A DNA stretch of 64,000 bases from Oligoflexales bacterium. GTDB lineage: Bacteria; Bdellovibrionota_B; Oligoflexia; Oligoflexales; Bog-1112. Made by a program: the position numbers and the translations under genes. Below, one piece after another: positions 1 to 64,000 of this stretch. The stretch covers positions 55,848-119,847 of the forward strand of contig JBGCEP010000018.1 of NCBI GenBank assembly GCA_045106415.1, written 5' to 3'. The notes under the pieces are model-generated. The model did not search any database. It saw only the letters and a program-made list of their open reading frames with translations, and was not told the DNA's origin. The first letter of the stretch is position 1; every line of letters starts with the position of its first letter.

Positions 1-1704
1 ACACATCATGGCTACTTGCTTTTCAAGCCCACGCAGGCCACTTTCTCGGGTGTAACCTCGGATGAGCGCTTTTAGAGCGGGTGAAGAGACTTTCACTCGT
101 TCTGTTGTCAGACCTGTTTCCACAATCTGCTTTGGAAGCAAAAATCGCTTTGCAATATCCGCTTTTTCATCTTCGGAATAACCTGACACATCGATAATTT
201 CAAGGCGGTCTCTCAGCGCGTGTGGAATCGATTCGAGATGATTCGCATTTGCAATGAACATAACTTCACTGAGATCAAATGAAACACCAAGGTAGTGATC
301 CACAAATTTATGATTTTGCTCTGGATCCAGAACTTCTAGCAACGCTGATGAAGGATCTCCTCGGTGATCTGAGCCTAACTTATCAATCTCATCAAGCATA
401 ATCACTGGGTTCATAGCACCTGTTGCTTTGAGAGCACTAATAATACGCCCAGGAAACGCACCAACATATGTCTTTCTATGACCTCGAATATCAGCTTCAT
501 CACGCACCCCTCCAAGGGAAATCCTTGAAAAAGGGCGGCCCATACACTCAGCAACAGAACGTCCTAAACTTGTTTTACCGACACCGGGAGGGCCTACAAA
601 ACATAAAATAGGACTTTTGGCACTTGAGTTTAATTTCTTTACAGCAAGATATTCAAGTACACGATCTTTAACCTGCGTCAGACCATAGTGATCTTTATCA
701 AGAGTCTCTTGAGCTCTTTTCATATCAAGATTATCTTCTGTTCGAATATCCCAAGGCAAAGACAACAAGGTTTCAATATGAGTCCGTGTAAGAGCTGCTT
801 CACTTGTATCTTGATGCATACGCTCGAGTCGCTTCATTTGACGAATAAGCTCTTCACGAGCCTCCTCTGACACTTCGACCTCATCAAGCTGTTTCCATAG
901 CGCCTCAGCTTCATCTCTCATGTCAGCATCACCAAGCTCAGAACGAAGAGCTCGAATTTGCTCTCTCAGATAATGCTCGCGCTGCACTTTCCCGATTTCT
1001 TCTTTTGCTTGCGATTGAATCCGAACCTGCATTTGAAAAACTTCGATCTCACGGCATAAGTAAGCATGAACCCTAGACAGTCTTTCCACAGGATCGCCAA
1101 CCACAAGAATTCTTTGGCCTTCCACAACCTTCAAACCCAAATTAGCAGCAACCAAATCTGCAAGACGACCTGGCTCTTTAACATCTTCTAAGATCATCAA
1201 AATATCAGGCGATAAAACTTTACCTAAACTGACAACCTTTTCAAGATTTTCTCGTACAGCACGAATCATCGCTTCAACTTCAGGTTGAGTATGCGCAAGG
1301 TCGGGTTCCGGCAAAGCTTGAATACTGACTAATGGGAATGTTTCTGTCGATACAAGCTGAGAAATAGTTGCTTTCTCTACACCCTGCACCAACACCTTCA
1401 TCCGGCCATCTGGAAGTCGTCTTGTTCTCATGATGGAACACACTGTTCCAACATCATAAACATCAAAAGGTGCTGCTAAAGTGCACACAAGACTTTCATC
1501 TTGTAGGTGAGGCTCTGTTGCCTGAAAAGCAGAAAGAAAAATCTTTCGTTCACCTTCAAGTGCTTTTTCCACAGCTTGAATACAAAGATCTTCACTGATG
1601 AAAACGGGCACAATCATGTGCGGGAAGACAATAATATCTTTTAGGGGCAAAAGCGGCAATTCGCTCTCAACACATCCTGGGCGTCCATCTGCTGCGGTCG
1701 TCAT
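1..1704 (-). CDS. lon: ATP-dependent Lon protease (3' end runs off window)
   Basis: Manual translation from ATG at 1704 (RBS GGAGG): LPLLPLKDIIVFPHMIVP N-domain, Walker A GPPGVGKTS, GHRKTYVGAFPGRI, LDEIDK, DPSSALLEVLDPEQN. Absent from ORF track because it has no stop in the window. Confidence 0.95.
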   Translation of the reverse strand, partial: MTTAADGRPGCVESELPLLPLKDIIVFPHMIVPVFISEDLCIQAVEKALEGERKIFLSAFQATEPHLQDESLVCTLAAPFDVYDVGTVCSIMRTRRLPDGRMKVLVQGVEKATISQLVSTETFPLVSIQALPEPDLAHTQPEVEAMIRAVRENLEKVVSLGKVLSPDILMILEDVKEPGRLADLVAANLGLKVVEGQRILVVGDPVERLSRVHAYLCREIEVFQMQVRIQSQAKEEIGKVQREHYLREQIRALRSELGDADMRDEAEALWKQLDEVEVSEEAREELIRQMKRLERMHQDTSEAALTRTHIETLLSLPWDIRTEDNLDMKRAQETLDKDHYGLTQVKDRVLEYLAVKKLNSSAKSPILCFVGPPGVGKTSLGRSVAECMGRPFSRISLGGVRDEADIRGHRKTYVGAFPGRIISALKATGAMNPVIMLDEIDKLGSDHRGDPSSALLEVLDPEQNHKFVDHYLGVSFDLSEVMFIANANHLESIPHALRDRLEIIDVSGYSEDEKADIAKRFLLPKQIVETGLTTERVKVSSPALKALIRGYTRESGLRGLEKQVAMMC

Positions 1705-1758
1705 CAGCCTCCTCACTGACCCTAAGGTCACGACATAGCGTTGTTTATCTAAAGACTC

Positions 1759-1785
1759 TTGTCGGCATTCCACACAACATCTTAA
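1759..1785 (-). promoter_or_regulatory. sigma28/FliA-like promoter upstream of lon
   Basis: Minus strand TTAAGATG-N11-GCCGACAA versus consensus TAAAGTTT-N11-GCCGATAA. Confidence 0.5.
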
Positions 1786-1874
1786 TGAAAGAAGTGCCTA
1801 GAAATTCTCCAAAAGTTAAGAAAACCCTCGTGCCCAGAGACCAAGTCAAAGGAGTATTCGACCACAGCGATATA

Positions 1875-2468
1875 CTATTCTGACTTAGGAACCACAACTC
1901 GGACCATTGACGCTCTTAATAAGCGATCGTGCAATTGATAACCTCTAGCAAATTCCATTTGTACCAGCTCTTCTGTCACGTCATCACTCTCTTCTCGAGC
2001 AATCGCTTGGTGCAGCTCTGGATCAAAAGCTTTGCCTTCTGCTTCAATCGCTTGAAGTCCATGTTTCTCAAAAACGTCCCACATTTGTTTTTGGACAAGC
2101 TTCATACCTTCCACGATTTCTTCTGCTGAAGCAGAACTCAGTCCTGCTTGCTGAAGACTATCCATGACCGGAAGAAGGTCTTTAAAAAAACCTTCTTGTC
2201 CGTAACGCGCAAGATCCTCTTTTTCTTTAAGAGTTCTTTTGCGAAGGTTGTCCATTTCAGCTCTCACACGAAGATAATCGTTGTGATACTTCTTCGATTC
2301 GGCTTTGTTATCTTCGAGTTCTTTTTCCAAACTCGTCAATCTTTCCTCTGTCTGGTCTGTCACAGAAGGCTCCTGGGACAAAGTCGAATCACATGGTTCA
2401 GAACCTGTGGTCGCCGCTGTTGAAATATTCTCTGGCTCATGGGCAGCAGATTGATCTTGTTCCAGCAC
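1875..2468 (-). CDS. grpE: nucleotide exchange factor GrpE
   Basis: YLRVRAEMDNLRKR, LLPVMDSL, FDPELHQAI, GYQLHDRLLRASMV; GTG start with GAGGAG RBS. Confidence 0.95.
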   Translation of the reverse strand: MLEQDQSAAHEPENISTAATTGSEPCDSTLSQEPSVTDQTEERLTSLEKELEDNKAESKKYHNDYLRVRAEMDNLRKRTLKEKEDLARYGQEGFFKDLLPVMDSLQQAGLSSASAEEIVEGMKLVQKQMWDVFEKHGLQAIEAEGKAFDPELHQAIAREESDDVTEELVQMEFARGYQLHDRLLRASMVRVVVPKSE

Positions 2469-2941
2469 AACATTCTCCTCAAAAACACACTACACTAGAA
2501 CATCTTCGTAGCGGATGTGAGAGCGAATGGCAAGCCTAGATATCATCAATTCCTACCCTCTATTATGATATCGCCTCCCGACGGCCTCATACTCGGCAAG
2601 ATTGACGTAGCTTTTAACCACCTAAAATACATATTAAAAATATTAAACTTGCACTTTCTTTCCTTTTAGAGAAAACCGTCTACACCTTGCTAAAATAGTC
2701 ATTTTTTTAAGAGAGCGACCCATAATTATTGACTTAAGTTTTCAAACTTTATAGATTCAACCGCGCGTTTATACGTCACTCAATTCACGGGCCCTAGTAC
2801 GCTTCTGTCTCAGCAATTTTAAACGAATTTAACGCGCTGTAACCAAAATCAAAAAACATAAACAGCTACTGCGATGAATAAAACTTTGTGCTAATTTGGC
2901 TGTGTTTTTGAAAGAAATTGATCAAAAGGCTGGAGAAAAAC

Positions 2942-3229
2942 ATGCACCATGACGAACGAGAACACGTACAAGCTCAAAAATCGGCTCACTCCGAGCTTGA
3001 CCACCTCTCCTTAGAGGATGTTGTCGGCCTCAAGGTTCAACGCTTTCTAGATCAAATTGGTGAGTTTTACCCTGAAAACCTCCACACTGAGTTCATGCGC
3101 CAAGCAGAACGACCCTTAATTGATCAAGTTCTCACACGAACGGGTGGAAACCAGGTCCAAGCCGCAAAAATTCTAGGGATCAATCGCAACACTCTGCGAA
3201 AAAAAATGCAATTTCATAAACTGTCATAA
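2942..3229 (+). CDS. Fis-like helix-turn-helix DNA-binding protein
   Basis: C-terminal ERPLI..VL..TGGNQVQAAKILGINRNTLRKK (HTH_8); ATG 2942 preferred (GGAGA RBS). Confidence 0.85.
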   Translation: MHHDEREHVQAQKSAHSELDHLSLEDVVGLKVQRFLDQIGEFYPENLHTEFMRQAERPLIDQVLTRTGGNQVQAAKILGINRNTLRKKMQFHKLS

Positions 3230-3254
3230 AGCCAATAAATCCTTACTACCTAAA

Positions 3255-3283
3255 CATGAAGATTGACTCAAACAATCTTCATG
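3255..3283. terminator. 11-bp inverted repeat downstream of fis-like gene
   Basis: CATGAAGATTG-N7-CAATCTTCATG; no clear U-tract. Confidence 0.45.
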
Positions 3284-3330
3284 GCGGATAAAATTATTTG
3301 AACAAAGATTAAAAAAGACTTATAAGGCTT

Positions 3331-4113
3331 ATGAATTCACTATCGTTAGGGATGCTCATGACCCACGTTTTCTTATTGCTCATCACAATTTTATCTACAC
3401 ACGCTTCTGCAGCACCCATGGCGGAAAGTTTTCCTGTCGATGGCCCTAACTGCTACAACACAGCGTTGAGGCTTCACGGCTTGATTGAAGAAGATCGTTA
3501 TGTCGGCTATTCCGAGTGCAAAGCATTTTTAAACAAGTTTTTCACTGAGCAATCAGCAGCACAGGAATCTCAGGATTTGGACATTATTGCATATGGGGAC
3601 CTAGCACACGTCATTGTACAAACAAGTCAAAATAATTTTTTTCATAAACTTGGCGTTGCAAAAGAATATAAGCGAGAAGCTCTAGAAAAAGACAAAATGA
3701 ATCAGCTCCTTATTAAGTCAAAAATCTCTTTATGGCCTAAAAAAATATACCGTTACAATGGAAATCAAGAGCACCTTTATTCAAACCAAGAAAAAAAATG
3801 GCTTAAAGCTTTTGCATCTTTATTCATCACACCAAAATTTTTCAACCAAGCTCACCTCGCCATCCGCACACGAGAAATACTCGATTCTTTAAAGAAGAAG
3901 TCGAAATCACAGTTTTTTCATCATGCATTAGACAGTTTTTATGAACTCACAACTCGCATGATAGAAAACGCTGAACACAAGAAATATGCAAACCCGTTTC
4001 TATGCACAACCCTTAAACCTCTATCAGAAGATCAAAAACAAAGTTTAAATCACCAAATCGATGCGATTTCACTTCATCCGACAGCAGAAGCTTTATTTGA
4101 TATTTTAAAATAA
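3331..4113 (+). CDS. secreted hypothetical protein, possible papain/NlpC-P60-like Cys-His fold
   Basis: Signal-peptide-like N-terminus ending ASA-A; GPNCYN motif and downstream DLAHVI...FFHKLG. Confidence 0.5.
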   Translation: MNSLSLGMLMTHVFLLLITILSTHASAAPMAESFPVDGPNCYNTALRLHGLIEEDRYVGYSECKAFLNKFFTEQSAAQESQDLDIIAYGDLAHVIVQTSQNNFFHKLGVAKEYKREALEKDKMNQLLIKSKISLWPKKIYRYNGNQEHLYSNQEKKWLKAFASLFITPKFFNQAHLAIRTREILDSLKKKSKSQFFHHALDSFYELTTRMIENAEHKKYANPFLCTTLKPLSEDQKQSLNHQIDAISLHPTAEALFDILK

Positions 4114-4138
4114 AAAATAGAAAGACTGGGTAAAAAAA

Positions 4139-5500
4139 TCACAAACTCGACACATCGTCTTTGATGAGATTATGGAATGATACAAAATTTGGCAACCAAG
4201 CTAAAGTCACTGTTCCTGTTTCACCGTGACGGTTTTTCGCAAGAATAACTTCTGACTGACCAGCTAGTTCTGAGTCTGTATTATAGTATTCATCTCGATA
4301 CACAAATAAAATTAAATCAGCATCTTGCTCCATAGAGCCTGATTCTCTCAAATCAGAAATTCTCGGGCGTTTATCAGGACGAGCATCAGGACCTCTATTC
4401 AACTGTGCCAAAGCAATAACAGGAACGTTAAGTTCTTTAGCCATTGCTTTCAAGTTTGTAGAAATTTCACTAATCTCTCTTTCTCGACCTTGTTTTCGCG
4501 CTGTATCACTTGCTGTCATGAGCTGAAGATAGTCAATCACCACCATGGATAAGCCGTGCTCTTTTTTATAACGGCGACACCGTGACCGTACTTCACTCAC
4601 AGAGATTGCCGGAGTTTCATCAATCATCAAACGGTAGCCTAAATCATGCATGCGCCGAGCCGCCGCTGCTAAATCATCTTGCTCTTCAACCCCAAGATCA
4701 CCTCGCCTTAACTTTGTAGAATCAATCCGTCCTTCTGCCGACAAAACCCTCTGCATAAGCTGCTCTCGAGACATCTCCAGAGTAAAGATTGCAACATGAG
4801 ATTCTTTTTTCGACTTCAAAGCATTCATAGCCCAGTTCAAGGCCAGCGCTGTTTTACCCATACCTGGGCGAGCCGCTAAAATAATTAAATCAGATCCTTG
4901 CCACCCACTCGTTGTGTGATCAAGGTCTGTAAAACCAGTAGAGACACCAGTAACACCACCACCACCTTCAATGCGGCGCTCAAGATCTGCGATCGTTGCT
5001 TCCAACACCTCGGGTGCAGAAGTAAGACCAATAGAAAGGTCTCTTTCGCGACTGATGTCGAGAAACTCTTGCTCAACATTCGCCATAAATTGCTGAACAT
5101 CACCATCTACATCTGCAGCTTGTTGCGCCGTTTCCTGACACCTTAAAATCACTCGGCGAGCAAAATATTTCTCTCTAATAAGTTTACCGAAATGCTCAAC
5201 GTTTTGCGTCAGCGGTGCTTTTTCCGATAGCTCAAGTAGAAAAGTATACGTGACATCTTTTCGAAGCTTTTGTGAAATTGTAATGGGATCAACGGGCTCA
5301 TTATGAAGATCAAGCTCTAAAAATGCCTGAAAAATCTTCCTATGAACATCTGAGAAGAAGTGCTCTGGACGAAGCCGAGTTCGACTTGTAAGAATATCTA
5401 GCTGATTCGGGCTGCGAAGAACAGCGCCTAGGACAGCACATTCTGCCTCAAGTGCATGAGGAAGCTGTAAAGAACTTGCTGACACAGGCGCTACTTTCAC
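4139..5500 (-). CDS. dnaB: replicative DNA helicase DnaB
   Basis: LPHALEAECAVLGAVL, AARPGMGKT, IDYLQL, LAQLNR, DLRESGSMEQDAD, KNRHGETG. Confidence 0.97.
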   Translation of the reverse strand: MKVAPVSASSLQLPHALEAECAVLGAVLRSPNQLDILTSRTRLRPEHFFSDVHRKIFQAFLELDLHNEPVDPITISQKLRKDVTYTFLLELSEKAPLTQNVEHFGKLIREKYFARRVILRCQETAQQAADVDGDVQQFMANVEQEFLDISRERDLSIGLTSAPEVLEATIADLERRIEGGGGVTGVSTGFTDLDHTTSGWQGSDLIILAARPGMGKTALALNWAMNALKSKKESHVAIFTLEMSREQLMQRVLSAEGRIDSTKLRRGDLGVEEQDDLAAAARRMHDLGYRLMIDETPAISVSEVRSRCRRYKKEHGLSMVVIDYLQLMTASDTARKQGREREISEISTNLKAMAKELNVPVIALAQLNRGPDARPDKRPRISDLRESGSMEQDADLILFVYRDEYYNTDSELAGQSEVILAKNRHGETGTVTLAWLPNFVSFHNLIKDDVSSL

Positions 5501-5510
5501 TCACTATCAA

Positions 5511-5960
5511 TCAACCAGCGACAACCCAAACCTTAATTTGAGCGTCGACATCACGATCAAGTTCGATCTTGACGTCATAAGAACCGATTGTCTTAATTTC
5601 AGGAACAACAATCTGACGTTTTGATAATTCATAACCTTCGGCTTGTAGCATTTGCTGAAGTTCAGCAGTTGTTACAGATCCGAAAATACGATCATCTTCA
5701 CCAACTTGTTTTGTGACATTCAAAGAAACAGATGCCAACTTTTTCGCTTGAGCACGATAAGTCTCAAGAAGAGTTTGGCGTTTCTTATCAAGAACACGAC
5801 GCTGGTGCTGAAGCTCACGCTCGTTGCTTAAGTTTGCAACAACAGCTTTTGCTCGTGGAATTAAAAAATTACGAGCATAGCCGCCACGAACAGTCACAAC
5901 TTCACCCATAGCACCTAAAGAAGGAACATCGGAAGTTAAAATCAAACGCATCTGACTCAT
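5511..5960 (-). CDS. rplI: 50S ribosomal protein L9
   Basis: LG..GEVVTVRGGYARNFLIP, IFGSVT. Confidence 0.97.
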   Translation of the reverse strand: MSQMRLILTSDVPSLGAMGEVVTVRGGYARNFLIPRAKAVVANLSNERELQHQRRVLDKKRQTLLETYRAQAKKLASVSLNVTKQVGEDDRIFGSVTTAELQQMLQAEGYELSKRQIVVPEIKTIGSYDVKIELDRDVDAQIKVWVVAG

Positions 5961-5976
5961 AACGAATCCCTTTCTA

Positions 5977-6441
5977 TTAAGCTTTCATAGCTGGTTTACG
6001 ACGTTCGCCACGATCACCACGATCACCACGATCACCACGATCACCACGATCACCACGATCACCACGATCACTTTTTTCACGAACGTCTTTGCTTGCTGCT
6101 GCTAGCGCTTCTTGCTTTGCAATTTCAGCTTTACGGACTTCAACATCAACGTTTTCACCAACACGTACAGACATGTAGCGCAAGATGTAATCGTCAATAC
6201 GCATAAGACGTTCAGCTTCTGCCAAATTTTCTGGCTTTGCTGTTAAATCATAATGTACGTAATGTCCACGGAATTGCTTTTCCATAGAAAAAGCAAGCTT
6301 CCTAGAACCCCAGTCACTTTTGCGAATCACTTCACCGCCATCGGCAGTAACAATGCTCTCGTAACGGGAAAACAGGGCCAAACGCTCTTCTTCTGGCAAC
6401 TGTGTACTACCAATAATCGTGAGTTCATACTCTCTTAACAT
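5977..6441 (-). CDS. rpsF: 30S ribosomal protein S6 with (DRG)7 tail
   Basis: MLREYELTII...WGSRKLAFSMEK..GHY; ATG 6441 with GGGAGG RBS (ORF-track start 6504 overlaps pth). Confidence 0.95.
   Translation of the reverse strand: MLREYELTIIGSTQLPEEERLALFSRYESIVTADGGEVIRKSDWGSRKLAFSMEKQFRGHYVHYDLTAKPENLAEAERLMRIDDYILRYMSVRVGENVDVEVRKAEIAKQEALAAASKDVREKSDRGDRGDRGDRGDRGDRGDRGERRKPAMKA
6008..6070. repeat. perfect 9-bp tandem repeat (CCACGATCA)x7 in rpsF 3' end
   Basis: Counted directly; encodes DRG x7 on minus strand. Confidence 0.95.
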
Positions 6442-6460
6442 GACTTCCCTCCCATCGGGA

Positions 6461-6997
6461 CTAACTTCTAGCTTCACGAAACATGGCTTCAAGACGCTGC
6501 TCACCCGAAGGTAGCATCAACTCTTCCAAGTCTCTTAATTCATCCGGGCTCATACGTCCCAAAACCCAAGACGACACATCACCCTGTGCGGGCCGCCCAA
6601 CACCTAATTTGATACGGCCAAAACCGTCGTTCCCCGTAAGCTGTAGGATACTGCGGACGCCATTATGGCCTCCGTGCCCTCCACCCTTACGAGCTTTGAC
6701 AACTCCTGCACTCAGATCAATGTCATCGTAAATTAAAACAACATCTTCGGCTTTTAACTTGTAAAAAGAAATAGCAGGAGCTACAGACTCACCACTTTTA
6801 TTCATCCAAGTTTGCGGCTTTAAAAATAAGCAGCTTTCACCATAAATCTGGCCGTTGCCAAATTCACCCTGAAATTTTTTGCCACCCCAAGTTCCACCAT
6901 GCTTCTCAACTAAAAGATCTAAAAACTTCCAACCAATATTATGGCGGGTGTCTTCATATTGAGAACCAGGATTTCCTAAAGCGACGAGTAATTTCAA
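6461..6997 (-). CDS. pth: peptidyl-tRNA hydrolase
   Basis: LGNPG..Y..TRHNIG, LKPQTWMN.SG, GGHGGHNGVRSI. Confidence 0.96.
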   Translation of the reverse strand: MKLLVALGNPGSQYEDTRHNIGWKFLDLLVEKHGGTWGGKKFQGEFGNGQIYGESCLFLKPQTWMNKSGESVAPAISFYKLKAEDVVLIYDDIDLSAGVVKARKGGGHGGHNGVRSILQLTGNDGFGRIKLGVGRPAQGDVSSWVLGRMSPDELRDLEELMLPSGEQRLEAMFREARS

Positions 6998-7014
6998 GGC
7001 AACATTCCATGTTC

Positions 7015-7296
7015 TTAAACAAACATCAAATCAACATGTAAAGCACTTCGCTTTACAGCATTAATTTGCAGTTCATGGATTCGAACTTTTTTGACATCGC
7101 CACTCAAGTCAAGATTGAACTCTCGACTTTCGCTCTGCCACGCTTTTGACAACCACTTCGGGTCAAGTTCGATACAGGTATTGCCACTTTTGCTTTGAAT
7201 GATTCCAGGAATCCACCCTGTAGCACGAAGTCTACGAGCAGGACCTTTTCCATGTGTCTCGCGCAAACGGCCTTCAATTTTTACAAGATCAGACAT
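7015..7296 (-). CDS. rplY: 50S ribosomal protein L25, short single-domain form
   Basis: GKGPARRLRATGWIPG...LHVDL; lies between prs and pth; ~93 aa. Confidence 0.9.
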   Translation of the reverse strand: MSDLVKIEGRLRETHGKGPARRLRATGWIPGIIQSKSGNTCIELDPKWLSKAWQSESREFNLDLSGDVKKVRIHELQINAVKRSALHVDLMFV

Positions 7297-7479
7297 TGAT
7301 ATCTCCACTTGGCTCTTTTAAGAGCTCTGGTCTTTTGGCATACAAGACACGACTTGCGTCTATCCTAGGCATAGCCCGGACGCCAGATGTTCTGTATACC
7401 GGAGTCAGCCATGTTATTCAAGTCCTAATCACAAGACAAGGAGATTCAGAGTAAACTCAAAGATATTTTTGGAAAAGAG

Positions 7480-8430
7480 TTATTTTTCATGGAAAAGAGC
7501 GCTGATCGATTCGTGCTTTTGCAGACGAATCACAGCTTGCCCTAAAAGCTCACCAACACTGACCTGTTCTATCTTTTCACAGACTTGTGCAGCAGCACTC
7601 AAGGGAATTGAGTTTGTGACCACCAATTTCTGAATAGGTGAGTCTATTATTTTCGCAACGGCATCACCGCTTAATACAGCGTGTGCTACGGCGGCTTGAA
7701 CACTTTTTGCACCTGCGCTATGTAAAGCTTGAGCCCCTCGGACAAGGCTTCCGGCTGTGTCCACAATATCATCGACAATCAGGCAGTCTTTGCCTTTCAC
7801 GTCTCCAATGATATGCATCACCATAGATTCATTTGGTTTGTCACGTCGTTTATCAATAATACCTAAACCACAGTTCAGCCGCTTTGCCATCGCTCGTGCA
7901 CGCTCTACCCCACCAGCATCAGGGGACACCACCATCCAGTCTTTTTGTTCTCGGCACTTTTCCAGCCAATCAAAAAAAACAGAGTTTGCGAACAAATGAT
8001 CAACAGGGACGCTAAAAAAACCTTGAATGGCAGAGGTGTGGAGCTCCAAAGCTAAAACACGGGACACACCTGCTGCCTCATACAAATCTGCGACTAACTT
8101 TGCAGTAATTGGAGTTCTTGGAGCATTCTTTCTCTCTTGTCGAGAGTAACCAAAATACGGCATAACCAAAGTAATGGAAGAAGCAGAAGCCCTCGAGCAG
8201 GCATCAACCATGATCAAAGCTTCCATGATTAAATGATTTGCAGGAGCTGAGGTTGGCTGGACAATATAAACATCTCGCCCTCGAACATTCTCTTTAAGTT
8301 CAACACGAGTTTCACCATCCGCAAACGATGACACCAAGGCCTGACCTAAACGCCCACCCGTTTCTTTCGCAATTTCAACTGCAAGATCCGGATTACCACT
8401 ACCACTAAATATAATATAGTTTTTATCCAA
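7480..8430 (-). CDS. prs: ribose-phosphate pyrophosphokinase
   Basis: FADGE, PYFGYSRQ, VSPDAGGVERA, IVDDIVDTAGS; TTG start at 8430 (track extension runs into tRNA-Gln). Confidence 0.95.
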   Translation of the reverse strand: MDKNYIIFSGSGNPDLAVEIAKETGGRLGQALVSSFADGETRVELKENVRGRDVYIVQPTSAPANHLIMEALIMVDACSRASASSITLVMPYFGYSRQERKNAPRTPITAKLVADLYEAAGVSRVLALELHTSAIQGFFSVPVDHLFANSVFFDWLEKCREQKDWMVVSPDAGGVERARAMAKRLNCGLGIIDKRRDKPNESMVMHIIGDVKGKDCLIVDDIVDTAGSLVRGAQALHSAGAKSVQAAVAHAVLSGDAVAKIIDSPIQKLVVTNSIPLSAAAQVCEKIEQVSVGELLGQAVIRLQKHESISALFHEK

Positions 8431-8453
8431 GGTCGTAACCTCGAGAAGAAGGA

Positions 8454-8529
8454 TGGCTGGGGCGGCAGGATTCGAACCTGCGCGTGCTAGAATCAAAATC
8501 TAGTGTCTTAACCGCTTGACTACGCCCCA
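8454..8529 (-). tRNA. tRNA-Gln(TTG)
   Basis: TGGGGCGTAGTCAAGCGGTTAAGACACTAGATTTTGATTCTAG...GGTTCGAATCCTGCCGCCCCAGCCA; cloverleaf with CCA; tRNA-Gln-prs synteny. Confidence 0.96.
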
Positions 8530-8605
8530 AGAGAATATAGCTCTCTGAACTAGAGAACTGTTTACTACGTATGCCGCAGGTGGTCAAGAGAGAATCCTGT
8601 TTTTT

Positions 8606-11128
8606 TTATAACTCTTCTTCTGAAGAAGGAAGCAACGCCCCAACTGCTTGCTGTCGAGACCATACTGTTCCGCCTTCTGAATCCATATCTACCAACCAAC
8701 TTCCACGACACTGTTCCGGGTGATCCATCAACCTGCGCGCAACCGCATCCGACACAAGAGAGCGGAACATTCGCCTAACTGCACGCCCACCTCGATGGCT
8801 ATGTGCCAAAATCTCAGTTTGAATTTTTTCACCAAGTACAATTTTAAAGTTACGCGATCGCAGCCGACGATTCAACTCTTGCAGCTCTTGAGCACACAAT
8901 TGTGACCAAGAACTTTTTGACAGCCCCTCAAACAAAACGATTTCATCAATTCTTTCTACAAGCTCTGGCCGCATCATCTCACTCAACTGAGAACGAATGC
9001 TATCTTCCTCGCCTGACTCAACACTTAAATTTGAAGTCATAACAATCATAGTATGACGAAAATCAATGCTACGCCGCGTAGAATCAGTTAAACGTCCTTC
9101 ATCAAAAATTTGCAGCATAAGATCTAAAACTTTAGGATTCGCTTTTTCAATTTCATCAAGCAAGAGCAAAGTCCAAGGCTGGACTCTCACTGGATCCGTG
9201 AGCTCACCTCCTTGATCATACCCAACATACCCCGGGGGGGCTCCTGTCAACCGAGAGACAGCATGAAGCTCCATATACTCCGACATATCCAAACGAATCA
9301 TACGCCGAGGATCATCATAAAATTCCTTAGCAAGAGCTTTCGCCAGCTGCGTCTTACCAACACCAGTTGGCCCCACGAATAAAAAAACACCTTGAGGCCG
9401 GTCAGGATCTGCTATACCAGCCAAACTCCTTCTTAGTGCTTTCTCCACGGTTTTCACAGCATGAGGCTGGCCAAAAACCTGCTTTGACAGCCTTTCGCCA
9501 AGTCCCTGCAGTTTTTGAAGACGTTCATCATCATCATTGTGGATAGGTATTCCCGTCATTGAAGCCACAACCTCTGCAACTTCAACCGCACCTACTTTTT
9601 GTCTTAACCATGGGTCTTCAACCTGCAAATCTTCTAGATCAACACACAGGCCTTGAGACTCTCCTGTCAATCTTCCTATTTTACGGCTCAGTTCTCCAGC
9701 ATACTCCCATTGCTCGTTTCTCTGAGCTTCTTCAAGCATCTCTTGTATCTCTTGCCTTTCTTGCTCAATACCATTGAGCTCCCCCACTAACTTTTGATGC
9801 TGTCTCCAACGAGATTCTTTAACATCTAAACTCTCTCTAATTTCCAAAATTTCAGCTTCCAGCCTTCCCAATGAGAACGTCTCAGATGGCAACAAGACTT
9901 GCTTTTCCAGCTCACACTGTTCAAGACGTGACTTTAAAGCCTCCACAACTGCAGGCATGCTATCGATTTGAAGCCTCATACGACTACAGGCATCATCCAG
10001 AACATCCAATGCCTTGTCTGGCAATCGTCGCTCCGGCATATACCTCACACTCAAAGAGACAGCCCCCTGCAAGGCTTCATTGTCAATTTGCACCCCATGA
10101 TGGACTTCATAACGGCCTTTCAAGCCTCTCAATATCGATAACGTCACAGCTGAGGTTGGTTCATGAACCTGAATTTGTTGAAAACGCCGAGATAACGCCG
10201 GATCTTTCTCCACATGAAGTCGATATTCCTCTATCGTTGTCGCACCCAAACAGCGCAAATCTCCTCGTGCCAGAGCTGGTTTCATAAGATTTGCTGCATC
10301 CATCGCACCATCAGAACCCCCAGCACCCACCAGCATATGAATCTCATCAATGAAAAGAATGATTTCTTTGCCACATTTTTCCATGGCATCAAGAATTTGC
10401 TTCATTCTCTCTTCGAACTCACCACGAAACCTTGTCCCAGCAACTACGGCCCCAAGATCTAAAGACAAAAGCCTTTGACCTTGAAGCGATTCAGGCACCT
10501 TACCCTCTGTAATTCTTAAAGCTATAGCTTCTGCAATAGCACTTTTTCCTACACCAGGAGGACCGACAACAACTGGATTATTTTTCTTTTTCCGCCCTAA
10601 AACCTGAAGGACTTGGCGAATCTCAAAATCGCGTCCTACAACAGGATCTAAACCACCCTCTGCAGCCATAGCCGTTAAGTCAACGGTGTACTTCTTCAAA
10701 ACTTCTTCATGAGCATCATCATCAGAGCTTGAGCTTACAGAATCTTTCTCTTCAGAGCCTGCAACTTCTTTTGAAGCAGAGGCTTTGGAGCCTTTTACCT
10801 CAGCTATACCTTTTAAAACCTCTGATGCTTGAACAAGTTCTTCCCACATGATCTTTTCATGAACCAAAGAGCTTCCAGCTTTTTTTTCACAGGCATCAAG
10901 GGCTTGATCGAGACGCTTACCAAAAGCGACACCTTTACGGGTAGCAACACGCGGCGCCTGTCGCAAACCTTTTTGCAGAATTTCAACGAAACGAGTTTTT
11001 CGCTGTGCCTTAGCAAAAGCCAAAGCGACATGCTCGACCTCTAATATAGCGTGCCCATAACTGCGGGCATAACGCAACCCATGCTGCAGAGCTTTTTGAC
11101 ACACAAAATCGTAGCGAGACATATCCAT
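8606..11128 (-). CDS. ClpB-like Hsp100 AAA+ ATPase with abbreviated N-domain (start uncertain)
   Basis: [25 protein letters not shown], long coiled-coil middle domain, [32 protein letters not shown]. Confidence 0.9.
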
Positions 11129-11186
11129 ATAAACAGGATCGGTCTTTTTTTCAAAAAATAAAGGAACAACCTGCCCACACTTCGAA

Positions 11187-11450
11187 TTAGATTGGTTTCT
11201 TTGAGGCCTCAATAAACTTCAACTTCAGGTCTTCTAGAAGATCCTTCAGCAGAGACTGTTCTTCTCCTTCAAGATTCCCTTTGGTCTTACAGGACAACAT
11301 TTCAATAATATCAATATTTTGCCTTGCTAAATGTAAGTTTTGCGCTCTTGCTTTAAGGTCCTTTGAACCAAGATGCTGCAAAGCAGCAGAAGAGAAACCT
11401 AAGATCAGTGCACTAAAAGAGATTTCATCTCTTTGTTCATTTTGAGCCAT
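11187..11450 (-). CDS. DUF1844-like small protein
   Basis: FS.LILG.SS.AL.HLG...ARQNIDIIEML..KTKGNL..EE..LL..L.DLKLKF pattern; GAGGTG RBS. Confidence 0.8.
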   Translation of the reverse strand: MAQNEQRDEISFSALILGFSSAALQHLGSKDLKARAQNLHLARQNIDIIEMLSCKTKGNLEGEEQSLLKDLLEDLKLKFIEASKKPI

Positions 11451-11589
11451 CAAACACCTCAGTACAAAAACACCACAAATCACGAACTCACAAGTCTTTA
11501 AAAAAGCACGATACTAAATAAACTTCAAAAAGCTAGGTTAGCAATTCATGCAGCCAGCATCAACTGCCCTCCTATGCTATGATAGGCAC

Positions 11590-12330
11590 ATGACAAAACC
11601 CGATGAAAAACAAGGCGTGATCCACTTCTTCAAAGACGAACAAAGCATCGATGCCGTTCGCCTTCGACAAGACAATACAATTTTAGGAAGAGAAAAAGCA
11701 GACATCATTATTGATGACGACCAAGTCTCAGCCACACATTGTCAAATCCACAAAATTAGCGGGACCTACCATCTCTTCGACATGAACAGCACAAATGGAA
11801 CATGGCTTAACTCAGAGCGAGTTGTCCGCGCAAAACTACGATCCGGCGATAAAATTCGCGTTGGCAACACTCATCTTGAATTTCATTTAGAAGAACAACA
11901 AAAGGCCAAATTGATTGGCAATGTTTTTTCAAAAAAAATGGAAGAAAGTGAAAAAACAAGCGTCGTCAACAGCCTCATCGAACAAGAGCTCGCCTCCGCT
12001 GCAGCCTGGCAACTTGAGCTTGCAATTCAATACCCAGACGCGTCGACAGAGCACCTTGTTTTTCATCAAAACATTCTCCTCATTGGCAGAGCGAGTAGCT
12101 TTGGGAAATTCGATGAAGACACCGAAATTTCAAGAAACCACCTAGCCATCAAAGTCAACGACAGCGGAGATGTGTTTATTGAAGATCAAGGGTCCACAAA
12201 CGGCTCATACTTAAATGGAGAGCGTATCAGCGGAATTCATTTGATTACACCCGAAGACAATATTCGTGTTGGAGGATGTGAAATCAAAGCCTATATAAGA
12301 AAAAAACAAAAATCTTCAAAAAAAAATTAA
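11590..12330 (+). CDS. tandem (2x) FHA-domain protein
   Basis: LGR..DI.I.D.QVSATH...DMNSTNGTWLN and IGR...ISRNH...DQGSTNGSYLN. Confidence 0.9.
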   Translation: MTKPDEKQGVIHFFKDEQSIDAVRLRQDNTILGREKADIIIDDDQVSATHCQIHKISGTYHLFDMNSTNGTWLNSERVVRAKLRSGDKIRVGNTHLEFHLEEQQKAKLIGNVFSKKMEESEKTSVVNSLIEQELASAAAWQLELAIQYPDASTEHLVFHQNILLIGRASSFGKFDEDTEISRNHLAIKVNDSGDVFIEDQGSTNGSYLNGERISGIHLITPEDNIRVGGCEIKAYIRKKQKSSKKN

Positions 12331-12791
12331 CAACACACCAAGTTTAAAGCCGTTCATTATTCTAAACTAAATGACACAAAGACCTCGGTCATTGACGACA
12401 AGAAACACGTTTTGATTTCTTTATGATACAAAAAGACAGCACGAAGATAAAATAGCCACCACCCAAATTTTACGATCCACTGTTTTGAGTTTACTTTAAC
12501 CTGCCTACACAGATGAAAAATCAAATCTTTTATTCAATGGAGATAGTTTCACTTTGCGTATATGGGATTTTTTTCTCCACAAACTGACACCGACCGCGCT
12601 ACATATCGCACAGACAACACATTATTTTATAAAGACAAAATCTCAGGGAACGCATCAAGATGACAAGAGAACACTTGTTGTCGCAGACATAAATTTTAAA
12701 AGTCACGAAAATAAATTTAGTATGAAAAAGTTATATCAATTTAATATTGATAAATAAAAGATCTATATTTTTAGGAAAATTAGAAAAAGAA

Positions 12792-12876
<85 letters not shown>

Positions 12877-12916
12877 AGTGACCGGTTTTCACCGGCCGTC
12901 TTGAATCACGTATTTA

Positions 12917-13276
12917 CTAGGCACTTAAAGCTTGGCGAGCTTTCTCAACAATTTGTGAGAAACCGTCTTTATCACGAATACACATATCCGCGAGGACACT
13001 ACGGTCTAGCTCAATACCAGCTTGATTCAAACCATGGATAAATGAAGAGTACTTCATTCCTTCAGTGCGTACTGCAGCTGAAATACGGATAATCCAAAGT
13101 CGTCGAAAATCACGCTTCTTTACCTTACGGTCTCTGTAAGCATAACTCAAGGCCTTTTTAACAACATGTGCCGCTGTGCGGTACCTGGTGCTACGAGATC
13201 CACGGAAGCCTTTTGCCCGCTCAAGTACGCCTTTTCTACGACGCCTCGCTTTGAATCCTCGTTTTACTCGTGCCAC
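12917..13276 (-). CDS. rplT: 50S ribosomal protein L20
   Basis: MARVKRG...AKGFRG..YAYRDRKVKKRDFRRLWIIRI. Confidence 0.98.
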   Translation of the reverse strand: MARVKRGFKARRRRKGVLERAKGFRGSRSTRYRTAAHVVKKALSYAYRDRKVKKRDFRRLWIIRISAAVRTEGMKYSSFIHGLNQAGIELDRSVLADMCIRDKDGFSQIVEKARQALSA

Positions 13277-13299
13277 GTTCGTTCCTCTCTAAATCAAAA

Positions 13300-13497
13300 T
13301 TAGCCGTTTGGCAAACAAGCCAAGACTAGACCGCGATCGGCGTTACTTACATAACTACCTTTTTTCAAACGGTTTTTACGATCACTAGGCTTTTTTGTGA
13401 GAATGTGTTCACAGTTGGCCTTAGCTCTCTTGATCTTGCCTGAAGCCTTGATGCGAAATCTTTTCGCAGCCGCTTTTTTGGTTTTCAGTTTTGGCAT
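13300..13497 (-). CDS. rpmI: 50S ribosomal protein L35
   Basis: MPKLKTKKAAAKRF...HILTKK. Confidence 0.97.
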   Translation of the reverse strand: MPKLKTKKAAAKRFRIKASGKIKRAKANCEHILTKKPSDRKNRLKKGSYVSNADRGLVLACLPNG

Positions 13498-13656
13498 ATC
13501 TTTGTCCTAACTGTTTTTGGACATGAATCACGTCCCAAACTTCTACCACAGAAGTCTGAGAGCACTGGATATCATACAGATTTCACCAAAGCAACAAACT
13601 TCGGTGTTTTTTATTTTTTTATGTGAAATTTTGCAGTGCAAGTCCCTTAAATGAGG

Positions 13657-14433
13657 CTAAGCAGCTGGCAAAGCAATCATAATCCTAGCTTCTTGCACAA
13701 GACGCTCATGATTTGCAATTGCATCACGCCAACGGCCAGCAGGCATTCTAAGCACTCCGGCAGAGACAAACTCCACCTCTACCGATAGTGGGCGACGGCC
13801 CACTGAACGAGACACTTCTTGGCGGGACGGCTCTCTATACCACCTCCCCATTAATCTTTCATCAAAAGCAGAGCGATGGATATGACTTAAATCCATGAGA
13901 ACACGAGAGTTTTCATCAATAATTTTGTAAAACCCCGTCGGAGACCCTTGGTTCTTCAAACGAAAAACTAAACCTGTGAATGGACTTTCTTTCGCTTGTG
14001 TCTTTTCATCTAAAAAATTTAAGCCTTCACGTAAGATAGCTCTAGAGAGTCGATTTTCAAAATGATGAGTCAAACTGCCACCTGAGTGGTATTCGGTGTT
14101 TTTAAGCCAAGTCGTTGTTTCTACTAGATTACCTGCTTTTTTTGCTTGCTCAAGCGCTGTCATCTCGACCATCCCTGCCTGAGTTGATATTGTTCGATTT
14201 AATTCAATAACCCTATTTTTCAAGTAAGTCAGCCCCTGCCTTCTAGCGTCAAGATCCAGATCTTGCCAGGAAAAGTCTGACTTAGAGGAGGCAACACGGC
14301 TCGACTGTCGAATTTTTGCCACACTCCAGTCAATTTCAAGCGTTCCTTGGTGTTCAACAACCTTTTCTGCGTACACACCTGTTGTGAAAGCTACGAACAT
14401 GAAGACAAATGAGTATAATTGTATGATGCGCAT
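13657..14433 (-). CDS. exported hypothetical protein
   Basis: Signal peptide (..GVYA); IDWS and FTGLVF segments loosely recall LPP20-annotated periplasmic proteins (weak). Confidence 0.6.
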   Translation of the reverse strand: MRIIQLYSFVFMFVAFTTGVYAEKVVEHQGTLEIDWSVAKIRQSSRVASSKSDFSWQDLDLDARRQGLTYLKNRVIELNRTISTQAGMVEMTALEQAKKAGNLVETTTWLKNTEYHSGGSLTHHFENRLSRAILREGLNFLDEKTQAKESPFTGLVFRLKNQGSPTGFYKIIDENSRVLMDLSHIHRSAFDERLMGRWYREPSRQEVSRSVGRRPLSVEVEFVSAGVLRMPAGRWRDAIANHERLVQEARIMIALPAA

Positions 14434-14592
14434 ATAAACCTCAGGGCGTGATTTTCTGAAATTGTATCAGGAATTTTAATAGAAGTAATGCACTCGTGAA
14501 GAAGGATTCTTGTTTACGCGACGAGCCTATCCGATATAGTCATAGAGTGCTCATGTAGAAGAGCCGCAAATACTCACAGAGAAAGGCAGCGT

Positions 14593-16149
14593 ATGCTTGA
14601 AACATATATTGGACTTGGCGTCATCTCAACAATTGCAGGTTTTATTCTTTTCCGAGGACTCCTTTTCGCATTACCAAGGCGTTTGAGCTCTGCTCATTAC
14701 GATCAACGAAAAGAAGTGATTAGCGAAGCAAAGCGCCAAGCGGAAAGCATTCTTAAAAACGCCCGCACACAAGAAGATGAAGCTATTGAAATCATGGAAG
14801 AAGAACTTAAAGATGAAATTGAACAGGAACAAGAAGCCCTTGAAGACCTGAAAACTGAGCTCGACGATCAAGATCGTTACCTCAAAAGCGTGCAAAAGCA
14901 AACAGAGAACGCTGAGAACAAAGTGACCAAGCGTGAGGGCGCGATTCAGATCATTCAACAAGAAACTGTAAAAAAACAAGAAGACCTCAAAACAGAGCAA
15001 GAAAACCTCATTACAACTCTCACTTCACAAACAGACCTTCAAATTGATCACACACGCCAGCAACTTCAGCAGCAAATTCTCGATGCTAGAACAGTTGAGT
15101 GCCAAAGGTTTCTCAAAGCCCTAGAAGACAATTTCTCATCTGAAGCATCACGAAATGCAAAAAGAATATTGGAAAAAGCAAACGCTCGATATGCCCCAAC
15201 TTTTTATTGGCCGAAACACTCTAATACCGTGGAAGCAGAACAAAAAATCATCGACACCCTTCAAAAGGAGGGTGACACAACTCTAGAGGAACTATCAGAA
15301 CTTTCAGGCTGTCAAATTCAACCAGCCACAGAAACTTCTATCCCCATGATCCGACTTTCTGGGGGCTTCGGCATCGACCGTGAGTCTGCACGACTTGCCC
15401 TCGAAACAGCACTTCAAGGGCAATCACCAAAGTGGAGACAACTCCCTGATCTGTATCAAAACCAAAGACAGCGCTTGATGGCAGAGGCTTCAGATCTAGG
15501 GGAAAAAGCCATTCATCAACTTCAGCTTCCCAATATCCACACAGAGCTCCAAAGGCTCGTCGGCGCTCTGAATTGGCGTACTTCATATCGCCAAAATCAA
15601 TGGCACCATACCGTTGAAGTGGCCACTCTCGCCGGACTTCTCGCAAGCGAAGTTGGCGTCGACCCCGAACACGCAAAGCGCTGCGGACTCTTGCACGACA
15701 TAGGAAAGGCCCTGGACTACAATATTGAAGGAAGTCACGCTGTTATTAGTGGTGATTACGCTGACCGTTACGGAGAATCTAGATTTATCTGTGATGCAGT
15801 CATGTCTCATCACGACGACCTGATTGTGGAGTCGCCTCTGGCATGGCTTTTACGTGCTGCCGACACCATGTCAGGCGCTCGACCAGGAGCTCGCGTAAAC
15901 TTAGAAGAAGGCTACCAGATTCGACTCGACGCAATCTCAGAAGCCGCTCATTCTTTTTCTGAGGTCTCAAACCTTGCCATTATGAATGGTGGTCGAGAGG
16001 TTCACGTCCAGGTACACAGCAATACAAAAGAGCGAGAGGTTCAATCTCTCCCAAGACGCCTGGCTGACAAGATCGAAGAAAATGTCGCCTACCCTGGTCA
16101 AATACGCGTTGTCGTAACACGAACATTTGAGTCGGTCGCTGTGGCTTAA
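14593..16149 (+). CDS. RNase Y paralog A (intact HD domain, degenerate KH)
   Basis: N-terminal TM plus coiled coil; WRTSYRQN..HH, GLLHDIGKA, SHHDD, AADTMSGARPGAR, GREVHV, YPGQIRVVVTR; no IGREG loop. Confidence 0.88.
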   Translation: MLETYIGLGVISTIAGFILFRGLLFALPRRLSSAHYDQRKEVISEAKRQAESILKNARTQEDEAIEIMEEELKDEIEQEQEALEDLKTELDDQDRYLKSVQKQTENAENKVTKREGAIQIIQQETVKKQEDLKTEQENLITTLTSQTDLQIDHTRQQLQQQILDARTVECQRFLKALEDNFSSEASRNAKRILEKANARYAPTFYWPKHSNTVEAEQKIIDTLQKEGDTTLEELSELSGCQIQPATETSIPMIRLSGGFGIDRESARLALETALQGQSPKWRQLPDLYQNQRQRLMAEASDLGEKAIHQLQLPNIHTELQRLVGALNWRTSYRQNQWHHTVEVATLAGLLASEVGVDPEHAKRCGLLHDIGKALDYNIEGSHAVISGDYADRYGESRFICDAVMSHHDDLIVESPLAWLLRAADTMSGARPGARVNLEEGYQIRLDAISEAAHSFSEVSNLAIMNGGREVHVQVHSNTKEREVQSLPRRLADKIEENVAYPGQIRVVVTRTFESVAVA

Positions 16150-16193
16150 AAAACGGTGATGATAGAATAGAAAAAACTCTATTGGGGGTCAGC

Positions 16194-16850
16194 ATGACTC
16201 ATATCATCTCAAAAACAGAAATTCAAAGCCTTGAGCTCGAGTGCCTTGGAAAGCCACACAATATCGAACTCAAACTTCAATTAGGATGCCTATTTCATAA
16301 AAATGGTCAATTTGCAGAGGCTGTACAAACCTATGAGGCCATCCTTCAGCAAGACCCTTCACACCCTGAAGCAAACCTCTCCATTATCGTCGTCCTCATT
16401 GATCTCAATGAATATGAAGATGCTCATAGACGCTATCTACACTTCAATCAACAACAAGCCCACACGTACACAGCTGCTCATCAAATAGCAAACCACCACA
16501 AAGCTCTCGCAAAACTTTATAAGCATGAAAAAAAAGTGAGCCTAGCAAACCAAGAGCTTCGAAAAGCTCTGCAAATTAACCCGAAAGATGTGCAGGCACG
16601 CGTTGAATTATCAAAAACATCTATGGATCAAAAAGACTACAGCACCGCACAGCAAGAGCTAGAGAAAGTTATCGCCATACAACCTGATCATGACGAAGCT
16701 CTCACTATGTTAGGGCTTGTTTATCATCAAAACGGGAGCCATCATAAAGCAGCAAGGCACTGGATGCAGGCAAGAAGGCTAAATCATCAGCAAAAAGCAG
16801 CACAAATTATGCTACAAGCCACACAAAACTCGACCACCTCACCAACTTAA
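16194..16850 (+). CDS. tetratricopeptide repeat protein
   Basis: Multiple TPR helix pairs (KALQINPKDVQAR, IQPDHDEALTMLGLVY). Confidence 0.85.
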   Translation: MTHIISKTEIQSLELECLGKPHNIELKLQLGCLFHKNGQFAEAVQTYEAILQQDPSHPEANLSIIVVLIDLNEYEDAHRRYLHFNQQQAHTYTAAHQIANHHKALAKLYKHEKKVSLANQELRKALQINPKDVQARVELSKTSMDQKDYSTAQQELEKVIAIQPDHDEALTMLGLVYHQNGSHHKAARHWMQARRLNHQQKAAQIMLQATQNSTTSPT

Positions 16851-17434
16851 AAACCACGCTCCAACACCTCTTCAATCACGTCATCTTCGACGCGACAAAC
16901 GCTCGACTCTCTTAAGTTTTTCATCTCAGCTAAAATAGAATAAAGACGATCACCCTCAACAACCCATTGATCTATTACAAAACGCTCTCCAACCCTCATA
17001 ACGATGTTCTTCGCTTGACTCACAGACTCCCCCTCAAGCCAAATCATACGAGTCAGAAGCCATGGAAAGCTTAAGGGTTGCACTCGACCATTTTCATCAT
17101 GCCACACAACGGTTTGACTCCCGTTCGATAATTTTTGTGAATACAACACTTGAGATCCTGGCCCCTGAAGCGCCAAACGCAGACCCTCACCGCCGCCAAT
17201 AGACACAGAGCTTTCTAGATAGCTCGGAGCACCAAGACGCTCAGCGCATGACGCGACAGGGCCATCAACACCACTAACTCTATGAAAAAGAGGGCACACT
17301 TGATACATCTCAACTAATTTTTGGCAAGCTGATTGAACCTGAGACAAAACCCTATCAGATCTATTGACATCGCTTTGAGCTAAAGCTGTGCTCGCTGAGT
17401 TCAAAACCCAAAAAGTGAGATACAAAAACTTCAT
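16847..17434 (-). CDS. exported hypothetical protein
   Basis: ATG 17434 with GGAGG RBS; signal peptide MKFLY...ALA-Q. Confidence 0.65.
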   Translation of the reverse strand: MKFLYLTFWVLNSASTALAQSDVNRSDRVLSQVQSACQKLVEMYQVCPLFHRVSGVDGPVASCAERLGAPSYLESSVSIGGGEGLRLALQGPGSQVLYSQKLSNGSQTVVWHDENGRVQPLSFPWLLTRMIWLEGESVSQAKNIVMRVGERFVIDQWVVEGDRLYSILAEMKNLRESSVCRVEDDVIEEVLERGF

Positions 17435-17453
17435 ATAAGACCTCCAGGTTAGC

Positions 17454-17481
17454 GTATCGGCATTCGTGAGGTGAAAACTAA
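17454..17481 (-). promoter_or_regulatory. sigma28-like promoter
   Basis: Minus strand TTAGTTTT-N12-GCCGATAC just upstream of the RBS of 16847..17434. Confidence 0.4.
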
Positions 17482-17592
17482 GCGAAAGATCATAAAGATC
17501 TGAACACACTAAAAACATTTAAAAAAACAAACATAACTTGGTTTTCTCTTAAAGATATGGTTGTTTGCCGTAAACAAAATACGGAGAACACC

Positions 17593-18444
17593 ATGTACGT
17601 TATGACTGTCGACTATCATGCCCCTGACGCCGCTGCGCAGGTGATTGAGTCTATGCAAAAAACAGGATTTGTCGTATTAGACAATCACGACATTCCCATA
17701 GATCTCATTGCGAAATCGTATGAAGAGTGGCAACAATTCTTCAAACAACCAGAAGATCAAAAGCTTAAATATAAATTCCAAAGAGATTTTAAAATTGTTC
17801 AAGACGGGTTCTTCCCATCTTCAACCTCTGAGACAGCAAAAGGAAGTCAGATAAAAGACTTAAAAGAGTTCTACCACTACTACCCATGCGGCCGCACCCC
17901 AGAAGGGATGTCAGACGCCACAGCAGAACTAAGAACTCAGCTCATTAATATCTCCCGAGATATCCTCACTTGGTTGGAAAAAGGCCTCCCAGAAAACACA
18001 AGGCAAGATTTGTCTATGCCTCTCGTCGATATGATCGACACAGAGCAACAGAGTCTGCTTCGCATTCTTCACTATCCACCTCTTTCTGAGCACCCTGAAG
18101 GCGCAATGAGAGCAGCCGCTCATGAAGACATCAACCTCATCACTCTCATACCAGCTGCAACAGCCTCAGGCCTCCAAGTACAAGATGTTCATGGACGTTG
18201 GCACAACATTGAAAGCAAACCAAATCAAATTATTATTAACTGTGGAGATATGCTTCAAGAGTCGAGTCAAAATCACTATAAAGCCACCACACACCGGGTT
18301 ATGAACCCACAAGACCAATCGGCACATACATCTCGGTATTCCATTCCATTTTTCTTACACCCTCGAAGTGACGTACGACTTTCTGAACGCTATACAGCAG
18401 GAAGTTACTTGACCGAGCGTTTAAAAGAATTAGGCTTGCTGTAA
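17593..18444 (+). CDS. 2-oxoglutarate/Fe(II) oxygenase, isopenicillin N synthase family
   Basis: LLRILHYPP, AHEDINLITL (HxD), NCGDMLQ, TTHRV, RYSIPFFLHP. Confidence 0.92.
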   Translation: MYVMTVDYHAPDAAAQVIESMQKTGFVVLDNHDIPIDLIAKSYEEWQQFFKQPEDQKLKYKFQRDFKIVQDGFFPSSTSETAKGSQIKDLKEFYHYYPCGRTPEGMSDATAELRTQLINISRDILTWLEKGLPENTRQDLSMPLVDMIDTEQQSLLRILHYPPLSEHPEGAMRAAAHEDINLITLIPAATASGLQVQDVHGRWHNIESKPNQIIINCGDMLQESSQNHYKATTHRVMNPQDQSAHTSRYSIPFFLHPRSDVRLSERYTAGSYLTERLKELGLL

Positions 18445-18499
18445 ACACATAAAAATTCATGGTATAAGTGATGGCTGTTTCATACTGGAGCCATCACTT

Positions 18500-19537
18500 A
18501 TGTCTCATAAAAAACTTATCTTAATTTACGGCGGTGCTTCCGTCGAACATGATATTTCATGCCTCAGTGCTCAATGGGTATATAACAACGTCCCTTCTGG
18601 GTATCAGTGCGAGCCTATTCTTGTCGATAGACAATCTCAATGGTGGCATACGCCTCACGTACTTTCATCTGACACTGAGCTTAAAAATGGCAAACCATTT
18701 CACAATTTTTTAGATTGTTTGGAAACGTTTGGAACAAATGAAGACACTGTCTATTTCATCGCTATACACGGCACAGGAGGTGAAGACGGCAACCTTCAAG
18801 GCGCTCTTACTTTTGCCAACGCTATTTTCACAGGTTGCAACACTGTCACTTCCTCTCTTTCTATGGATAAAGATTTTGCAAAAACTATAGTAAAAAACGC
18901 AGGCATTCTTGTTGCTGACGGGATTTGTGTTCACAAAACACTCAATTCTCTTCCAAAGCATATGACGTACCCGGTCTTCGTTAAGCCTGCAAATCTCGGC
19001 AGCTCTGTTGGGGTGTCTCGCGTCAACTCCGAGCAGGAGCTCACACATGCAGTCTCACACGCCCTCACTTTTGACAGCAAAGTCCTTATTGAGGCTGAGA
19101 TCGTAGGTCGAGAGGTGGAATGCGCTATTCTAGAAGATCAAGCTTTGGTTGTCAGCATACCAGGAGAAGTCATCACCGAGCACTCTTTTTACAGCTACGA
19201 AGCAAAATATCTCGATAAAAAAGCAACCCGAGTTCAAGTTCCAGCTGACCTCCCGCAAGACACCTTGAATCACCTACAAGAACAGGGCTTAAAAGCCGCA
19301 AAAGCTCTTGGAGTTGAAGGATTTGCGCGCATTGATTTTTTTGTCACTGAAAATGACTCAAGCGTAGTCTTCAATGAAATTAATACAATTCCAGGGCTTA
19401 CAGAATATTCCCTTTTTCCTAGATTATGGCAATATGAAGGAAAAAGCGGATCAACCGTCCTGGACATCATTTTTACAGCGGCTATCAAACGCTGGAAAAA
19501 AAATCAGATTCTTCAACGATCATTACACAAAGGATAA
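18500..19537 (+). CDS. ddl: D-alanine--D-alanine ligase
   Basis: GGASVEHDIS, HGTGGEDG, KPANLGSSVG, RIDFF, NEINTIPG. Confidence 0.96.
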   Translation: MSHKKLILIYGGASVEHDISCLSAQWVYNNVPSGYQCEPILVDRQSQWWHTPHVLSSDTELKNGKPFHNFLDCLETFGTNEDTVYFIAIHGTGGEDGNLQGALTFANAIFTGCNTVTSSLSMDKDFAKTIVKNAGILVADGICVHKTLNSLPKHMTYPVFVKPANLGSSVGVSRVNSEQELTHAVSHALTFDSKVLIEAEIVGREVECAILEDQALVVSIPGEVITEHSFYSYEAKYLDKKATRVQVPADLPQDTLNHLQEQGLKAAKALGVEGFARIDFFVTENDSSVVFNEINTIPGLTEYSLFPRLWQYEGKSGSTVLDIIFTAAIKRWKKNQILQRSLHKG

Positions 19538-19539
19538 CT

Positions 19540-20184
19540 ATGCACATGACATTCTCAGCTCAGCAAATCCGAAGATCCATCATCGCCCTTAGCCTTGCTG
19601 TTCTCAGCAGCTTAGTGGTTGATCAAGCAACAAAGATAAAAGCAGAAAACAACCTCATGGTTTGGAGCCATGACACAGACTTAAGACAGTACCAAGGAAA
19701 GCGCTATCCTTTAGGCTCACTGGGAAATCCTGAGTCGTCCTACATTGGGCTCAATATGAACTATGTACGTAATCAAGGGGCAGCTTGGGGCATGCTCTCC
19801 TCGGTTGAGGATTCGATTCGAATTCCTTTTTTTTACATCGTCACACTCATTGCTATTTTCTTTATTTCGAATTATCTACGTCAGACTCCTCCACATCATA
19901 GAATTGCCAGATACGGACTATCTATGATCCTGTCTGGCGCATTAGGAAATTGCCTTGATCGAATAAGACTCGGCTATGTCATTGATTTCATAGATGTGAG
20001 ATGGAGGTTTGATCTTTTTAGCTCATCCTGGGCGTATAACTTCCCGAATTTCAATATAGCGGACTCTTGCATCACTTTGGGGGTCGGCTGCATGTTAGTA
20101 GATATGCTACTGCTCGAACCAAAACGTGAATCGGAGCAAGGAGTCGTCAATGCCACAAAGGTTTCTTCGAAACTCAACAGTTAA
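19540..20184 (+). CDS. lspA: lipoprotein signal peptidase II
   Basis: DQATK, NQGAAWG, GALGNCLDRI..GYVIDF, FNIADSCIT. Confidence 0.95.
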   Translation: MHMTFSAQQIRRSIIALSLAVLSSLVVDQATKIKAENNLMVWSHDTDLRQYQGKRYPLGSLGNPESSYIGLNMNYVRNQGAAWGMLSSVEDSIRIPFFYIVTLIAIFFISNYLRQTPPHHRIARYGLSMILSGALGNCLDRIRLGYVIDFIDVRWRFDLFSSSWAYNFPNFNIADSCITLGVGCMLVDMLLLEPKRESEQGVVNATKVSSKLNS

Positions 20185-22609
20185 AGTTGCGGAACTTATA
20201 CAAAAAGCTATTACTGAGCTTGCTAATATGCGCCGCAGCGTTGTGACCCCTGAGCTTATCCTCCTCGCTCTTATTGAGCAGGAGGACTCAATACTTCTAA
20301 AAGTTATCGATGAAACCGGTCAAGATGTTGAAAAAACCCGTCGCATGATCGTTGATCGCATTCTAGAGCACAGCACCACTCTTCCTAAACTCAACTCAGA
20401 TGGCCAGTCTGCTTCCATTCGAGTTTCTGGTGATGTTCAAACCCTCTTTGAGGCCGCTGACGCTGAACGCAAAAAACTTGGTGACACCTACACTTCCACC
20501 TCTGCAGTCTTATTGGCTTTTTACGACCCCAGACTTGCATCTGTTAAAAAAATGCTTATAGATATCGGCCTCGACAGAGATCTTACTCAAAAATCCTTGG
20601 AAATTATCCGCGGTAATACACGCGTTACACAAAAAGACGGTGAGTCAAGAGCTTCTATCTTAGACAAATACACAACTGATTTAACAGCTCTTGCTCGTAG
20701 AGGAACTCTGGATCCCGTCATAGGTCGAGATGTAGAGATCAGACGAGTTATAGAAATTCTTTCTCGAAGAAAAAAGAATAACCCTATTCTTATCGGAGAG
20801 CCTGGCGTTGGAAAAACCGTCATAGCAGAAGGCCTAGCCATTCAAATCGTAAGCGCGGATGTTCCTGAGTATCTTTTAAAGACTCGTATTCTATCCCTTG
20901 AAATAGGCGCTTTGATTGCTGGGGCAAAGATTCAAGGAGAATTTGAAGAAAGATTAAAATCCATCCAAGATGAAGTTGTCGCCTCCGCGGGTGATATTAT
21001 CTTATTTATAGACGAAATTCACACTGTTGTTGGCGCAGGGCGTGGTGGTGGAGCCCTCGATGCTTCAAATATGCTAAAACCCGCACTCGCTCGAGGCTTA
21101 CTTCAGTGCATGGGCGCAACCACTCGCAGGGAATATAAACAATATATTGAAAGCGACAAAGCTCTGGAAAGACGTTTCCAACCAGTCATAGTTGGAGAGC
21201 CTTCACCAGAGCAGGCAATTCAGATTCTCCATGGTGTAAAAACAAAATACGAAAACCATCACCAAATTGAATATTCCGAAGAAGCTGTATCAGCCACTGT
21301 CAGACTTGCAGATCGTTATATTCAACAACGCTGCCTTCCTGACAAGGCTATCGACCTTCTCGACGAGGCTGGCGCAGCAAAACGCATTCAAGTGATTTAC
21401 ACCCCCCCTGAAATGCGTGATAAAGAAACAGAGCGAGCAGATATTGAGCATAAAAAAATCCAAGCGTTTAACGATCGAGATTTTGAAACCATGGCTCTTC
21501 ATCAAATGCAGCTTACAAAATTAGAAGAAGAGCTAGGCACAATCCGAAAAGGCATGGGAGGAGAAGATCATGAAAGGCTCGTTTCAGAAGAAGACATCGC
21601 TGCAATCGTAAGCCAACAAACTGGCATCCCACTCAAAAGAATGATTGCCGCAGAGTCAGAAAAACTTCTTAAAATGGAAGATGTTATCGGTCAGCGAGTC
21701 ATCGGTCAGCACGAAGCCGTACAAGCGGTGTCGCAAGCGATTCGTAGAAACCGCTCTGGAATTCGCAGGGGCAACTCACCCATTGCTTCCTTTTTATTCT
21801 TAGGGCCCACAGGCGTTGGGAAGACAGAGCTTGCTAAAGCTCTTGCGGAACAAATACTCGACGATGAAACACGTATTATTCGTCTCGACATGTCTGAATA
21901 CATGGAAAAACACAATGTCTCTCGACTTATTGGTTCTCCCCCTGGATATGTCGGATACGGAGAAGGGGGTCAACTCACAGAGCAAGTTAAACACAACCCT
22001 TACTCCGTCATCTTACTCGATGAGTTTGAAAAAGCTCATCCAGATGTCTACAATATCCTACTACCTGTATTAGATGAAGGGTTTCTCACTGACGCTGAAG
22101 GTCAAAAAATAAACTTCCAAAATTGCATTATTATCGGCACATCAAACCTCGGTTCCCATCTCATGTTTGATCGCAAAAAACCTGTTGGAATTGGCGCTCA
22201 AGACACAGATCATTCCCACACACAAAATGAACAAATCCTTGAGGAAGTTCAAAAATTTCTAAGGCCAGAATTTATTAATCGTTTAGATGATGTCATTATC
22301 TTTCACCCATTACTAGAAAACCAACTTGAGCAAATTTTAGAATATCAAATCAAAGATCTTGAAAAAAGACTCAAAGATCTGCATCTCACACTCCACATAA
22401 CAGAGAGCGCCAAAAAACTTATTCTTGAAGGGTCAAACACACAAAACTACGGCGCACGTCCACTTAAACGTCGATTAGAACAGCTCGTTGATAATAAGAT
22501 TGCTTCTTTATTAATTGAGTATCAAGGAAAAAAAGGGAAAAACGTAAGCGTAGACGCGAAAGAAGGAGACATTACTGTAAGTATGTTGGAAGGCCCTCCA
22601 TCTGAATAA
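20150..22609 (+). CDS. ClpC-like Hsp100 AAA+ ATPase
   Basis: Two Clp-N repeats, [14 protein letters not shown], short middle domain, [29 protein letters not shown] at the ClpP-loop position; ATG 20150 with AAGGAG RBS overlapping the lspA end. Confidence 0.9.
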
Positions 22610-22611
22610 TT

Positions 22612-23277
22612 TTAAGCACTCTGCTTTAACAGCTTTTCATCCATCACTTTGACAAGCATCTCTAAATCTTCAACTTGTCGTTTGAGATGATCTATTTCTT
22701 TATCTTTTAATTGAATTTCAATTTTTAATCTGTTTTCTTTTTCTTTAACATTTTTTTCATGTGTATCATGCAAAGACTGCAAACTCTTTTTATAATTTTC
22801 AAGTTCTTTTAAAGCTTCTTTCATACCTTCTAAAGTACCATCACAAAATTTTAAAAGATGATCACCAGAAAGATTCACTGAACGCGATTGATAGTCAGAA
22901 TGAAGTTTTTCAGGTAAGTGTGACGATGATCGGTCTGGACCTATATGATGCACTTGCACTCTTGGGGGTGTCGGCTCTTCAATTCTACTATATTCAGAAG
23001 AAGAGAGCCTTTTTTCATTGGTGTTTAGAGTATTTTGTGGCACACGCTGTGACGGATTTAGAGGGTGAGAAAGATGAGGTTCAGGCGTTCTCACGTCCAT
23101 ATCCCAGGATGTTTGATTTTGAGTTCTCCAAGGAGTTTCTGCATGAACAGGAATATAATACTTTCCTTCGCGTAGAACAGCCTGTAGCTTTCCGGTTTTA
23201 ATACGCCTACGCACAGTCATATCAGATACATTATATGTTCTTGCGTACTCCACAATGGATAACCATTGATCTGACAT
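22612..23277 (-). CDS. HTH (excisionase/MerR-like) protein with C-terminal coiled coil
   Basis: WLSIVEYARTYNVSDMTVRRRIKTGKL; heptad-rich C-terminus. Confidence 0.75.
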   Translation of the reverse strand: MSDQWLSIVEYARTYNVSDMTVRRRIKTGKLQAVLREGKYYIPVHAETPWRTQNQTSWDMDVRTPEPHLSHPLNPSQRVPQNTLNTNEKRLSSSEYSRIEEPTPPRVQVHHIGPDRSSSHLPEKLHSDYQSRSVNLSGDHLLKFCDGTLEGMKEALKELENYKKSLQSLHDTHEKNVKEKENRLKIEIQLKDKEIDHLKRQVEDLEMLVKVMDEKLLKQSA

Positions 23278-23381
23278 AAACCCTCCCTAACAAAATATTC
23301 GTTGAGTCTAGCACGCATATTTAAAAGATTGCCTCTCTGTCAAAACAGTGACACAACACCCATAATTTATAAAAAATAAAA

Positions 23382-23417
23382 GCCTTCATTTTTCGTCATT
23401 TCTCGAAAAATGAAGGC
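23382..23417 (-). terminator. rho-independent terminator after queA
   Basis: 14-bp stem GCCTTCATTTTTCG/CGAAAAATGAAGGC followed by a T-rich tract on the minus strand. Confidence 0.75.
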
Positions 23418-23478
23418 ATGAATTGCATAGGTAGCTATCTCTGCCTATGGAAAATTTGCTCTACATGTCAAAATTTCA

Positions 23479-24576
23479 TCACTTTTGTAAATCAACAGAT
23501 CTCTTCCACAGAAGGGAGCTATCTCCATAACTAAAAAGTCGACACCCTGAATTCAAGCAATCTTGATAAAAGCCTTTCATAGCCTCTAGCCCCCAAATAG
23601 CACTCACCAGCATAAACAAAGTCGATTGAGGTTGATGAAAATTTGTCATTAAAGCATCAAGACACCACGGCTGATAAAGCTCACCATCACTAGAAGGGTA
23701 TAAAAAAAGATTTGTCGACCACCACTGGTCTGCAAAATACTCACGTGATTTCCCTGAGTCTCTTGATTTCTTATCGAGAGATTCTAAAGCTCTTAAAGAT
23801 GTTGTTCCCACAACAATGACAGGATTTTGTGCTTCTTGAGCTTTTTTTATTTTCTCAAGAGTCTCACTTGGCACACAGTACATTTCTTCATGCATCACAT
23901 GCTCATCGAGATAATCTGCACGCACAGGCATAAAAGTTCCTGCTCCAACATGCAACGTTACTGTTGCCATCTCAATATTCTGCTGACGCAGCTCTATCAA
24001 AAGATTTTCAGAAAAATGTAAACCAGCTGTCGGCGCTGCAACAGACCCTTCATGCTGAGCGTTAGCATAGACCGTTTGATAACGCTTTTGGTCTTCAAGA
24101 GTATCTTGACGACGAATATATGGCGGAAGAGGAATATGCCCGACTTGCTTCACCCATTCAGCAGGATCCTCACACCCTTCAAAACGAATCGTCACAACTC
24201 CATCTTTTGCAACCACAACCCCTGCCACATTCTCATCAAAGTCAATACGATCACCGACCTTAAGCTTCTTTCCTGGCCTCGCAAAAGTTCTTACCTCTTG
24301 CCCCGCTTCTGGACGATGTAGCAAGAACACTTCAATCTTACGACCATTTGTAAGCTTTCCCTCAAGGCGAGCAGGTAACACTTGGGAATCATTAAATATT
24401 AACAGTGCTCCTTCTGGGAGGATCTTCGGCAAATCTTTGATTTTATAAGAAGAAGACTCTTTGCCTAGTTCTTTGACAAACAAAGTTGCTTCTTCTCTTT
24501 TTTCTAAAGGTGCCTGAGCCACTGCTTCTTCGGGAACTGTATAATCAAACTGATCTGTACGCCAAGGTGTTGTCAT
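23479..24576 (-). CDS. queA: S-adenosylmethionine:tRNA ribosyltransferase-isomerase
   Basis: FDY, GHIPLPPYI, YQTVYA, GSVAAPTAGLHF, TLHVGAGTF, TNFHQP.ST, FSYGD. Confidence 0.97.
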   Translation of the reverse strand: MTTPWRTDQFDYTVPEEAVAQAPLEKREEATLFVKELGKESSSYKIKDLPKILPEGALLIFNDSQVLPARLEGKLTNGRKIEVFLLHRPEAGQEVRTFARPGKKLKVGDRIDFDENVAGVVVAKDGVVTIRFEGCEDPAEWVKQVGHIPLPPYIRRQDTLEDQKRYQTVYANAQHEGSVAAPTAGLHFSENLLIELRQQNIEMATVTLHVGAGTFMPVRADYLDEHVMHEEMYCVPSETLEKIKKAQEAQNPVIVVGTTSLRALESLDKKSRDSGKSREYFADQWWSTNLFLYPSSDGELYQPWCLDALMTNFHQPQSTLFMLVSAIWGLEAMKGFYQDCLNSGCRLFSYGDSSLLWKRSVDLQK

Positions 24577-24703
24577 TGTCCTGACTCCATATGAAAGAGC
24601 TGCCTATAAGATCACAGCACTCGTCTATATAAGATATGAAGAAAAGCAGCAATATGAAGAAGTAAAAATGTAAAAGAACCAGCATAATAGAAGAAAAGAT
24701 TTT

Positions 24704-25912
24704 ATGAAAAAGAGACATAGCATGAAAATATTTTGTACCCTTATCATCATCTTGGCATATATCAGCAAACCGAGTTCTGCATGCCCTCTTCAGATATCAG
24801 CAAAGGAGCTTCCCTCAGACATACTACAAACACGAACAAAGCATCTTCATGCATACCGCTACCACAAAGGGAAATGGCATAAAATTCCTCTGCAAGTCCA
24901 TCTAAAAGATCAATCCAACCGCCTTTTATTTGATATTAAGAACCCCCAGCTCACCCCCCCAGATACAATTGTCATCCCAAATCATCACATCTATGGTCAA
25001 ACAACTTACAAAAACCCGCCTTGTAAAGGGTCTGGGGTCCAAATTCATTCAGTCGACCAAGGAACAACTTACATTATAAGGTGCCAGACTTCAGACAAAC
25101 TCTCTGACTTTGGAGCCGTAAGCTACAATACCGAACGATCTTTTATCCAGACCCCGCACTACACATACCAGTTTGATCCTTTAAATCAGATGCTTTTTCA
25201 AGACATAGCTATCGGTGGCGAATCTATTGTTAAAAATGCAGATCTCATGATCCGCGCTGATTTCAAAAAATTCTTTACATTTCATTTCCGCAGAGAACAC
25301 ATACAATCCAATATACATCAGCAACAATCTTGGTTTTCTGGGCTTGCTACACAAATTAATTTCTTTTTAAAAATACTCTTTTTTAAAATTGAACTCGCTC
25401 TTTCAAGTGATCTTTTTTTCTATCCAGACTCAGGTCATATCCCCATGGTTCTCATGTTACCCGCACATGCAAAGAACTATGTTCATCCAGGAAGTGGGCT
25501 TTTATATTCATGGGAAAACGCTCACCAAGATCTCAATTGGTCTTACAGTATGCCAAAAATTCAAGAACAACTCTTTCCTAAAAAAGAGCAAATCCAACAG
25601 GTTGTCAAAGAATCTTGTAAAAACAATCTTTGTATTTTTTCACTCACAGGTTCTTTTAAAAATAAGCAGTTTGTCATGCATTTCCATCTCCCAAAGTATC
25701 TGGTTGAGGGAGGTTTTTACCCTACCTTTGTACCAAATTTACAAAATTGGGGGCAACATTTTCCTGACTATAAAGAAACACCTCGAACAGGTGTATATTT
25801 TGAAGCTTCACAAATATTAAAAGGAAGGCATACTTGGAACTTTTGGATTCAGCTCAATAAACAGGCACTATGCCCCGATAAACCTACTTCCATTATTAAG
25901 TTTTCGACTTAA
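24704..25912 (+). CDS. exported hypothetical protein
   Basis: 402-aa ORF with signal-peptide-like N-terminus; AT-rich. Confidence 0.65.
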   Translation: MKKRHSMKIFCTLIIILAYISKPSSACPLQISAKELPSDILQTRTKHLHAYRYHKGKWHKIPLQVHLKDQSNRLLFDIKNPQLTPPDTIVIPNHHIYGQTTYKNPPCKGSGVQIHSVDQGTTYIIRCQTSDKLSDFGAVSYNTERSFIQTPHYTYQFDPLNQMLFQDIAIGGESIVKNADLMIRADFKKFFTFHFRREHIQSNIHQQQSWFSGLATQINFFLKILFFKIELALSSDLFFYPDSGHIPMVLMLPAHAKNYVHPGSGLLYSWENAHQDLNWSYSMPKIQEQLFPKKEQIQQVVKESCKNNLCIFSLTGSFKNKQFVMHFHLPKYLVEGGFYPTFVPNLQNWGQHFPDYKETPRTGVYFEASQILKGRHTWNFWIQLNKQALCPDKPTSIIKFST

Positions 25913-26062
25913 AAAATAAATTTACACAAAGACCCTTGAAAAGATTCACTTTTAATCTTCAATCTCTTGTTGCATCGTATATATCAGCAGCCAGAAAAAC
26001 ATACGGAGTATTTTTAATCGTAAATTTTAATGTGTTGTGATCCCAAAAAATTGGAGATCAAT

Positions 26063-27040
26063 ATGCCTAAATTATATTCATCAGATCTTAAAGAAAATAT
26101 TATCACCACTCTAGAAAAAAGCTACAGCTCTGTTGCTGTCAGCGACATATATATCTCATAAGATAATTAACAACTAACAACTAACAACTAACAACTCAAT
26201 TTGAGGACAACAGGATCTATGAATCCTAATAAAAATGGGGCCAAAAGAATATCGAAAAAAACACAAGATCTTGATGCTTTTAAAAATTTGTAGAAAAAAA
26301 ACCAGATCAAAGTTCAGAAAAAAAAGCCAGAGTCTGGGGTGACATCACTTTCTTCTACCATATGGTAGTGTTTACGCAGTAAAAATTTCACATATAAAAA
26401 ACATTTGGATACAAAAATTACTGTGAAATAAAACGAGATGTTCTTTATAACAAAATCAATGACAAATCTGAGGATAAATTATTTACCCTGATAAATGTAG
26501 CGTTAAACATCATGAAACATGCCAATATAGTTGAATGCATAAAAGCTGAATAGAAAGACAGATTTTTACTGACACACTCATAGGCACCAAATATTACTTC
26601 AAAGTGAGGATTGATCAGCTTTTTGAAATTCTTAATACGTAAATAAAACCACCATAATGATATATGGCATAAAAAAGGTTCACAGTCTCATGGCTATGAA
26701 TATCGCTGGGTCCTTAAATTCAAAATGAAAATTTACCTTTCATTTTTTAAGAAACCTATGACGACGATGTCTTCAACGCTTATATTAACTTTGTTTTAAG
26801 CCTTTATTTAAATGGAAATGTTATCATAACACTGGATAATGCATCATTTCATCGCACATCAAATATTATCAAAATAGCAAAACAAAAAGGATTTAAAGTT
26901 GTTCATCTTCATTCATATAGCCCAGACTATCATCCGATAGAACATGAAAAACATAGTATTAAAAAAAAATCAGAAAAATTTTAAGAGAAGGATACAATTC
27001 AATTGTTGAAGAGGCGTATAGAGCTCTACAAAATTTGTGA
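26063..27040 (+). mobile_element. decayed IS630-family transposase (pseudogene)
   Basis: Start MPKLYSSDLKENII; remnants VIITLDNASFH (~26820-26852) and YSPDYHPIE (~26916-26942); many stops and frameshifts; very AT-rich; ends approximate. Confidence 0.8.
26168..26195. repeat. 7-bp tandem repeat (TAACAAC)x4 inside IS remnant
   Basis: Counted directly. Confidence 0.9.
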
Positions 27041-27196
27041 AAAAAGTCGTCGATACTATTCGCTGATCCAGCCTTGCTAACAACAAAAATAATTAGATTT
27101 TTAGTGTGCTACCGCCAGCTCAGATCTTACATCTATTTTCTTTACACAAATAAACAACCTATCTACAAACGGTGCAATAACTATGAAATAAAAACC

Positions 27197-28333
27197 TCAT
27201 TGAGAAGAATGATCGCTTGGCACAAGCTCAAAGACTGGTTTTTGATCCAGAGTTTTCATCCATTGATGAAGATAAGAACCCTTGGCCTCTAAATTTCGGT
27301 TCAATCGATCTTCTTTTTTACGACTTTTAAAAGGAAATTGAATAGATTGCATTAAGCCTGGAGAAAATTTCTTCCAATATTTTTCAACAAATCGAGGGTC
27401 AGTACTTTCCAGTTCCAAAGTCACTGTTGGAAGGCCTCGTTCATGACCCGCATAATTCCCCAAAGAACCAGGATAAATAGAATAATCCACCACTCTATAA
27501 TTACGTGATTCTTTAGCAATCACATGTACAAGCTCTAAAGCACGCTTTTCCCCTGTTCTCATAGAACGAGAACGACGATCACCTGGACCGTCATAGTCTA
27601 AAAACCCTAATGGCGCATGAATATTGATCAGCTTATCTGGGTGATACTCTTCAATCAAATGAACTTGAAAAAGTGTCTCAATTTCTGTGTTAGGGAAAAA
27701 TCCTGGGAAATACCGAGCCCGTTTTTGCCATTTCTTACCTAGCCATGCTTGATGCGCACGATCATACCAATCCAGAGTTAAAAAATTTCGGTTCACATCG
27801 ACAAAACCATTTGTACGCGTCAGTTTAGACCGTAAAAACCCATCAGGACTCACCAATGGAGCAACAACGACTCGAACTTTCTTGTTTTCTAAAAAATCTT
27901 TTTGCGTAGCAAGATGTTGTCCCATTTGAAAAGCCATATGCATTGGTGTTAGCTCATCTGGATGTACCCCTCCTAAAAAAAGAGTCACATCTTCTCCCTC
28001 ACCAAAAACAGCATACAGCAAGGGATGGCCATCACTAGAAATAAAATCAGCACGCCACTCCACCCCTAAACAAGGGTTTTCTTTCCAACCAAAATCTTTA
28101 TATCTCAAAGACAGCTTCTGACAGAACACTTCTATTTTTTGCTGTTCTTGATCTTTAGGCAGCACATATGTTTGAAAATTATGCACTCCCACATGAGAAA
28201 TAGGAGCAAAACCATCGCTCATTAATGAAGGGTCTTCAAACACTTCAGCCAATATGACCGCTGGCTGAAATAGATAAAGGCATACCCACACACCCACAAG
28301 ATTTCTTAAAAAATCATTTACAAAATTCTGCAT
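27197..28333 (-). CDS. M14 zinc carboxypeptidase, MpaA-like murein peptide amidase
   Basis: GGVHPDE (HxxE), VDVNRNF, NIHAP, YPGSLGNY, TLELE; N-terminal signal or anchor. Confidence 0.85.
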   Translation of the reverse strand: MQNFVNDFLRNLVGVWVCLYLFQPAVILAEVFEDPSLMSDGFAPISHVGVHNFQTYVLPKDQEQQKIEVFCQKLSLRYKDFGWKENPCLGVEWRADFISSDGHPLLYAVFGEGEDVTLFLGGVHPDELTPMHMAFQMGQHLATQKDFLENKKVRVVVAPLVSPDGFLRSKLTRTNGFVDVNRNFLTLDWYDRAHQAWLGKKWQKRARYFPGFFPNTEIETLFQVHLIEEYHPDKLINIHAPLGFLDYDGPGDRRSRSMRTGEKRALELVHVIAKESRNYRVVDYSIYPGSLGNYAGHERGLPTVTLELESTDPRFVEKYWKKFSPGLMQSIQFPFKSRKKEDRLNRNLEAKGSYLHQWMKTLDQKPVFELVPSDHSSQ

Positions 28334-28594
28334 CAGACATTCAAACCATAGAAATATTCAAAAAACAGCTAGCTCATCATCGGCTAACTCCGCAACATAG
28401 TATATCGAGACTTGATCTCTATCGGCAAAGTTTCTTTTGTACGTCACTTTATCCCCTGTGTAAGACATCATATCGAAGATCGTGAGCATTTGCTGCAACT
28501 TTGAAGAATTTTTCTCGCACCAAACCTCAACACGCTGTACAATACCGAGGAATCGGGGCCGTTACAGGCTCTCACTCATCATTATGAGCAGGTC

Positions 28595-29398
28595 ATGTCT
28601 TCTAGTTGCTTCATCAAATTAGAACAGTTCGAAGGTCCCATGGACCTTCTCCTTCATCTTATCCGGGTAAATCAGCTCAATATCTTCGATATTGATTTGT
28701 TAAAGCTTACAACACAATATCTCGATTATTTACGTCTCCTCAAGTTTCGTGACCTTACAGACGCCGCAGCTTTTATTGATATGGCATCTACGCTGGTCAT
28801 GATGAAAACTCGAGAACTCTTACCTAACGCAGATGAAAAAAATGGGGAAGAAGGGGAAAATGAAGATGACACACTCAGCAGCCTCCAAAAAAGACTCCAA
28901 GACTACGAAATGTTTAGAAGGGCTGGAGATTGGTTAGCAAGTGAGGGCAACCCCTATGGGGAAAGACGTTTTTGCAACCATGAAGGAGAACGTCTTTTTG
29001 CAATGTATATCGATTCGGAAAGTCCTCTTATCGGTAAACCAGCCGTTCTTGTTGTTCTCTACGAGCAAATGTTAGCATCCTTACCCGAGCGCAAAAGTGC
29101 TACAGTTTCAGCCGTAACTGAAAATATCACCGTTGAAACCATGGGCTCTCAGCTCAAACAGCAGCTCATCGAAGCAAGCTTTGTTCTCTTACAAAATCTC
29201 TATGGCAATCTCAAAAATCGCTATGAATTCATCGCTCTTATTCTTAGTTTTTTACAACTCGTACGCGATCAAGAGCTCAATATCCATCAAGAAGAAATGA
29301 TGGGGCCTCTTTGGATTTATGGGCTCGAGACACCTATTCATACAATTCCAGGCTTAGAACCCTCTCATTCTCTACCACAAGAGGAAACAGCGTCATGA
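28595..29398 (+). CDS. scpA: segregation/condensation protein A
   Basis: LEQFEGPMDLLLHLI, ITTQY-like LTTQY segment, MKTRELLP. Confidence 0.92.
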   Translation: MSSSCFIKLEQFEGPMDLLLHLIRVNQLNIFDIDLLKLTTQYLDYLRLLKFRDLTDAAAFIDMASTLVMMKTRELLPNADEKNGEEGENEDDTLSSLQKRLQDYEMFRRAGDWLASEGNPYGERRFCNHEGERLFAMYIDSESPLIGKPAVLVVLYEQMLASLPERKSATVSAVTENITVETMGSQLKQQLIEASFVLLQNLYGNLKNRYEFIALILSFLQLVRDQELNIHQEEMMGPLWIYGLETPIHTIPGLEPSHSLPQEETAS

Positions 29399-30066
29399 CA
29401 CTTGAAGCCACACTCCCTTTTGCAGAACTTGAATGCACTGAGCTAGAAAAACAAATTGAAGCATTAATTTTTGCATCTCCAACTCCTATTAAACCTTCTC
29501 AAATAGAAAGTATCTTAGGCGAAGACTCTGTAACAACAAAAAGCATTCAAGAGGTCATTGATCGGCTTCACGCTTTCTATCAAAACAGGAATGGTGGATT
29601 CCGTTTAGAAGATCTCGACCAAGATGGTTATCAATTTCAAACTCACCCGGAAACAGCTGAACTCATGGAACAGATGTTTTCAAAAAGGCCACGACCTTTA
29701 TCACGTGCAGCTCAAGAAACTCTTGCTATTATCGCATATCGCCAACCTGTCACCCGTGCAGATATTGAGTTCATCCGCGGTGTTGACGCAGGTAGTATTT
29801 TAAAAAACTTACTTGAAAGAGATCTGGTCGAATGCGTCGGCCGTAAAGAAGACACCGGTCGCCCGATGCTTTTTGGAACAACAAGAGAGTTCCTAAAGGT
29901 CTATGGTCTTGGCCACATCGATGAACTCCCTCCTCTTTCCGCATTTCAACCAGAAGCCAAAGCCATGATGCAAGCATCAGAAGCTCTCGATAACAAAGAT
30001 CAAAAAACAGACGCCGAAGACTTCGTACAAGATCGCGGCAGCAATGAACAAAGGCCAGAAATATGA
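29395..30066 (+). CDS. scpB: segregation/condensation protein B
   Basis: IEALIFAS, LSRAAQETLAIIAYRQPVTRADIEFIRGV, GRPMLFGTT; ATGA overlap with scpA. Confidence 0.95.
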   Translation: MTLEATLPFAELECTELEKQIEALIFASPTPIKPSQIESILGEDSVTTKSIQEVIDRLHAFYQNRNGGFRLEDLDQDGYQFQTHPETAELMEQMFSKRPRPLSRAAQETLAIIAYRQPVTRADIEFIRGVDAGSILKNLLERDLVECVGRKEDTGRPMLFGTTREFLKVYGLGHIDELPPLSAFQPEAKAMMQASEALDNKDQKTDAEDFVQDRGSNEQRPEI

Positions 30067-30851
30067 CAACACCTCAAAATCCTGTTCTCCAAAAATGGAT
30101 GGCAGAACGCACAGACTTATCAAGACGAGCAGCAGAACAAGCCATTCAAGAAGGGCGCGTCAAACTTAACCAAACAACTGCTAAGCTTGGAGACCGCGTT
30201 AGTGAAGACGACGCAGTATGGCTTGACGGCGATATGATTCGCCAAGAAAGCCCATCCATGGTGTATTGGGTATTAAATAAACCAGACCAGCTTCTTTCTA
30301 CATTTGCAAAAGAAGAAGAGCGCCCCACACTTGCGACACTACCAGCGATCGCAAAACTTCCATTCCGAGTTTGGTCTGTCGGCCGTCTCGACTACCGTAC
30401 AGAAGGACTGTTGATTTTAACAAACGACGGTCAACTCGCACACAATCTCAGCCACCCTTCTTTTCACATCCCAAGACACTACCAAGTGCTGGTCAATAAA
30501 AAGCTAACTCCTGAGGACTTGAAAAAGATTCGCCACGGATTTGAGCTCGACGCAGGCAAACCACCCGTCAAATGCAAAATCGATTTCCTAGGTGGTCAAA
30601 ACATGGGAGCAACAACCGGAAAATGGTACCGCGTCACTGTACATGAAGGCCGTAATCGCCTCGTACGTCGTGTCATTGAAAGTTGTGACCGAAAAGTTAT
30701 TCGACTCATACGTGATGCGTTCGGTGAAATTAATCTACCCACAGACTTAGCACCTGGAAAAATAAGAGCGATGACTCCTGAGCAAATTCGCAAACTCAAA
30801 CACCCACAGCAAGAAGCAAAAACAAAAAAAAGGCCAACTAAAAAAAGCTAG
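30063..30851 (+). CDS. rluB: 23S rRNA pseudouridine synthase (RluB/RsuA family)
   Basis: S4 domain SRRAAE, VGRLDYRTEGLLILTNDG, EGRNRLVRR; scpAB-rluB synteny. Confidence 0.88.
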   Translation: MTTPQNPVLQKWMAERTDLSRRAAEQAIQEGRVKLNQTTAKLGDRVSEDDAVWLDGDMIRQESPSMVYWVLNKPDQLLSTFAKEEERPTLATLPAIAKLPFRVWSVGRLDYRTEGLLILTNDGQLAHNLSHPSFHIPRHYQVLVNKKLTPEDLKKIRHGFELDAGKPPVKCKIDFLGGQNMGATTGKWYRVTVHEGRNRLVRRVIESCDRKVIRLIRDAFGEINLPTDLAPGKIRAMTPEQIRKLKHPQQEAKTKKRPTKKS

Positions 30852-30914
30852 ATATGCACTTTAGAGTCAATTCAAGTATATTGAAACTTGAATTAAATGG
30901 CTCATAGGTGTTGC

Positions 30915-31898
30915 ATGATTCTAGCTACAATACGAAACGGTGAGCGAGACGGACAGCTCATCGTTGTCTCCTCAGACTACAAAACACACACAACATCCAA
31001 ACAGTACCCGACACTACAAAGCGCATTAGACTCTTGGGATAAAGCCGTCCTTGAACTTCAGAGCCTTGCAGAAACCCTCAAATCTCACCCTAAAGACTCA
31101 TTAACAGGCATCACCTTCGAAGCGCCATTACCACGTGCTTACGAATGGATTGACGGCTCCGCATTTATCAACCACGTTCGACTCGTTCGCAAAGCTCGAG
31201 GAGCAGAACCACCCAAAACCCTTGAAACAGACCCTCTTGTATATCAAGGTGGATCAGGGCGATTTTCAGGACCCTGCGACTCGATTCCTCTTGATCATCC
31301 TCAGTGGGGCCTTGATTTTGAATCAGAAGTCTGTGTCATCGTCGACGATGTCCCTATGGGAACTCCTGCAGCGGATATGGAACAACACATCCAACTTATC
31401 ATGATTGCAAACGATGTCTCTTTACGTGGGTTAATCCCAGAAGAACTCGCTAAAGGTTTCGGCTTTGTCACATCAAAACCTTCAACAAGCTTTGCGCCAT
31501 TTACCCTTACAAAAGAAGAACTCGGCGACGCTTGGAAAGATGGAAGACTGCACCTTCCTCTTAAAACTTATTACAACGACACTTTGTTTGGCACACCAAA
31601 CGCTGGGCCCGAAATGCATTTTTCTTTTCATGAAATTATCGCTCATGTCGCAAAAACTAGAAATTTAACAGCAGGAACTATTATCGGTAGCGGCACCATC
31701 TCCAACTTTGATATTTCAACAGGGTCATCATGTTTAGCAGAAAAACGTATGATTGAAAAAATTGAAACAGGAGAAGCAAAAACACCATTCATGAGTTGTG
31801 GCGACACAGTAAAAATTGAAATGATCGACACAACAGGCCGTAATTTATTTGGCAGCATCCAACAACAAGTGACTTCCTACCAACCTCGAAGGAATTGA
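30915..31898 (+). CDS. fumarylacetoacetate hydrolase family protein
   Basis: APLPRAYEWIDGSAF, DFESE, ANDVSLR, IIGSGTISN. Confidence 0.92.
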   Translation: MILATIRNGERDGQLIVVSSDYKTHTTSKQYPTLQSALDSWDKAVLELQSLAETLKSHPKDSLTGITFEAPLPRAYEWIDGSAFINHVRLVRKARGAEPPKTLETDPLVYQGGSGRFSGPCDSIPLDHPQWGLDFESEVCVIVDDVPMGTPAADMEQHIQLIMIANDVSLRGLIPEELAKGFGFVTSKPSTSFAPFTLTKEELGDAWKDGRLHLPLKTYYNDTLFGTPNAGPEMHFSFHEIIAHVAKTRNLTAGTIIGSGTISNFDISTGSSCLAEKRMIEKIETGEAKTPFMSCGDTVKIEMIDTTGRNLFGSIQQQVTSYQPRRN

Positions 31899-31905
31899 GT
31901 CTACC

Positions 31906-32445
31906 ATGGTCAAAAAATCAACAAAAAAAGATGCTTTCACGGAAGACTCTCTCGTCGAGTCCATGAGAAACGACGATGCCATCAGACTTCTTGACTCCCT
32001 AGGTCTTGGTAAGGAGCCAAGTGAAGCTCCAAAAAAAGACGCATTTATCTTGAAAGTTATGGTCATTGAAGATGACGAGTCAGCTCGGGATTTATATCAA
32101 ACATATCTCACAAGCAAGCGCTGTATGACAGTTCCTTGCGAAAACGGGCATGAAGCCATCACAGCTGTCACAGAACACCCTGATACTGATGTTGTTTTGT
32201 TAGATATTAAAATTCCACCACCTGACGGGGTTGCATTACTCACTACTTTTAGAAAACAAAATTTTTTAAAAGATGCAACAATCATTGTGATTTCAGGACA
32301 TCTCACTCCAGACACCGTAAAAGCGTGCGTTGAAATGAAAGTCCATAAAATTTTAACAAAACCTGTGGATCTTGATGGAGTTTTTGAACTCATCAAGGCA
32401 ACCACAGATTATGAAAAAATAGGAAAAGATAAAAAGCTACTCTGA
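31906..32445 (+). CDS. response regulator receiver protein
   Basis: VIEDD, VLLDIKIP.PDG, IIVISG, LTKP. Confidence 0.88.
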   Translation: MVKKSTKKDAFTEDSLVESMRNDDAIRLLDSLGLGKEPSEAPKKDAFILKVMVIEDDESARDLYQTYLTSKRCMTVPCENGHEAITAVTEHPDTDVVLLDIKIPPPDGVALLTTFRKQNFLKDATIIVISGHLTPDTVKACVEMKVHKILTKPVDLDGVFELIKATTDYEKIGKDKKLL

Positions 32446-33468
32446 AGTCTCTTTTGGCTTCGTGTCAGTATTTTTATTCTGACCACGAAGCTTTTTCCTA
32501 ACGATCCGAACAGAACGAGTCTGCCCAGTACCAACAGAAGCCGAACCAAAACCAGCGCTCACAATCTTTTTATGCTGCAAACGGCGCACGAAAGAGTTTT
32601 GAGGCTTTAACGTGTAATGCTCAAGGCCCGTATCCTGCTTCAACACATCCATACCACGTTCAAGCTCCTTCATAGTCGGAGCATCAAGGTTCTCGCTCTG
32701 CTGTTGAGGGCGAGGAGCACGATTTTCGTGACTCTGATTTGAACGCTTAGGATTGCTGTTGCGATTTGGGCTTTGCTCATCACGTCGCCTTGGAACTCCA
32801 CTTGCGCTGCCCTGATGGCGTCTGCCACCCGATTGCTGTGGAGATGGCTTCTTATGATTGCGCGGCACTCGTTTTTTATTACGAGCTCGTAACATCGCAG
32901 CGTAACGGCCAACTGGAGGCAGAGATCCTGGGTCATACTCAACTCGAGACTCTTCACCAAATGCCCACTGGAGAAACTCCAGCATCAAATGACTGTAACC
33001 TGGAAAGGTTGTATCAATCACTTCATCAACCATCAACCACATCTGATCGGGCTTATTGCCCAACAGCGGCCGACATGGGACATGGCCATTGCCACGTGCG
33101 CGTATCAGAAGATCAAGATCTTCAATCATCGCTACAAACCTAGGGACCACAGCAGCATGACGCTCATAATCTAATGGCTCATGATCTGTGAGTTGAGGGG
33201 CGTTTGTCGCATACCACTTAGCACATTCGCGCACTTGGTCTGCAAGGCTGCCCTTCAAGACTTCTTTTGGCGTATGATCCTTCGACAGCCCTTGGAGACG
33301 CTCCCAACCATCACCTGAAGATTCCAGGTCTTTACGGGTGCGTTCTTCCTCTAAACAACAGTATAAAAAGTAATCTAGAGGAACTTCTCTACCAGCTGCG
33401 AGAACATAGCGCTCTTTTATGGAAGGAGTTTCATACTCCTTCGCTTCTTCTTCTGTAATTTCCTGCAT
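32437..33468 (-). CDS. protein with C-terminal R3H nucleic-acid-binding domain
   Basis: LKPQNSFVRRLQH...S.SVG.G..RSVRI after a disordered R/Q/S-rich linker. Confidence 0.75.
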   Translation of the reverse strand: MQEITEEEAKEYETPSIKERYVLAAGREVPLDYFLYCCLEEERTRKDLESSGDGWERLQGLSKDHTPKEVLKGSLADQVRECAKWYATNAPQLTDHEPLDYERHAAVVPRFVAMIEDLDLLIRARGNGHVPCRPLLGNKPDQMWLMVDEVIDTTFPGYSHLMLEFLQWAFGEESRVEYDPGSLPPVGRYAAMLRARNKKRVPRNHKKPSPQQSGGRRHQGSASGVPRRRDEQSPNRNSNPKRSNQSHENRAPRPQQQSENLDAPTMKELERGMDVLKQDTGLEHYTLKPQNSFVRRLQHKKIVSAGFGSASVGTGQTRSVRIVRKKLRGQNKNTDTKPKETSE

Positions 33469-33659
33469 CGATGTACTGCACTTGAATTCTTTGATTATCT
33501 GAGCTGGACATCAGCTCAGTTGATTAGTTAGACCAACCTGGATCTAACCACCCCATGAGGCTATCCAAAAGCCATAAGCCTTTGACAACCATGCGAAACT
33601 ATTAGAAAACAGTGTCGCTCCATATGGAGCATAACAGACTGATATAAATTTCGCCAATA

Positions 33660-33989
33660 CTAGACAAGATTTTCTTCAGCCTTCGCATCATCTTGCCCTT
33701 GAAAGTTCTTATATCCCATAAAGCCACCGTTTAAAGAATAGATGGTTTCCCCCGTCCATTCTTCTGCTATTTCAGCAGCTTTCATACTTCTTAAGCCCGA
33801 TCGGCAGTAAAATAGCACAGCTCGACGTGAAGCAATTTCTTTTTTGTGAAGACCTAGGCTCGACAACGGCCAATGAACACCGCCTTCAATCACGCCGTCT
33901 TTTAACTCTTCAGTTTCACGAACATCTACGACCTGAACACCTTCTGAGACTAGCTTAGCAAGCTCTTCTACGGATACCTCTTTGACCAT
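33660..33989 (-). CDS. rhodanese-like sulfurtransferase
   Basis: VVDVRE, YCRSGLRS, SLNGG. Confidence 0.92.
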   Translation of the reverse strand: MVKEVSVEELAKLVSEGVQVVDVRETEELKDGVIEGGVHWPLSSLGLHKKEIASRRAVLFYCRSGLRSMKAAEIAEEWTGETIYSLNGGFMGYKNFQGQDDAKAEENLV

Positions 33990-34088
33990 AGGATTCCTCC
34001 GTGCTGGGACAACTGCCCACTCTCTGATTTTTTGGCTAACCTTTTGATTATAGTATGAGATGGTGGAATTATGAAATAAAAATCAATA

Positions 34089-34133
34089 TGGACACAAAAA
34101 AGCCACCTTAGAAAGGTGGCTTTTTTGTGTCCA
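34089..34133. terminator. bidirectional terminator downstream of tRNA-Lys/Glu
   Basis: Perfect ~21-bp inverted repeat TGGACACAAAAAAGCCACCTT-AGA-AAGGTGGCTTTTTTGTGTCCA. Confidence 0.85.
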
Positions 34134-34145
34134 CTCTTTGAAGAG

Positions 34146-34223
34146 TGGCGTCCCCAGGGGGATTTGAACCCCCGTTGCCGCCGTGAAAAGGCGGAGTCCT
34201 GGGCCAGGCTAGACGATAGGGAC
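34146..34223 (-). tRNA. tRNA-Glu(TTC)
   Basis: GTCCCTATCGTCTAGCCTGGCCCAGGACTCCGCCTTTTCACGGCGG...TGGGGACGCCA. Confidence 0.96.
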
Positions 34224-34230
34224 ATGCGTT

Positions 34231-34306
34231 TGGTGAGCCCACCTGGATTCGAACCAGGGACCCGCACATTAAAAGTGTGCTGCTCTACCAGCTGAGCTAT
34301 GAGCCC
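34231..34306 (-). tRNA. tRNA-Lys(TTT)
   Basis: GGGCTCATAGCTCAGCTGGTAGAGCAGCACACTTTTAATGTG...GGTGGGCTCACCA. Confidence 0.96.
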
Positions 34307-34324
34307 TCAACCAAAGCGAGGACA

Positions 34325-34353
34325 GTTGTAAAGCTAGGAGCTAAAAGTGTCAA
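34325..34353 (-). promoter_or_regulatory. sigma70 promoter of tRNA-Lys/Glu
   Basis: Minus strand TTGACA-N17-TACAAC. Confidence 0.65.
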
Positions 34354-34488
34354 GAGTTATCTTTGAAAAAATTTCATTTTTTTTCAAACCCCCTTTACAA
34401 AGGGGGTGATAAAAGACACTTGCCTGTAGACGACTCGTCGAGTTTCAAGTAGAATCCGGCTCTGTTTGCTTATTAAAGGCCCATCGCT

Positions 34489-34824
34489 ATGGTCGTGACT
34501 CGAAAGAAAACAAAACAATCCACCCTCGCCGACCTAGTAAATGCTTTAGAGCAATTTGCTTATCACTTGGATGGCCAGAAAGAAGACGATGCATCTGCGG
34601 ACATCAGAATCGCTAAACGCACTCTTCAAGAGCACCCATTAGGCTCAACAGAATCTAAGGCTGCTCTGCGCTTAATTGAAGAAAGCTTTGGCGATCTCCA
34701 TGAGCTTGATGCTTACACTCACCATAAACCAAAGCCAGGATCTTGGTCTGCAGCTGAAGAACTTTACCTTTGGAGTACAACAACCCTCAACTTAATGAGA
34801 AGAATTGACTCTGAAAGATCTTAA
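34489..34824 (+). CDS. hypothetical protein
   Basis: 111-aa helical ORF directly upstream of recN. Confidence 0.65.
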   Translation: MVVTRKKTKQSTLADLVNALEQFAYHLDGQKEDDASADIRIAKRTLQEHPLGSTESKAALRLIEESFGDLHELDAYTHHKPKPGSWSAAEELYLWSTTTLNLMRRIDSERS

Positions 34825-34845
34825 AAATAAATAGAGGAGCTGTGT

Positions 34846-36582
34846 ATGCTTGCAGAACTTTTAGTCCAAAACTTGGCAATTGTTCAACAAAGCCATATTG
34901 AATTCACATCCTCATTTAATTTAATCACAGGTGAAACAGGTGCTGGTAAATCAATTATCATCAAAGCACTGCGTATTTTATGCGGATTAAACCGGGCCTC
35001 TAAAGAAATGATACGCGACGGCGCCAGTCACGCACTTCTGAGCGGGACTTGGGTACTTCCTGCGCACCACAAAACACTGCAGATCCTCGAAGATTACGGC
35101 CTCTGCTACGAAGACAACACAGTCCATATTCGCCGAAAAATTTCCACCCAAGGAAAGCATACCTCGTACATCAACGACACACCTGTACGTACAGAAACCC
35201 TGGTTAAAACGGCACAAAGCCTCATAGATTTTACCGGACAACACTCATCATTTGAGCTGAAACAGCAACATCACACAGATGTTTTAGATCAACAGATCAA
35301 CCCTGAACTTTTAGTAGCATATAAATCTTTATACAAAAACGTCACAGAGCAACTTCAACACATCCGAGAAGTCATGAATCAGGCTTTTGTCTGGCAACAA
35401 GAATGCGAACAATACAGACAAAAAATTGAAGAATTAAAACAGCTTTCTCCTTCTACTGAGGACTACAAAACCCTTAAAGACAACCTCAAAGAAACCATGG
35501 ATCGAGATCGCCAGAAGGATACACTATACAAAGCTCAAACTCAGCTTCAGGCAAGCGCAGAGATTCATCAAATAACTTATACATTAAGCGAAATCGATTC
35601 ATTTCAAGACCTATCGGCAGACGCTAAACAATTAGCGTCATTATATGATGATTTGTCATATTCTATTTCGACAAAACTCGCGAACATGAACTCGTTAAGT
35701 GACAATAGCGAGCAGCTTCAATCAAGAATTGCTTTCTACCAGAAAATGATTCGAAAACATCAATGCGCAGACGTCGAGGAACTTCTCACAAAGCAAAGCA
35801 CACTTTCTAAAACATTCGAAAAAATGTCGAGCGCGCATCATAGACTAGAAGAGATGATCGACAATTTGCATCATAACTATACAAAGCTCAATACTCTCGA
35901 TCACGACATGTTCACCGCACGGCAGCACACTGCACAAAAAATAGACAAAAAAGTAATCACCACGATCAAAACTCTAGGCATGCCAAAAGCTGAATTTAAA
36001 ACAATCGCAGAACAGCTTTCTCCAAGAGCTCACAAGTTCATCACACCAAAACTCGACCCCTCACCAAATAACTTACATGAGTTCGATGATCTTCAAGCGA
36101 AAATTTTAGAAAAGCACCCGCTAGGATCGCATCATTTTCATTTCCACATCTCGAGTAATCCAGGGCAACCTTTACAAAAAATGAGCCAAGTTGCATCTGG
36201 CGGTGAGAGCTCTCGCGTACTTTTGGCCATTAAATCCATTTTAGCAAGTCACGGCCCACAAAATACTTTTGTTTTTGATGAAATTGACACTGGTGTGTCC
36301 GGCGCTGTAGCTCACCAAATGGGTCAATTAATTGCGAAAATGTCTAAAAAAGTACAGATTGTATGCATATCACACTCACCACAGATTGCATCATGGGCCA
36401 ATACTCATTTTCGGGTTGAAAAAACATTTCAACAACACACAACACAATCGCAAATACGAGCTCTCTCTCACCAGGAGAGAACCGAGGAAATAGCTCGTTT
36501 TCTTTCAGGCTCAAAAACCACACCAGAAAGTTTAAAAAACGCAGAAAAACTCATCGAAGCAAATTTTGGTCAAAACACATAA
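34846..36582 (+). CDS. recN: DNA repair protein RecN
   Basis: ITGETGAGKSII, SSNPGQPL, ASGGESSR, FDEIDTGVSG, ISHSPQIA. Confidence 0.95.
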   Translation: MLAELLVQNLAIVQQSHIEFTSSFNLITGETGAGKSIIIKALRILCGLNRASKEMIRDGASHALLSGTWVLPAHHKTLQILEDYGLCYEDNTVHIRRKISTQGKHTSYINDTPVRTETLVKTAQSLIDFTGQHSSFELKQQHHTDVLDQQINPELLVAYKSLYKNVTEQLQHIREVMNQAFVWQQECEQYRQKIEELKQLSPSTEDYKTLKDNLKETMDRDRQKDTLYKAQTQLQASAEIHQITYTLSEIDSFQDLSADAKQLASLYDDLSYSISTKLANMNSLSDNSEQLQSRIAFYQKMIRKHQCADVEELLTKQSTLSKTFEKMSSAHHRLEEMIDNLHHNYTKLNTLDHDMFTARQHTAQKIDKKVITTIKTLGMPKAEFKTIAEQLSPRAHKFITPKLDPSPNNLHEFDDLQAKILEKHPLGSHHFHFHISSNPGQPLQKMSQVASGGESSRVLLAIKSILASHGPQNTFVFDEIDTGVSGAVAHQMGQLIAKMSKKVQIVCISHSPQIASWANTHFRVEKTFQQHTTQSQIRALSHQERTEEIARFLSGSKTTPESLKNAEKLIEANFGQNT

Positions 36583-38066
36583 GGGACGTTTTGGTGCGAC
36601 TTTTTGGCTTGTTTTTCTTGAAAGTGTTTGTATTTATCTCGAGCTTGTGTGTATTTGTGTTCACGCACATAATACTGAAATTCATACGTCACGCTCGACC
36701 TTGGCGGAACAAGAACAGAGCGTTTTTGCTCCCAACGCTCGCCATCTCCACTTCCATAGCAGCTACCCGAGCAAATAAAACGGGATAAATCATAACGACC
36801 TGCAATCAAAGTCATCGTTACAGCTCGATTCGGTTGAACATCATGGCTATAACCATCATATAAATCAGAAGACCCAGCAAGACGCGCCAACTCTGTTAAC
36901 TGACCAGCTCTATATGTGGGTATTGGTATCAACTGCAATTTTCCAGCATCAAGATCAATCACGTCTGAGCTTTTTAAACGATAACGAATATTACGAGATC
37001 CACCTAACCCCACAAAAACATCATGCCCGGCAAACAAAATAGGCATATCCGACTGCCCTGTACAGAACGGGTAATCTTCACCGCGCCTATAAAGTAAGAC
37101 TTCTTGTTGCCCCAGACAACTCCAGTCCCAAGGAGAGCACTCCAGGTTCACTTTTACACTTCGGAGCTTTAAAACAGTCTCCTCACCTGCCTTCAAGTTA
37201 AGCAACGTGTGTTCACGATGCCCACCAATCTTCGCTTTTAAAGGTCCTGGCAACACTGAATAAGCTTCCCCAAATTCAAAGTCATGCTGACCATTGACTT
37301 CAATGTGAGCCAAGCTCCCTTTTACTTTGACATAGTCACTTAGTTCAATACCAGAAGGCGGTTGAAAACGAACACTTGCGAGCTCACGCGTCAGCAGTTG
37401 GCTCGCATCCACTGACACAACATCACGCGTCCCGTTAATCATCAGTTGATACTCACCGGGAATAAGGTACAACCACGAACCCACACCTTGATGCATCGTT
37501 GTTGAGAATAGAGGGTCAACTGGAGAAACAAAATAAGGCAGAGATTTTTCTCGACCCATCACCCGCAACCCTCCGAGATGAACCTGCACTCGGTGGTCAT
37601 GTGTATTGTCACGCACCTTCACTGATCGCATGCCAACAAGAAGCTCTCTGTCTCCCAGAACATGCAAAATCGTTTGATTTTTAAGTGTCTGGTGAGCCCC
37701 TGTTTGATCATGACGAACACACTGTACTAGCAGTTGATCATTTTTGTCTAAAGGCTGAGGAAGCTTAAATTCAAGCTGATAGCTCTCAACTTCTGAGGTC
37801 ACATTTTGGTAGATAATCACATCTTGGCTCGAGCAGTCCGCAAGAACAAGATAGCGACCCGCAGCTAAAGATAAGGGTACATTAAAAAACCCGACCTTTT
37901 CCGTGGAGTAATGCTGCCAACCATCCCCGTCCACTCGATAAACCTCATACGAGTTCCCCGAGTCTGGCGCTTTCACCAGAAGAAACCCCTGAGGCTCCTG
38001 GTGAAAACACGCACCACACGACATCATTACATAAATATATAAACACAGTGTTTTCAGATACTTCAT
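36570..38066 (-). CDS. hypothetical exported or lipoprotein, beta-rich
   Basis: Signal-like N-terminus with Cys; last of three co-oriented envelope genes. Confidence 0.65.
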   Translation of the reverse strand: MKYLKTLCLYIYVMMSCGACFHQEPQGFLLVKAPDSGNSYEVYRVDGDGWQHYSTEKVGFFNVPLSLAAGRYLVLADCSSQDVIIYQNVTSEVESYQLEFKLPQPLDKNDQLLVQCVRHDQTGAHQTLKNQTILHVLGDRELLVGMRSVKVRDNTHDHRVQVHLGGLRVMGREKSLPYFVSPVDPLFSTTMHQGVGSWLYLIPGEYQLMINGTRDVVSVDASQLLTRELASVRFQPPSGIELSDYVKVKGSLAHIEVNGQHDFEFGEAYSVLPGPLKAKIGGHREHTLLNLKAGEETVLKLRSVKVNLECSPWDWSCLGQQEVLLYRRGEDYPFCTGQSDMPILFAGHDVFVGLGGSRNIRYRLKSSDVIDLDAGKLQLIPIPTYRAGQLTELARLAGSSDLYDGYSHDVQPNRAVTMTLIAGRYDLSRFICSGSCYGSGDGERWEQKRSVLVPPRSSVTYEFQYYVREHKYTQARDKYKHFQEKQAKKSHQNVPYVF

Positions 38067-38115
38067 ATTGTCAGCTTCAAAACATCAAATAGCCACAATC
38101 GTATCTAAAGTCGAC

Positions 38116-38790
38116 TTAGAAGGCAAGACTAACACCACCAGATAATTGCCACATGGTATACGTTCCAACCCCAATATGAAACTGACTTGCAACCTTAAAT
38201 CCTCTTTCAATGGGCCACTCTGCACCACCACCAGCAAAAAGCATTGTTGCTAGATCAAGCTTACTTACTCCTGTAATGGAGTCATACAGACCTTGCTTCA
38301 TAAGACCAAGCTCGCCACTCACAAATATTTGCATCCCTTTTCCACCTAAAAGGTAAAGTTGAGACCCAAAAAGGTGACCTTCAATCACGCCGCTGTATTC
38401 AAGCATTCTATCGTTCAAGGTTTCCTGTAGTGTCACAGCCATAGGCAGGTAGCGATAGCTCCCAAAAAGAGCACCCATCACCTTCATATCTAAATCATAC
38501 AAAACCTGAATGTCAGCAACACCACCCACAGTTGCCTCTGTTCCGGAAAACCCTGCAAGCCCCACACTTGTTCCTAAGGAAAACTTATCCAGAAACGTTG
38601 GAGATTTTGCTTTTTGCTCTGCTTCGACTTTTTTCGCAGCTTGAGTAGCCTTAGGTGTCTTGACTGGCTGCTTCATCAGAGGTTGTTTTGCAACAGGTAG
38701 CGCTGGCGCCTCTGGCACTTTCTTTTTTTGACTTGGTGTTCCGTAAACCACATTGGATAAACACACCATCATTAGAATTGATATTCGCAT
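38116..38790 (-). CDS. small outer-membrane beta-barrel protein
   Basis: Signal peptide, P/K/A-rich linker, amphipathic strands, C-terminal GVSLAF. Confidence 0.65.
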   Translation of the reverse strand: MRISILMMVCLSNVVYGTPSQKKKVPEAPALPVAKQPLMKQPVKTPKATQAAKKVEAEQKAKSPTFLDKFSLGTSVGLAGFSGTEATVGGVADIQVLYDLDMKVMGALFGSYRYLPMAVTLQETLNDRMLEYSGVIEGHLFGSQLYLLGGKGMQIFVSGELGLMKQGLYDSITGVSKLDLATMLFAGGGAEWPIERGFKVASQFHIGVGTYTMWQLSGGVSLAF

Positions 38791-38799
38791 GTTTTCTCC

Positions 38800-39903
38800 C
38801 TATATCAACATTTTCATTTGCACTGAGTATCTGCGTTCTGCCAACGAATCTGTCTGCCCAACGACGACACCGTGATCAACAACCCAACTCGCTACTCGCA
38901 AGTTCAAAAATCCAACATCAAACTGCACACCGCCAGTTAAATAACCTTGAGAGAGCCCGGTCTGTAGCTTCAAGATTCGGCTCACACCAAATTCCATCCC
39001 CATATTAAACTTCTTTGAAAAGTGGATAGGTTGATTCAAGGCATGACCATCAACAGCCACAAGAAGATAACTCTTAGAGCTTTGGTATGGCTTAAAACTA
39101 AATCCTGTATTCACAGTTGGTTTCCTTGCCTCAGGAGCTTCTTCTGTCGAAGCCTGGAGCACTGTTCCACCAAAGTCCATAATACTCACACCAATTGTCG
39201 GCGACAAAGGCTTCACAGGGGTCAATAACAACCCCAGATCCATACCTGCGCCAAAGCCTGAACGAAACAAGTCTTGCAGTTTGCCTTCTGAAATCTTTCC
39301 TAATGTTTGTAAGCCTAAATTATCATCAACCCCTGCTCGAGCCGCTACTTTCACTGAAGCGCCCAAACTCAATCGGTCTTCAAAAAAATTCCAAGCAAAA
39401 CCCATTGGAGCAACCACTGTGGTCCCGGTTCTTAGGTCAATACTTGTATCTTTAATCGCCGTCAGCCCAACCTCTGTCGTGATCCCTGCTCCAACACCCC
39501 ACCCTTTCCCAACTAAGTGAGGTACAACTGTAAAACCCGCACTATGAATCTTCCCGCTTTGCGCTCGAAACGTCTCGAGCAAATCAGCTAATTCAGAGTT
39601 CTTCCCTACTGTATTGATCAACTGCCCTAAGAAACTTTGTGTATTCAAAGCTGCATAACCTGCTGCATTGAAAAACTCTCCGTCCCATGTTTTTAACCTC
39701 GCCAAACCGGCTGGGTTATAAAACAAAGCATTATAGTCATCCACAACAGCAACAAACGCATTCCCCATTCCGAGCGGCCTTAAACCATAATGCGTCCAAG
39801 ATAACGGCGTCGTTAACGACTTACCAAACCCATTGAAACTTGCTAAAAGAGCCAAACAGACCCCTACACAAGTTCGCCTCATAGAGGCTTTTCCTTGCAA
39901 CAT
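38800..39903 (-). CDS. TraF/PorV/FadL-like outer-membrane beta-barrel
   Basis: GLRPLGMGNAFVAVVDDYNALFYNPAGLA plug motif; amphipathic strands. Confidence 0.75.
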   Translation of the reverse strand: MLQGKASMRRTCVGVCLALLASFNGFGKSLTTPLSWTHYGLRPLGMGNAFVAVVDDYNALFYNPAGLARLKTWDGEFFNAAGYAALNTQSFLGQLINTVGKNSELADLLETFRAQSGKIHSAGFTVVPHLVGKGWGVGAGITTEVGLTAIKDTSIDLRTGTTVVAPMGFAWNFFEDRLSLGASVKVAARAGVDDNLGLQTLGKISEGKLQDLFRSGFGAGMDLGLLLTPVKPLSPTIGVSIMDFGGTVLQASTEEAPEARKPTVNTGFSFKPYQSSKSYLLVAVDGHALNQPIHFSKKFNMGMEFGVSRILKLQTGLSQGYLTGGVQFDVGFLNLRVASWVVDHGVVVGQTDSLAERRYSVQMKMLI

Positions 39904-40198
39904 AAATCACTCCAACCGAGTCCACAATTTCACGACTTCATATCTATTTTGACGTCATGTCGGTTTTTTTGACAACCTTTCAACGTTTTTGCTAAACCTT
40001 CAAACGAAGGGGCCTGACACAAGAGGATATTATTGTTCGCTTTTGTGATTTTTTTTTGAAAACCTGAATTTTATTCACAGAAGATCACAATACACCTGCG
40101 CAAGTCTCTATACCTCTTTCAAAGTTTGTGAAAGCTGGTTATCATGTTCAAGCATTTGCTGTCACAAGTGATGAGCACCACCCTATGAGGAAACTCTT

Positions 40199-40792
40199 AT
40201 GAGTAAATCAGAAGTTGCCTCTGAGAGGAAACAACAAATTGTTACAGCTACGGTCGAGTGTATTACTCGTCATGGTTATCACAATTTCTCTATGCAGGAT
40301 GTCGCAAATACAGCTGGCGTAAGTAAAGGCATCATTCACTATTACTTTCTCAACAAAGACGATCTTATGATGGCCGTCTTAGAGCAAGTGGCCACAAACA
40401 TTGAGCTGGTCCTACAGTCTTGCATGACAAACCACAGCGACCCTGAAGAACAGCTGCGAGCATTAGTGCACATCCTTCTAGACATTGCACGCAGCTCAAA
40501 AGAGTATTATCAGGTCAGCATGGACTTTTGGACACAAATCAATCAGAAACCGGAAATCCATGCCGTCATAGCAAAGCATTATCAAAAATTTAGAGAGACA
40601 TGTATCCGCGTCATTCAATCAGGCATCGACAAGCAAATTTTTGCTCCCATCGATCCTTTTGAGTACAGCTCCTATCTTATCGCTATAGCAGATGGCTTAA
40701 GCCTGCAGTGGTTATTTGATCCGGAGAGTTTTAATAATGGCATACAAAAACACGTGCTAGAATGGGCGATTGAACCTCTCAAAAAAACTTGA
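40199..40792 (+). CDS. TetR family regulator (BetI-like C-terminus)
   Basis: RKQQIV.AT..CI...G....SMQDVA..AGVSKGIIHYYF.NKDDL. Confidence 0.93.
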   Translation: MSKSEVASERKQQIVTATVECITRHGYHNFSMQDVANTAGVSKGIIHYYFLNKDDLMMAVLEQVATNIELVLQSCMTNHSDPEEQLRALVHILLDIARSSKEYYQVSMDFWTQINQKPEIHAVIAKHYQKFRETCIRVIQSGIDKQIFAPIDPFEYSSYLIAIADGLSLQWLFDPESFNNGIQKHVLEWAIEPLKKT

Positions 40793-40793
40793 A

Positions 40794-41849
40794 ATGAAAG
40801 CACTTGCCATGGAACTCGATCAACGCTTAGAAAAAATTCTACAAGCAGATGTTGGGCAAATTCCAGAACATATGAATTTGCAAGAGTGTCTTGAAACCCT
40901 TGAGCAACATGAATGCTGGGAGGCTTACACTTCTTTAGTTTACTCACAACGAACATACGACGGTTGGATTTCTTTAGCTCGCATTCAAAGCCTTCAGCAA
41001 CAAAATATTCAAGCCACTATTCATAGCCTGAAACAACTCATCCAAGATCATCACGTCTCTGCTTCAGAAATCATTAGTGATATTCTTGGTAAAATCACAC
41101 CTCCTCATAACCCCACACGCCAATTCGATCTTCTTAACGGCATTTGGGACAGTTTCGCTGAGCATCAAGATAAGATTATTTGTTGTGAAGCCATAGCAAA
41201 CATATTAGAGAAACAACTTCGCCACAGCCACTCTCTAGAGGATGTTCATAAGCTGCTTTTAAAGCTCGACCCTCATAATATTAAAGCCCTCCTTTTCTTC
41301 AAAACACTCTTCCGACAAGAAGAAAAATGGGAAAACATGGCTGAAATATGCAAGACACTCTTAAGCACCAAGCGCCACCCCGCTGAACATGGTAGAGTCG
41401 CACAAGAATATGCCGCCATACTTTTATATCAACTAGATGCACCACAAGCATGCCTCCAAGTTCTTGAAGAGCACTGCTCTAATACAAAAATTGACCAAAC
41501 AACACTAAAGTTCGACGCCTGGAAACATCTTAAACAATGGGATCTTTGCCTCCAGCTTTTACATCAAACCTTAGCAACAACTCACAATCAAAAAGCAATT
41601 GCAGTCCTATATTTTCGCCAAGCCCAAATTCAAGAGCTAGCTCAGCAGCAGCAGCACGCATTTGAATGTTACCAAAAAGCAATTCAAAACTATCCTCATT
41701 TTCTTGAAGCTGCAGAACAATGGATTCGACTTTGTTTTGAACAACAGAATAAAGAAGAGCTTATAAAAGTGATCGATTTTCTAGAAAAATCAGCAGAAAA
41801 CAACAGCGAAATGCTACATCGGATACAAACTATAAAAGCTGTTTTATAA
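40794..41849 (+). CDS. TPR-like helical repeat protein
   Basis: LLKLDPHNIKAL, CYQKAIQNYPHFLEA. Confidence 0.7.
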   Translation: MKALAMELDQRLEKILQADVGQIPEHMNLQECLETLEQHECWEAYTSLVYSQRTYDGWISLARIQSLQQQNIQATIHSLKQLIQDHHVSASEIISDILGKITPPHNPTRQFDLLNGIWDSFAEHQDKIICCEAIANILEKQLRHSHSLEDVHKLLLKLDPHNIKALLFFKTLFRQEEKWENMAEICKTLLSTKRHPAEHGRVAQEYAAILLYQLDAPQACLQVLEEHCSNTKIDQTTLKFDAWKHLKQWDLCLQLLHQTLATTHNQKAIAVLYFRQAQIQELAQQQQHAFECYQKAIQNYPHFLEAAEQWIRLCFEQQNKEELIKVIDFLEKSAENNSEMLHRIQTIKAVL

Positions 41850-41865
41850 AACGCAGGAACACATT

Positions 41866-42615
41866 ATGCCAATTTCTCACAACGCTATTCATCATCGTTT
41901 TGAGCCTGCAATCGCGCGGAAAATGGATCATCAAAAAATACTCCGTCCATACTTTCACACCCACAAACATCATGAGCACATTGTCTTATTTACAGATGAC
42001 ACAACAAACAAAAATCTCATACCTCATCAACAAGTCTGTTTAGCACCTCTACAGATTGAACAACTCTACAACCATTATCAAAACACATCTCACCCACAGA
42101 CTTGGATAAGCTATGGGTATGAAGATTTACGAAAAAGCAAAAAATTAAGCGTAACTGGGGAATATCTTCAAATCCTCTACCCAAATCACCACTTGAAGCC
42201 CACACAAGATCCTCAACCTTATTTAGTTCAAATAGGTAGCCACTTTAAGTACATTGTTCCTCAAAAAAACAAACAACAATTTTTTCATTGCTGGTCATTC
42301 GCTATGAAAAACATTCACCCAGGGTCTTTTCAACTACTCAGCATTGAATTCCCTCATTCAGATGCCCTACAAAATTTTAAAGACATCCTGCAATGGGCTA
42401 AACATCTAGGGTGGAAAGATCATGAAGACATCATCATAACAACTCCAGAACCTTTTCTTTATAAACTTCATGAAAATATTCAAATACCAGACTTAAATTT
42501 TGGCTGGGCTCCCAGCACAACATTTTTAAATTGGATCGAAACATCAGGTCTTTTTATAGACTGGACACAAGAAACATCAGTCAAAGGATACTTATGTCAT
42601 ACTCTGAAGTCTTAG
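41866..42615 (+). CDS. hypothetical protein, possibly a highly degenerate thiolase remnant
   Basis: Weak resemblance of PYLVQIGSH...FQLLSIEFPHS to the thiolase C-domain; adjacent to a FadJ-like gene. Confidence 0.35.
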   Translation: MPISHNAIHHRFEPAIARKMDHQKILRPYFHTHKHHEHIVLFTDDTTNKNLIPHQQVCLAPLQIEQLYNHYQNTSHPQTWISYGYEDLRKSKKLSVTGEYLQILYPNHHLKPTQDPQPYLVQIGSHFKYIVPQKNKQQFFHCWSFAMKNIHPGSFQLLSIEFPHSDALQNFKDILQWAKHLGWKDHEDIIITTPEPFLYKLHENIQIPDLNFGWAPSTTFLNWIETSGLFIDWTQETSVKGYLCHTLKS

Positions 42616-44150
42616 TGCCTACAGCATCACTGCTAACTTCACAAGGCATCCAATTTATGAATGAAGTGTCTCAAAAATACAAAGACCAAAAAACACTTTT
42701 CATTCATGAAAAATCTAGTGAAATTTGGGTTCCTCCACAGGAGGCTTTTGCATCAGAAATCAAAGAAAGAATAAAAACATTTAGTGATTTTTGCAATTTT
42801 TCTCGCACGCAACCATGGGGATTTATCATTGCTCACACGTGTTTGGATACACACTGGGAGTTTTCCCTTGCTTGTCAGTACCAATATATTTTTCAAGAAC
42901 AAAGAGTGGGTTGGAGCCGACTTGGGCCGTACGATCCTTTTTGCCAAGTAAAAAAAATTTTTTTACAAACAAAAAATCTCTCACAACAAAATTATTCCTC
43001 AATCAGAAAAAAATATAATTTCCCATTTTTCTATCAATCTGTTGATAAGACCATTCTTCCTCATTTATTGCATGACTTTGTTAATTCTGTTCCTAAAAAA
43101 ATAAACACAAAAAGAATACATACAACTCCGCAAAGCCTTGACCCAGAAATCACAACATCACAATTAAAAAAAATACCCCAAGGCGATGAAGACCAATATT
43201 TTCATACTTGCGCATATAGTCTATTAAAAATAAAAAAAATAACTCTTTCTCCCCTTAAAAAACCAGATATTTCTCCGCAAATTTTTGCTTTAGATGTCCA
43301 AAATAATTTACCACCTCGAGACATCTTAAAATTTCTATTAACTTCCGGACATCAAATTTTTTTATTTTGCAAAGACCAAAATCTACTACAACAAAGGCTT
43401 GAATCGACTTTTCGTAAATTAGAAAACCCCTCCCTCTTTTCAAGAGTCATGTGGGGAATGCAAAAACCAACTAAAAATGTCACACACATCACATGGAACG
43501 CCACTCAAACTCTAGCACTCCACGGGGAAGAAACATTAAATATTGCTGTCGGAATCCCTGGGAACCATAGATTAGACAACATTGTATTAGAAGTTCACAA
43601 CCAACATCATGATAAAGCCTCTTTTTCTAAGACAATTCCTGGTATTATCTATACACAAACAGATTTTCAAATTCCTCTTATCTACCTCATTCGAATTGCA
43701 CTGATTAACGAAATCATTGAATGCTCTCGATTTTTTCAAAATGAAATACAGCTGGTCATGAATATTTTACAAAGCCTCGATTGGCACTTTCTAAATGACA
43801 CTCACGCTTGGGAGCATTTACTTCTGCATTGGGGCCACAAAACCAAAACCATAGGTCTCATAAATGCAAAAAATCATATACAAGGACTCGACAGATGGTC
43901 TCAAATAAAAAAAACATGCTTTCACAAACAACGATCAAAACATTGGAACCAAACAGAACTTATTCAACATCTTTATCTTTTTAGTGAGCTGCTACAACGA
44001 ACATGCATCACAAAAAAATGGATCACAAAACAAGACTGCGAACAATACTGGGGTTCAATTACCGGAATTCCTCAAAAAGAAAAAAATATATATATTGAGA
44101 CATGTGGAGAAAAAAGATTGTTATGGGAAACACAATTGCGATGGCCTTAG
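42594..44150 (+). CDS. degenerate FadB/FadJ-like (crotonase + 3-hydroxyacyl-CoA dehydrogenase) protein
   Basis: [23 protein letters not shown] resembles [35 protein letters not shown] and ALINEII echo the HACD domain; no GxGxxG. Confidence 0.5.
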   Translation: [518 protein letters not shown]

Positions 44151-44307
44151 TAAAACCTGTATCATAAATACAACAATTTTCTCAAAATAACACAGTCAGT
44201 CATAACCTCATCTTTCAAGAACCGCGGTATACTCGACCTGAAAACGGGGCTTTAATTTGGCATAATTTTTGCTTATGATAATCCATATCAATCAACATGG
44301 ATTTCAC

Positions 44308-45183
44308 ATGCAAGACCATCAGGGCACAATTGGACAGATTCAGAAGTTTGTAGGTGTTGGGCTTCATACGGGAAAACTTATTGAGATGACTGTACACCCT
44401 GCTAAAGCTGGTCATGGTATACATTTTCAACGCACAGATACACAACAAGATCCTATACCTGCTCATATCGATTTTGTTTCTTCCACTGAACTCAACACCA
44501 CGATTGGCAAAGGACCACAACAAGTTTCTACTATCGAACACCTGATGGCTGCCTTTTCTGGGGCTGGCATCGACAACGCTCTCGTACAGCTCAATGCTCC
44601 TGAGGTTCCAATACTCGATGGAAGCTCTGCGCCATATATGGACCGTTTTCTTCAAGTTGGAGTGCAAAAACAACATCTGCTACGACCTATTTTTCAAGCC
44701 AGTAAAAAAGTAGAAGTCCGACACAAGGACCAATATATGAAGATCGAACCAAGTGATAGCACTGAATTTCGAATCTCCATTGACTTTCCCAGTGAAGCTA
44801 TTGGCTATCAAATCTTAAGGTATGTGCCAAAACCCGGAAGCTTCATGAGCTTATGCGAAGCACGAACATTTTGTCATCAAAGCGATGTTGAAGCTATGAG
44901 GTCTGCCGGATTAGCCCTAGGTGGATCATTTGACAACGCTATTGTTGTCGATGAGCACAAAGTCTTGAATAGCGAAGGACTTAGGTATAGTGATGAATTT
45001 GTAAGACACAAACTCTTAGACTGCATTGGTGACCTCCACCTTCTCGGATCTTCTCTTCTCGGAAAGATTTCTATTCATAAAGGAGGGCACCGCTTGCACA
45101 TTGAATTTCTGCGAGAGATCATTCGGCAGCATTCACAACCAACATCCGATTTTAGTCTTGCTGCTGAAGCTACTCATGAATGA
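44308..45183 (+). CDS. lpxC: UDP-3-O-acyl-GlcNAc deacetylase
   Basis: GVGLHTG, TIEHLMAA, EVPILDGS, ARTF, RHKLLDCIGDL, GGH. Confidence 0.96.
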   Translation: MQDHQGTIGQIQKFVGVGLHTGKLIEMTVHPAKAGHGIHFQRTDTQQDPIPAHIDFVSSTELNTTIGKGPQQVSTIEHLMAAFSGAGIDNALVQLNAPEVPILDGSSAPYMDRFLQVGVQKQHLLRPIFQASKKVEVRHKDQYMKIEPSDSTEFRISIDFPSEAIGYQILRYVPKPGSFMSLCEARTFCHQSDVEAMRSAGLALGGSFDNAIVVDEHKVLNSEGLRYSDEFVRHKLLDCIGDLHLLGSSLLGKISIHKGGHRLHIEFLREIIRQHSQPTSDFSLAAEATHE

Positions 45184-46157
45184 AAATGAACAACATCATC
45201 ATAAGATAAATTAGAGCGTACCGCCGCGAGAACTTTTGAGCACAAGTCATCCCACCCTAGGTCATTCATACCTTTGAGTACTGCAGCTACATCTGGTAAA
45301 AACTGCTGTTGAAGAAAAACATCACTCCACTTTGCGGCATGAATCAACCATGACGCAGACTCTTTATGCGCATGGACAATCGTCATTTGTAAAAACTCGA
45401 TCACATAATCCACTTTATTTAAAAGAGTCGGATCTGCTAACGACTGAGATGTCAACCAAATTTCTTCTAAAAGGTCGGGATATCCTCGCTGGGCAACCAA
45501 ACAAGAAAAATACAAAACCTCTGGATGTTCCGGGGATAACTTTCGACAGACTTTAAGACTCTCACTACAAAGCTCATAGTCTTGACTTGCCCAACATGCT
45601 TTAGCCAGCTGAAACCAACTTAATAAATCCTGAGGAAGCAATTGAGTGGCTTGTGTTAAAGATTCAATTGCACCATCAGGGTCTCCTGATTCCAATTGAG
45701 CTTGCCCGCAAAGTGTCCAAACAGCACCAAAAGGTGGATGAATACTTTCACAGACTTCAATACAACTTGATGGTTTATCTAAATTAAATGCCATCCAAGC
45801 TGTTAAAAATTGCAAACTAGGCTTTTTCATCTTCTGCGTAAATTCACTAAAAGATTTGTAAAAAGAATGCGCATACTCTGAAACAACAACAATATGAGAA
45901 CAACGGCTCCAGTATTGGTCGAAATCAAAATCATCTTGCCTTAGCGCTGCTTCAACTCTTTCATAATCTTCATAAAGATCATCAGAACGCCGCGTACAAA
46001 AATCCAAAGATTTTAGTAATGGTTCTACATCAAAATGATCTTCCTCTAATATTGATAACCCTACACCCATCAATAAAGACTCTGACACAGAAAACTGTCG
46101 GTTTAATCGATGATCATGCAACCACTCTTGTAATATCGGATAGTCAGATAGCCACAT
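45174..46157 (-). CDS. TPR-containing protein
   Basis: AIESLTQATQLLPQDLLSWFQLA, LSPEHPEV. Confidence 0.7.
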   Translation of the reverse strand: MWLSDYPILQEWLHDHRLNRQFSVSESLLMGVGLSILEEDHFDVEPLLKSLDFCTRRSDDLYEDYERVEAALRQDDFDFDQYWSRCSHIVVVSEYAHSFYKSFSEFTQKMKKPSLQFLTAWMAFNLDKPSSCIEVCESIHPPFGAVWTLCGQAQLESGDPDGAIESLTQATQLLPQDLLSWFQLAKACWASQDYELCSESLKVCRKLSPEHPEVLYFSCLVAQRGYPDLLEEIWLTSQSLADPTLLNKVDYVIEFLQMTIVHAHKESASWLIHAAKWSDVFLQQQFLPDVAAVLKGMNDLGWDDLCSKVLAAVRSNLSYDDVVHFHS

Positions 46158-46230
46158 AGATATCCATTCCTTTTATTCCTCGCGGACTCTTCTCCGCCGA
46201 TATAGTTTGCTAAAAACAAATGGGAGCAAT

Positions 46231-47421
46231 ATGTTCGCTGCGTGGTTATCAGGATTTTTCTATGGACAATGGAGCACGCTCTCACAACCTTGCTTTTTCC
46301 ATTTTCTCATACTTATCGTCATCATCTTATCTCTCCGAGAAAAAAAACAACAAATCCTTATCACGCTTGGGTTTTTAAACGGTTTCTCTATGTCATACCC
46401 TTGGGCCAAAGCTGCAAAAAGCAAATGCATCACGCATTTAGCGGGGGCTGCCATCTTTCAACAGAAGCAAGCACAGGTGATAGCTTTTGGAAAAGGGGAC
46501 ATAGAAAAGAAAAACAAAATCTTTTATTCCAACTCAATCTACGCAGCACCAAGAAGCTACTCATCTTCTTTAGCTATGAAGCCAAGCCTAAGCGTACTTA
46601 AACAGTGGGAGGCAGCTCTCCTCCAGGGGGACATTTCAGCTCTCGACTCCACACTTAAAAAGCACTTTCAACAATCCGGACTTATACACCTTTTATGTGT
46701 CAGCGGTTTTCATATTCAGATGATTTTTCAGTTCATTCTACTCATCATTCGACAACCTTTAAAAATTTTAACCCGTCTGAATATGCGACCTCAATATATT
46801 GAGATCATATATCTTTCAGCACCTTGGATTGGGCTCGTTATCATTACACTTTACAGCCTGTCTATTGGTTTCCCACCATCAACACAACGAGCCACTCTTG
46901 TGTGCATCACTCAACATGTTTTTAGACACCTTTCTCAAAACCACTTCATAATCCCACAGATTGCAGCCACTTTTCAAAGCCTACTCTTCCCTTACCATAT
47001 GCTCTCTCCATCTAATCTTCTAAGCTGGGGAGCCTATCTTATCATTCGCCACAAAGCACAAGGAAATAGATTTAAAAACCTTTTGTTACAAAACTTATAT
47101 CTTGCACTGTTGAGCCTTATTTTTATTGATCAGTTTCCTCTTCACGCTCCCATTGTGAATTTTTTAGCACTTCCTTTTTTTCCATTTGTATATTTAGCAA
47201 CCATCACAAACTGTATTATTCCAAATAATGTCTCACAAGAATTGATTCTTCTTTTTTTTCAATGGATCTCCTTTGTAAGCCAACCCATTCAAATTTACCC
47301 AAGCCTTCTCGTGACTTTTTCTTCCCTGCCATGTCTTGCACAATGTTCTTTAATTCTATTATTTTTTCTAATTTTTATAAAAAATTTCCTTTTTTCCACA
47401 AAAGAAAGAACAGCCCTATAA
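46231..47421 (+). CDS. ComEC/Rec2-like competence membrane protein (core domain only)
   Basis: ALLQGD, FQQSGLIHLLCVSGFHI, PSTQRA, many TM segments. Confidence 0.8.
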   Translation: MFAAWLSGFFYGQWSTLSQPCFFHFLILIVIILSLREKKQQILITLGFLNGFSMSYPWAKAAKSKCITHLAGAAIFQQKQAQVIAFGKGDIEKKNKIFYSNSIYAAPRSYSSSLAMKPSLSVLKQWEAALLQGDISALDSTLKKHFQQSGLIHLLCVSGFHIQMIFQFILLIIRQPLKILTRLNMRPQYIEIIYLSAPWIGLVIITLYSLSIGFPPSTQRATLVCITQHVFRHLSQNHFIIPQIAATFQSLLFPYHMLSPSNLLSWGAYLIIRHKAQGNRFKNLLLQNLYLALLSLIFIDQFPLHAPIVNFLALPFFPFVYLATITNCIIPNNVSQELILLFFQWISFVSQPIQIYPSLLVTFSSLPCLAQCSLILLFFLIFIKNFLFSTKERTAL

Positions 47422-47496
47422 AAAAATCTACCTCGTGAAATAAATGTTTTAACGCTAAAATCGACACAGACACCATCAACCATGAAAGGGAAGTGC

Positions 47497-47907
47497 ATGG
47501 AAAAAAATATTCTAATCGTCGACGACTCTGAGTTTGCAAAAAACGAACTCAAAGCAGCATATACTGCGATCGGTATGAAAGTTGTCGGAGAAGCATCTGA
47601 TGGTTTAGAGGCTCTAGAAAAATGCGAACTTCTCGCGCCAGACATTATAAGCCTCGACCTTATTATGCCTCATATGCACGGCATAGAGTGTGCAAGAGAA
47701 ATCCACAAACGACACCCTCAAGTTGCCGTTTTATTTGTAACTAGCTTAGCGCGCGATATTATTCGCGACCATAGCTTTGGTGATGAATTCGACGCCGAAA
47801 GCTTTGTACAAAAACCCGCCACGTCGTCTGACCTTAAAGCTGCACTTCTTCACGTAGTCGAGCAAAAAATTGAAGAACAAGCACAAACACCGGAGCTGGA
47901 AGCTTAA
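47497..47907 (+). CDS. CheY-like single-domain response regulator
   Basis: ILIVDDS, VVGEASDG, PDIISLDLIMP, FVQKP. Confidence 0.9.
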   Translation: MEKNILIVDDSEFAKNELKAAYTAIGMKVVGEASDGLEALEKCELLAPDIISLDLIMPHMHGIECAREIHKRHPQVAVLFVTSLARDIIRDHSFGDEFDAESFVQKPATSSDLKAALLHVVEQKIEEQAQTPELEA

Positions 47908-49082
47908 GAAGCCTCCAGAACTCCTGTATTTGATTCGGCAGGATCCATTTCTGTATTGGAGTCCCCTACGTTCTGCTCTCCTACCTGTTTTTTCTGCTTC
48001 GCCCGCACAGATGCTAAATAAGCACTCGTAAAGCCAACGATCGTCATAAAACCAGCAGCTAATAACATTGCTGGATGCCACACAGCCCCTAAAAAGAAGA
48101 AAATAAGAGCAACAACACCACACACTATTGAATTAACCCACAGCTTATCTTTATGAACCACAGCAAGCTCACCGTTCAAAATACCGCCATTAAAACCATC
48201 AATCACAACATTCTTCTCACGGGGCTGATGAAAATATCTCAATAAATTCCTTGGTTTGTAAACATATCTTGCATACCAGAATGGTAAGTGCAGTAGCTGA
48301 ATACCTGCAATTTCCAGCTCTGTTCTTGCGTCAATGTGAATATCTGTGTTCAGCTTTGCTAGCCAGCGGTGGTAATGATCAACATGAGCTTTAGCTCGTC
48401 GCAAAGCTTCTTCTTCAGACACCTGAACATTGAGAATTGGCAATCCGTTTGCATATTTAAATTCAAAAAATTCACGAATATTATAAACGGATTCATCTTC
48501 TTCAGGTTGACCTGGTGCTGATGCTCGACGCACTCCTAAGCTGTCATCAATGCGACCTCTAGAAAATGTTGAATCTAAAGGATACCCATCCCAATCAACA
48601 GGAGCCCCTTCACGTGACACATGAAGACGTGTCATACCCCAGTTTTCACACAAATTATGCCGAGCAGAAACCGCCCATCGATAATTACGACGAAACACAC
48701 CGTCCTCAGTCAAATAAGACGAATGACTCCCCGTATCCAAGCGACTCCGATGATGACGACGCACAAGCCCTTTCCAAGCAGTATGGGCTTCCAAAGAAAC
48801 AATCCAATGCGGAATTGAATACCCTAAAATATCAACGACAAAATACTCTTGTTCCACAACATGGGGAGCGTGATGCAATCTCTTGATCCACTCAGTCACA
48901 AGATCTTTGACCTTTCTAGGGTCAATAGCGTTCGGTACAATAAAGTGATCTGAATAAATTTCTTTCTGCCCACTTTCCATATCCAAACGGAAAGTCACTG
49001 AGCAAACCGGACACATATGCAAATAATCTTTTAAATCATACTGGGATGCTGCGTTGCAGCTGGGACATGCGAGTTCATGCAT
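47904..49082 (-). CDS. zinc-ribbon membrane-anchored hypothetical protein
   Basis: CPSC...CPVC at N-terminus, LHLPFW...VIDGFNG, two C-terminal TM helices; GGAGG RBS. Confidence 0.75.
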   Translation of the reverse strand: MHELACPSCNAASQYDLKDYLHMCPVCSVTFRLDMESGQKEIYSDHFIVPNAIDPRKVKDLVTEWIKRLHHAPHVVEQEYFVVDILGYSIPHWIVSLEAHTAWKGLVRRHHRSRLDTGSHSSYLTEDGVFRRNYRWAVSARHNLCENWGMTRLHVSREGAPVDWDGYPLDSTFSRGRIDDSLGVRRASAPGQPEEDESVYNIREFFEFKYANGLPILNVQVSEEEALRRAKAHVDHYHRWLAKLNTDIHIDARTELEIAGIQLLHLPFWYARYVYKPRNLLRYFHQPREKNVVIDGFNGGILNGELAVVHKDKLWVNSIVCGVVALIFFFLGAVWHPAMLLAAGFMTIVGFTSAYLASVRAKQKKQVGEQNVGDSNTEMDPAESNTGVLEAS

Positions 49083-49128
49083 CAACGACCTCCAAAACAA
49101 TCTCTATGTAATTTTACACCCTCAGCGC

Positions 49129-49156
49129 TTGACAACCGAAAAAGCAGATTTACATT
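49129..49156 (+). promoter_or_regulatory. promoter of dnaK
   Basis: TTGACA-N16-TACATT. Confidence 0.5.
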
Positions 49157-49237
49157 GCATGTGAAGGGGGCGGCATTATGACCTTCGGTAGAAGTCGACC
49201 CGAGCCTAACAACCTAGAAAAACACATGGAGCTTATC

Positions 49238-51139
49238 ATGGGCAAAATTATCGGTATCGATTTAGGAACAACAAACTCAGTTGTCACAGTCGTTGAAGGC
49301 GGACAACCAAAATTGATTCAAAACGCAGAAGGTCAAAGAACAACACCTAGCGTTGTCGCTTACACAAAAGACGGCGAAGTCTTAGTCGGTGCAGCAGCAC
49401 GACGCCAAGCTGTAACAAACCCAAAGAAAACTATTTTTTCTGCAAAGCGTTTTATTGGATCTAAATTCAAGGAATGTTCACACGAAGCAACACGCATGCC
49501 ATACACAGTCACTGAATCTAAAGACGGTGGGTGCTCTATTGAAGTTGACGGCAAAGCAACAAACCCTGCTGAGATTTCAGCAAAAGTTCTTATGAAGCTT
49601 AAAAAAGAAGCTGAAGACTTTCTTGGTTCTCCCGTCACAGAAGCTGTCATCACAGTTCCTGCATACTTCAATGATGCGCAAAGACAAGCCACAAAAGATG
49701 CAGGCAAAATTGCTGGCCTTGATGTGAAAAGAATTGTTGCTGAGCCAACAGCTGCAGCACTAGCATATGGTTTAGATAAAAAAACAAATGAAAAAATTGC
49801 TGTTTATGACTTCGGGGGCGGCACTTTCGACGTTTCTATTCTAGAGGTTGGAGAAAGCGTTGTTGAAGTACTAGCAACAAATGGTGACACTCACCTTGGT
49901 GGTGACAATATTGATGAAATTCTTATCCAGAACCTTCTCGACCAATTCAAAACCGAGACAGGCATCGACATCTCAGCAGATCCAATGGCTGTACAACGCC
50001 TTAAAGAAGCTGCTGAAAAAGCAAAAATCGAACTTTCTTCAGCACCATCAACAGATATCAACCTCCCGTTTTTAACTGCTGATCAAACAGGTCCAAAGCA
50101 CTTGAATACAAGTATTTCACGTGCTGAATTTGAACGCATGATTCACGACGTTGTTGAAAAAACACTCGCACCATGTCGCCAAGTTCTTTCCGACGCTGGC
50201 CTTCAAGCATCTGAGATTCAGGAAGTCCTTCTCGTTGGTGGATCGACTCGAATTCCACTTGTTCAACAAAAAGTAAAAGAAATGTTCAACCGCGAACCAA
50301 ACAAAACCGTCAACCCTGACGAAGTTGTTGCAATTGGCGCTGGTGTACAAGCAGGTATTCTTGGTGGAGATGTTGAAGGCGTTCTTCTTCTCGATGTGAC
50401 CCCACTATCACTTGGCATTGAAACTCAAGGCGGCATCATGAGTCACCTTATTGAGCGCAACACAACAATCCCAACTCGTAAGAGCCAAGTCTTTTCAACT
50501 GCTGCTGACAACCAAACCTCTGTGGAAGTTCGTGTTCTACAAGGCGAGCGTGAACTCGCAAGCCATAACAAAGAGCTTGGGCGATTCAGCCTCATCGATA
50601 TTCCTCCAGCACCACGCGGTGTTCCTCAAATCGAAGTCACTTTTGATATCGACGCGGACGGAATTGTCGCTGTTTCAGGTAAAGATCTCGGAACAGGAAA
50701 AGAGCAAAAAATTACAATTCAGTCTGATAGCAAACTTACTGAAGAAGAAATCGAAAAAATGGTCAAAGAAGGAGAGGCACACGCCGCTTCTGACAAAGAA
50801 GCTCGTGAAAAAGTGGAAGCACGCAACCAACTTGACTCCATCATTTACCAAGCAGAAAAACTACTCAAAGAGCACAACGACAACGTACCAGCAGAACTTA
50901 AAGCTGACATCGAAGCCGGCATGAAAGAAGCTCGTAGTAAACTCGACTGTGACAACACTGAAACGCTTCAAGCAGCACGTACTGATTTTGAGGCAAAGCT
51001 TCACAAACTTTCTGAGTTAATCTACCAACAGACTGCAAACCAACAGTCTCAAGGGCAACCAGAAGGAAATACTGAAGGACAAACTCAGGGTCAAGATGAC
51101 GTTGTAGATGCTGAGTTCGAAGAAGGGGATAAGAAGTAA
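49238..51139 (+). CDS. dnaK: chaperone DnaK
   Basis: [52 protein letters not shown]. Confidence 0.98.
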
Positions 51140-51154
51140 GATTTTATCTTCATC

Positions 51155-52651
51155 TTAAGCCGCACTGCCGCCGCCTCGACGCTTATGCATTGAGGCGGCG
51201 CAGCTTTTTAGAAACTTTTGTGTCTCTTGTGTCTTCACACCATGCACCCTAGAGAGATGGTACATATGCCAAGCTTTCGCATACTGCCGAGTTCTTCTAT
51301 AAACTTCAGCCAACATATAAAAAGCCTCTCCACACTTCGGATCCATAAAAATAACTCGGTGCAAAGCCTTCAGGCTGGGCTGCACTTGTTTTAATTGCAG
51401 TAAGTTTTTTGCTAAATTCAAAAAAGCATCCCGAGAAGGTTCAACTTTAGTTAATTCCATCCACGATTCTGCAGCTGCTGTAAAATCTTTAGCTTCTTGC
51501 TCTAAAGTAGCTTTCATACGCAAACCTCCAGGATCTTGCGGCGACCGTATTAACAGCTGTGTTAATACTTTTAAAGCATCAGTTGGACGTTCTGTAGCAC
51601 GATAAAAACGTGCGAGGCATTCATACGCATCTAAACGCTCAGGGTGATCGCCCTTCTCATTCATAAGAACAATTTCTGCTTTCCTTGGTTCTTGCGCTGC
51701 TAAACAATGCTTTACAACAGCCTCTAATGCTCGCGTCTCATTTGGTGCCTGACGCCTAAGCCTCTTAAAGTAATAAATAGCTTTTTCGAGATCACCTTTT
51801 TTAGCGTAGGCGTGCCCAGCTCCATATAAAGCTTTTTTAAACTTAGGATCTTCTTTCAAGGAGGCTCTATAGTGTTCAATAGCACCAAGAACATCTTTAT
51901 TTTGTAGCAAAATTTTAGCTAAATAAGCTTGACGAATTGGCTGTTTTGGATTCAAATTAAGTTCTTTTTTAAGATTTTCAATGGCCTTAGATGTCATTTG
52001 CTGATGAGAATAAATATCAGCAAGAGCCGCATAATTTTTATAATAACTCGAGGACATCTGAATATTATCCTCAAGAAGCTCTATCGAACGCGCAAAATCT
52101 CCACGATGTCGAACAACAATCGCTAATGCATGCCGAGCTCGCTGACTCGTTGGATCCAACTGCATTGCCTGCAGGTATAGAGTTTCAGCTGTCTCATAAT
52201 CTTGACTTTGAAAACATGTATCTGCTGAGTGCAGCAACTTCACAAGTTGACTAGGATCCTGAAAAGATTGAATCATTTGCTCAATACGTTCTTCAACAAC
52301 CTCAGCCTGAAAAGGCTTAATCAAATAATCATGAGCTCCCAAGTCGACAGCTTTTATGATGTCATCTTTTTCTGCCTCACCGGTGACAACTAAAATTGGA
52401 ATATCGTGACCAATATCTCGATTACGAATCGTACGAATGACATGAAAACCGTCAACCTTACGCATATAAAGATCACACACTACAAGATGGATCCTGTTTT
52501 TCTCGAGGACTTCAAGTGCGTCAGATCCATCAAAGGCAACATGGACCTGTGCAAAACCTAATCGAGTCATAATTTTTTTCAGAGCTTGCCGCATAGGATC
52601 GTGGTCATCCACAATCAACACATTCAAACCCTGATACAAATCTGATGACAA
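51155..52651 (-). CDS. response regulator with C-terminal TPR array
   Basis: LIVDDH, VCDLYM, VVTGE, LIKPF, followed by multiple TPRs. Confidence 0.88.
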   Translation of the reverse strand: MSSDLYQGLNVLIVDDHDPMRQALKKIMTRLGFAQVHVAFDGSDALEVLEKNRIHLVVCDLYMRKVDGFHVIRTIRNRDIGHDIPILVVTGEAEKDDIIKAVDLGAHDYLIKPFQAEVVEERIEQMIQSFQDPSQLVKLLHSADTCFQSQDYETAETLYLQAMQLDPTSQRARHALAIVVRHRGDFARSIELLEDNIQMSSSYYKNYAALADIYSHQQMTSKAIENLKKELNLNPKQPIRQAYLAKILLQNKDVLGAIEHYRASLKEDPKFKKALYGAGHAYAKKGDLEKAIYYFKRLRRQAPNETRALEAVVKHCLAAQEPRKAEIVLMNEKGDHPERLDAYECLARFYRATERPTDALKVLTQLLIRSPQDPGGLRMKATLEQEAKDFTAAAESWMELTKVEPSRDAFLNLAKNLLQLKQVQPSLKALHRVIFMDPKCGEAFYMLAEVYRRTRQYAKAWHMYHLSRVHGVKTQETQKFLKSCAASMHKRRGGGSAA

Positions 52652-52670
52652 AACATCCCTCCTTTAACCT

Positions 52671-52698
52671 TAATCGGCTCATAAGAGGGCTGTCTTAA
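52671..52698 (-). promoter_or_regulatory. sigma28-like promoter
   Basis: Minus strand (T)TAAG-N15-GCCGATTA immediately upstream of the RBS of the receiver-TPR gene. Confidence 0.5.
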
Positions 52699-52772
52699 TA
52701 AAAACAAAGATCATGTTTATGAAAACATTCAACTTTATTTAAATCATATAAATGACTTAAGGGTCATAGTAT

Positions 52773-53921
52773 CTATGCATTCACAGCATAAAGAGGCCGC
52801 TCCAACCGTTTAAAGATTGTTTCTGTTCCTTTAAAAACGTCTTCAACATGAACTTGGTCATAACACTTCACCTTTTGATCACAGGATTTTTTCCAACATG
52901 GCGAACAAGACACACGAGCTTGCATTTTGACTCCGTAATCGAAAAGATCAATTTCAGCAGAACACGTCACACCAAACCACGATAAAACAGGCTTCCCAAG
53001 TGCAATTGCAATATGAAGACCTAGGCTATCACCGCTTAAAACAAAGTCACTGCAAGCCATCCACAAAATACCAGATCGTAATCCTTCAGTCGTAGGAGTA
53101 TTGACTACCAAAGAATCCTCTTCGAAACACGCCTTCATAGCTTTTTGCCGCTCTGTATCCTCACGCCCTCCAAGCAGAGCGACCACAGCATCAGGGTAGG
53201 ATTTCCTCCACATACGAATCACTTCACACGCTCTTTCAATTGTGAATTTTTTATAAGGAAAAAGCGTAGAGCATCCTGTGTTAAACCCAATCACACGTGT
53301 TGCTTTTGTTCCCTCAAGAAGCTGTTTTTTTCTTTTCACAACTTCTTCACGCTCATGTTTTTCTAAACGAAGTACATAACCGTCATGTTTCCATGGCAAG
53401 CCCATCGCTTCTGTCAGCAGTTGAGTCTCTGGTTTTTGATTGGTATGAAATTTTAAATGATCGTCAAGCCCTAAACGATATAGTTCATCAGCATCTGGCG
53501 TCATTGTCCGAATAGCACCTTCCGGCGTAAGGCCAAATCCTTTTTTCTCTTTTGCAGAAATCCTTTCTGCAAGCGCTCCAGCTGCAATAGATTTATCCAC
53601 AGCGTAGAGAACATCAAATTGCAAATGATCCCAAACTGCGGACATATCCGCTTGAACTGTCAAAAGCCGATGGATCATCGGATTTCCAGCTAAAAGAGAC
53701 TTCACATTCGGCATGGTAATCCATGTAATGTGTGCACCCGGATACTCACGCAAGATAGGCCCTAAAAGACACGTCGATCGCAGGACAGCCCCCATAGCTT
53801 CTAAGCTGACAACAGCGATTCTTCGAGTTGGCTTTCGATATGTTTGACACCCCTGACACTGCCCACCAAAACGACAAGGTTTATAACCTGAAAACCAAAA
53901 ACAATCTCTTTGGTAGCCCAC
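52773..53921 (-). CDS. glycosyltransferase family 9 (LPS heptosyltransferase-like)
   Basis: MGAVLRST, VIGFNTG, SGDSLGLHIAIALGKP..WFG.T, CSPC; Cys-rich N-terminus. Confidence 0.88.
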   Translation of the reverse strand: MGYQRDCFWFSGYKPCRFGGQCQGCQTYRKPTRRIAVVSLEAMGAVLRSTCLLGPILREYPGAHITWITMPNVKSLLAGNPMIHRLLTVQADMSAVWDHLQFDVLYAVDKSIAAGALAERISAKEKKGFGLTPEGAIRTMTPDADELYRLGLDDHLKFHTNQKPETQLLTEAMGLPWKHDGYVLRLEKHEREEVVKRKKQLLEGTKATRVIGFNTGCSTLFPYKKFTIERACEVIRMWRKSYPDAVVALLGGREDTERQKAMKACFEEDSLVVNTPTTEGLRSGILWMACSDFVLSGDSLGLHIAIALGKPVLSWFGVTCSAEIDLFDYGVKMQARVSCSPCWKKSCDQKVKCYDQVHVEDVFKGTETIFKRLERPLYAVNA

Positions 53922-53949
53922 ACCAACTCCTCTGCGTTATAATAAAAGA

Positions 53950-54810
53950 ATGAAAAAAAAATATCTCACGTTGCGCATCATAAGACCCTCAGGTAGGGAA
54001 GGACAAGAGATTCTCTTGACCGAACTCATCGAATCCTTACGGAACAAGGGTCACGACATCCGTGTTGATGATCACCCGTTCGACGAAACAACACCTTGGG
54101 TTTCAGGAAACATTACAAATCGCCGTCAAGAACTCATTGCTGCAGTAGAAGAAAGCGATACAGACGCTATTCTTTGTGCAAAAGGTGGCTATGGATGTTC
54201 TGACCTGCTGCCCACACTCCCTTGGGACGATTGGGTTCATCTCCCACCAAAAATCATCATTGGATTTTCAGATATTACAGCCCTTCTTGCGGCATTTCAT
54301 ACAAAACTTGGTTGGGAAAGTCTACACGGACCTATGCCAGCCACAAAATTATGGACGCAAGGCGCATGGGAATGCCTACAAAATATTCTCACGCAAGACG
54401 ACTCAGAACACACATTACCACTGGCTTCCTATAACCAAACACCACTTCAATCACTTAACGGCAAACTCATTGGTGGTTGTTTATCTGTTCTATCCTGCTT
54501 AATAGGAACACCATGGATATCTTCTCTCAATCGTAGTTTTCTTTTTTTAGAAGATATCAATGAGAATCCAGGACAGATCATGAGAAATTGGAATCAAATC
54601 ACACAAAGTGAAATCTTCACAGGGGTGCAAGGAATCATTTTAGGTGATTTCATAGGAACAGAGATAGACTTCAAGCCTTATTTCACACAGAATTTAGACA
54701 TTCCAGTATGGACGACGGAATTCATTGGTCACCATAAAAAGAATCTCCATATTGGATTTGGGACCAAAGCTACAATTGCACACAACACACTACGTTGGAG
54801 GATCACATGA
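53950..54810 (+). CDS. ldcA: LD-carboxypeptidase (peptidase S66)
   Basis: KGGYG, GFSDITA (Ser), LIGGCL, FLEDINE (Glu), IGH (His). Confidence 0.88.
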   Translation: MKKKYLTLRIIRPSGREGQEILLTELIESLRNKGHDIRVDDHPFDETTPWVSGNITNRRQELIAAVEESDTDAILCAKGGYGCSDLLPTLPWDDWVHLPPKIIIGFSDITALLAAFHTKLGWESLHGPMPATKLWTQGAWECLQNILTQDDSEHTLPLASYNQTPLQSLNGKLIGGCLSVLSCLIGTPWISSLNRSFLFLEDINENPGQIMRNWNQITQSEIFTGVQGIILGDFIGTEIDFKPYFTQNLDIPVWTTEFIGHHKKNLHIGFGTKATIAHNTLRWRIT

Positions 54811-56207
54811 TTTATTTTTTAGGTGTTGCAGGAACTGGAATGAGTGCTGCTGCTGGACTTTTAAAGTCAATTGGAGAAAATGTTGTTGGAAGTGATCAAA
54901 ATATTTTCTCTCCAGCAAAAGAGGTTTTAGAAAAAGCAAACGTCATCGTTCGGACTCCGTATGATCCTAAAAATATTCCTTCCAATGTTTCATGCGCCGT
55001 TATTGGGAACACCATCTCAAAAGGGCACCCTGAGCTCGAAGCTATACTTGCCAAAAATATTCCAATCACAAGTTTTCCAGCTATCATTTCAGAAAAAATT
55101 CTTAAAAATAAAATTCCTATCGTCGTAGCTGGAACACATGGCAAAACAACAACAACCTCAATGATTGCTTGGATCTTGCACTCTTTAGGGCACGAGCCTG
55201 GATATCTTATTGGCGGTCAACCCCTCAATTTTGAAAATAGCTACAGCGTTGGTAAAGGATCTTTATTTGTTATTGAAGGCGATGAATACGACACTGCCTA
55301 CTTCGACAAGGAATCAAAATTTCTCCACTATCGACCAAGTCACGTGGTTTTAAACCGCGTAGAATATGATCACGCAGATATTTTTGAAGATATCGATGCC
55401 GTTCACGTCATGTTTAAAAAACTTCTCCATAAAATTCCAAACAATCGCTTAATTGTGAATACAGACCATCCTGAAATGGCTGAATTCATCAACAACCGTG
55501 ACGGCTATATTCAAACTTCGATTATAGGACAAGGCGACATATCAATGACAGAGGTTCAGGTCAAAAATGGCATTTGGACAAGTCTAGTCAATACAAAAAT
55601 GTGGGGATCATTCAAAATTCAAACAAAATGTGGGGGTCAACACAACCAAATGAACTTCCTACAGGCACTTGGAGCCATCCAAAGCCTTGTGGATGCCGGC
55701 CATATTCCCAACCCAACAGCAAAAGATCTAGCAAGTGCTATTCAAAGCTTTCAGGGCGTTCAAAGACGACTTTTTCCTCTTGCTAACCAAAATAACATTC
55801 AAGTCCTTGAAGACTTCGCACATCACCCAACAGCCACTCGATACCTTCTGGAAACATTACGAACAAATAACCCTGATCGCCGGCTTATCGTTGCCTTTGA
55901 ACCTAAAAATGCCACGTCGCGACGCAATACCTTTGCTGATCAATATGCGGATGCCTTCCAAAATGCAGATCAAGTTCTCATAGGGGAATGCCCGGAAGAT
56001 AAACGTATCCCCGAAAAACAAAGAATGAATACAAAAACCTTAGCAGAAAACATTGGGAAACACGCACACGCATACCAAGACAACAATCAACTCTATCAAT
56101 GGCTAGTTGAACACTCTACCCCTGGAGACACTGTCGTTTTTCTATCATGCGGAAGCTTTTCAGGGATTCAACATCAGTTCGCACGACACATCGATTCGCA
56201 CCCATAG
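54807..56207 (+). CDS. mpl: UDP-MurNAc:tripeptide ligase (Mpl/MurC family)
   Basis: GVAGTGM, AGTHGKTTT, EGDEYDTAYFDKESKF, DHADIF, DFAHHPT, LSCGSF. Confidence 0.88.
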   Translation: MIYFLGVAGTGMSAAAGLLKSIGENVVGSDQNIFSPAKEVLEKANVIVRTPYDPKNIPSNVSCAVIGNTISKGHPELEAILAKNIPITSFPAIISEKILKNKIPIVVAGTHGKTTTTSMIAWILHSLGHEPGYLIGGQPLNFENSYSVGKGSLFVIEGDEYDTAYFDKESKFLHYRPSHVVLNRVEYDHADIFEDIDAVHVMFKKLLHKIPNNRLIVNTDHPEMAEFINNRDGYIQTSIIGQGDISMTEVQVKNGIWTSLVNTKMWGSFKIQTKCGGQHNQMNFLQALGAIQSLVDAGHIPNPTAKDLASAIQSFQGVQRRLFPLANQNNIQVLEDFAHHPTATRYLLETLRTNNPDRRLIVAFEPKNATSRRNTFADQYADAFQNADQVLIGECPEDKRIPEKQRMNTKTLAENIGKHAHAYQDNNQLYQWLVEHSTPGDTVVFLSCGSFSGIQHQFARHIDSHP

Positions 56208-56307
56208 CCAAAGGGTGCGTGACAAACTCAGTAAACTCTTTGTCTTGCTTTCCATCATATGAGACAATAATATCTAAGCCATGGACAGTTGTTTAAAGGG
56301 ACTCATC

Positions 56308-56847
56308 ATGCAACTTCGAGTAGTAAAAATCGCGACCACAGTAGTAGCTTTAACACTTGGTGTTTGGGGCTGTACAGACGAACAAGAAGAGATGGATTCT
56401 AGCCTCGAAGGCTCTGAAACCACAGATCCTGCTGCCGTTGATGACCTCGGCACACCAGGAGGGGCGGCTCTTGATCTTTCTCAAGCAGCAGATCAAGGTC
56501 AAATCAATCAATACCAACCTAGTCCAATTTATTTTGCTTTCGACAGGTCTTTAATCACCGACAGTGCACAAGAAGAACTAGGGCGACTTGTTTCTTTCTT
56601 GCAAGAAAACCCGAGTGCAGCTGTTCAAATTGATGGCCATTGCGATTCACGAGGATCACGTAACTACAACGTGGCTCTTGGCTTAAGCCGAGCGAACTCT
56701 GTCAAAAGGTTCATCACGCAACGTGGTATCAATGACGCTCGCATCACAATTAACAGCTACGGTGAAGAGCGCCCTGCTGTTGTAGGTGATGGAGAGGCAA
56801 TTTGGTCACAAAACCGGCGCGCCGTATTTGTGATTTCAAACTACTAA
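56308..56847 (+). CDS. pal: peptidoglycan-associated lipoprotein (OmpA C-terminal domain)
   Basis: Lipobox VWGC; IYFAFDRS, GHCDSRGSRNYN.ALG..RA, SYGEERP, NRRA. Confidence 0.85.
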   Translation: MQLRVVKIATTVVALTLGVWGCTDEQEEMDSSLEGSETTDPAAVDDLGTPGGAALDLSQAADQGQINQYQPSPIYFAFDRSLITDSAQEELGRLVSFLQENPSAAVQIDGHCDSRGSRNYNVALGLSRANSVKRFITQRGINDARITINSYGEERPAVVGDGEAIWSQNRRAVFVISNY

Positions 56848-56863
56848 ATTTAAGTAGGCGATC

Positions 56864-56906
56864 AAAAGGCCCCAAGCTTGTTATCTTCAAGCTTGGGGCC
56901 TTTTTT
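56864..56906. terminator. rho-independent terminator after pal
   Basis: 17-bp stem AAAAGGCCCCAAGCTTG/CAAGCTTGGGGCCTTTT plus T-tract. Confidence 0.85.
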
Positions 56907-57021
56907 AGGTTTCAGTTCGAGGATTCGCATATATGTTGGAAAAACATTGAAATTGCGGTAGCCTGTAGCATTGCGCTTATTATATGCGCCAAAGCCTCTA
57001 TCAAGATGAGCGGAGAAAAAC

Positions 57022-58590
57022 GTGAATACTCTCATCACTGTGCTGGTCGTTGGCATCGGGATTCTTATTGGGTTCCTTATCCTCGGCATTCTATTCCATA
57101 AAAAAAGCCTTGCTGCTGCGTTTGAAATTTCTCAAGCTGAAGCACGCAAAGTCCTTGAAGACGCCCGTAAAGAAGCGGATAGCGTCGTCCGTTCGGCCAT
57201 GAAAGACGCAAAGGAAGAAGCGAAAAAAAGACGCCGAGCCTTTGAAGAAGAAGCTAAAAAGCGTAGAACTGAAGTCGCAAAGCTTGAGAAAAAACTCAAA
57301 AGTCGAGAACAAAGTCTTGAGAATAAAATCTCAAGTCTCGCCGAACGAGAGCAAAAAGCTGATGATTTTTATCAACGCCTGCAAAAACAAGAACAAAAGC
57401 ATCTCAGCTTAAGAGCTGAATACGAGCTTGCTATTGAAAACACACAAAAAGAACTTAAAAAGGTCGCAAAGTTGAGCACCGAAGAAGCTCGCGCACAGCT
57501 TTTACGATCCCTGGAAGACGAAGTTCGTAAAGAGTCCCGCGATGAGCTTGCCAGAATTGAAGAAGAAACAAGAAAAGAAGCTCAAGTCAAAGCAACAGAA
57601 ATTCTATGCCTTTCCGTACAAAAACTCGCCAGTGAACATGTGAATGATTCTTTAATTAGTGTCGTTTCTCTTCCGAGTGAAGACATGAAGGGTCGCATTA
57701 TTGGCCGTGAAGGCCGTAATATCCGAGCGATTGAACAAGCCACTGGGGTTGATCTTATTGTCGACGATACTCCTGAGGCTGTGATTATATCTTCTTTCAA
57801 CCCTATCCGTCGTGAAATTGCTAAAATTACTCTAGAAAACTTAATTTCTGACGGCCGTATCCACCCAGCAAGAATTACTGAAACAGTAAAAAGGGTTGAA
57901 ACAGAGTTTCAAACAACGATTAGAGAAGCTGGTGAGCAAGCTGCATTTGATGTTGGTATTACAGATTTACACCCAACTCTCATTGAAGGTCTAGGAAAAT
58001 TAAAGTTCCGCTCTTCGGGCAACCAATCTCTTTTAGCTCACTCTGTAGAAACAGCAAGAATCTGCGGCATCATGGCTGATGAGATGAAACTCAATTCTCG
58101 ACGAGCAAAAAGAGCTGGTTTACTCCACGATATTGGCAAATCAGTCGATCACGACACTGAAGGGCATCATGCTGAGGTCGGTGCAAACCTATGCAAAAAG
58201 GTCAATGAGCACGAAGAAGTTGTCACCGCAGTTCGTTTGCATCAAAATGATGACCTCACAAATGCCTCACCCCTTACTGTCATCATCAATGCAGCTAATC
58301 ACCTTTCTCGCTCAAGACCTGGGGCTCGAAAAGAAGCTATGGAAACTTATATCCGTCGGCTCGAAGATATGGAAACTGTGGTTAATGACTTTGAAAAAGT
58401 CGACAGCGCCTTCGTCATGCAGGCTGGTCGTGAAGTCAGAGCTCTTGTCACTTCAGAGCATCTCGAAGACACAGAAGTTCGCACCCTCTCGCATGAGGTA
58501 GCAGCTAAAATTCGTCAAGAACTAACCTTTCCCGGACAAGTGCGAGTGTGTATTGTCCGAGAGAGCACATATGTTGATTTTGCAAGATAA
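57022..58590 (+). CDS. rny: RNase Y paralog B (intact KH, substituted HD ligands)
   Basis: TM plus coiled coil; LPSEDMKGRIIGREGRNIRAIE, DDTPE, DGRIHPARI, GLLHDIGKS, QAGREVR; but LHQND and AANHLS replace HH and AAD. Confidence 0.9.
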   Translation: MNTLITVLVVGIGILIGFLILGILFHKKSLAAAFEISQAEARKVLEDARKEADSVVRSAMKDAKEEAKKRRRAFEEEAKKRRTEVAKLEKKLKSREQSLENKISSLAEREQKADDFYQRLQKQEQKHLSLRAEYELAIENTQKELKKVAKLSTEEARAQLLRSLEDEVRKESRDELARIEEETRKEAQVKATEILCLSVQKLASEHVNDSLISVVSLPSEDMKGRIIGREGRNIRAIEQATGVDLIVDDTPEAVIISSFNPIRREIAKITLENLISDGRIHPARITETVKRVETEFQTTIREAGEQAAFDVGITDLHPTLIEGLGKLKFRSSGNQSLLAHSVETARICGIMADEMKLNSRRAKRAGLLHDIGKSVDHDTEGHHAEVGANLCKKVNEHEEVVTAVRLHQNDDLTNASPLTVIINAANHLSRSRPGARKEAMETYIRRLEDMETVVNDFEKVDSAFVMQAGREVRALVTSEHLEDTEVRTLSHEVAAKIRQELTFPGQVRVCIVRESTYVDFAR

Positions 58591-58615
58591 TGGATCTGTT
58601 TCGAGGAGAGTTTAG

Positions 58616-60193
58616 ATGAAAAGACTGCTTAGAATCATAACCCCGTTCTTTTTTTCTTCACCGTGCTGGGGGCTCTTCATTGATGGGCAGGGCTCCTATG
58701 CGCTACGAGGGGAGATGAGTACAGCCCCAGGAATGCATGAAACCTCTGGGCTCCATCAAGCGACTCGTCACAATTTTCGTTTTTTTGGAGAGCTGCGCCT
58801 CAATGACCGGTCAAGTTTTTTTTCAGAATTACGCTTAACTCCAGCCTCACAAAAATCTTTTTTAGGTGACAGCAGTGCCGCAGAATCTTGCACAGAAGAC
58901 AGCTGTAAAAGCCAAGATACTCTCAACCCTGCTTATACACCCTATGCCCCTCAAGCGACGCAAGCCTATATTCGCTACGCTTCAGAGTACTGTATTTTAG
59001 AAGCAGGCCGCAGAAGTCGCCATTGGGGTTTAGGAGCCTATTTAAATAAGGGAATTGACCCTTTCGATGTCTCCCAAAGCCTTTTTGATGGCATGACCTG
59101 CCATGTCAACATCCAAAAATCACAAACTCTGGGCTTTTCTCTTGGTGTCGACAAACTCTCTGAAACCGATCATCACCTAGATACAACTTTAGGTCCAAAG
59201 CCAGGAACTACAAATCCCAAAGATGACATCAACCAATTTTTCTTACAAATCGAGTATGACGACAGGGTCCCCAAGGCTGGATCAGGGACTACAAAAAATG
59301 TTGGTATCTACCTTGCAAACATCAAAGCACCAAGAACAGAGCTTTATATGCTGGATGTTTACTTAGGGCTTTACACTTCTGCTCTCAGTTTTCAATCCGA
59401 AGCTCTCTTACGTTCAGGAAAATCTTCAGACCCGACAAGCTTTTACACCACTGGCGGTATTCAAATCGACGCTGAACACACACGCAATACAATGGACGCG
59501 ATTGCAATGACAAGTCAGCTCTCTTACGTCCTTTCCTCAAGCGGTATTCAAACACCAGCAGGAGCCTGGCGCACAGGTTCTACTCAACAACATAAAATCT
59601 TTCTTGAGGCGACATATGTCCCAGGAGATGGCCAAGGATACTTCCAATCACTTTCTTCAAAACAAACAGCGGATCTTTCCGATGCTGACAAAGGCCTTCT
59701 GGAAGAAAACATCGGCCCAACGAACAGAAAAAATCATGCTAAGGGTGTCGCATTTCATGAAAACTTCCGTCCTACTTTTATTCTCTTTAATTCCCGCGAC
59801 CCATATGACGACCGACATGTCAGTGGCATTTACCACCCAGACAAAGTGATGAACACCACAATGCTCTCTGCTGGGTATGACTTCAGCCACTTAGATTACG
59901 GCGAATTTGTGGGAAAAGTAACTTGGGCTCAACTCAATGAAAATGTTCCTGAAAAAGTAAAAACATACTGGACTGCAGACAGCACCTCAAATGAGCTTGA
60001 GCGTCCGATTGGCCTTTACGGCCCTGATCTTGGTACAGAGGTCAGCCTTCAGTGGACATACAGCATGACACCTGAAGCCACACTCAGTGCGGCCGCGGCT
60101 CATTTATTCACAGGCAAAGCTTGGAAAACTCTTCCAACCCAAGACCCTATCAACAACAGCCTCGCACAAGCTTCGATAGCGTTTCGCTTCTAG
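58616..60193 (+). CDS. outer-membrane beta-barrel protein (alginate-export-like)
   Basis: Signal peptide, EAGR..RHWGLG, DLGTEV, C-terminal SIAFRF. Confidence 0.7.
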   Translation: MKRLLRIITPFFFSSPCWGLFIDGQGSYALRGEMSTAPGMHETSGLHQATRHNFRFFGELRLNDRSSFFSELRLTPASQKSFLGDSSAAESCTEDSCKSQDTLNPAYTPYAPQATQAYIRYASEYCILEAGRRSRHWGLGAYLNKGIDPFDVSQSLFDGMTCHVNIQKSQTLGFSLGVDKLSETDHHLDTTLGPKPGTTNPKDDINQFFLQIEYDDRVPKAGSGTTKNVGIYLANIKAPRTELYMLDVYLGLYTSALSFQSEALLRSGKSSDPTSFYTTGGIQIDAEHTRNTMDAIAMTSQLSYVLSSSGIQTPAGAWRTGSTQQHKIFLEATYVPGDGQGYFQSLSSKQTADLSDADKGLLEENIGPTNRKNHAKGVAFHENFRPTFILFNSRDPYDDRHVSGIYHPDKVMNTTMLSAGYDFSHLDYGEFVGKVTWAQLNENVPEKVKTYWTADSTSNELERPIGLYGPDLGTEVSLQWTYSMTPEATLSAAAAHLFTGKAWKTLPTQDPINNSLAQASIAFRF

Positions 60194-60235
60194 ATCAGCT
60201 TCAATACGATATAATGAGAGATAAAGGAGGGCTGT

Positions 60236-60841
60236 ATGTTTCAAGCCATAATTTATCTCTCATTTTCTTTATTTCTTTCTGAAGTTGGAACAAGCGCTAG
60301 CTTGTGGCAAAACATCCAAGCACTTTGGATACAGATTGATCACTCCCAAATTTGCTTAGAGGAACAAGACTCGGAGTCTTGTTTAAAGGCCGCAAAGCAA
60401 TCTAATCTGAACAATGAACTGCATAAAGCTGAGTATTATAGTGCTTTAGGATGTCAATTTGGAGCTGAAGAAGGATGCCGAAAGCAGCACATGTTCCACG
60501 ACCTACGCCGCGATCGGAACAAAGATTATAAAAGAGCACTTAAGCAATACCAACGCCGGTGCCAAAACGGGCTGGGTTGGACCTGCTCACGCATCGGTAC
60601 CGCAGCAGAAAAAGCCGGTAAATCTAAAGAAGCTTTCTCTGCTCACACTCAAGGTTGCACCGCAGAATTTCCCTTAAGTTGTCAATGGTTATCTTTTTGG
60701 TATAAAAAAAAACAAGAACATGAACTTGCACAAGAATTCAAAGATAAAGCAAATGTTTTTCTCCATAAGCTTCAATACGGAATTGCTCCAACAGACGTTA
60801 AGTACACTGACCCAAAACCAGATACCAATGAAAACAAGTAG
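60236..60841 (+). CDS. Sel1/Hcp-like cysteine-rich repeat exported protein
   Basis: Repeated C-x7-C pairs (LGCQFGAEEGC, RCQNGLGWTC, GCTAEFPLSC). Confidence 0.7.
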   Translation: MFQAIIYLSFSLFLSEVGTSASLWQNIQALWIQIDHSQICLEEQDSESCLKAAKQSNLNNELHKAEYYSALGCQFGAEEGCRKQHMFHDLRRDRNKDYKRALKQYQRRCQNGLGWTCSRIGTAAEKAGKSKEAFSAHTQGCTAEFPLSCQWLSFWYKKKQEHELAQEFKDKANVFLHKLQYGIAPTDVKYTDPKPDTNENK

Positions 60842-60849
60842 GAACACTC

Positions 60850-62175
60850 ATGCAGTTTCAATCAACATCAACTGTTCGCACATGGATCACAAACACTGCT
60901 AAAATTTGGCACCAAAATGGAAAACTTTCAACACGTGAGTTTGACGATTTAAACTACACGCTTGAAAGATGTCCGGAGACATCATCTCCGATAGAGTGGC
61001 TCTTAGACCAGAACTCTCCTTTTTTAGAAATGCTGACATTGTGGTACGGGCCAAGTGGAATAGGTAGCAACCTTATCCGTTTGGGCATTCAACCTTACCT
61101 CAAAGAAATTCAAAGCACTCTCCATAGCTGGCAAGAGAACATGATTCTTCAAGCCAAAAAAAACTTCAACCGCGTGGTTTGTGTCGGTGATCAAGAAGGA
61201 TTTGATGCGACGATTCTCTATTCAGCTCTTCTAGGAGATTGCGCAGAAATTCTCAACGAGACTTTAAAAAACAGTCACAAAAACGCTAAAAAAATATCAA
61301 CTCTTCACGGCTGCACACTTGCTGGGGCAGGAGAAATTGAAATTGAAATTGATAAAAAAATTGCTGAATCTCTCCAACTTCAAGAGCCAGAGAACAACCG
61401 TCTCCCTATGTCCCTTGAAAATCAATTTCGAAAAAATTTGCATAATAACATTGACACCTTGCTTCAATGGACCCAGAGCTTTTATTTAGAGGTTACAGGT
61501 TCTAGCAATCATCTCCATTGGTCAAACACAATGATGTACGGAGAAGAACTTGCCATACACACGTCACGTCTTGCCTCTATGAAAATCCCCACGCATAGTC
61601 ATTTGGCTCAATGGGACCTGTATCGTAAAAATATTGAAAAAACACTTTCTATCGTTGCTGTGGAACTCAAAAATTTTTCCGAAGCCTTCTATACCGCTCT
61701 TTTACAACTAGACTCGTACATTTTAAATGATAAGAAAAATTTCCCTGGCGCTATTCAAAGGCGAGTCGCGTGGGAACATATTGAAAAAGGCCTAGCCCCA
61801 AAACAAGCGACTCAAGCAGTAAGTCAATTAGCAGACTACCTTCATAAAAACACTGCCATTCCCGAGCAACTCATTCATAGTGAAATTCAACACATCCATC
61901 CTGATCTGCATATTGATACACTGCCACGAATTACATCTTTAAAAAAAGATCACCAACAAAATCCAAATGAAAAAAAACTATTGGTAGCTCGTTTTGAAGC
62001 TCTCAGCAAATCACTACTTATAGCCATAGCAATGGTGCTAAGTAGCTGTGGAGTAAAAACAGCACCTATGAACTCTATCGTAGAACCAACTCCTAAGTTT
62101 CCATGGGAGAAGAGTGCTACACCTTTACATGAAGGTTTAGAGACAAAGCGTGATGTAGAGCAACCCCAAAACTAG
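60850..62175 (+). CDS. degenerate argininosuccinate-lyase-like protein with C-terminal lipoprotein-like segment
   Basis: AKIWHQNGKLST.E, GCTLAG..IDKKIAESL, VAWEHIEKGLAPKQATQAVSQL echo ArgH; tail LLIAIAMVLSSCGVKTAP. Confidence 0.5.
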   Translation: MQFQSTSTVRTWITNTAKIWHQNGKLSTREFDDLNYTLERCPETSSPIEWLLDQNSPFLEMLTLWYGPSGIGSNLIRLGIQPYLKEIQSTLHSWQENMILQAKKNFNRVVCVGDQEGFDATILYSALLGDCAEILNETLKNSHKNAKKISTLHGCTLAGAGEIEIEIDKKIAESLQLQEPENNRLPMSLENQFRKNLHNNIDTLLQWTQSFYLEVTGSSNHLHWSNTMMYGEELAIHTSRLASMKIPTHSHLAQWDLYRKNIEKTLSIVAVELKNFSEAFYTALLQLDSYILNDKKNFPGAIQRRVAWEHIEKGLAPKQATQAVSQLADYLHKNTAIPEQLIHSEIQHIHPDLHIDTLPRITSLKKDHQQNPNEKKLLVARFEALSKSLLIAIAMVLSSCGVKTAPMNSIVEPTPKFPWEKSATPLHEGLETKRDVEQPQN

Positions 62176-63019
62176 GGGCACTCACTTGCCAAGACATTTG
62201 TACAGGCTGGTGATCATAAATAAAGCCCAACGACCCAGCTTGTCTAATATGGTCAGAGGAGCGTTTATATGCACACGTCATGCTTAAAGCGCTCATCATC
62301 TGATAGGCACCATAGAAAGTAGCCATCTTCTCGGACTCACCCTGTCCCCCTGGTGTTCTTAAGTCAACGACACGCGAAGACCTCTCTTGAGGGACTCTAT
62401 CTCTTTGACTAATTTCAGCCCCTAAAAGAACACCCGCTTGGTTCCAAGTCACACCTGCCCGTATAACTTTAGGCGCAAAAACAGCTGCATCGGCGTTCCG
62501 AATATTTTCCCCGCTTACACCCCAAATCCAAGCTCCATCGGTTCCAGCGAATCCAATACCATATGTTTGTGCATGACGTTTTCGGTAGCCTTCTTGCCAT
62601 GAAATGTTCTGAACGTTAGCTCCAAGTGCCATGCGCCCTAAAGGTACTGACATCGCCCCGTGCACTCGCTTCGTAATAGGGTTTCTAGACAACCCTCCTT
62701 GAGGAAGATCGTCTAAAAATCCAGTCATTTGCACACCAGCCGCTATTTGCGAACTGACCGAATCTACGATACCCACTTGATAGAACTCACGTTCCTCTGT
62801 AGGCCAGTGATAGCTAGCAGAAACATCATACCGACGCATCAAAGTCATAAGTGCCGGATTGCTTCGTACGACACTTGAGCCTCCAGGGTGGACTGCTGCT
62901 CCTGCGTTTCCATAACCCAAACCAAATCCACCAACACTTTCTAGTTCTGCCGGAGGCAATGAACTCGCAAACGCCAAAGCGCCTTGGATAAAGATCACAC
63001 ACAGCAAGAAAAACTTCAT
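62117..63019 (-). CDS. outer-membrane beta-barrel protein (TraF/PorV/FadL-like plug motif)
   Basis: Signal peptide; GLGYGNAGAAV...SNPALM; amphipathic strands. Confidence 0.65.
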   Translation of the reverse strand: MKFFLLCVIFIQGALAFASSLPPAELESVGGFGLGYGNAGAAVHPGGSSVVRSNPALMTLMRRYDVSASYHWPTEEREFYQVGIVDSVSSQIAAGVQMTGFLDDLPQGGLSRNPITKRVHGAMSVPLGRMALGANVQNISWQEGYRKRHAQTYGIGFAGTDGAWIWGVSGENIRNADAAVFAPKVIRAGVTWNQAGVLLGAEISQRDRVPQERSSRVVDLRTPGGQGESEKMATFYGAYQMMSALSMTCAYKRSSDHIRQAGSLGFIYDHQPVQMSWQVSAPSFGVALHHALSLNLHVKV

Positions 63020-63042
63020 AGCAGCACCCTTTTCATGCGCCT

Positions 63043-63381
63043 CTATTTCTCAGTTTTTTTACCTGAGACCTTTGTAAGGCGCGTTACATGTTCTTTCATT
63101 ATCTTCAGAACACCCTGGCCAACGTCAAGGGATATAAATTCATCATTCACAGAACGCACTCGACCAATGATCCCCCCTGATGTGACAACTTCGTCTCCCG
63201 ACTTAAGAGTTGTGAGAAGGTCTTGATGTGCCTTAGCTTTTTGCCCTTGTGGACGAATCACTAAAAAATACATCGCAATAAAAATCAAAGCAAAAGGAAC
63301 CATAGTTTCTGCAAAAGAAGGTTGTGCTGCTGCAGTTTGTGCCGCGTCAGCTAAAGCAACTTCAAACATGTTTACTCCCAT
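63043..63381 (-). CDS. yajC: preprotein translocase subunit YajC
   Basis: MYFLVIRPQ...LKSGDEVVTSGGIIG. Confidence 0.95.
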   Translation of the reverse strand: MGVNMFEVALADAAQTAAAQPSFAETMVPFALIFIAMYFLVIRPQGQKAKAHQDLLTTLKSGDEVVTSGGIIGRVRSVNDEFISLDVGQGVLKIMKEHVTRLTKVSGKKTEK

Positions 63382-63560
63382 ATATCATTCATGTCAGGAA
63401 GCGAACTATAGCAGATCCAGAGCGCAACAAAAATAAGATCTAGCAAGAAAACTTCCACTCATGCTGTACTTTGTGGCTTTCAGTTTAAAAGGTCAGAAAA
63501 ATTAGCAGTATATATAAAAAAAAGATCTGTTTTCGTAGCACAGACCCAAGATTGAGCGTG

Positions 63561-63587
63561 TTAAGCTCTTATCAAAGCTGCCGATAC
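63561..63587 (+). promoter_or_regulatory. sigma28-like promoter
   Basis: TTAAGCTC-N11-GCCGATAC upstream of the cytochrome-c-like lipoprotein gene. Confidence 0.5.
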
Positions 63588-63637
63588 ATATCATATCAAC
63601 AACACATATGATCATCATCACTATCATGAGGAATGGC

Positions 63638-63991
63638 ATGCGAAAAATTTTTGAAATCACTCTTCTTTGTTTTCTATGGGTTGGGTGCGGAACCGACGCG
63701 GCTGATGAGGACACATCCACAGCAACAAGCTACACATTTGCAGCTGATATCAACCCGATCCTCACAAAATCATGCGGCGGATCATCTTGTCATGCTGCTG
63801 GTGGAAGTCAAACTCAATACATCGACAGCCTAAGTAATGTTCTTGCTGCTTCATCGACCATTAAAACACGCATCACCACGACAACAACCAGTCAAATCAT
63901 GCCCCCAGATTACAGCTCATTAAAGTCAACTTTTACAAGCGCTGAACAACAAATCATCATCGACTATCTTGCGCAATCAACACGCAATTAA
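63638..63991 (+). CDS. lipoprotein with cytochrome-c-like CX4CH motif
   Basis: Lipobox WVGC; F.ADINPIL..SCGGSSCH...MPP...IIIDYL; ATG 63638 with GAGGA RBS. Confidence 0.7.
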   Translation: MRKIFEITLLCFLWVGCGTDAADEDTSTATSYTFAADINPILTKSCGGSSCHAAGGSQTQYIDSLSNVLAASSTIKTRITTTTTSQIMPPDYSSLKSTFTSAEQQIIIDYLAQSTRN

Positions 63992-64000
63992 ACTCACGCC

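Follow-up and report, generated by a model that had tools for sequence, protein, structure and literature searches.

In many bacteria it is chiefly the endoribonuclease RNase Y that initiates RNA decay, and a stretch of 64,000 nucleotides from an Oligoflexales bacterium (the window, to whose positions all coordinates refer) raises the question of what two such proteins, each defective where the other is intact, are doing in one genome. Copy A is an ORF of 518 aa on the + strand (14593..16149) and copy B, on the same strand, an ORF of 522 aa with a GTG start (57022..58590). They are 27% identical across their full length (E 2e-46) and are the only RNase Y matches in the 2.95-Mb assembly. A preliminary description of the window had proposed that duplication followed by complementary degeneration gave rise to a catalytic subunit and an RNA-binding pseudo-nuclease; ORF, profile and codon checks bore out that both reading frames are real and that the motifs lie where it had placed them.

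The layout of both copies is that of canonical RNase Y (Rny; TIGR03319; Bacillus subtilis), comprising an anchor, long dimerising helices, a KH domain, linker helices, an HD domain and a region at the C terminus, and each aligns to ~500 of the 514 TIGR03319 positions. A single N-terminal hydrophobic segment, scored as the Kyte-Doolittle maximum in a 19-aa window, is followed in each by a proline-free, charged helical stretch. Unlike canonical RNase Y, in which GxxG and a full HD site stand on one polypeptide, the features are here divided between two paralogs. Those of copy A are as follows.

14593..16149, + strand: copy A, RNase Y-like protein with a full HD set and a KH fold without GxxG (TIGR03319, 290.3 bits)
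14617..14673, + strand: N-terminal hydrophobic anchor, residues 9-27 (Kyte-Doolittle 1.98; helix in the model)
14674..15189, + strand: long helical, coiled-coil-like region, residues 28-199 (weak RNase_Y_N match, 41.6 bits; helices 2-147 and 151-199)
15226..15414, + strand: degenerate KH domain, residues 212-274 (beta-alpha-alpha-beta-beta-alpha topology)
15265..15279, + strand: loop 225-229 in place of GxxG, reading KEGDT in this genome
15577..15597, + strand: RTSYRQN motif (canonical RTSYGQN), invariant in 28/30 same-order A-type sequences
15604..15870, + strand: HD domain, with H339, H368-D369, K372, H382, H406-H407 and D424 all kept
15895..16146, + strand: RNase Y C-terminal region, from ARPGAR to a clade-typical ...VA end (profile, alignment and model)

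At the codon level, the metal ligands of copy A are found at 15694..15699 (H368-D369), 15808..15813 (H406-H407) and 15862..15864 (D424). The Pfam matches to HD (55.7 bits) and RNase_Y_N (cut-off 32) were recovered, and no Pfam KH match was obtained at E<=0.1. The GxxG stretch is replaced by KIIDTLQKEGDTTLEE, and the A-clade columns aligned to GxxG hold variable, mostly acidic or neutral residues. The KH region had been described as having lost the GxxG and DGRIHP motifs, and both are indeed gone; the fold itself is still modelled as a type I KH, with the same order of DSSP elements in the full-length and domain-only AF2 models. Since the full-length model performed poorly in Foldseek (one match at E<=1e-3, of poor fit (TM 0.17), with weak matches to HD-containing chains and unrelated helical proteins), the domain-only model was used. 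Its top PDB matches were KH domains, led by Nova-2 KH3 (E 5e-3), with target-normalised TM-scores of 0.5-0.77 and none at E<=1e-3. A search of PDB sequences returned only KH-domain proteins (E>=3e-4), and no solved catalytic domain of RNase Y was among them. KH domains that have diverged and lack GxxG are known as KH-like protein-interaction modules, and residues 212-274 of copy A resemble them in combining type I KH topology with the lack of that loop. Copy A is best described as a predicted catalytic subunit, one that appears to lack canonical RNA binding.

The features of copy B show the reciprocal arrangement.

57022..58590, + strand: copy B, named ribonuclease Y by the annotation pipeline, KH intact and HD site degraded (TIGR03319, 598.4 bits)
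57040..57096, + strand: N-terminal hydrophobic anchor, residues 7-25 (Kyte-Doolittle 3.06)
57667..57834, + strand: KH domain, Pfam KH_1, residues 216-271 (GxxG = G228-R-E-G231, 57703..57714)
57850..57867, + strand: DGRIHP motif, invariant in 35/35 B-type sequences
58006..58026, + strand: FRSSGNQ, replacing RTSYGQN (B-clade counts: Y->G 31/35, N->S/T 34/35)
58033..58308, + strand: HD domain, with H340, H369-D370, K373, H383 and H407 kept, H408->Q, and N426

Within its KH domain, MKGRIIGREGRNI begins at 57685, and Pfam recognises RNase_Y_N (123.1 bits against the cut-off of 32), KH_1 (32.5 bits) and HD (57.7 bits). The codons cat caa at 58240..58245 encode H407 and Q408, and aat at 58297..58299 places N426 at the position of the final Asp. 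Measured against the TIGR03319 cut-off of 454.35, copy A falls below and copy B above, yet it is B that is without a defining ligand. NCBI product names follow the same division, with B-type proteins called ribonuclease Y and A-type proteins HDIG domain-containing protein, and, as had been suspected, the catalytic damage sits in the copy that a pipeline would call rny. Among 10 KH-degenerate representatives, one carries a name ('ribonuclease Y', JGI) and the rest have none. Both copies also contain a sub-domain match to Pfam HDOD (E about 1e-6). In having lost a metal ligand from its HD site, copy B is comparable to HDOD and other HD-derived domains that have given up ligands for non-hydrolytic roles; it differs from HDOD in that its sequence marks it as a true RNase Y orthologue, with a recent loss that is graded from 1 to 7 residues by lineage.

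The reciprocal defects are ancient and lineage-wide. Among same-order genomes, 37/41 carry A and B at full length, and the four exceptions are incomplete genomes or have genes cut by contig ends. Across the phylum, an A-type copy was found in 100/104 genomes, two of the four misses being fragments at contig ends. All 35 A-type sequences have a complete HD site (H, HD, K, H, HH, D), and none of them has GxxG or DGRIHP; each of the 35 B-type sequences carries both motifs. At the position of the final Asp, D stands in 35/35 A-type sequences and in 79 of 80 RNase Y sequences from other phyla (chosen by KH patterns, with GxxG in all but one). None of the 35 B-type sequences has D there: 33 have N, one has K and one R; a further four B-type sequences also have N, bringing the count of D to 0/39. 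The Y and N of RTSYGQN, conserved in 79/80 of the other-phylum set, are likewise lost in B. Within the same 25 genomes, conservation of the KH region was 0.35 for A-A versus 0.88 for B-B, and that of the HD domain 0.81 for A-A versus 0.64 for B-B. Reciprocal motif loss together with co-retention of both genes is thus a property of the lineage. Sequence comparison further indicates that the D->N, Y->G and N->S/T deviations of B are not due to chance, and that D->N is clade-wide. Of the substitutions once expected to be shared by relatives, D->N recurs throughout the B clade, and HH->HQ (H408Q) is private to this genome (1/35 B-type sequences). That one private change could in principle be a sequencing error, but a pseudogene, contaminant contig, mis-assembly or error-borne substitution pattern is scarcely credible as an account of the whole, given one 120-kb contig carrying both genes uninterrupted, full-length orthologues in 37/41 related genomes, and a final position that is N or further degraded in every B-type sequence.

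How far the HD site of B has decayed depends on lineage. In same-order B-type sequences, conservation is 30/30 for H, HD, K, H and the leading H of the HH pair, and 29/30 for the second H of that pair. This retention of 7/8 scored residues under conservation implies that the pocket is not decaying freely and may be altered rather than dead. In the sister-order family f17, B has undergone HD->HS/HN, H->Y, HH->HL/HR and D->K/R, with its KH domain intact. Copy B is a predicted RNA-binding subunit, non-catalytic or attenuated. The earlier label of pseudo-nuclease fits the lost Asp and the degraded RTSYGQN motif and sits less easily with the seven conserved residues; catalysis has probably been lost, although Asn is still able to ligate metal and a weak or altered activity may perhaps be retained.

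The same association was seen outside the order. Among 81 Bdellovibrionia genomes, 23/25 of those with one copy have a KH-bearing copy in which all 8 scored HD-site residues are in place; in two-copy genomes the KH-bearing copy is intact in 0/54 and bears 1-7 changes (mean 4.1). Second copies from this class were intact in all 15 sampled (14 of the 54 two-copy genomes plus G158). In Polyangia, the final Asp position is N in 17/17 two-copy genomes, and in 4 additional ones, and D in 11/13 one-copy genomes. An A-type copy beside a KH-bearing copy with an intact Asp was found in 0/54, 0/21 and 0/39 of the genomes examined. KH-bearing copies with 4-7 of the 8 site residues replaced have nonetheless been retained (in f17 and most two-copy Bdellovibrionia), natural variation, including variants with 5 or more ligands of the HD site replaced, that shows catalysis by this copy to be apparently dispensable where an A-type copy is present.

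In the trees, the three D->N clades are separate and each adjoins D-bearing kin, which indicates three separate origins of the substitution; because kin are not independent, counting genomes exaggerates how often the change arose, which is about three times. B is nested among canonical RNase Y, and A lies on a long branch with the KH-degenerate copies of Bdellovibrionia and Polyangia. Reciprocal degeneration holds as originally proposed; the trees do not show A to be a recent duplicate of B. The three KH-degenerate clades are placed differently by three FastTree runs, both relative to one another and relative to canonical RNase Y, so we rejected any firm choice among the candidate origins of the A-type: a single ancient paralog family, horizontal transfer, or three separate duplications with long-branch attraction.

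Taken together, we consider it somewhat better than evenly probable that A and B are a reciprocally specialised RNase Y pair that works together, probably as a hetero-oligomer. Both proteins are anchored in the membrane through an N-terminal helix, which leads into a long helical region. Copy A would supply the metal-dependent HD active site, on a protein that keeps the KH fold and has dispensed with the GxxG loop; copy B would supply the canonical KH RNA-binding module and a conserved RNase Y scaffold, its own HD site being without the terminal Asp ligand and, in this genome, also without one His of the HH pair. At the membrane the two would cooperate, with single-stranded RNA bound and presented by B and cut by A. 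The long helical region of B. subtilis RNase Y drives dimerisation, and neither A nor B has lost the anchor, the long helices or the C-terminal strand. According to one published account (PMC9775385), canonical RNase Y forms dimers or tetramers and uses this C-terminal strand for dimerisation.

A complex of A(26-518) with B(28-522) was predicted with an ipSAE of 0.48 (runs 0.48, 0.48 and 0.51; best of 3 controls 0.00), a score that does not separate the heteromer from the homomers. The partner pLDDT was 74 and runs shared >=92% of contacts. The mark applied to such scores is reached by 116/157 solved complexes and 2/215 mismatched pairs, and scores <=0.60 include 18/157 solved complexes and both of the passing mismatches. 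The prediction thus lends weak support to a physical A:B complex, the interaction that the preliminary description had supposed.

A bolder version of the paired reading is that RNase Y was made into an obligate two-gene enzyme at least three times, with a silenced-KH catalytic subunit and a silenced-HD RNA-binding subunit, the first step each time being the same replacement of Asp by Asn at the last metal ligand, and that the Asn pocket is a selected substrate-holding or regulatory site gating cleavage by the partner. The three lineages concerned are Oligoflexia, the Bdellovibrio-containing clade of Bdellovibrionia and the Kofleriaceae/Haliangiales-containing clade of Polyangia. We put this forward tentatively, as a possibility that may well claim too much. 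Only the KH-degenerate type was found in G158 and G128 (Bdellovibrionia) and G206 (Polyangia), all at >=90% completeness, and in G200, for which completeness is not given; only the N-bearing KH type was found in G179, G210, G258, G049 and G069. Should the absences be genuine, neither partner would be strictly obligate.

The existence of some single-type genomes also speaks for two independent proteins, with A the cell's real RNase Y, which forms homo-oligomers and binds RNA through other surfaces, and B a separate membrane protein that binds RNA or acts as a scaffold (of other decay factors, for instance), the two forming no mixed complex. Consistent with this, the genes are unlinked, lying 42 kb apart with no shared operon, the coiled-coil regions of A and B within one genome are just 17% identical, and the complex prediction is weak. 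Copy A is flanked by genes for ClpB-like, FHA, TPR, 2OG oxygenase, Ddl and LspA proteins and an unknown ORF, and copy B by LD-carboxypeptidase, a Mur ligase, an OmpA-like protein and unknown ORFs; neither gene neighbourhood gave a hint of RNA metabolism. No RNA runs were listed as containing the A gene, and the 3 DNA runs that contain it all come from one study. Against independence, the association of an A-type copy with a KH-bearing copy lacking the Asp, perfect among the genomes examined, needs a functional link and came about on three occasions, and A and B alike retain the parts through which canonical RNase Y, on the account cited above, assembles into dimers or tetramers. We regard independence as unlikely, if deserving of some weight.

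Distinctly unlikely, in our judgement, is that both copies are active nucleases, with the Asn of B still binding metal so that B is an RNase Y tuned in metal preference, activity or regulation and A a second nuclease for other substrates. The pattern in Oligoflexales and Polyangia, where the Asp alone changes, always to Asn, with the other ligands conserved, does look less like decay than like selection for one particular state. However, f17 and most two-copy Bdellovibrionia have lost 4-7/8 site residues, the HD dyad included, from a copy that is retained with its KH intact. The Y and N of RTSYGQN, near-invariant elsewhere, are gone from B as well, and the present genome has in addition lost a His of the HH pair.

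No description of such a split RNase Y pair was found in the literature searched. A partial likeness to the cooperating pair that we favour is offered by RNase J1/J2 of Firmicutes, ribonuclease paralogs that are also retained together with a degenerate active site in one of them: one is active, and its partner, whose metal motif is deviant, can dispense with its active site and plays a mostly structural part in the complex (PMC3937233). RNase J1/J2 differ from A/B in having the metallo-beta-lactamase/beta-CASP fold. In addition, J2 keeps the RNA-binding module of its partner, so that degeneration is one-sided, whereas in A/B it is reciprocal; and the J1-J2 complex is experimental, that of A and B conjectural.

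With RNA binding and catalysis on separate polypeptides, the pair would amount to a natural dissection of RNase Y, and would reveal which KH domain feeds which active site, whether the dimer needs two of each, and what role the last Asp plays. The threefold recurrence with the same first substitution would make a clean case of repeated subfunctionalisation to an enzyme/pseudoenzyme pair. For annotation, a correction follows: in these lineages, Bdellovibrio included, the gene named ribonuclease Y is probably not the nuclease, and the real one would be filed as an HDIG domain-containing protein.

Two open reading frames in the window encode RNase Y-like proteins, copy A and copy B, which the preliminary description had proposed to be a split-function (heterodimeric) pair. 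Both ORFs, and all of the motifs it had named, were found where it had placed them.

Features of copies A and B in the window
14593..16149, plus strand: ORF A, 518 aa (ORF reading)
15694, plus strand: H368-D369 of A (motif reading)
15808, plus strand: H406-H407 of A (motif reading)
15862, plus strand: D424 of A (motif reading)
57022..58590, plus strand: ORF B, 522 aa, GTG start (ORF reading)
from 57685, plus strand: MKGRIIGREGRNI, KH loop region of B (motif reading)
58240..58245, plus strand: H407-Q408 of B, cat caa (codon reading)
58297..58299, plus strand: N426 of B, aat (codon reading)

A also carries RTSYRQN and ARPGAR, B carries DGRIHP and FRSSGNQ, and each has a single N-terminal hydrophobic segment. 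The two proteins align over their full length with 27% identity (E 2e-46). No other RNase Y match occurs in the assembly (2.95 Mb, 93.8% complete), and both genes are on the contig of the window (C18). B matched the Pfam families RNase_Y_N, KH_1 and HD; A matched RNase_Y_N and HD, with no Pfam match to KH at E<=0.1. Alignment to RNase Y profiles separated the copies, A scoring 290.3 bits against the NCBIfam equivalog TIGR03319, below its cut-off of 454.35 bits, versus 598.4 bits for B, above it. The suspicion that pipelines give the rny name to the copy with the defective site was borne out at NCBI, where B-type proteins are called "ribonuclease Y" and an A-type protein is called "HDIG domain-containing protein [Oligoflexales bacterium]"; JGI uses "ribonuclease Y" for both types. 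The ORFs directly upstream of A (258 aa, 13657..14433, minus strand) and directly downstream of B (525 aa, 58616..60193, plus strand) each have a hydrophobic N-terminus, and neither matched any Pfam family at E<=1e-5.

Site conservation was counted in same-order orthologues, 30 of the A-type and 30 of the B-type, plus five of each from the phylum's two other orders, and in an outgroup of 80 RNase Y sequences drawn from a wide range of other phyla; because KH peptide patterns were used to choose this outgroup, its KH conservation is by construction, while its HD sites are unselected. The last HD Asp was D in 79/80 outgroup and 35/35 A-type sequences versus 0/35 B-type sequences (33 N, 1 K, 1 R), and it was also N in four further B-type sequences (G077, G069, G049 and G023). 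At the Tyr of RTSY the outgroup has Y or F in 79/80 sequences and the B-type has G (31/35) or S (4/35); at the Asn of QN the outgroup has N in 79/80, and the B-type S or T in 34/35. One Acidobacteriota sequence (L131) is the probable source of several of the lone deviations within the outgroup: its branch is very long (3.35), it departs from the consensus in many conserved columns, and a wrong or damaged frame may have been picked for it. The GxxG and DGRIHP positions were invariant in all 35 B-type sequences and lost in all 35 A-type sequences. As to whether B's changes might be unique to this assembly, the Asp to Asn substitution is clade-wide in the B-type, whereas HH to HQ is private to the window genome (1/35). 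In f17, a family of a sister order, B shows HD to HS or HN, His to Y, HH to HL or HR and Asp to K or R, with a perfect KH domain. Pairwise identity, averaged for both copies over one set of 25 genomes, showed a reciprocal pattern: 0.35 for A-A versus 0.88 for B-B in the KH region, and 0.81 versus 0.64 in the HD domain.

An AF2 model of A (pLDDT 86.1, pTM 0.54) places in its former KH region a strand (212-214), two helices (217-224 and 230-238), two strands (241-245 and 252-256) and a helix (260-274), a predicted order that is that of a type I KH domain. Modelling residues 199-279 on their own (pLDDT 80.6) reproduced this order, and the best PDB matches of that domain model were KH domains (Nova-2 KH3, BICC1, FUBP1, KSRP, PCBP2 and PNPase KH), with target-normalised TM-scores of 0.5-0.77 and weak E-values (best 5e-3). 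Together, the modelled element order and these matches indicate that the fold has been kept; the RNA-binding loop has been lost. Loop residues in the A clade are mostly acidic or neutral. Two features are clade-specific to the A-type: an invariant WPK immediately before the first strand of the KH-like domain, and an almost invariant GG[FY]G..RE loop that joins the last strand to the last helix (GGFG, residues 257-260, 15361..15372, in A), where canonical RNase Y has SGFDP.RRE.

Relatives keep both copies, as the split reading had supposed: the order's 41 genomes, spread over 16 families, include 39 with a full-length A-type gene, 38 with a full-length B-type gene and 37 with both. G020 (67% complete) gave no match for either copy and G003 (88% complete) had no B; in G022, B is limited to a 42-residue fragment at the end of a contig, and in G023, A is limited to fragments at contig ends. 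Across the phylum, 104 genomes from 18 families of one class reached >=85% completeness, and the A-type was present in 100 of them; G077 and G023 held A fragments cut by contig ends, and no A-type gene was found in G049 and G069 in this survey. The two genes share a contig, 26-80 kb apart, in many genomes of the order (e.g. G014:C2, G005:C4, G016:C1, G026:C3 and G057:C2) and lie 42 kb apart in the window, and more than 1 Mb apart in other families; synteny is loose, with no operon.

A search with A over 1.84 billion cluster representatives returned 2997 matches at E<=1e-3, the best 150 of which included, beyond the A clade, many RNase Y-like proteins of ~520 residues without GxxG/DGRIHP and with the HD set. 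All ten KH-degenerate proteins tested fell under the TIGR03319 cut-off (317.9-434.4 bits). One group is assigned to Bdellovibrionales, Bdellovibrio and Pseudobdellovibrionaceae, and another to Kofleriaceae, Haliangiales and Polyangia (Myxococcota). At loci outside the window's phylum (L235-L240 and L334-L423 in Bdellovibrionia, L503-L544 in Polyangia), an HD-intact, KH-degenerate copy is likewise paired with a KH-bearing copy whose last HD Asp is gone and in which decay is graded, affecting between 1 and 7 of the 8 site residues. Two further KH-bearing representatives with Asn at the last HD ligand (P0245 and P0260) may mark additional split-enzyme lineages.

Among 81 Bdellovibrionia genomes at >=90% completeness, 54 carried a KH-bearing copy (518-642 bits) and a second copy (348-452 bits), 25 the KH-bearing copy only, and two (G158 and G128) the second type only. 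Scoring covered eight residues of the site (H, H, D, K, H, H, H, D). In one-copy genomes all eight were intact in 23/25 KH-bearing copies, the exceptions being a partial sequence (G121) and one nested within the two-copy clade (G179). In two-copy genomes 0/54 KH-bearing copies were intact; they carried between 1 and 7 changes, on average 4.1, and their last Asp position was never D. Second copies, sampled from 14 of the 54 two-copy genomes and G158, were intact in 15/15; their KH loops lacked G-x-x-G spacing in 13 and kept it in two (GADG, GKDG). The sole RNase Y-type gene found in G128 (G128:C42:9277-10792) is KH-degenerate and split by an in-frame TGA, for which sequencing error, pseudogenisation and recoding are candidate explanations.

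In Polyangia (61 genomes at >=90% completeness), 30 genomes had two copies, 14 the KH-bearing copy only, one the second type only and one a fragment; the remaining 15 gave no RNase Y match at E<=1e-50, so RNase Y is patchy within the class. The last HD Asp was read in 30 KH-bearing copies, from 17 of the 30 two-copy genomes and 13 of the 14 genomes with the KH-bearing copy only (all but G204). It was N in 17/17 copies from two-copy genomes, and in one-copy genomes it was D in 11/13 and N in 2/13 (G210 and G258). N was likewise read in four additional two-copy genomes, identified through named loci, and D in 5/5 of their second-type copies.

In FastTree (LG+gamma) trees of 190-195 sequences, KH-bearing copies clustered by taxon. 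The Bdellovibrionia clade (support 0.978) has one-copy sequences as a basal grade with the two-copy clade nested within (0.956); the Polyangia clade (0.95) contains an N-bearing subclade (1.0) that takes in G210 and G258; and the Oligoflexia B clade (0.993) lies among canonical sequences of other phyla. These positions indicate three separate losses of the Asp, and in every case a KH-degenerate paralog is present as well. The trees lend no support to the suggested duplication within the lineage, A being sister to B in none of them. Each of the three KH-degenerate clades is monophyletic, on a long branch, and their mutual placement differs between trees; their origin could lie in one old paralog family, in transfer or in three duplications.

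Passages of PMC9775385 describe B. subtilis RNase Y as a dimer or tetramer, modelled with its N-terminal coiled coil accounting for ~72% of the buried surface, the last beta-strand adding to the interface, and a pore beside the KH domains as the proposed RNA entry. The anchor, long helices and C-terminal region are kept in both A and B, so a mixed oligomer is the simplest reading. In such an assembly of A and B, B's KH domain would grip RNA and A's HD site would cleave the RNA so held. Complex prediction lent A:B weak support, with an ipSAE of 0.48 versus 0.00 for the best of three controls. This score does not rank A:B against A:A or B:B, and in its range (<=0.60) wrong passes outnumber right ones unless there was prior reason to expect the pairing; the A:B heteromer is an inference. 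A simple "dead B" is harder to reconcile with the change in Oligoflexales and Polyangia, which is always Asp to Asn with the other ligands conserved. This uniformity suggests that the Asn-bearing HD pocket may be a selected state, for example one that serves in holding or regulation, and not the product of unchecked decay. In the few genomes where one type alone was found, the absences, if real, speak against strict obligacy.

A full-text literature search, with subscription journals mostly outside its coverage, turned up no account of RNase Y paralogs, of a pseudo-RNase Y or of Bdellovibrio RNase Y, and the matched passages of PMC4419217 and PMC3997798 held nothing bearing on an RNase Y paralog pair. 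The nearest precedent is RNase J1/J2, also a ribonuclease paralog pair whose active site comes from one member: as excerpted from PMC3937233, J1 supplies the active site and that of J2 is dispensable. Degeneration there is one-sided and the fold is a different one, whereas the degeneration of A and B is reciprocal.

The original observation is thus confirmed and extended, and the conservation patterns strongly support reciprocal specialisation of A and B. Judged from their sequences, A and B appear to be an enzyme/pseudoenzyme paralog pair within a central RNA-decay enzyme, a split that is directly testable in Bdellovibrio.
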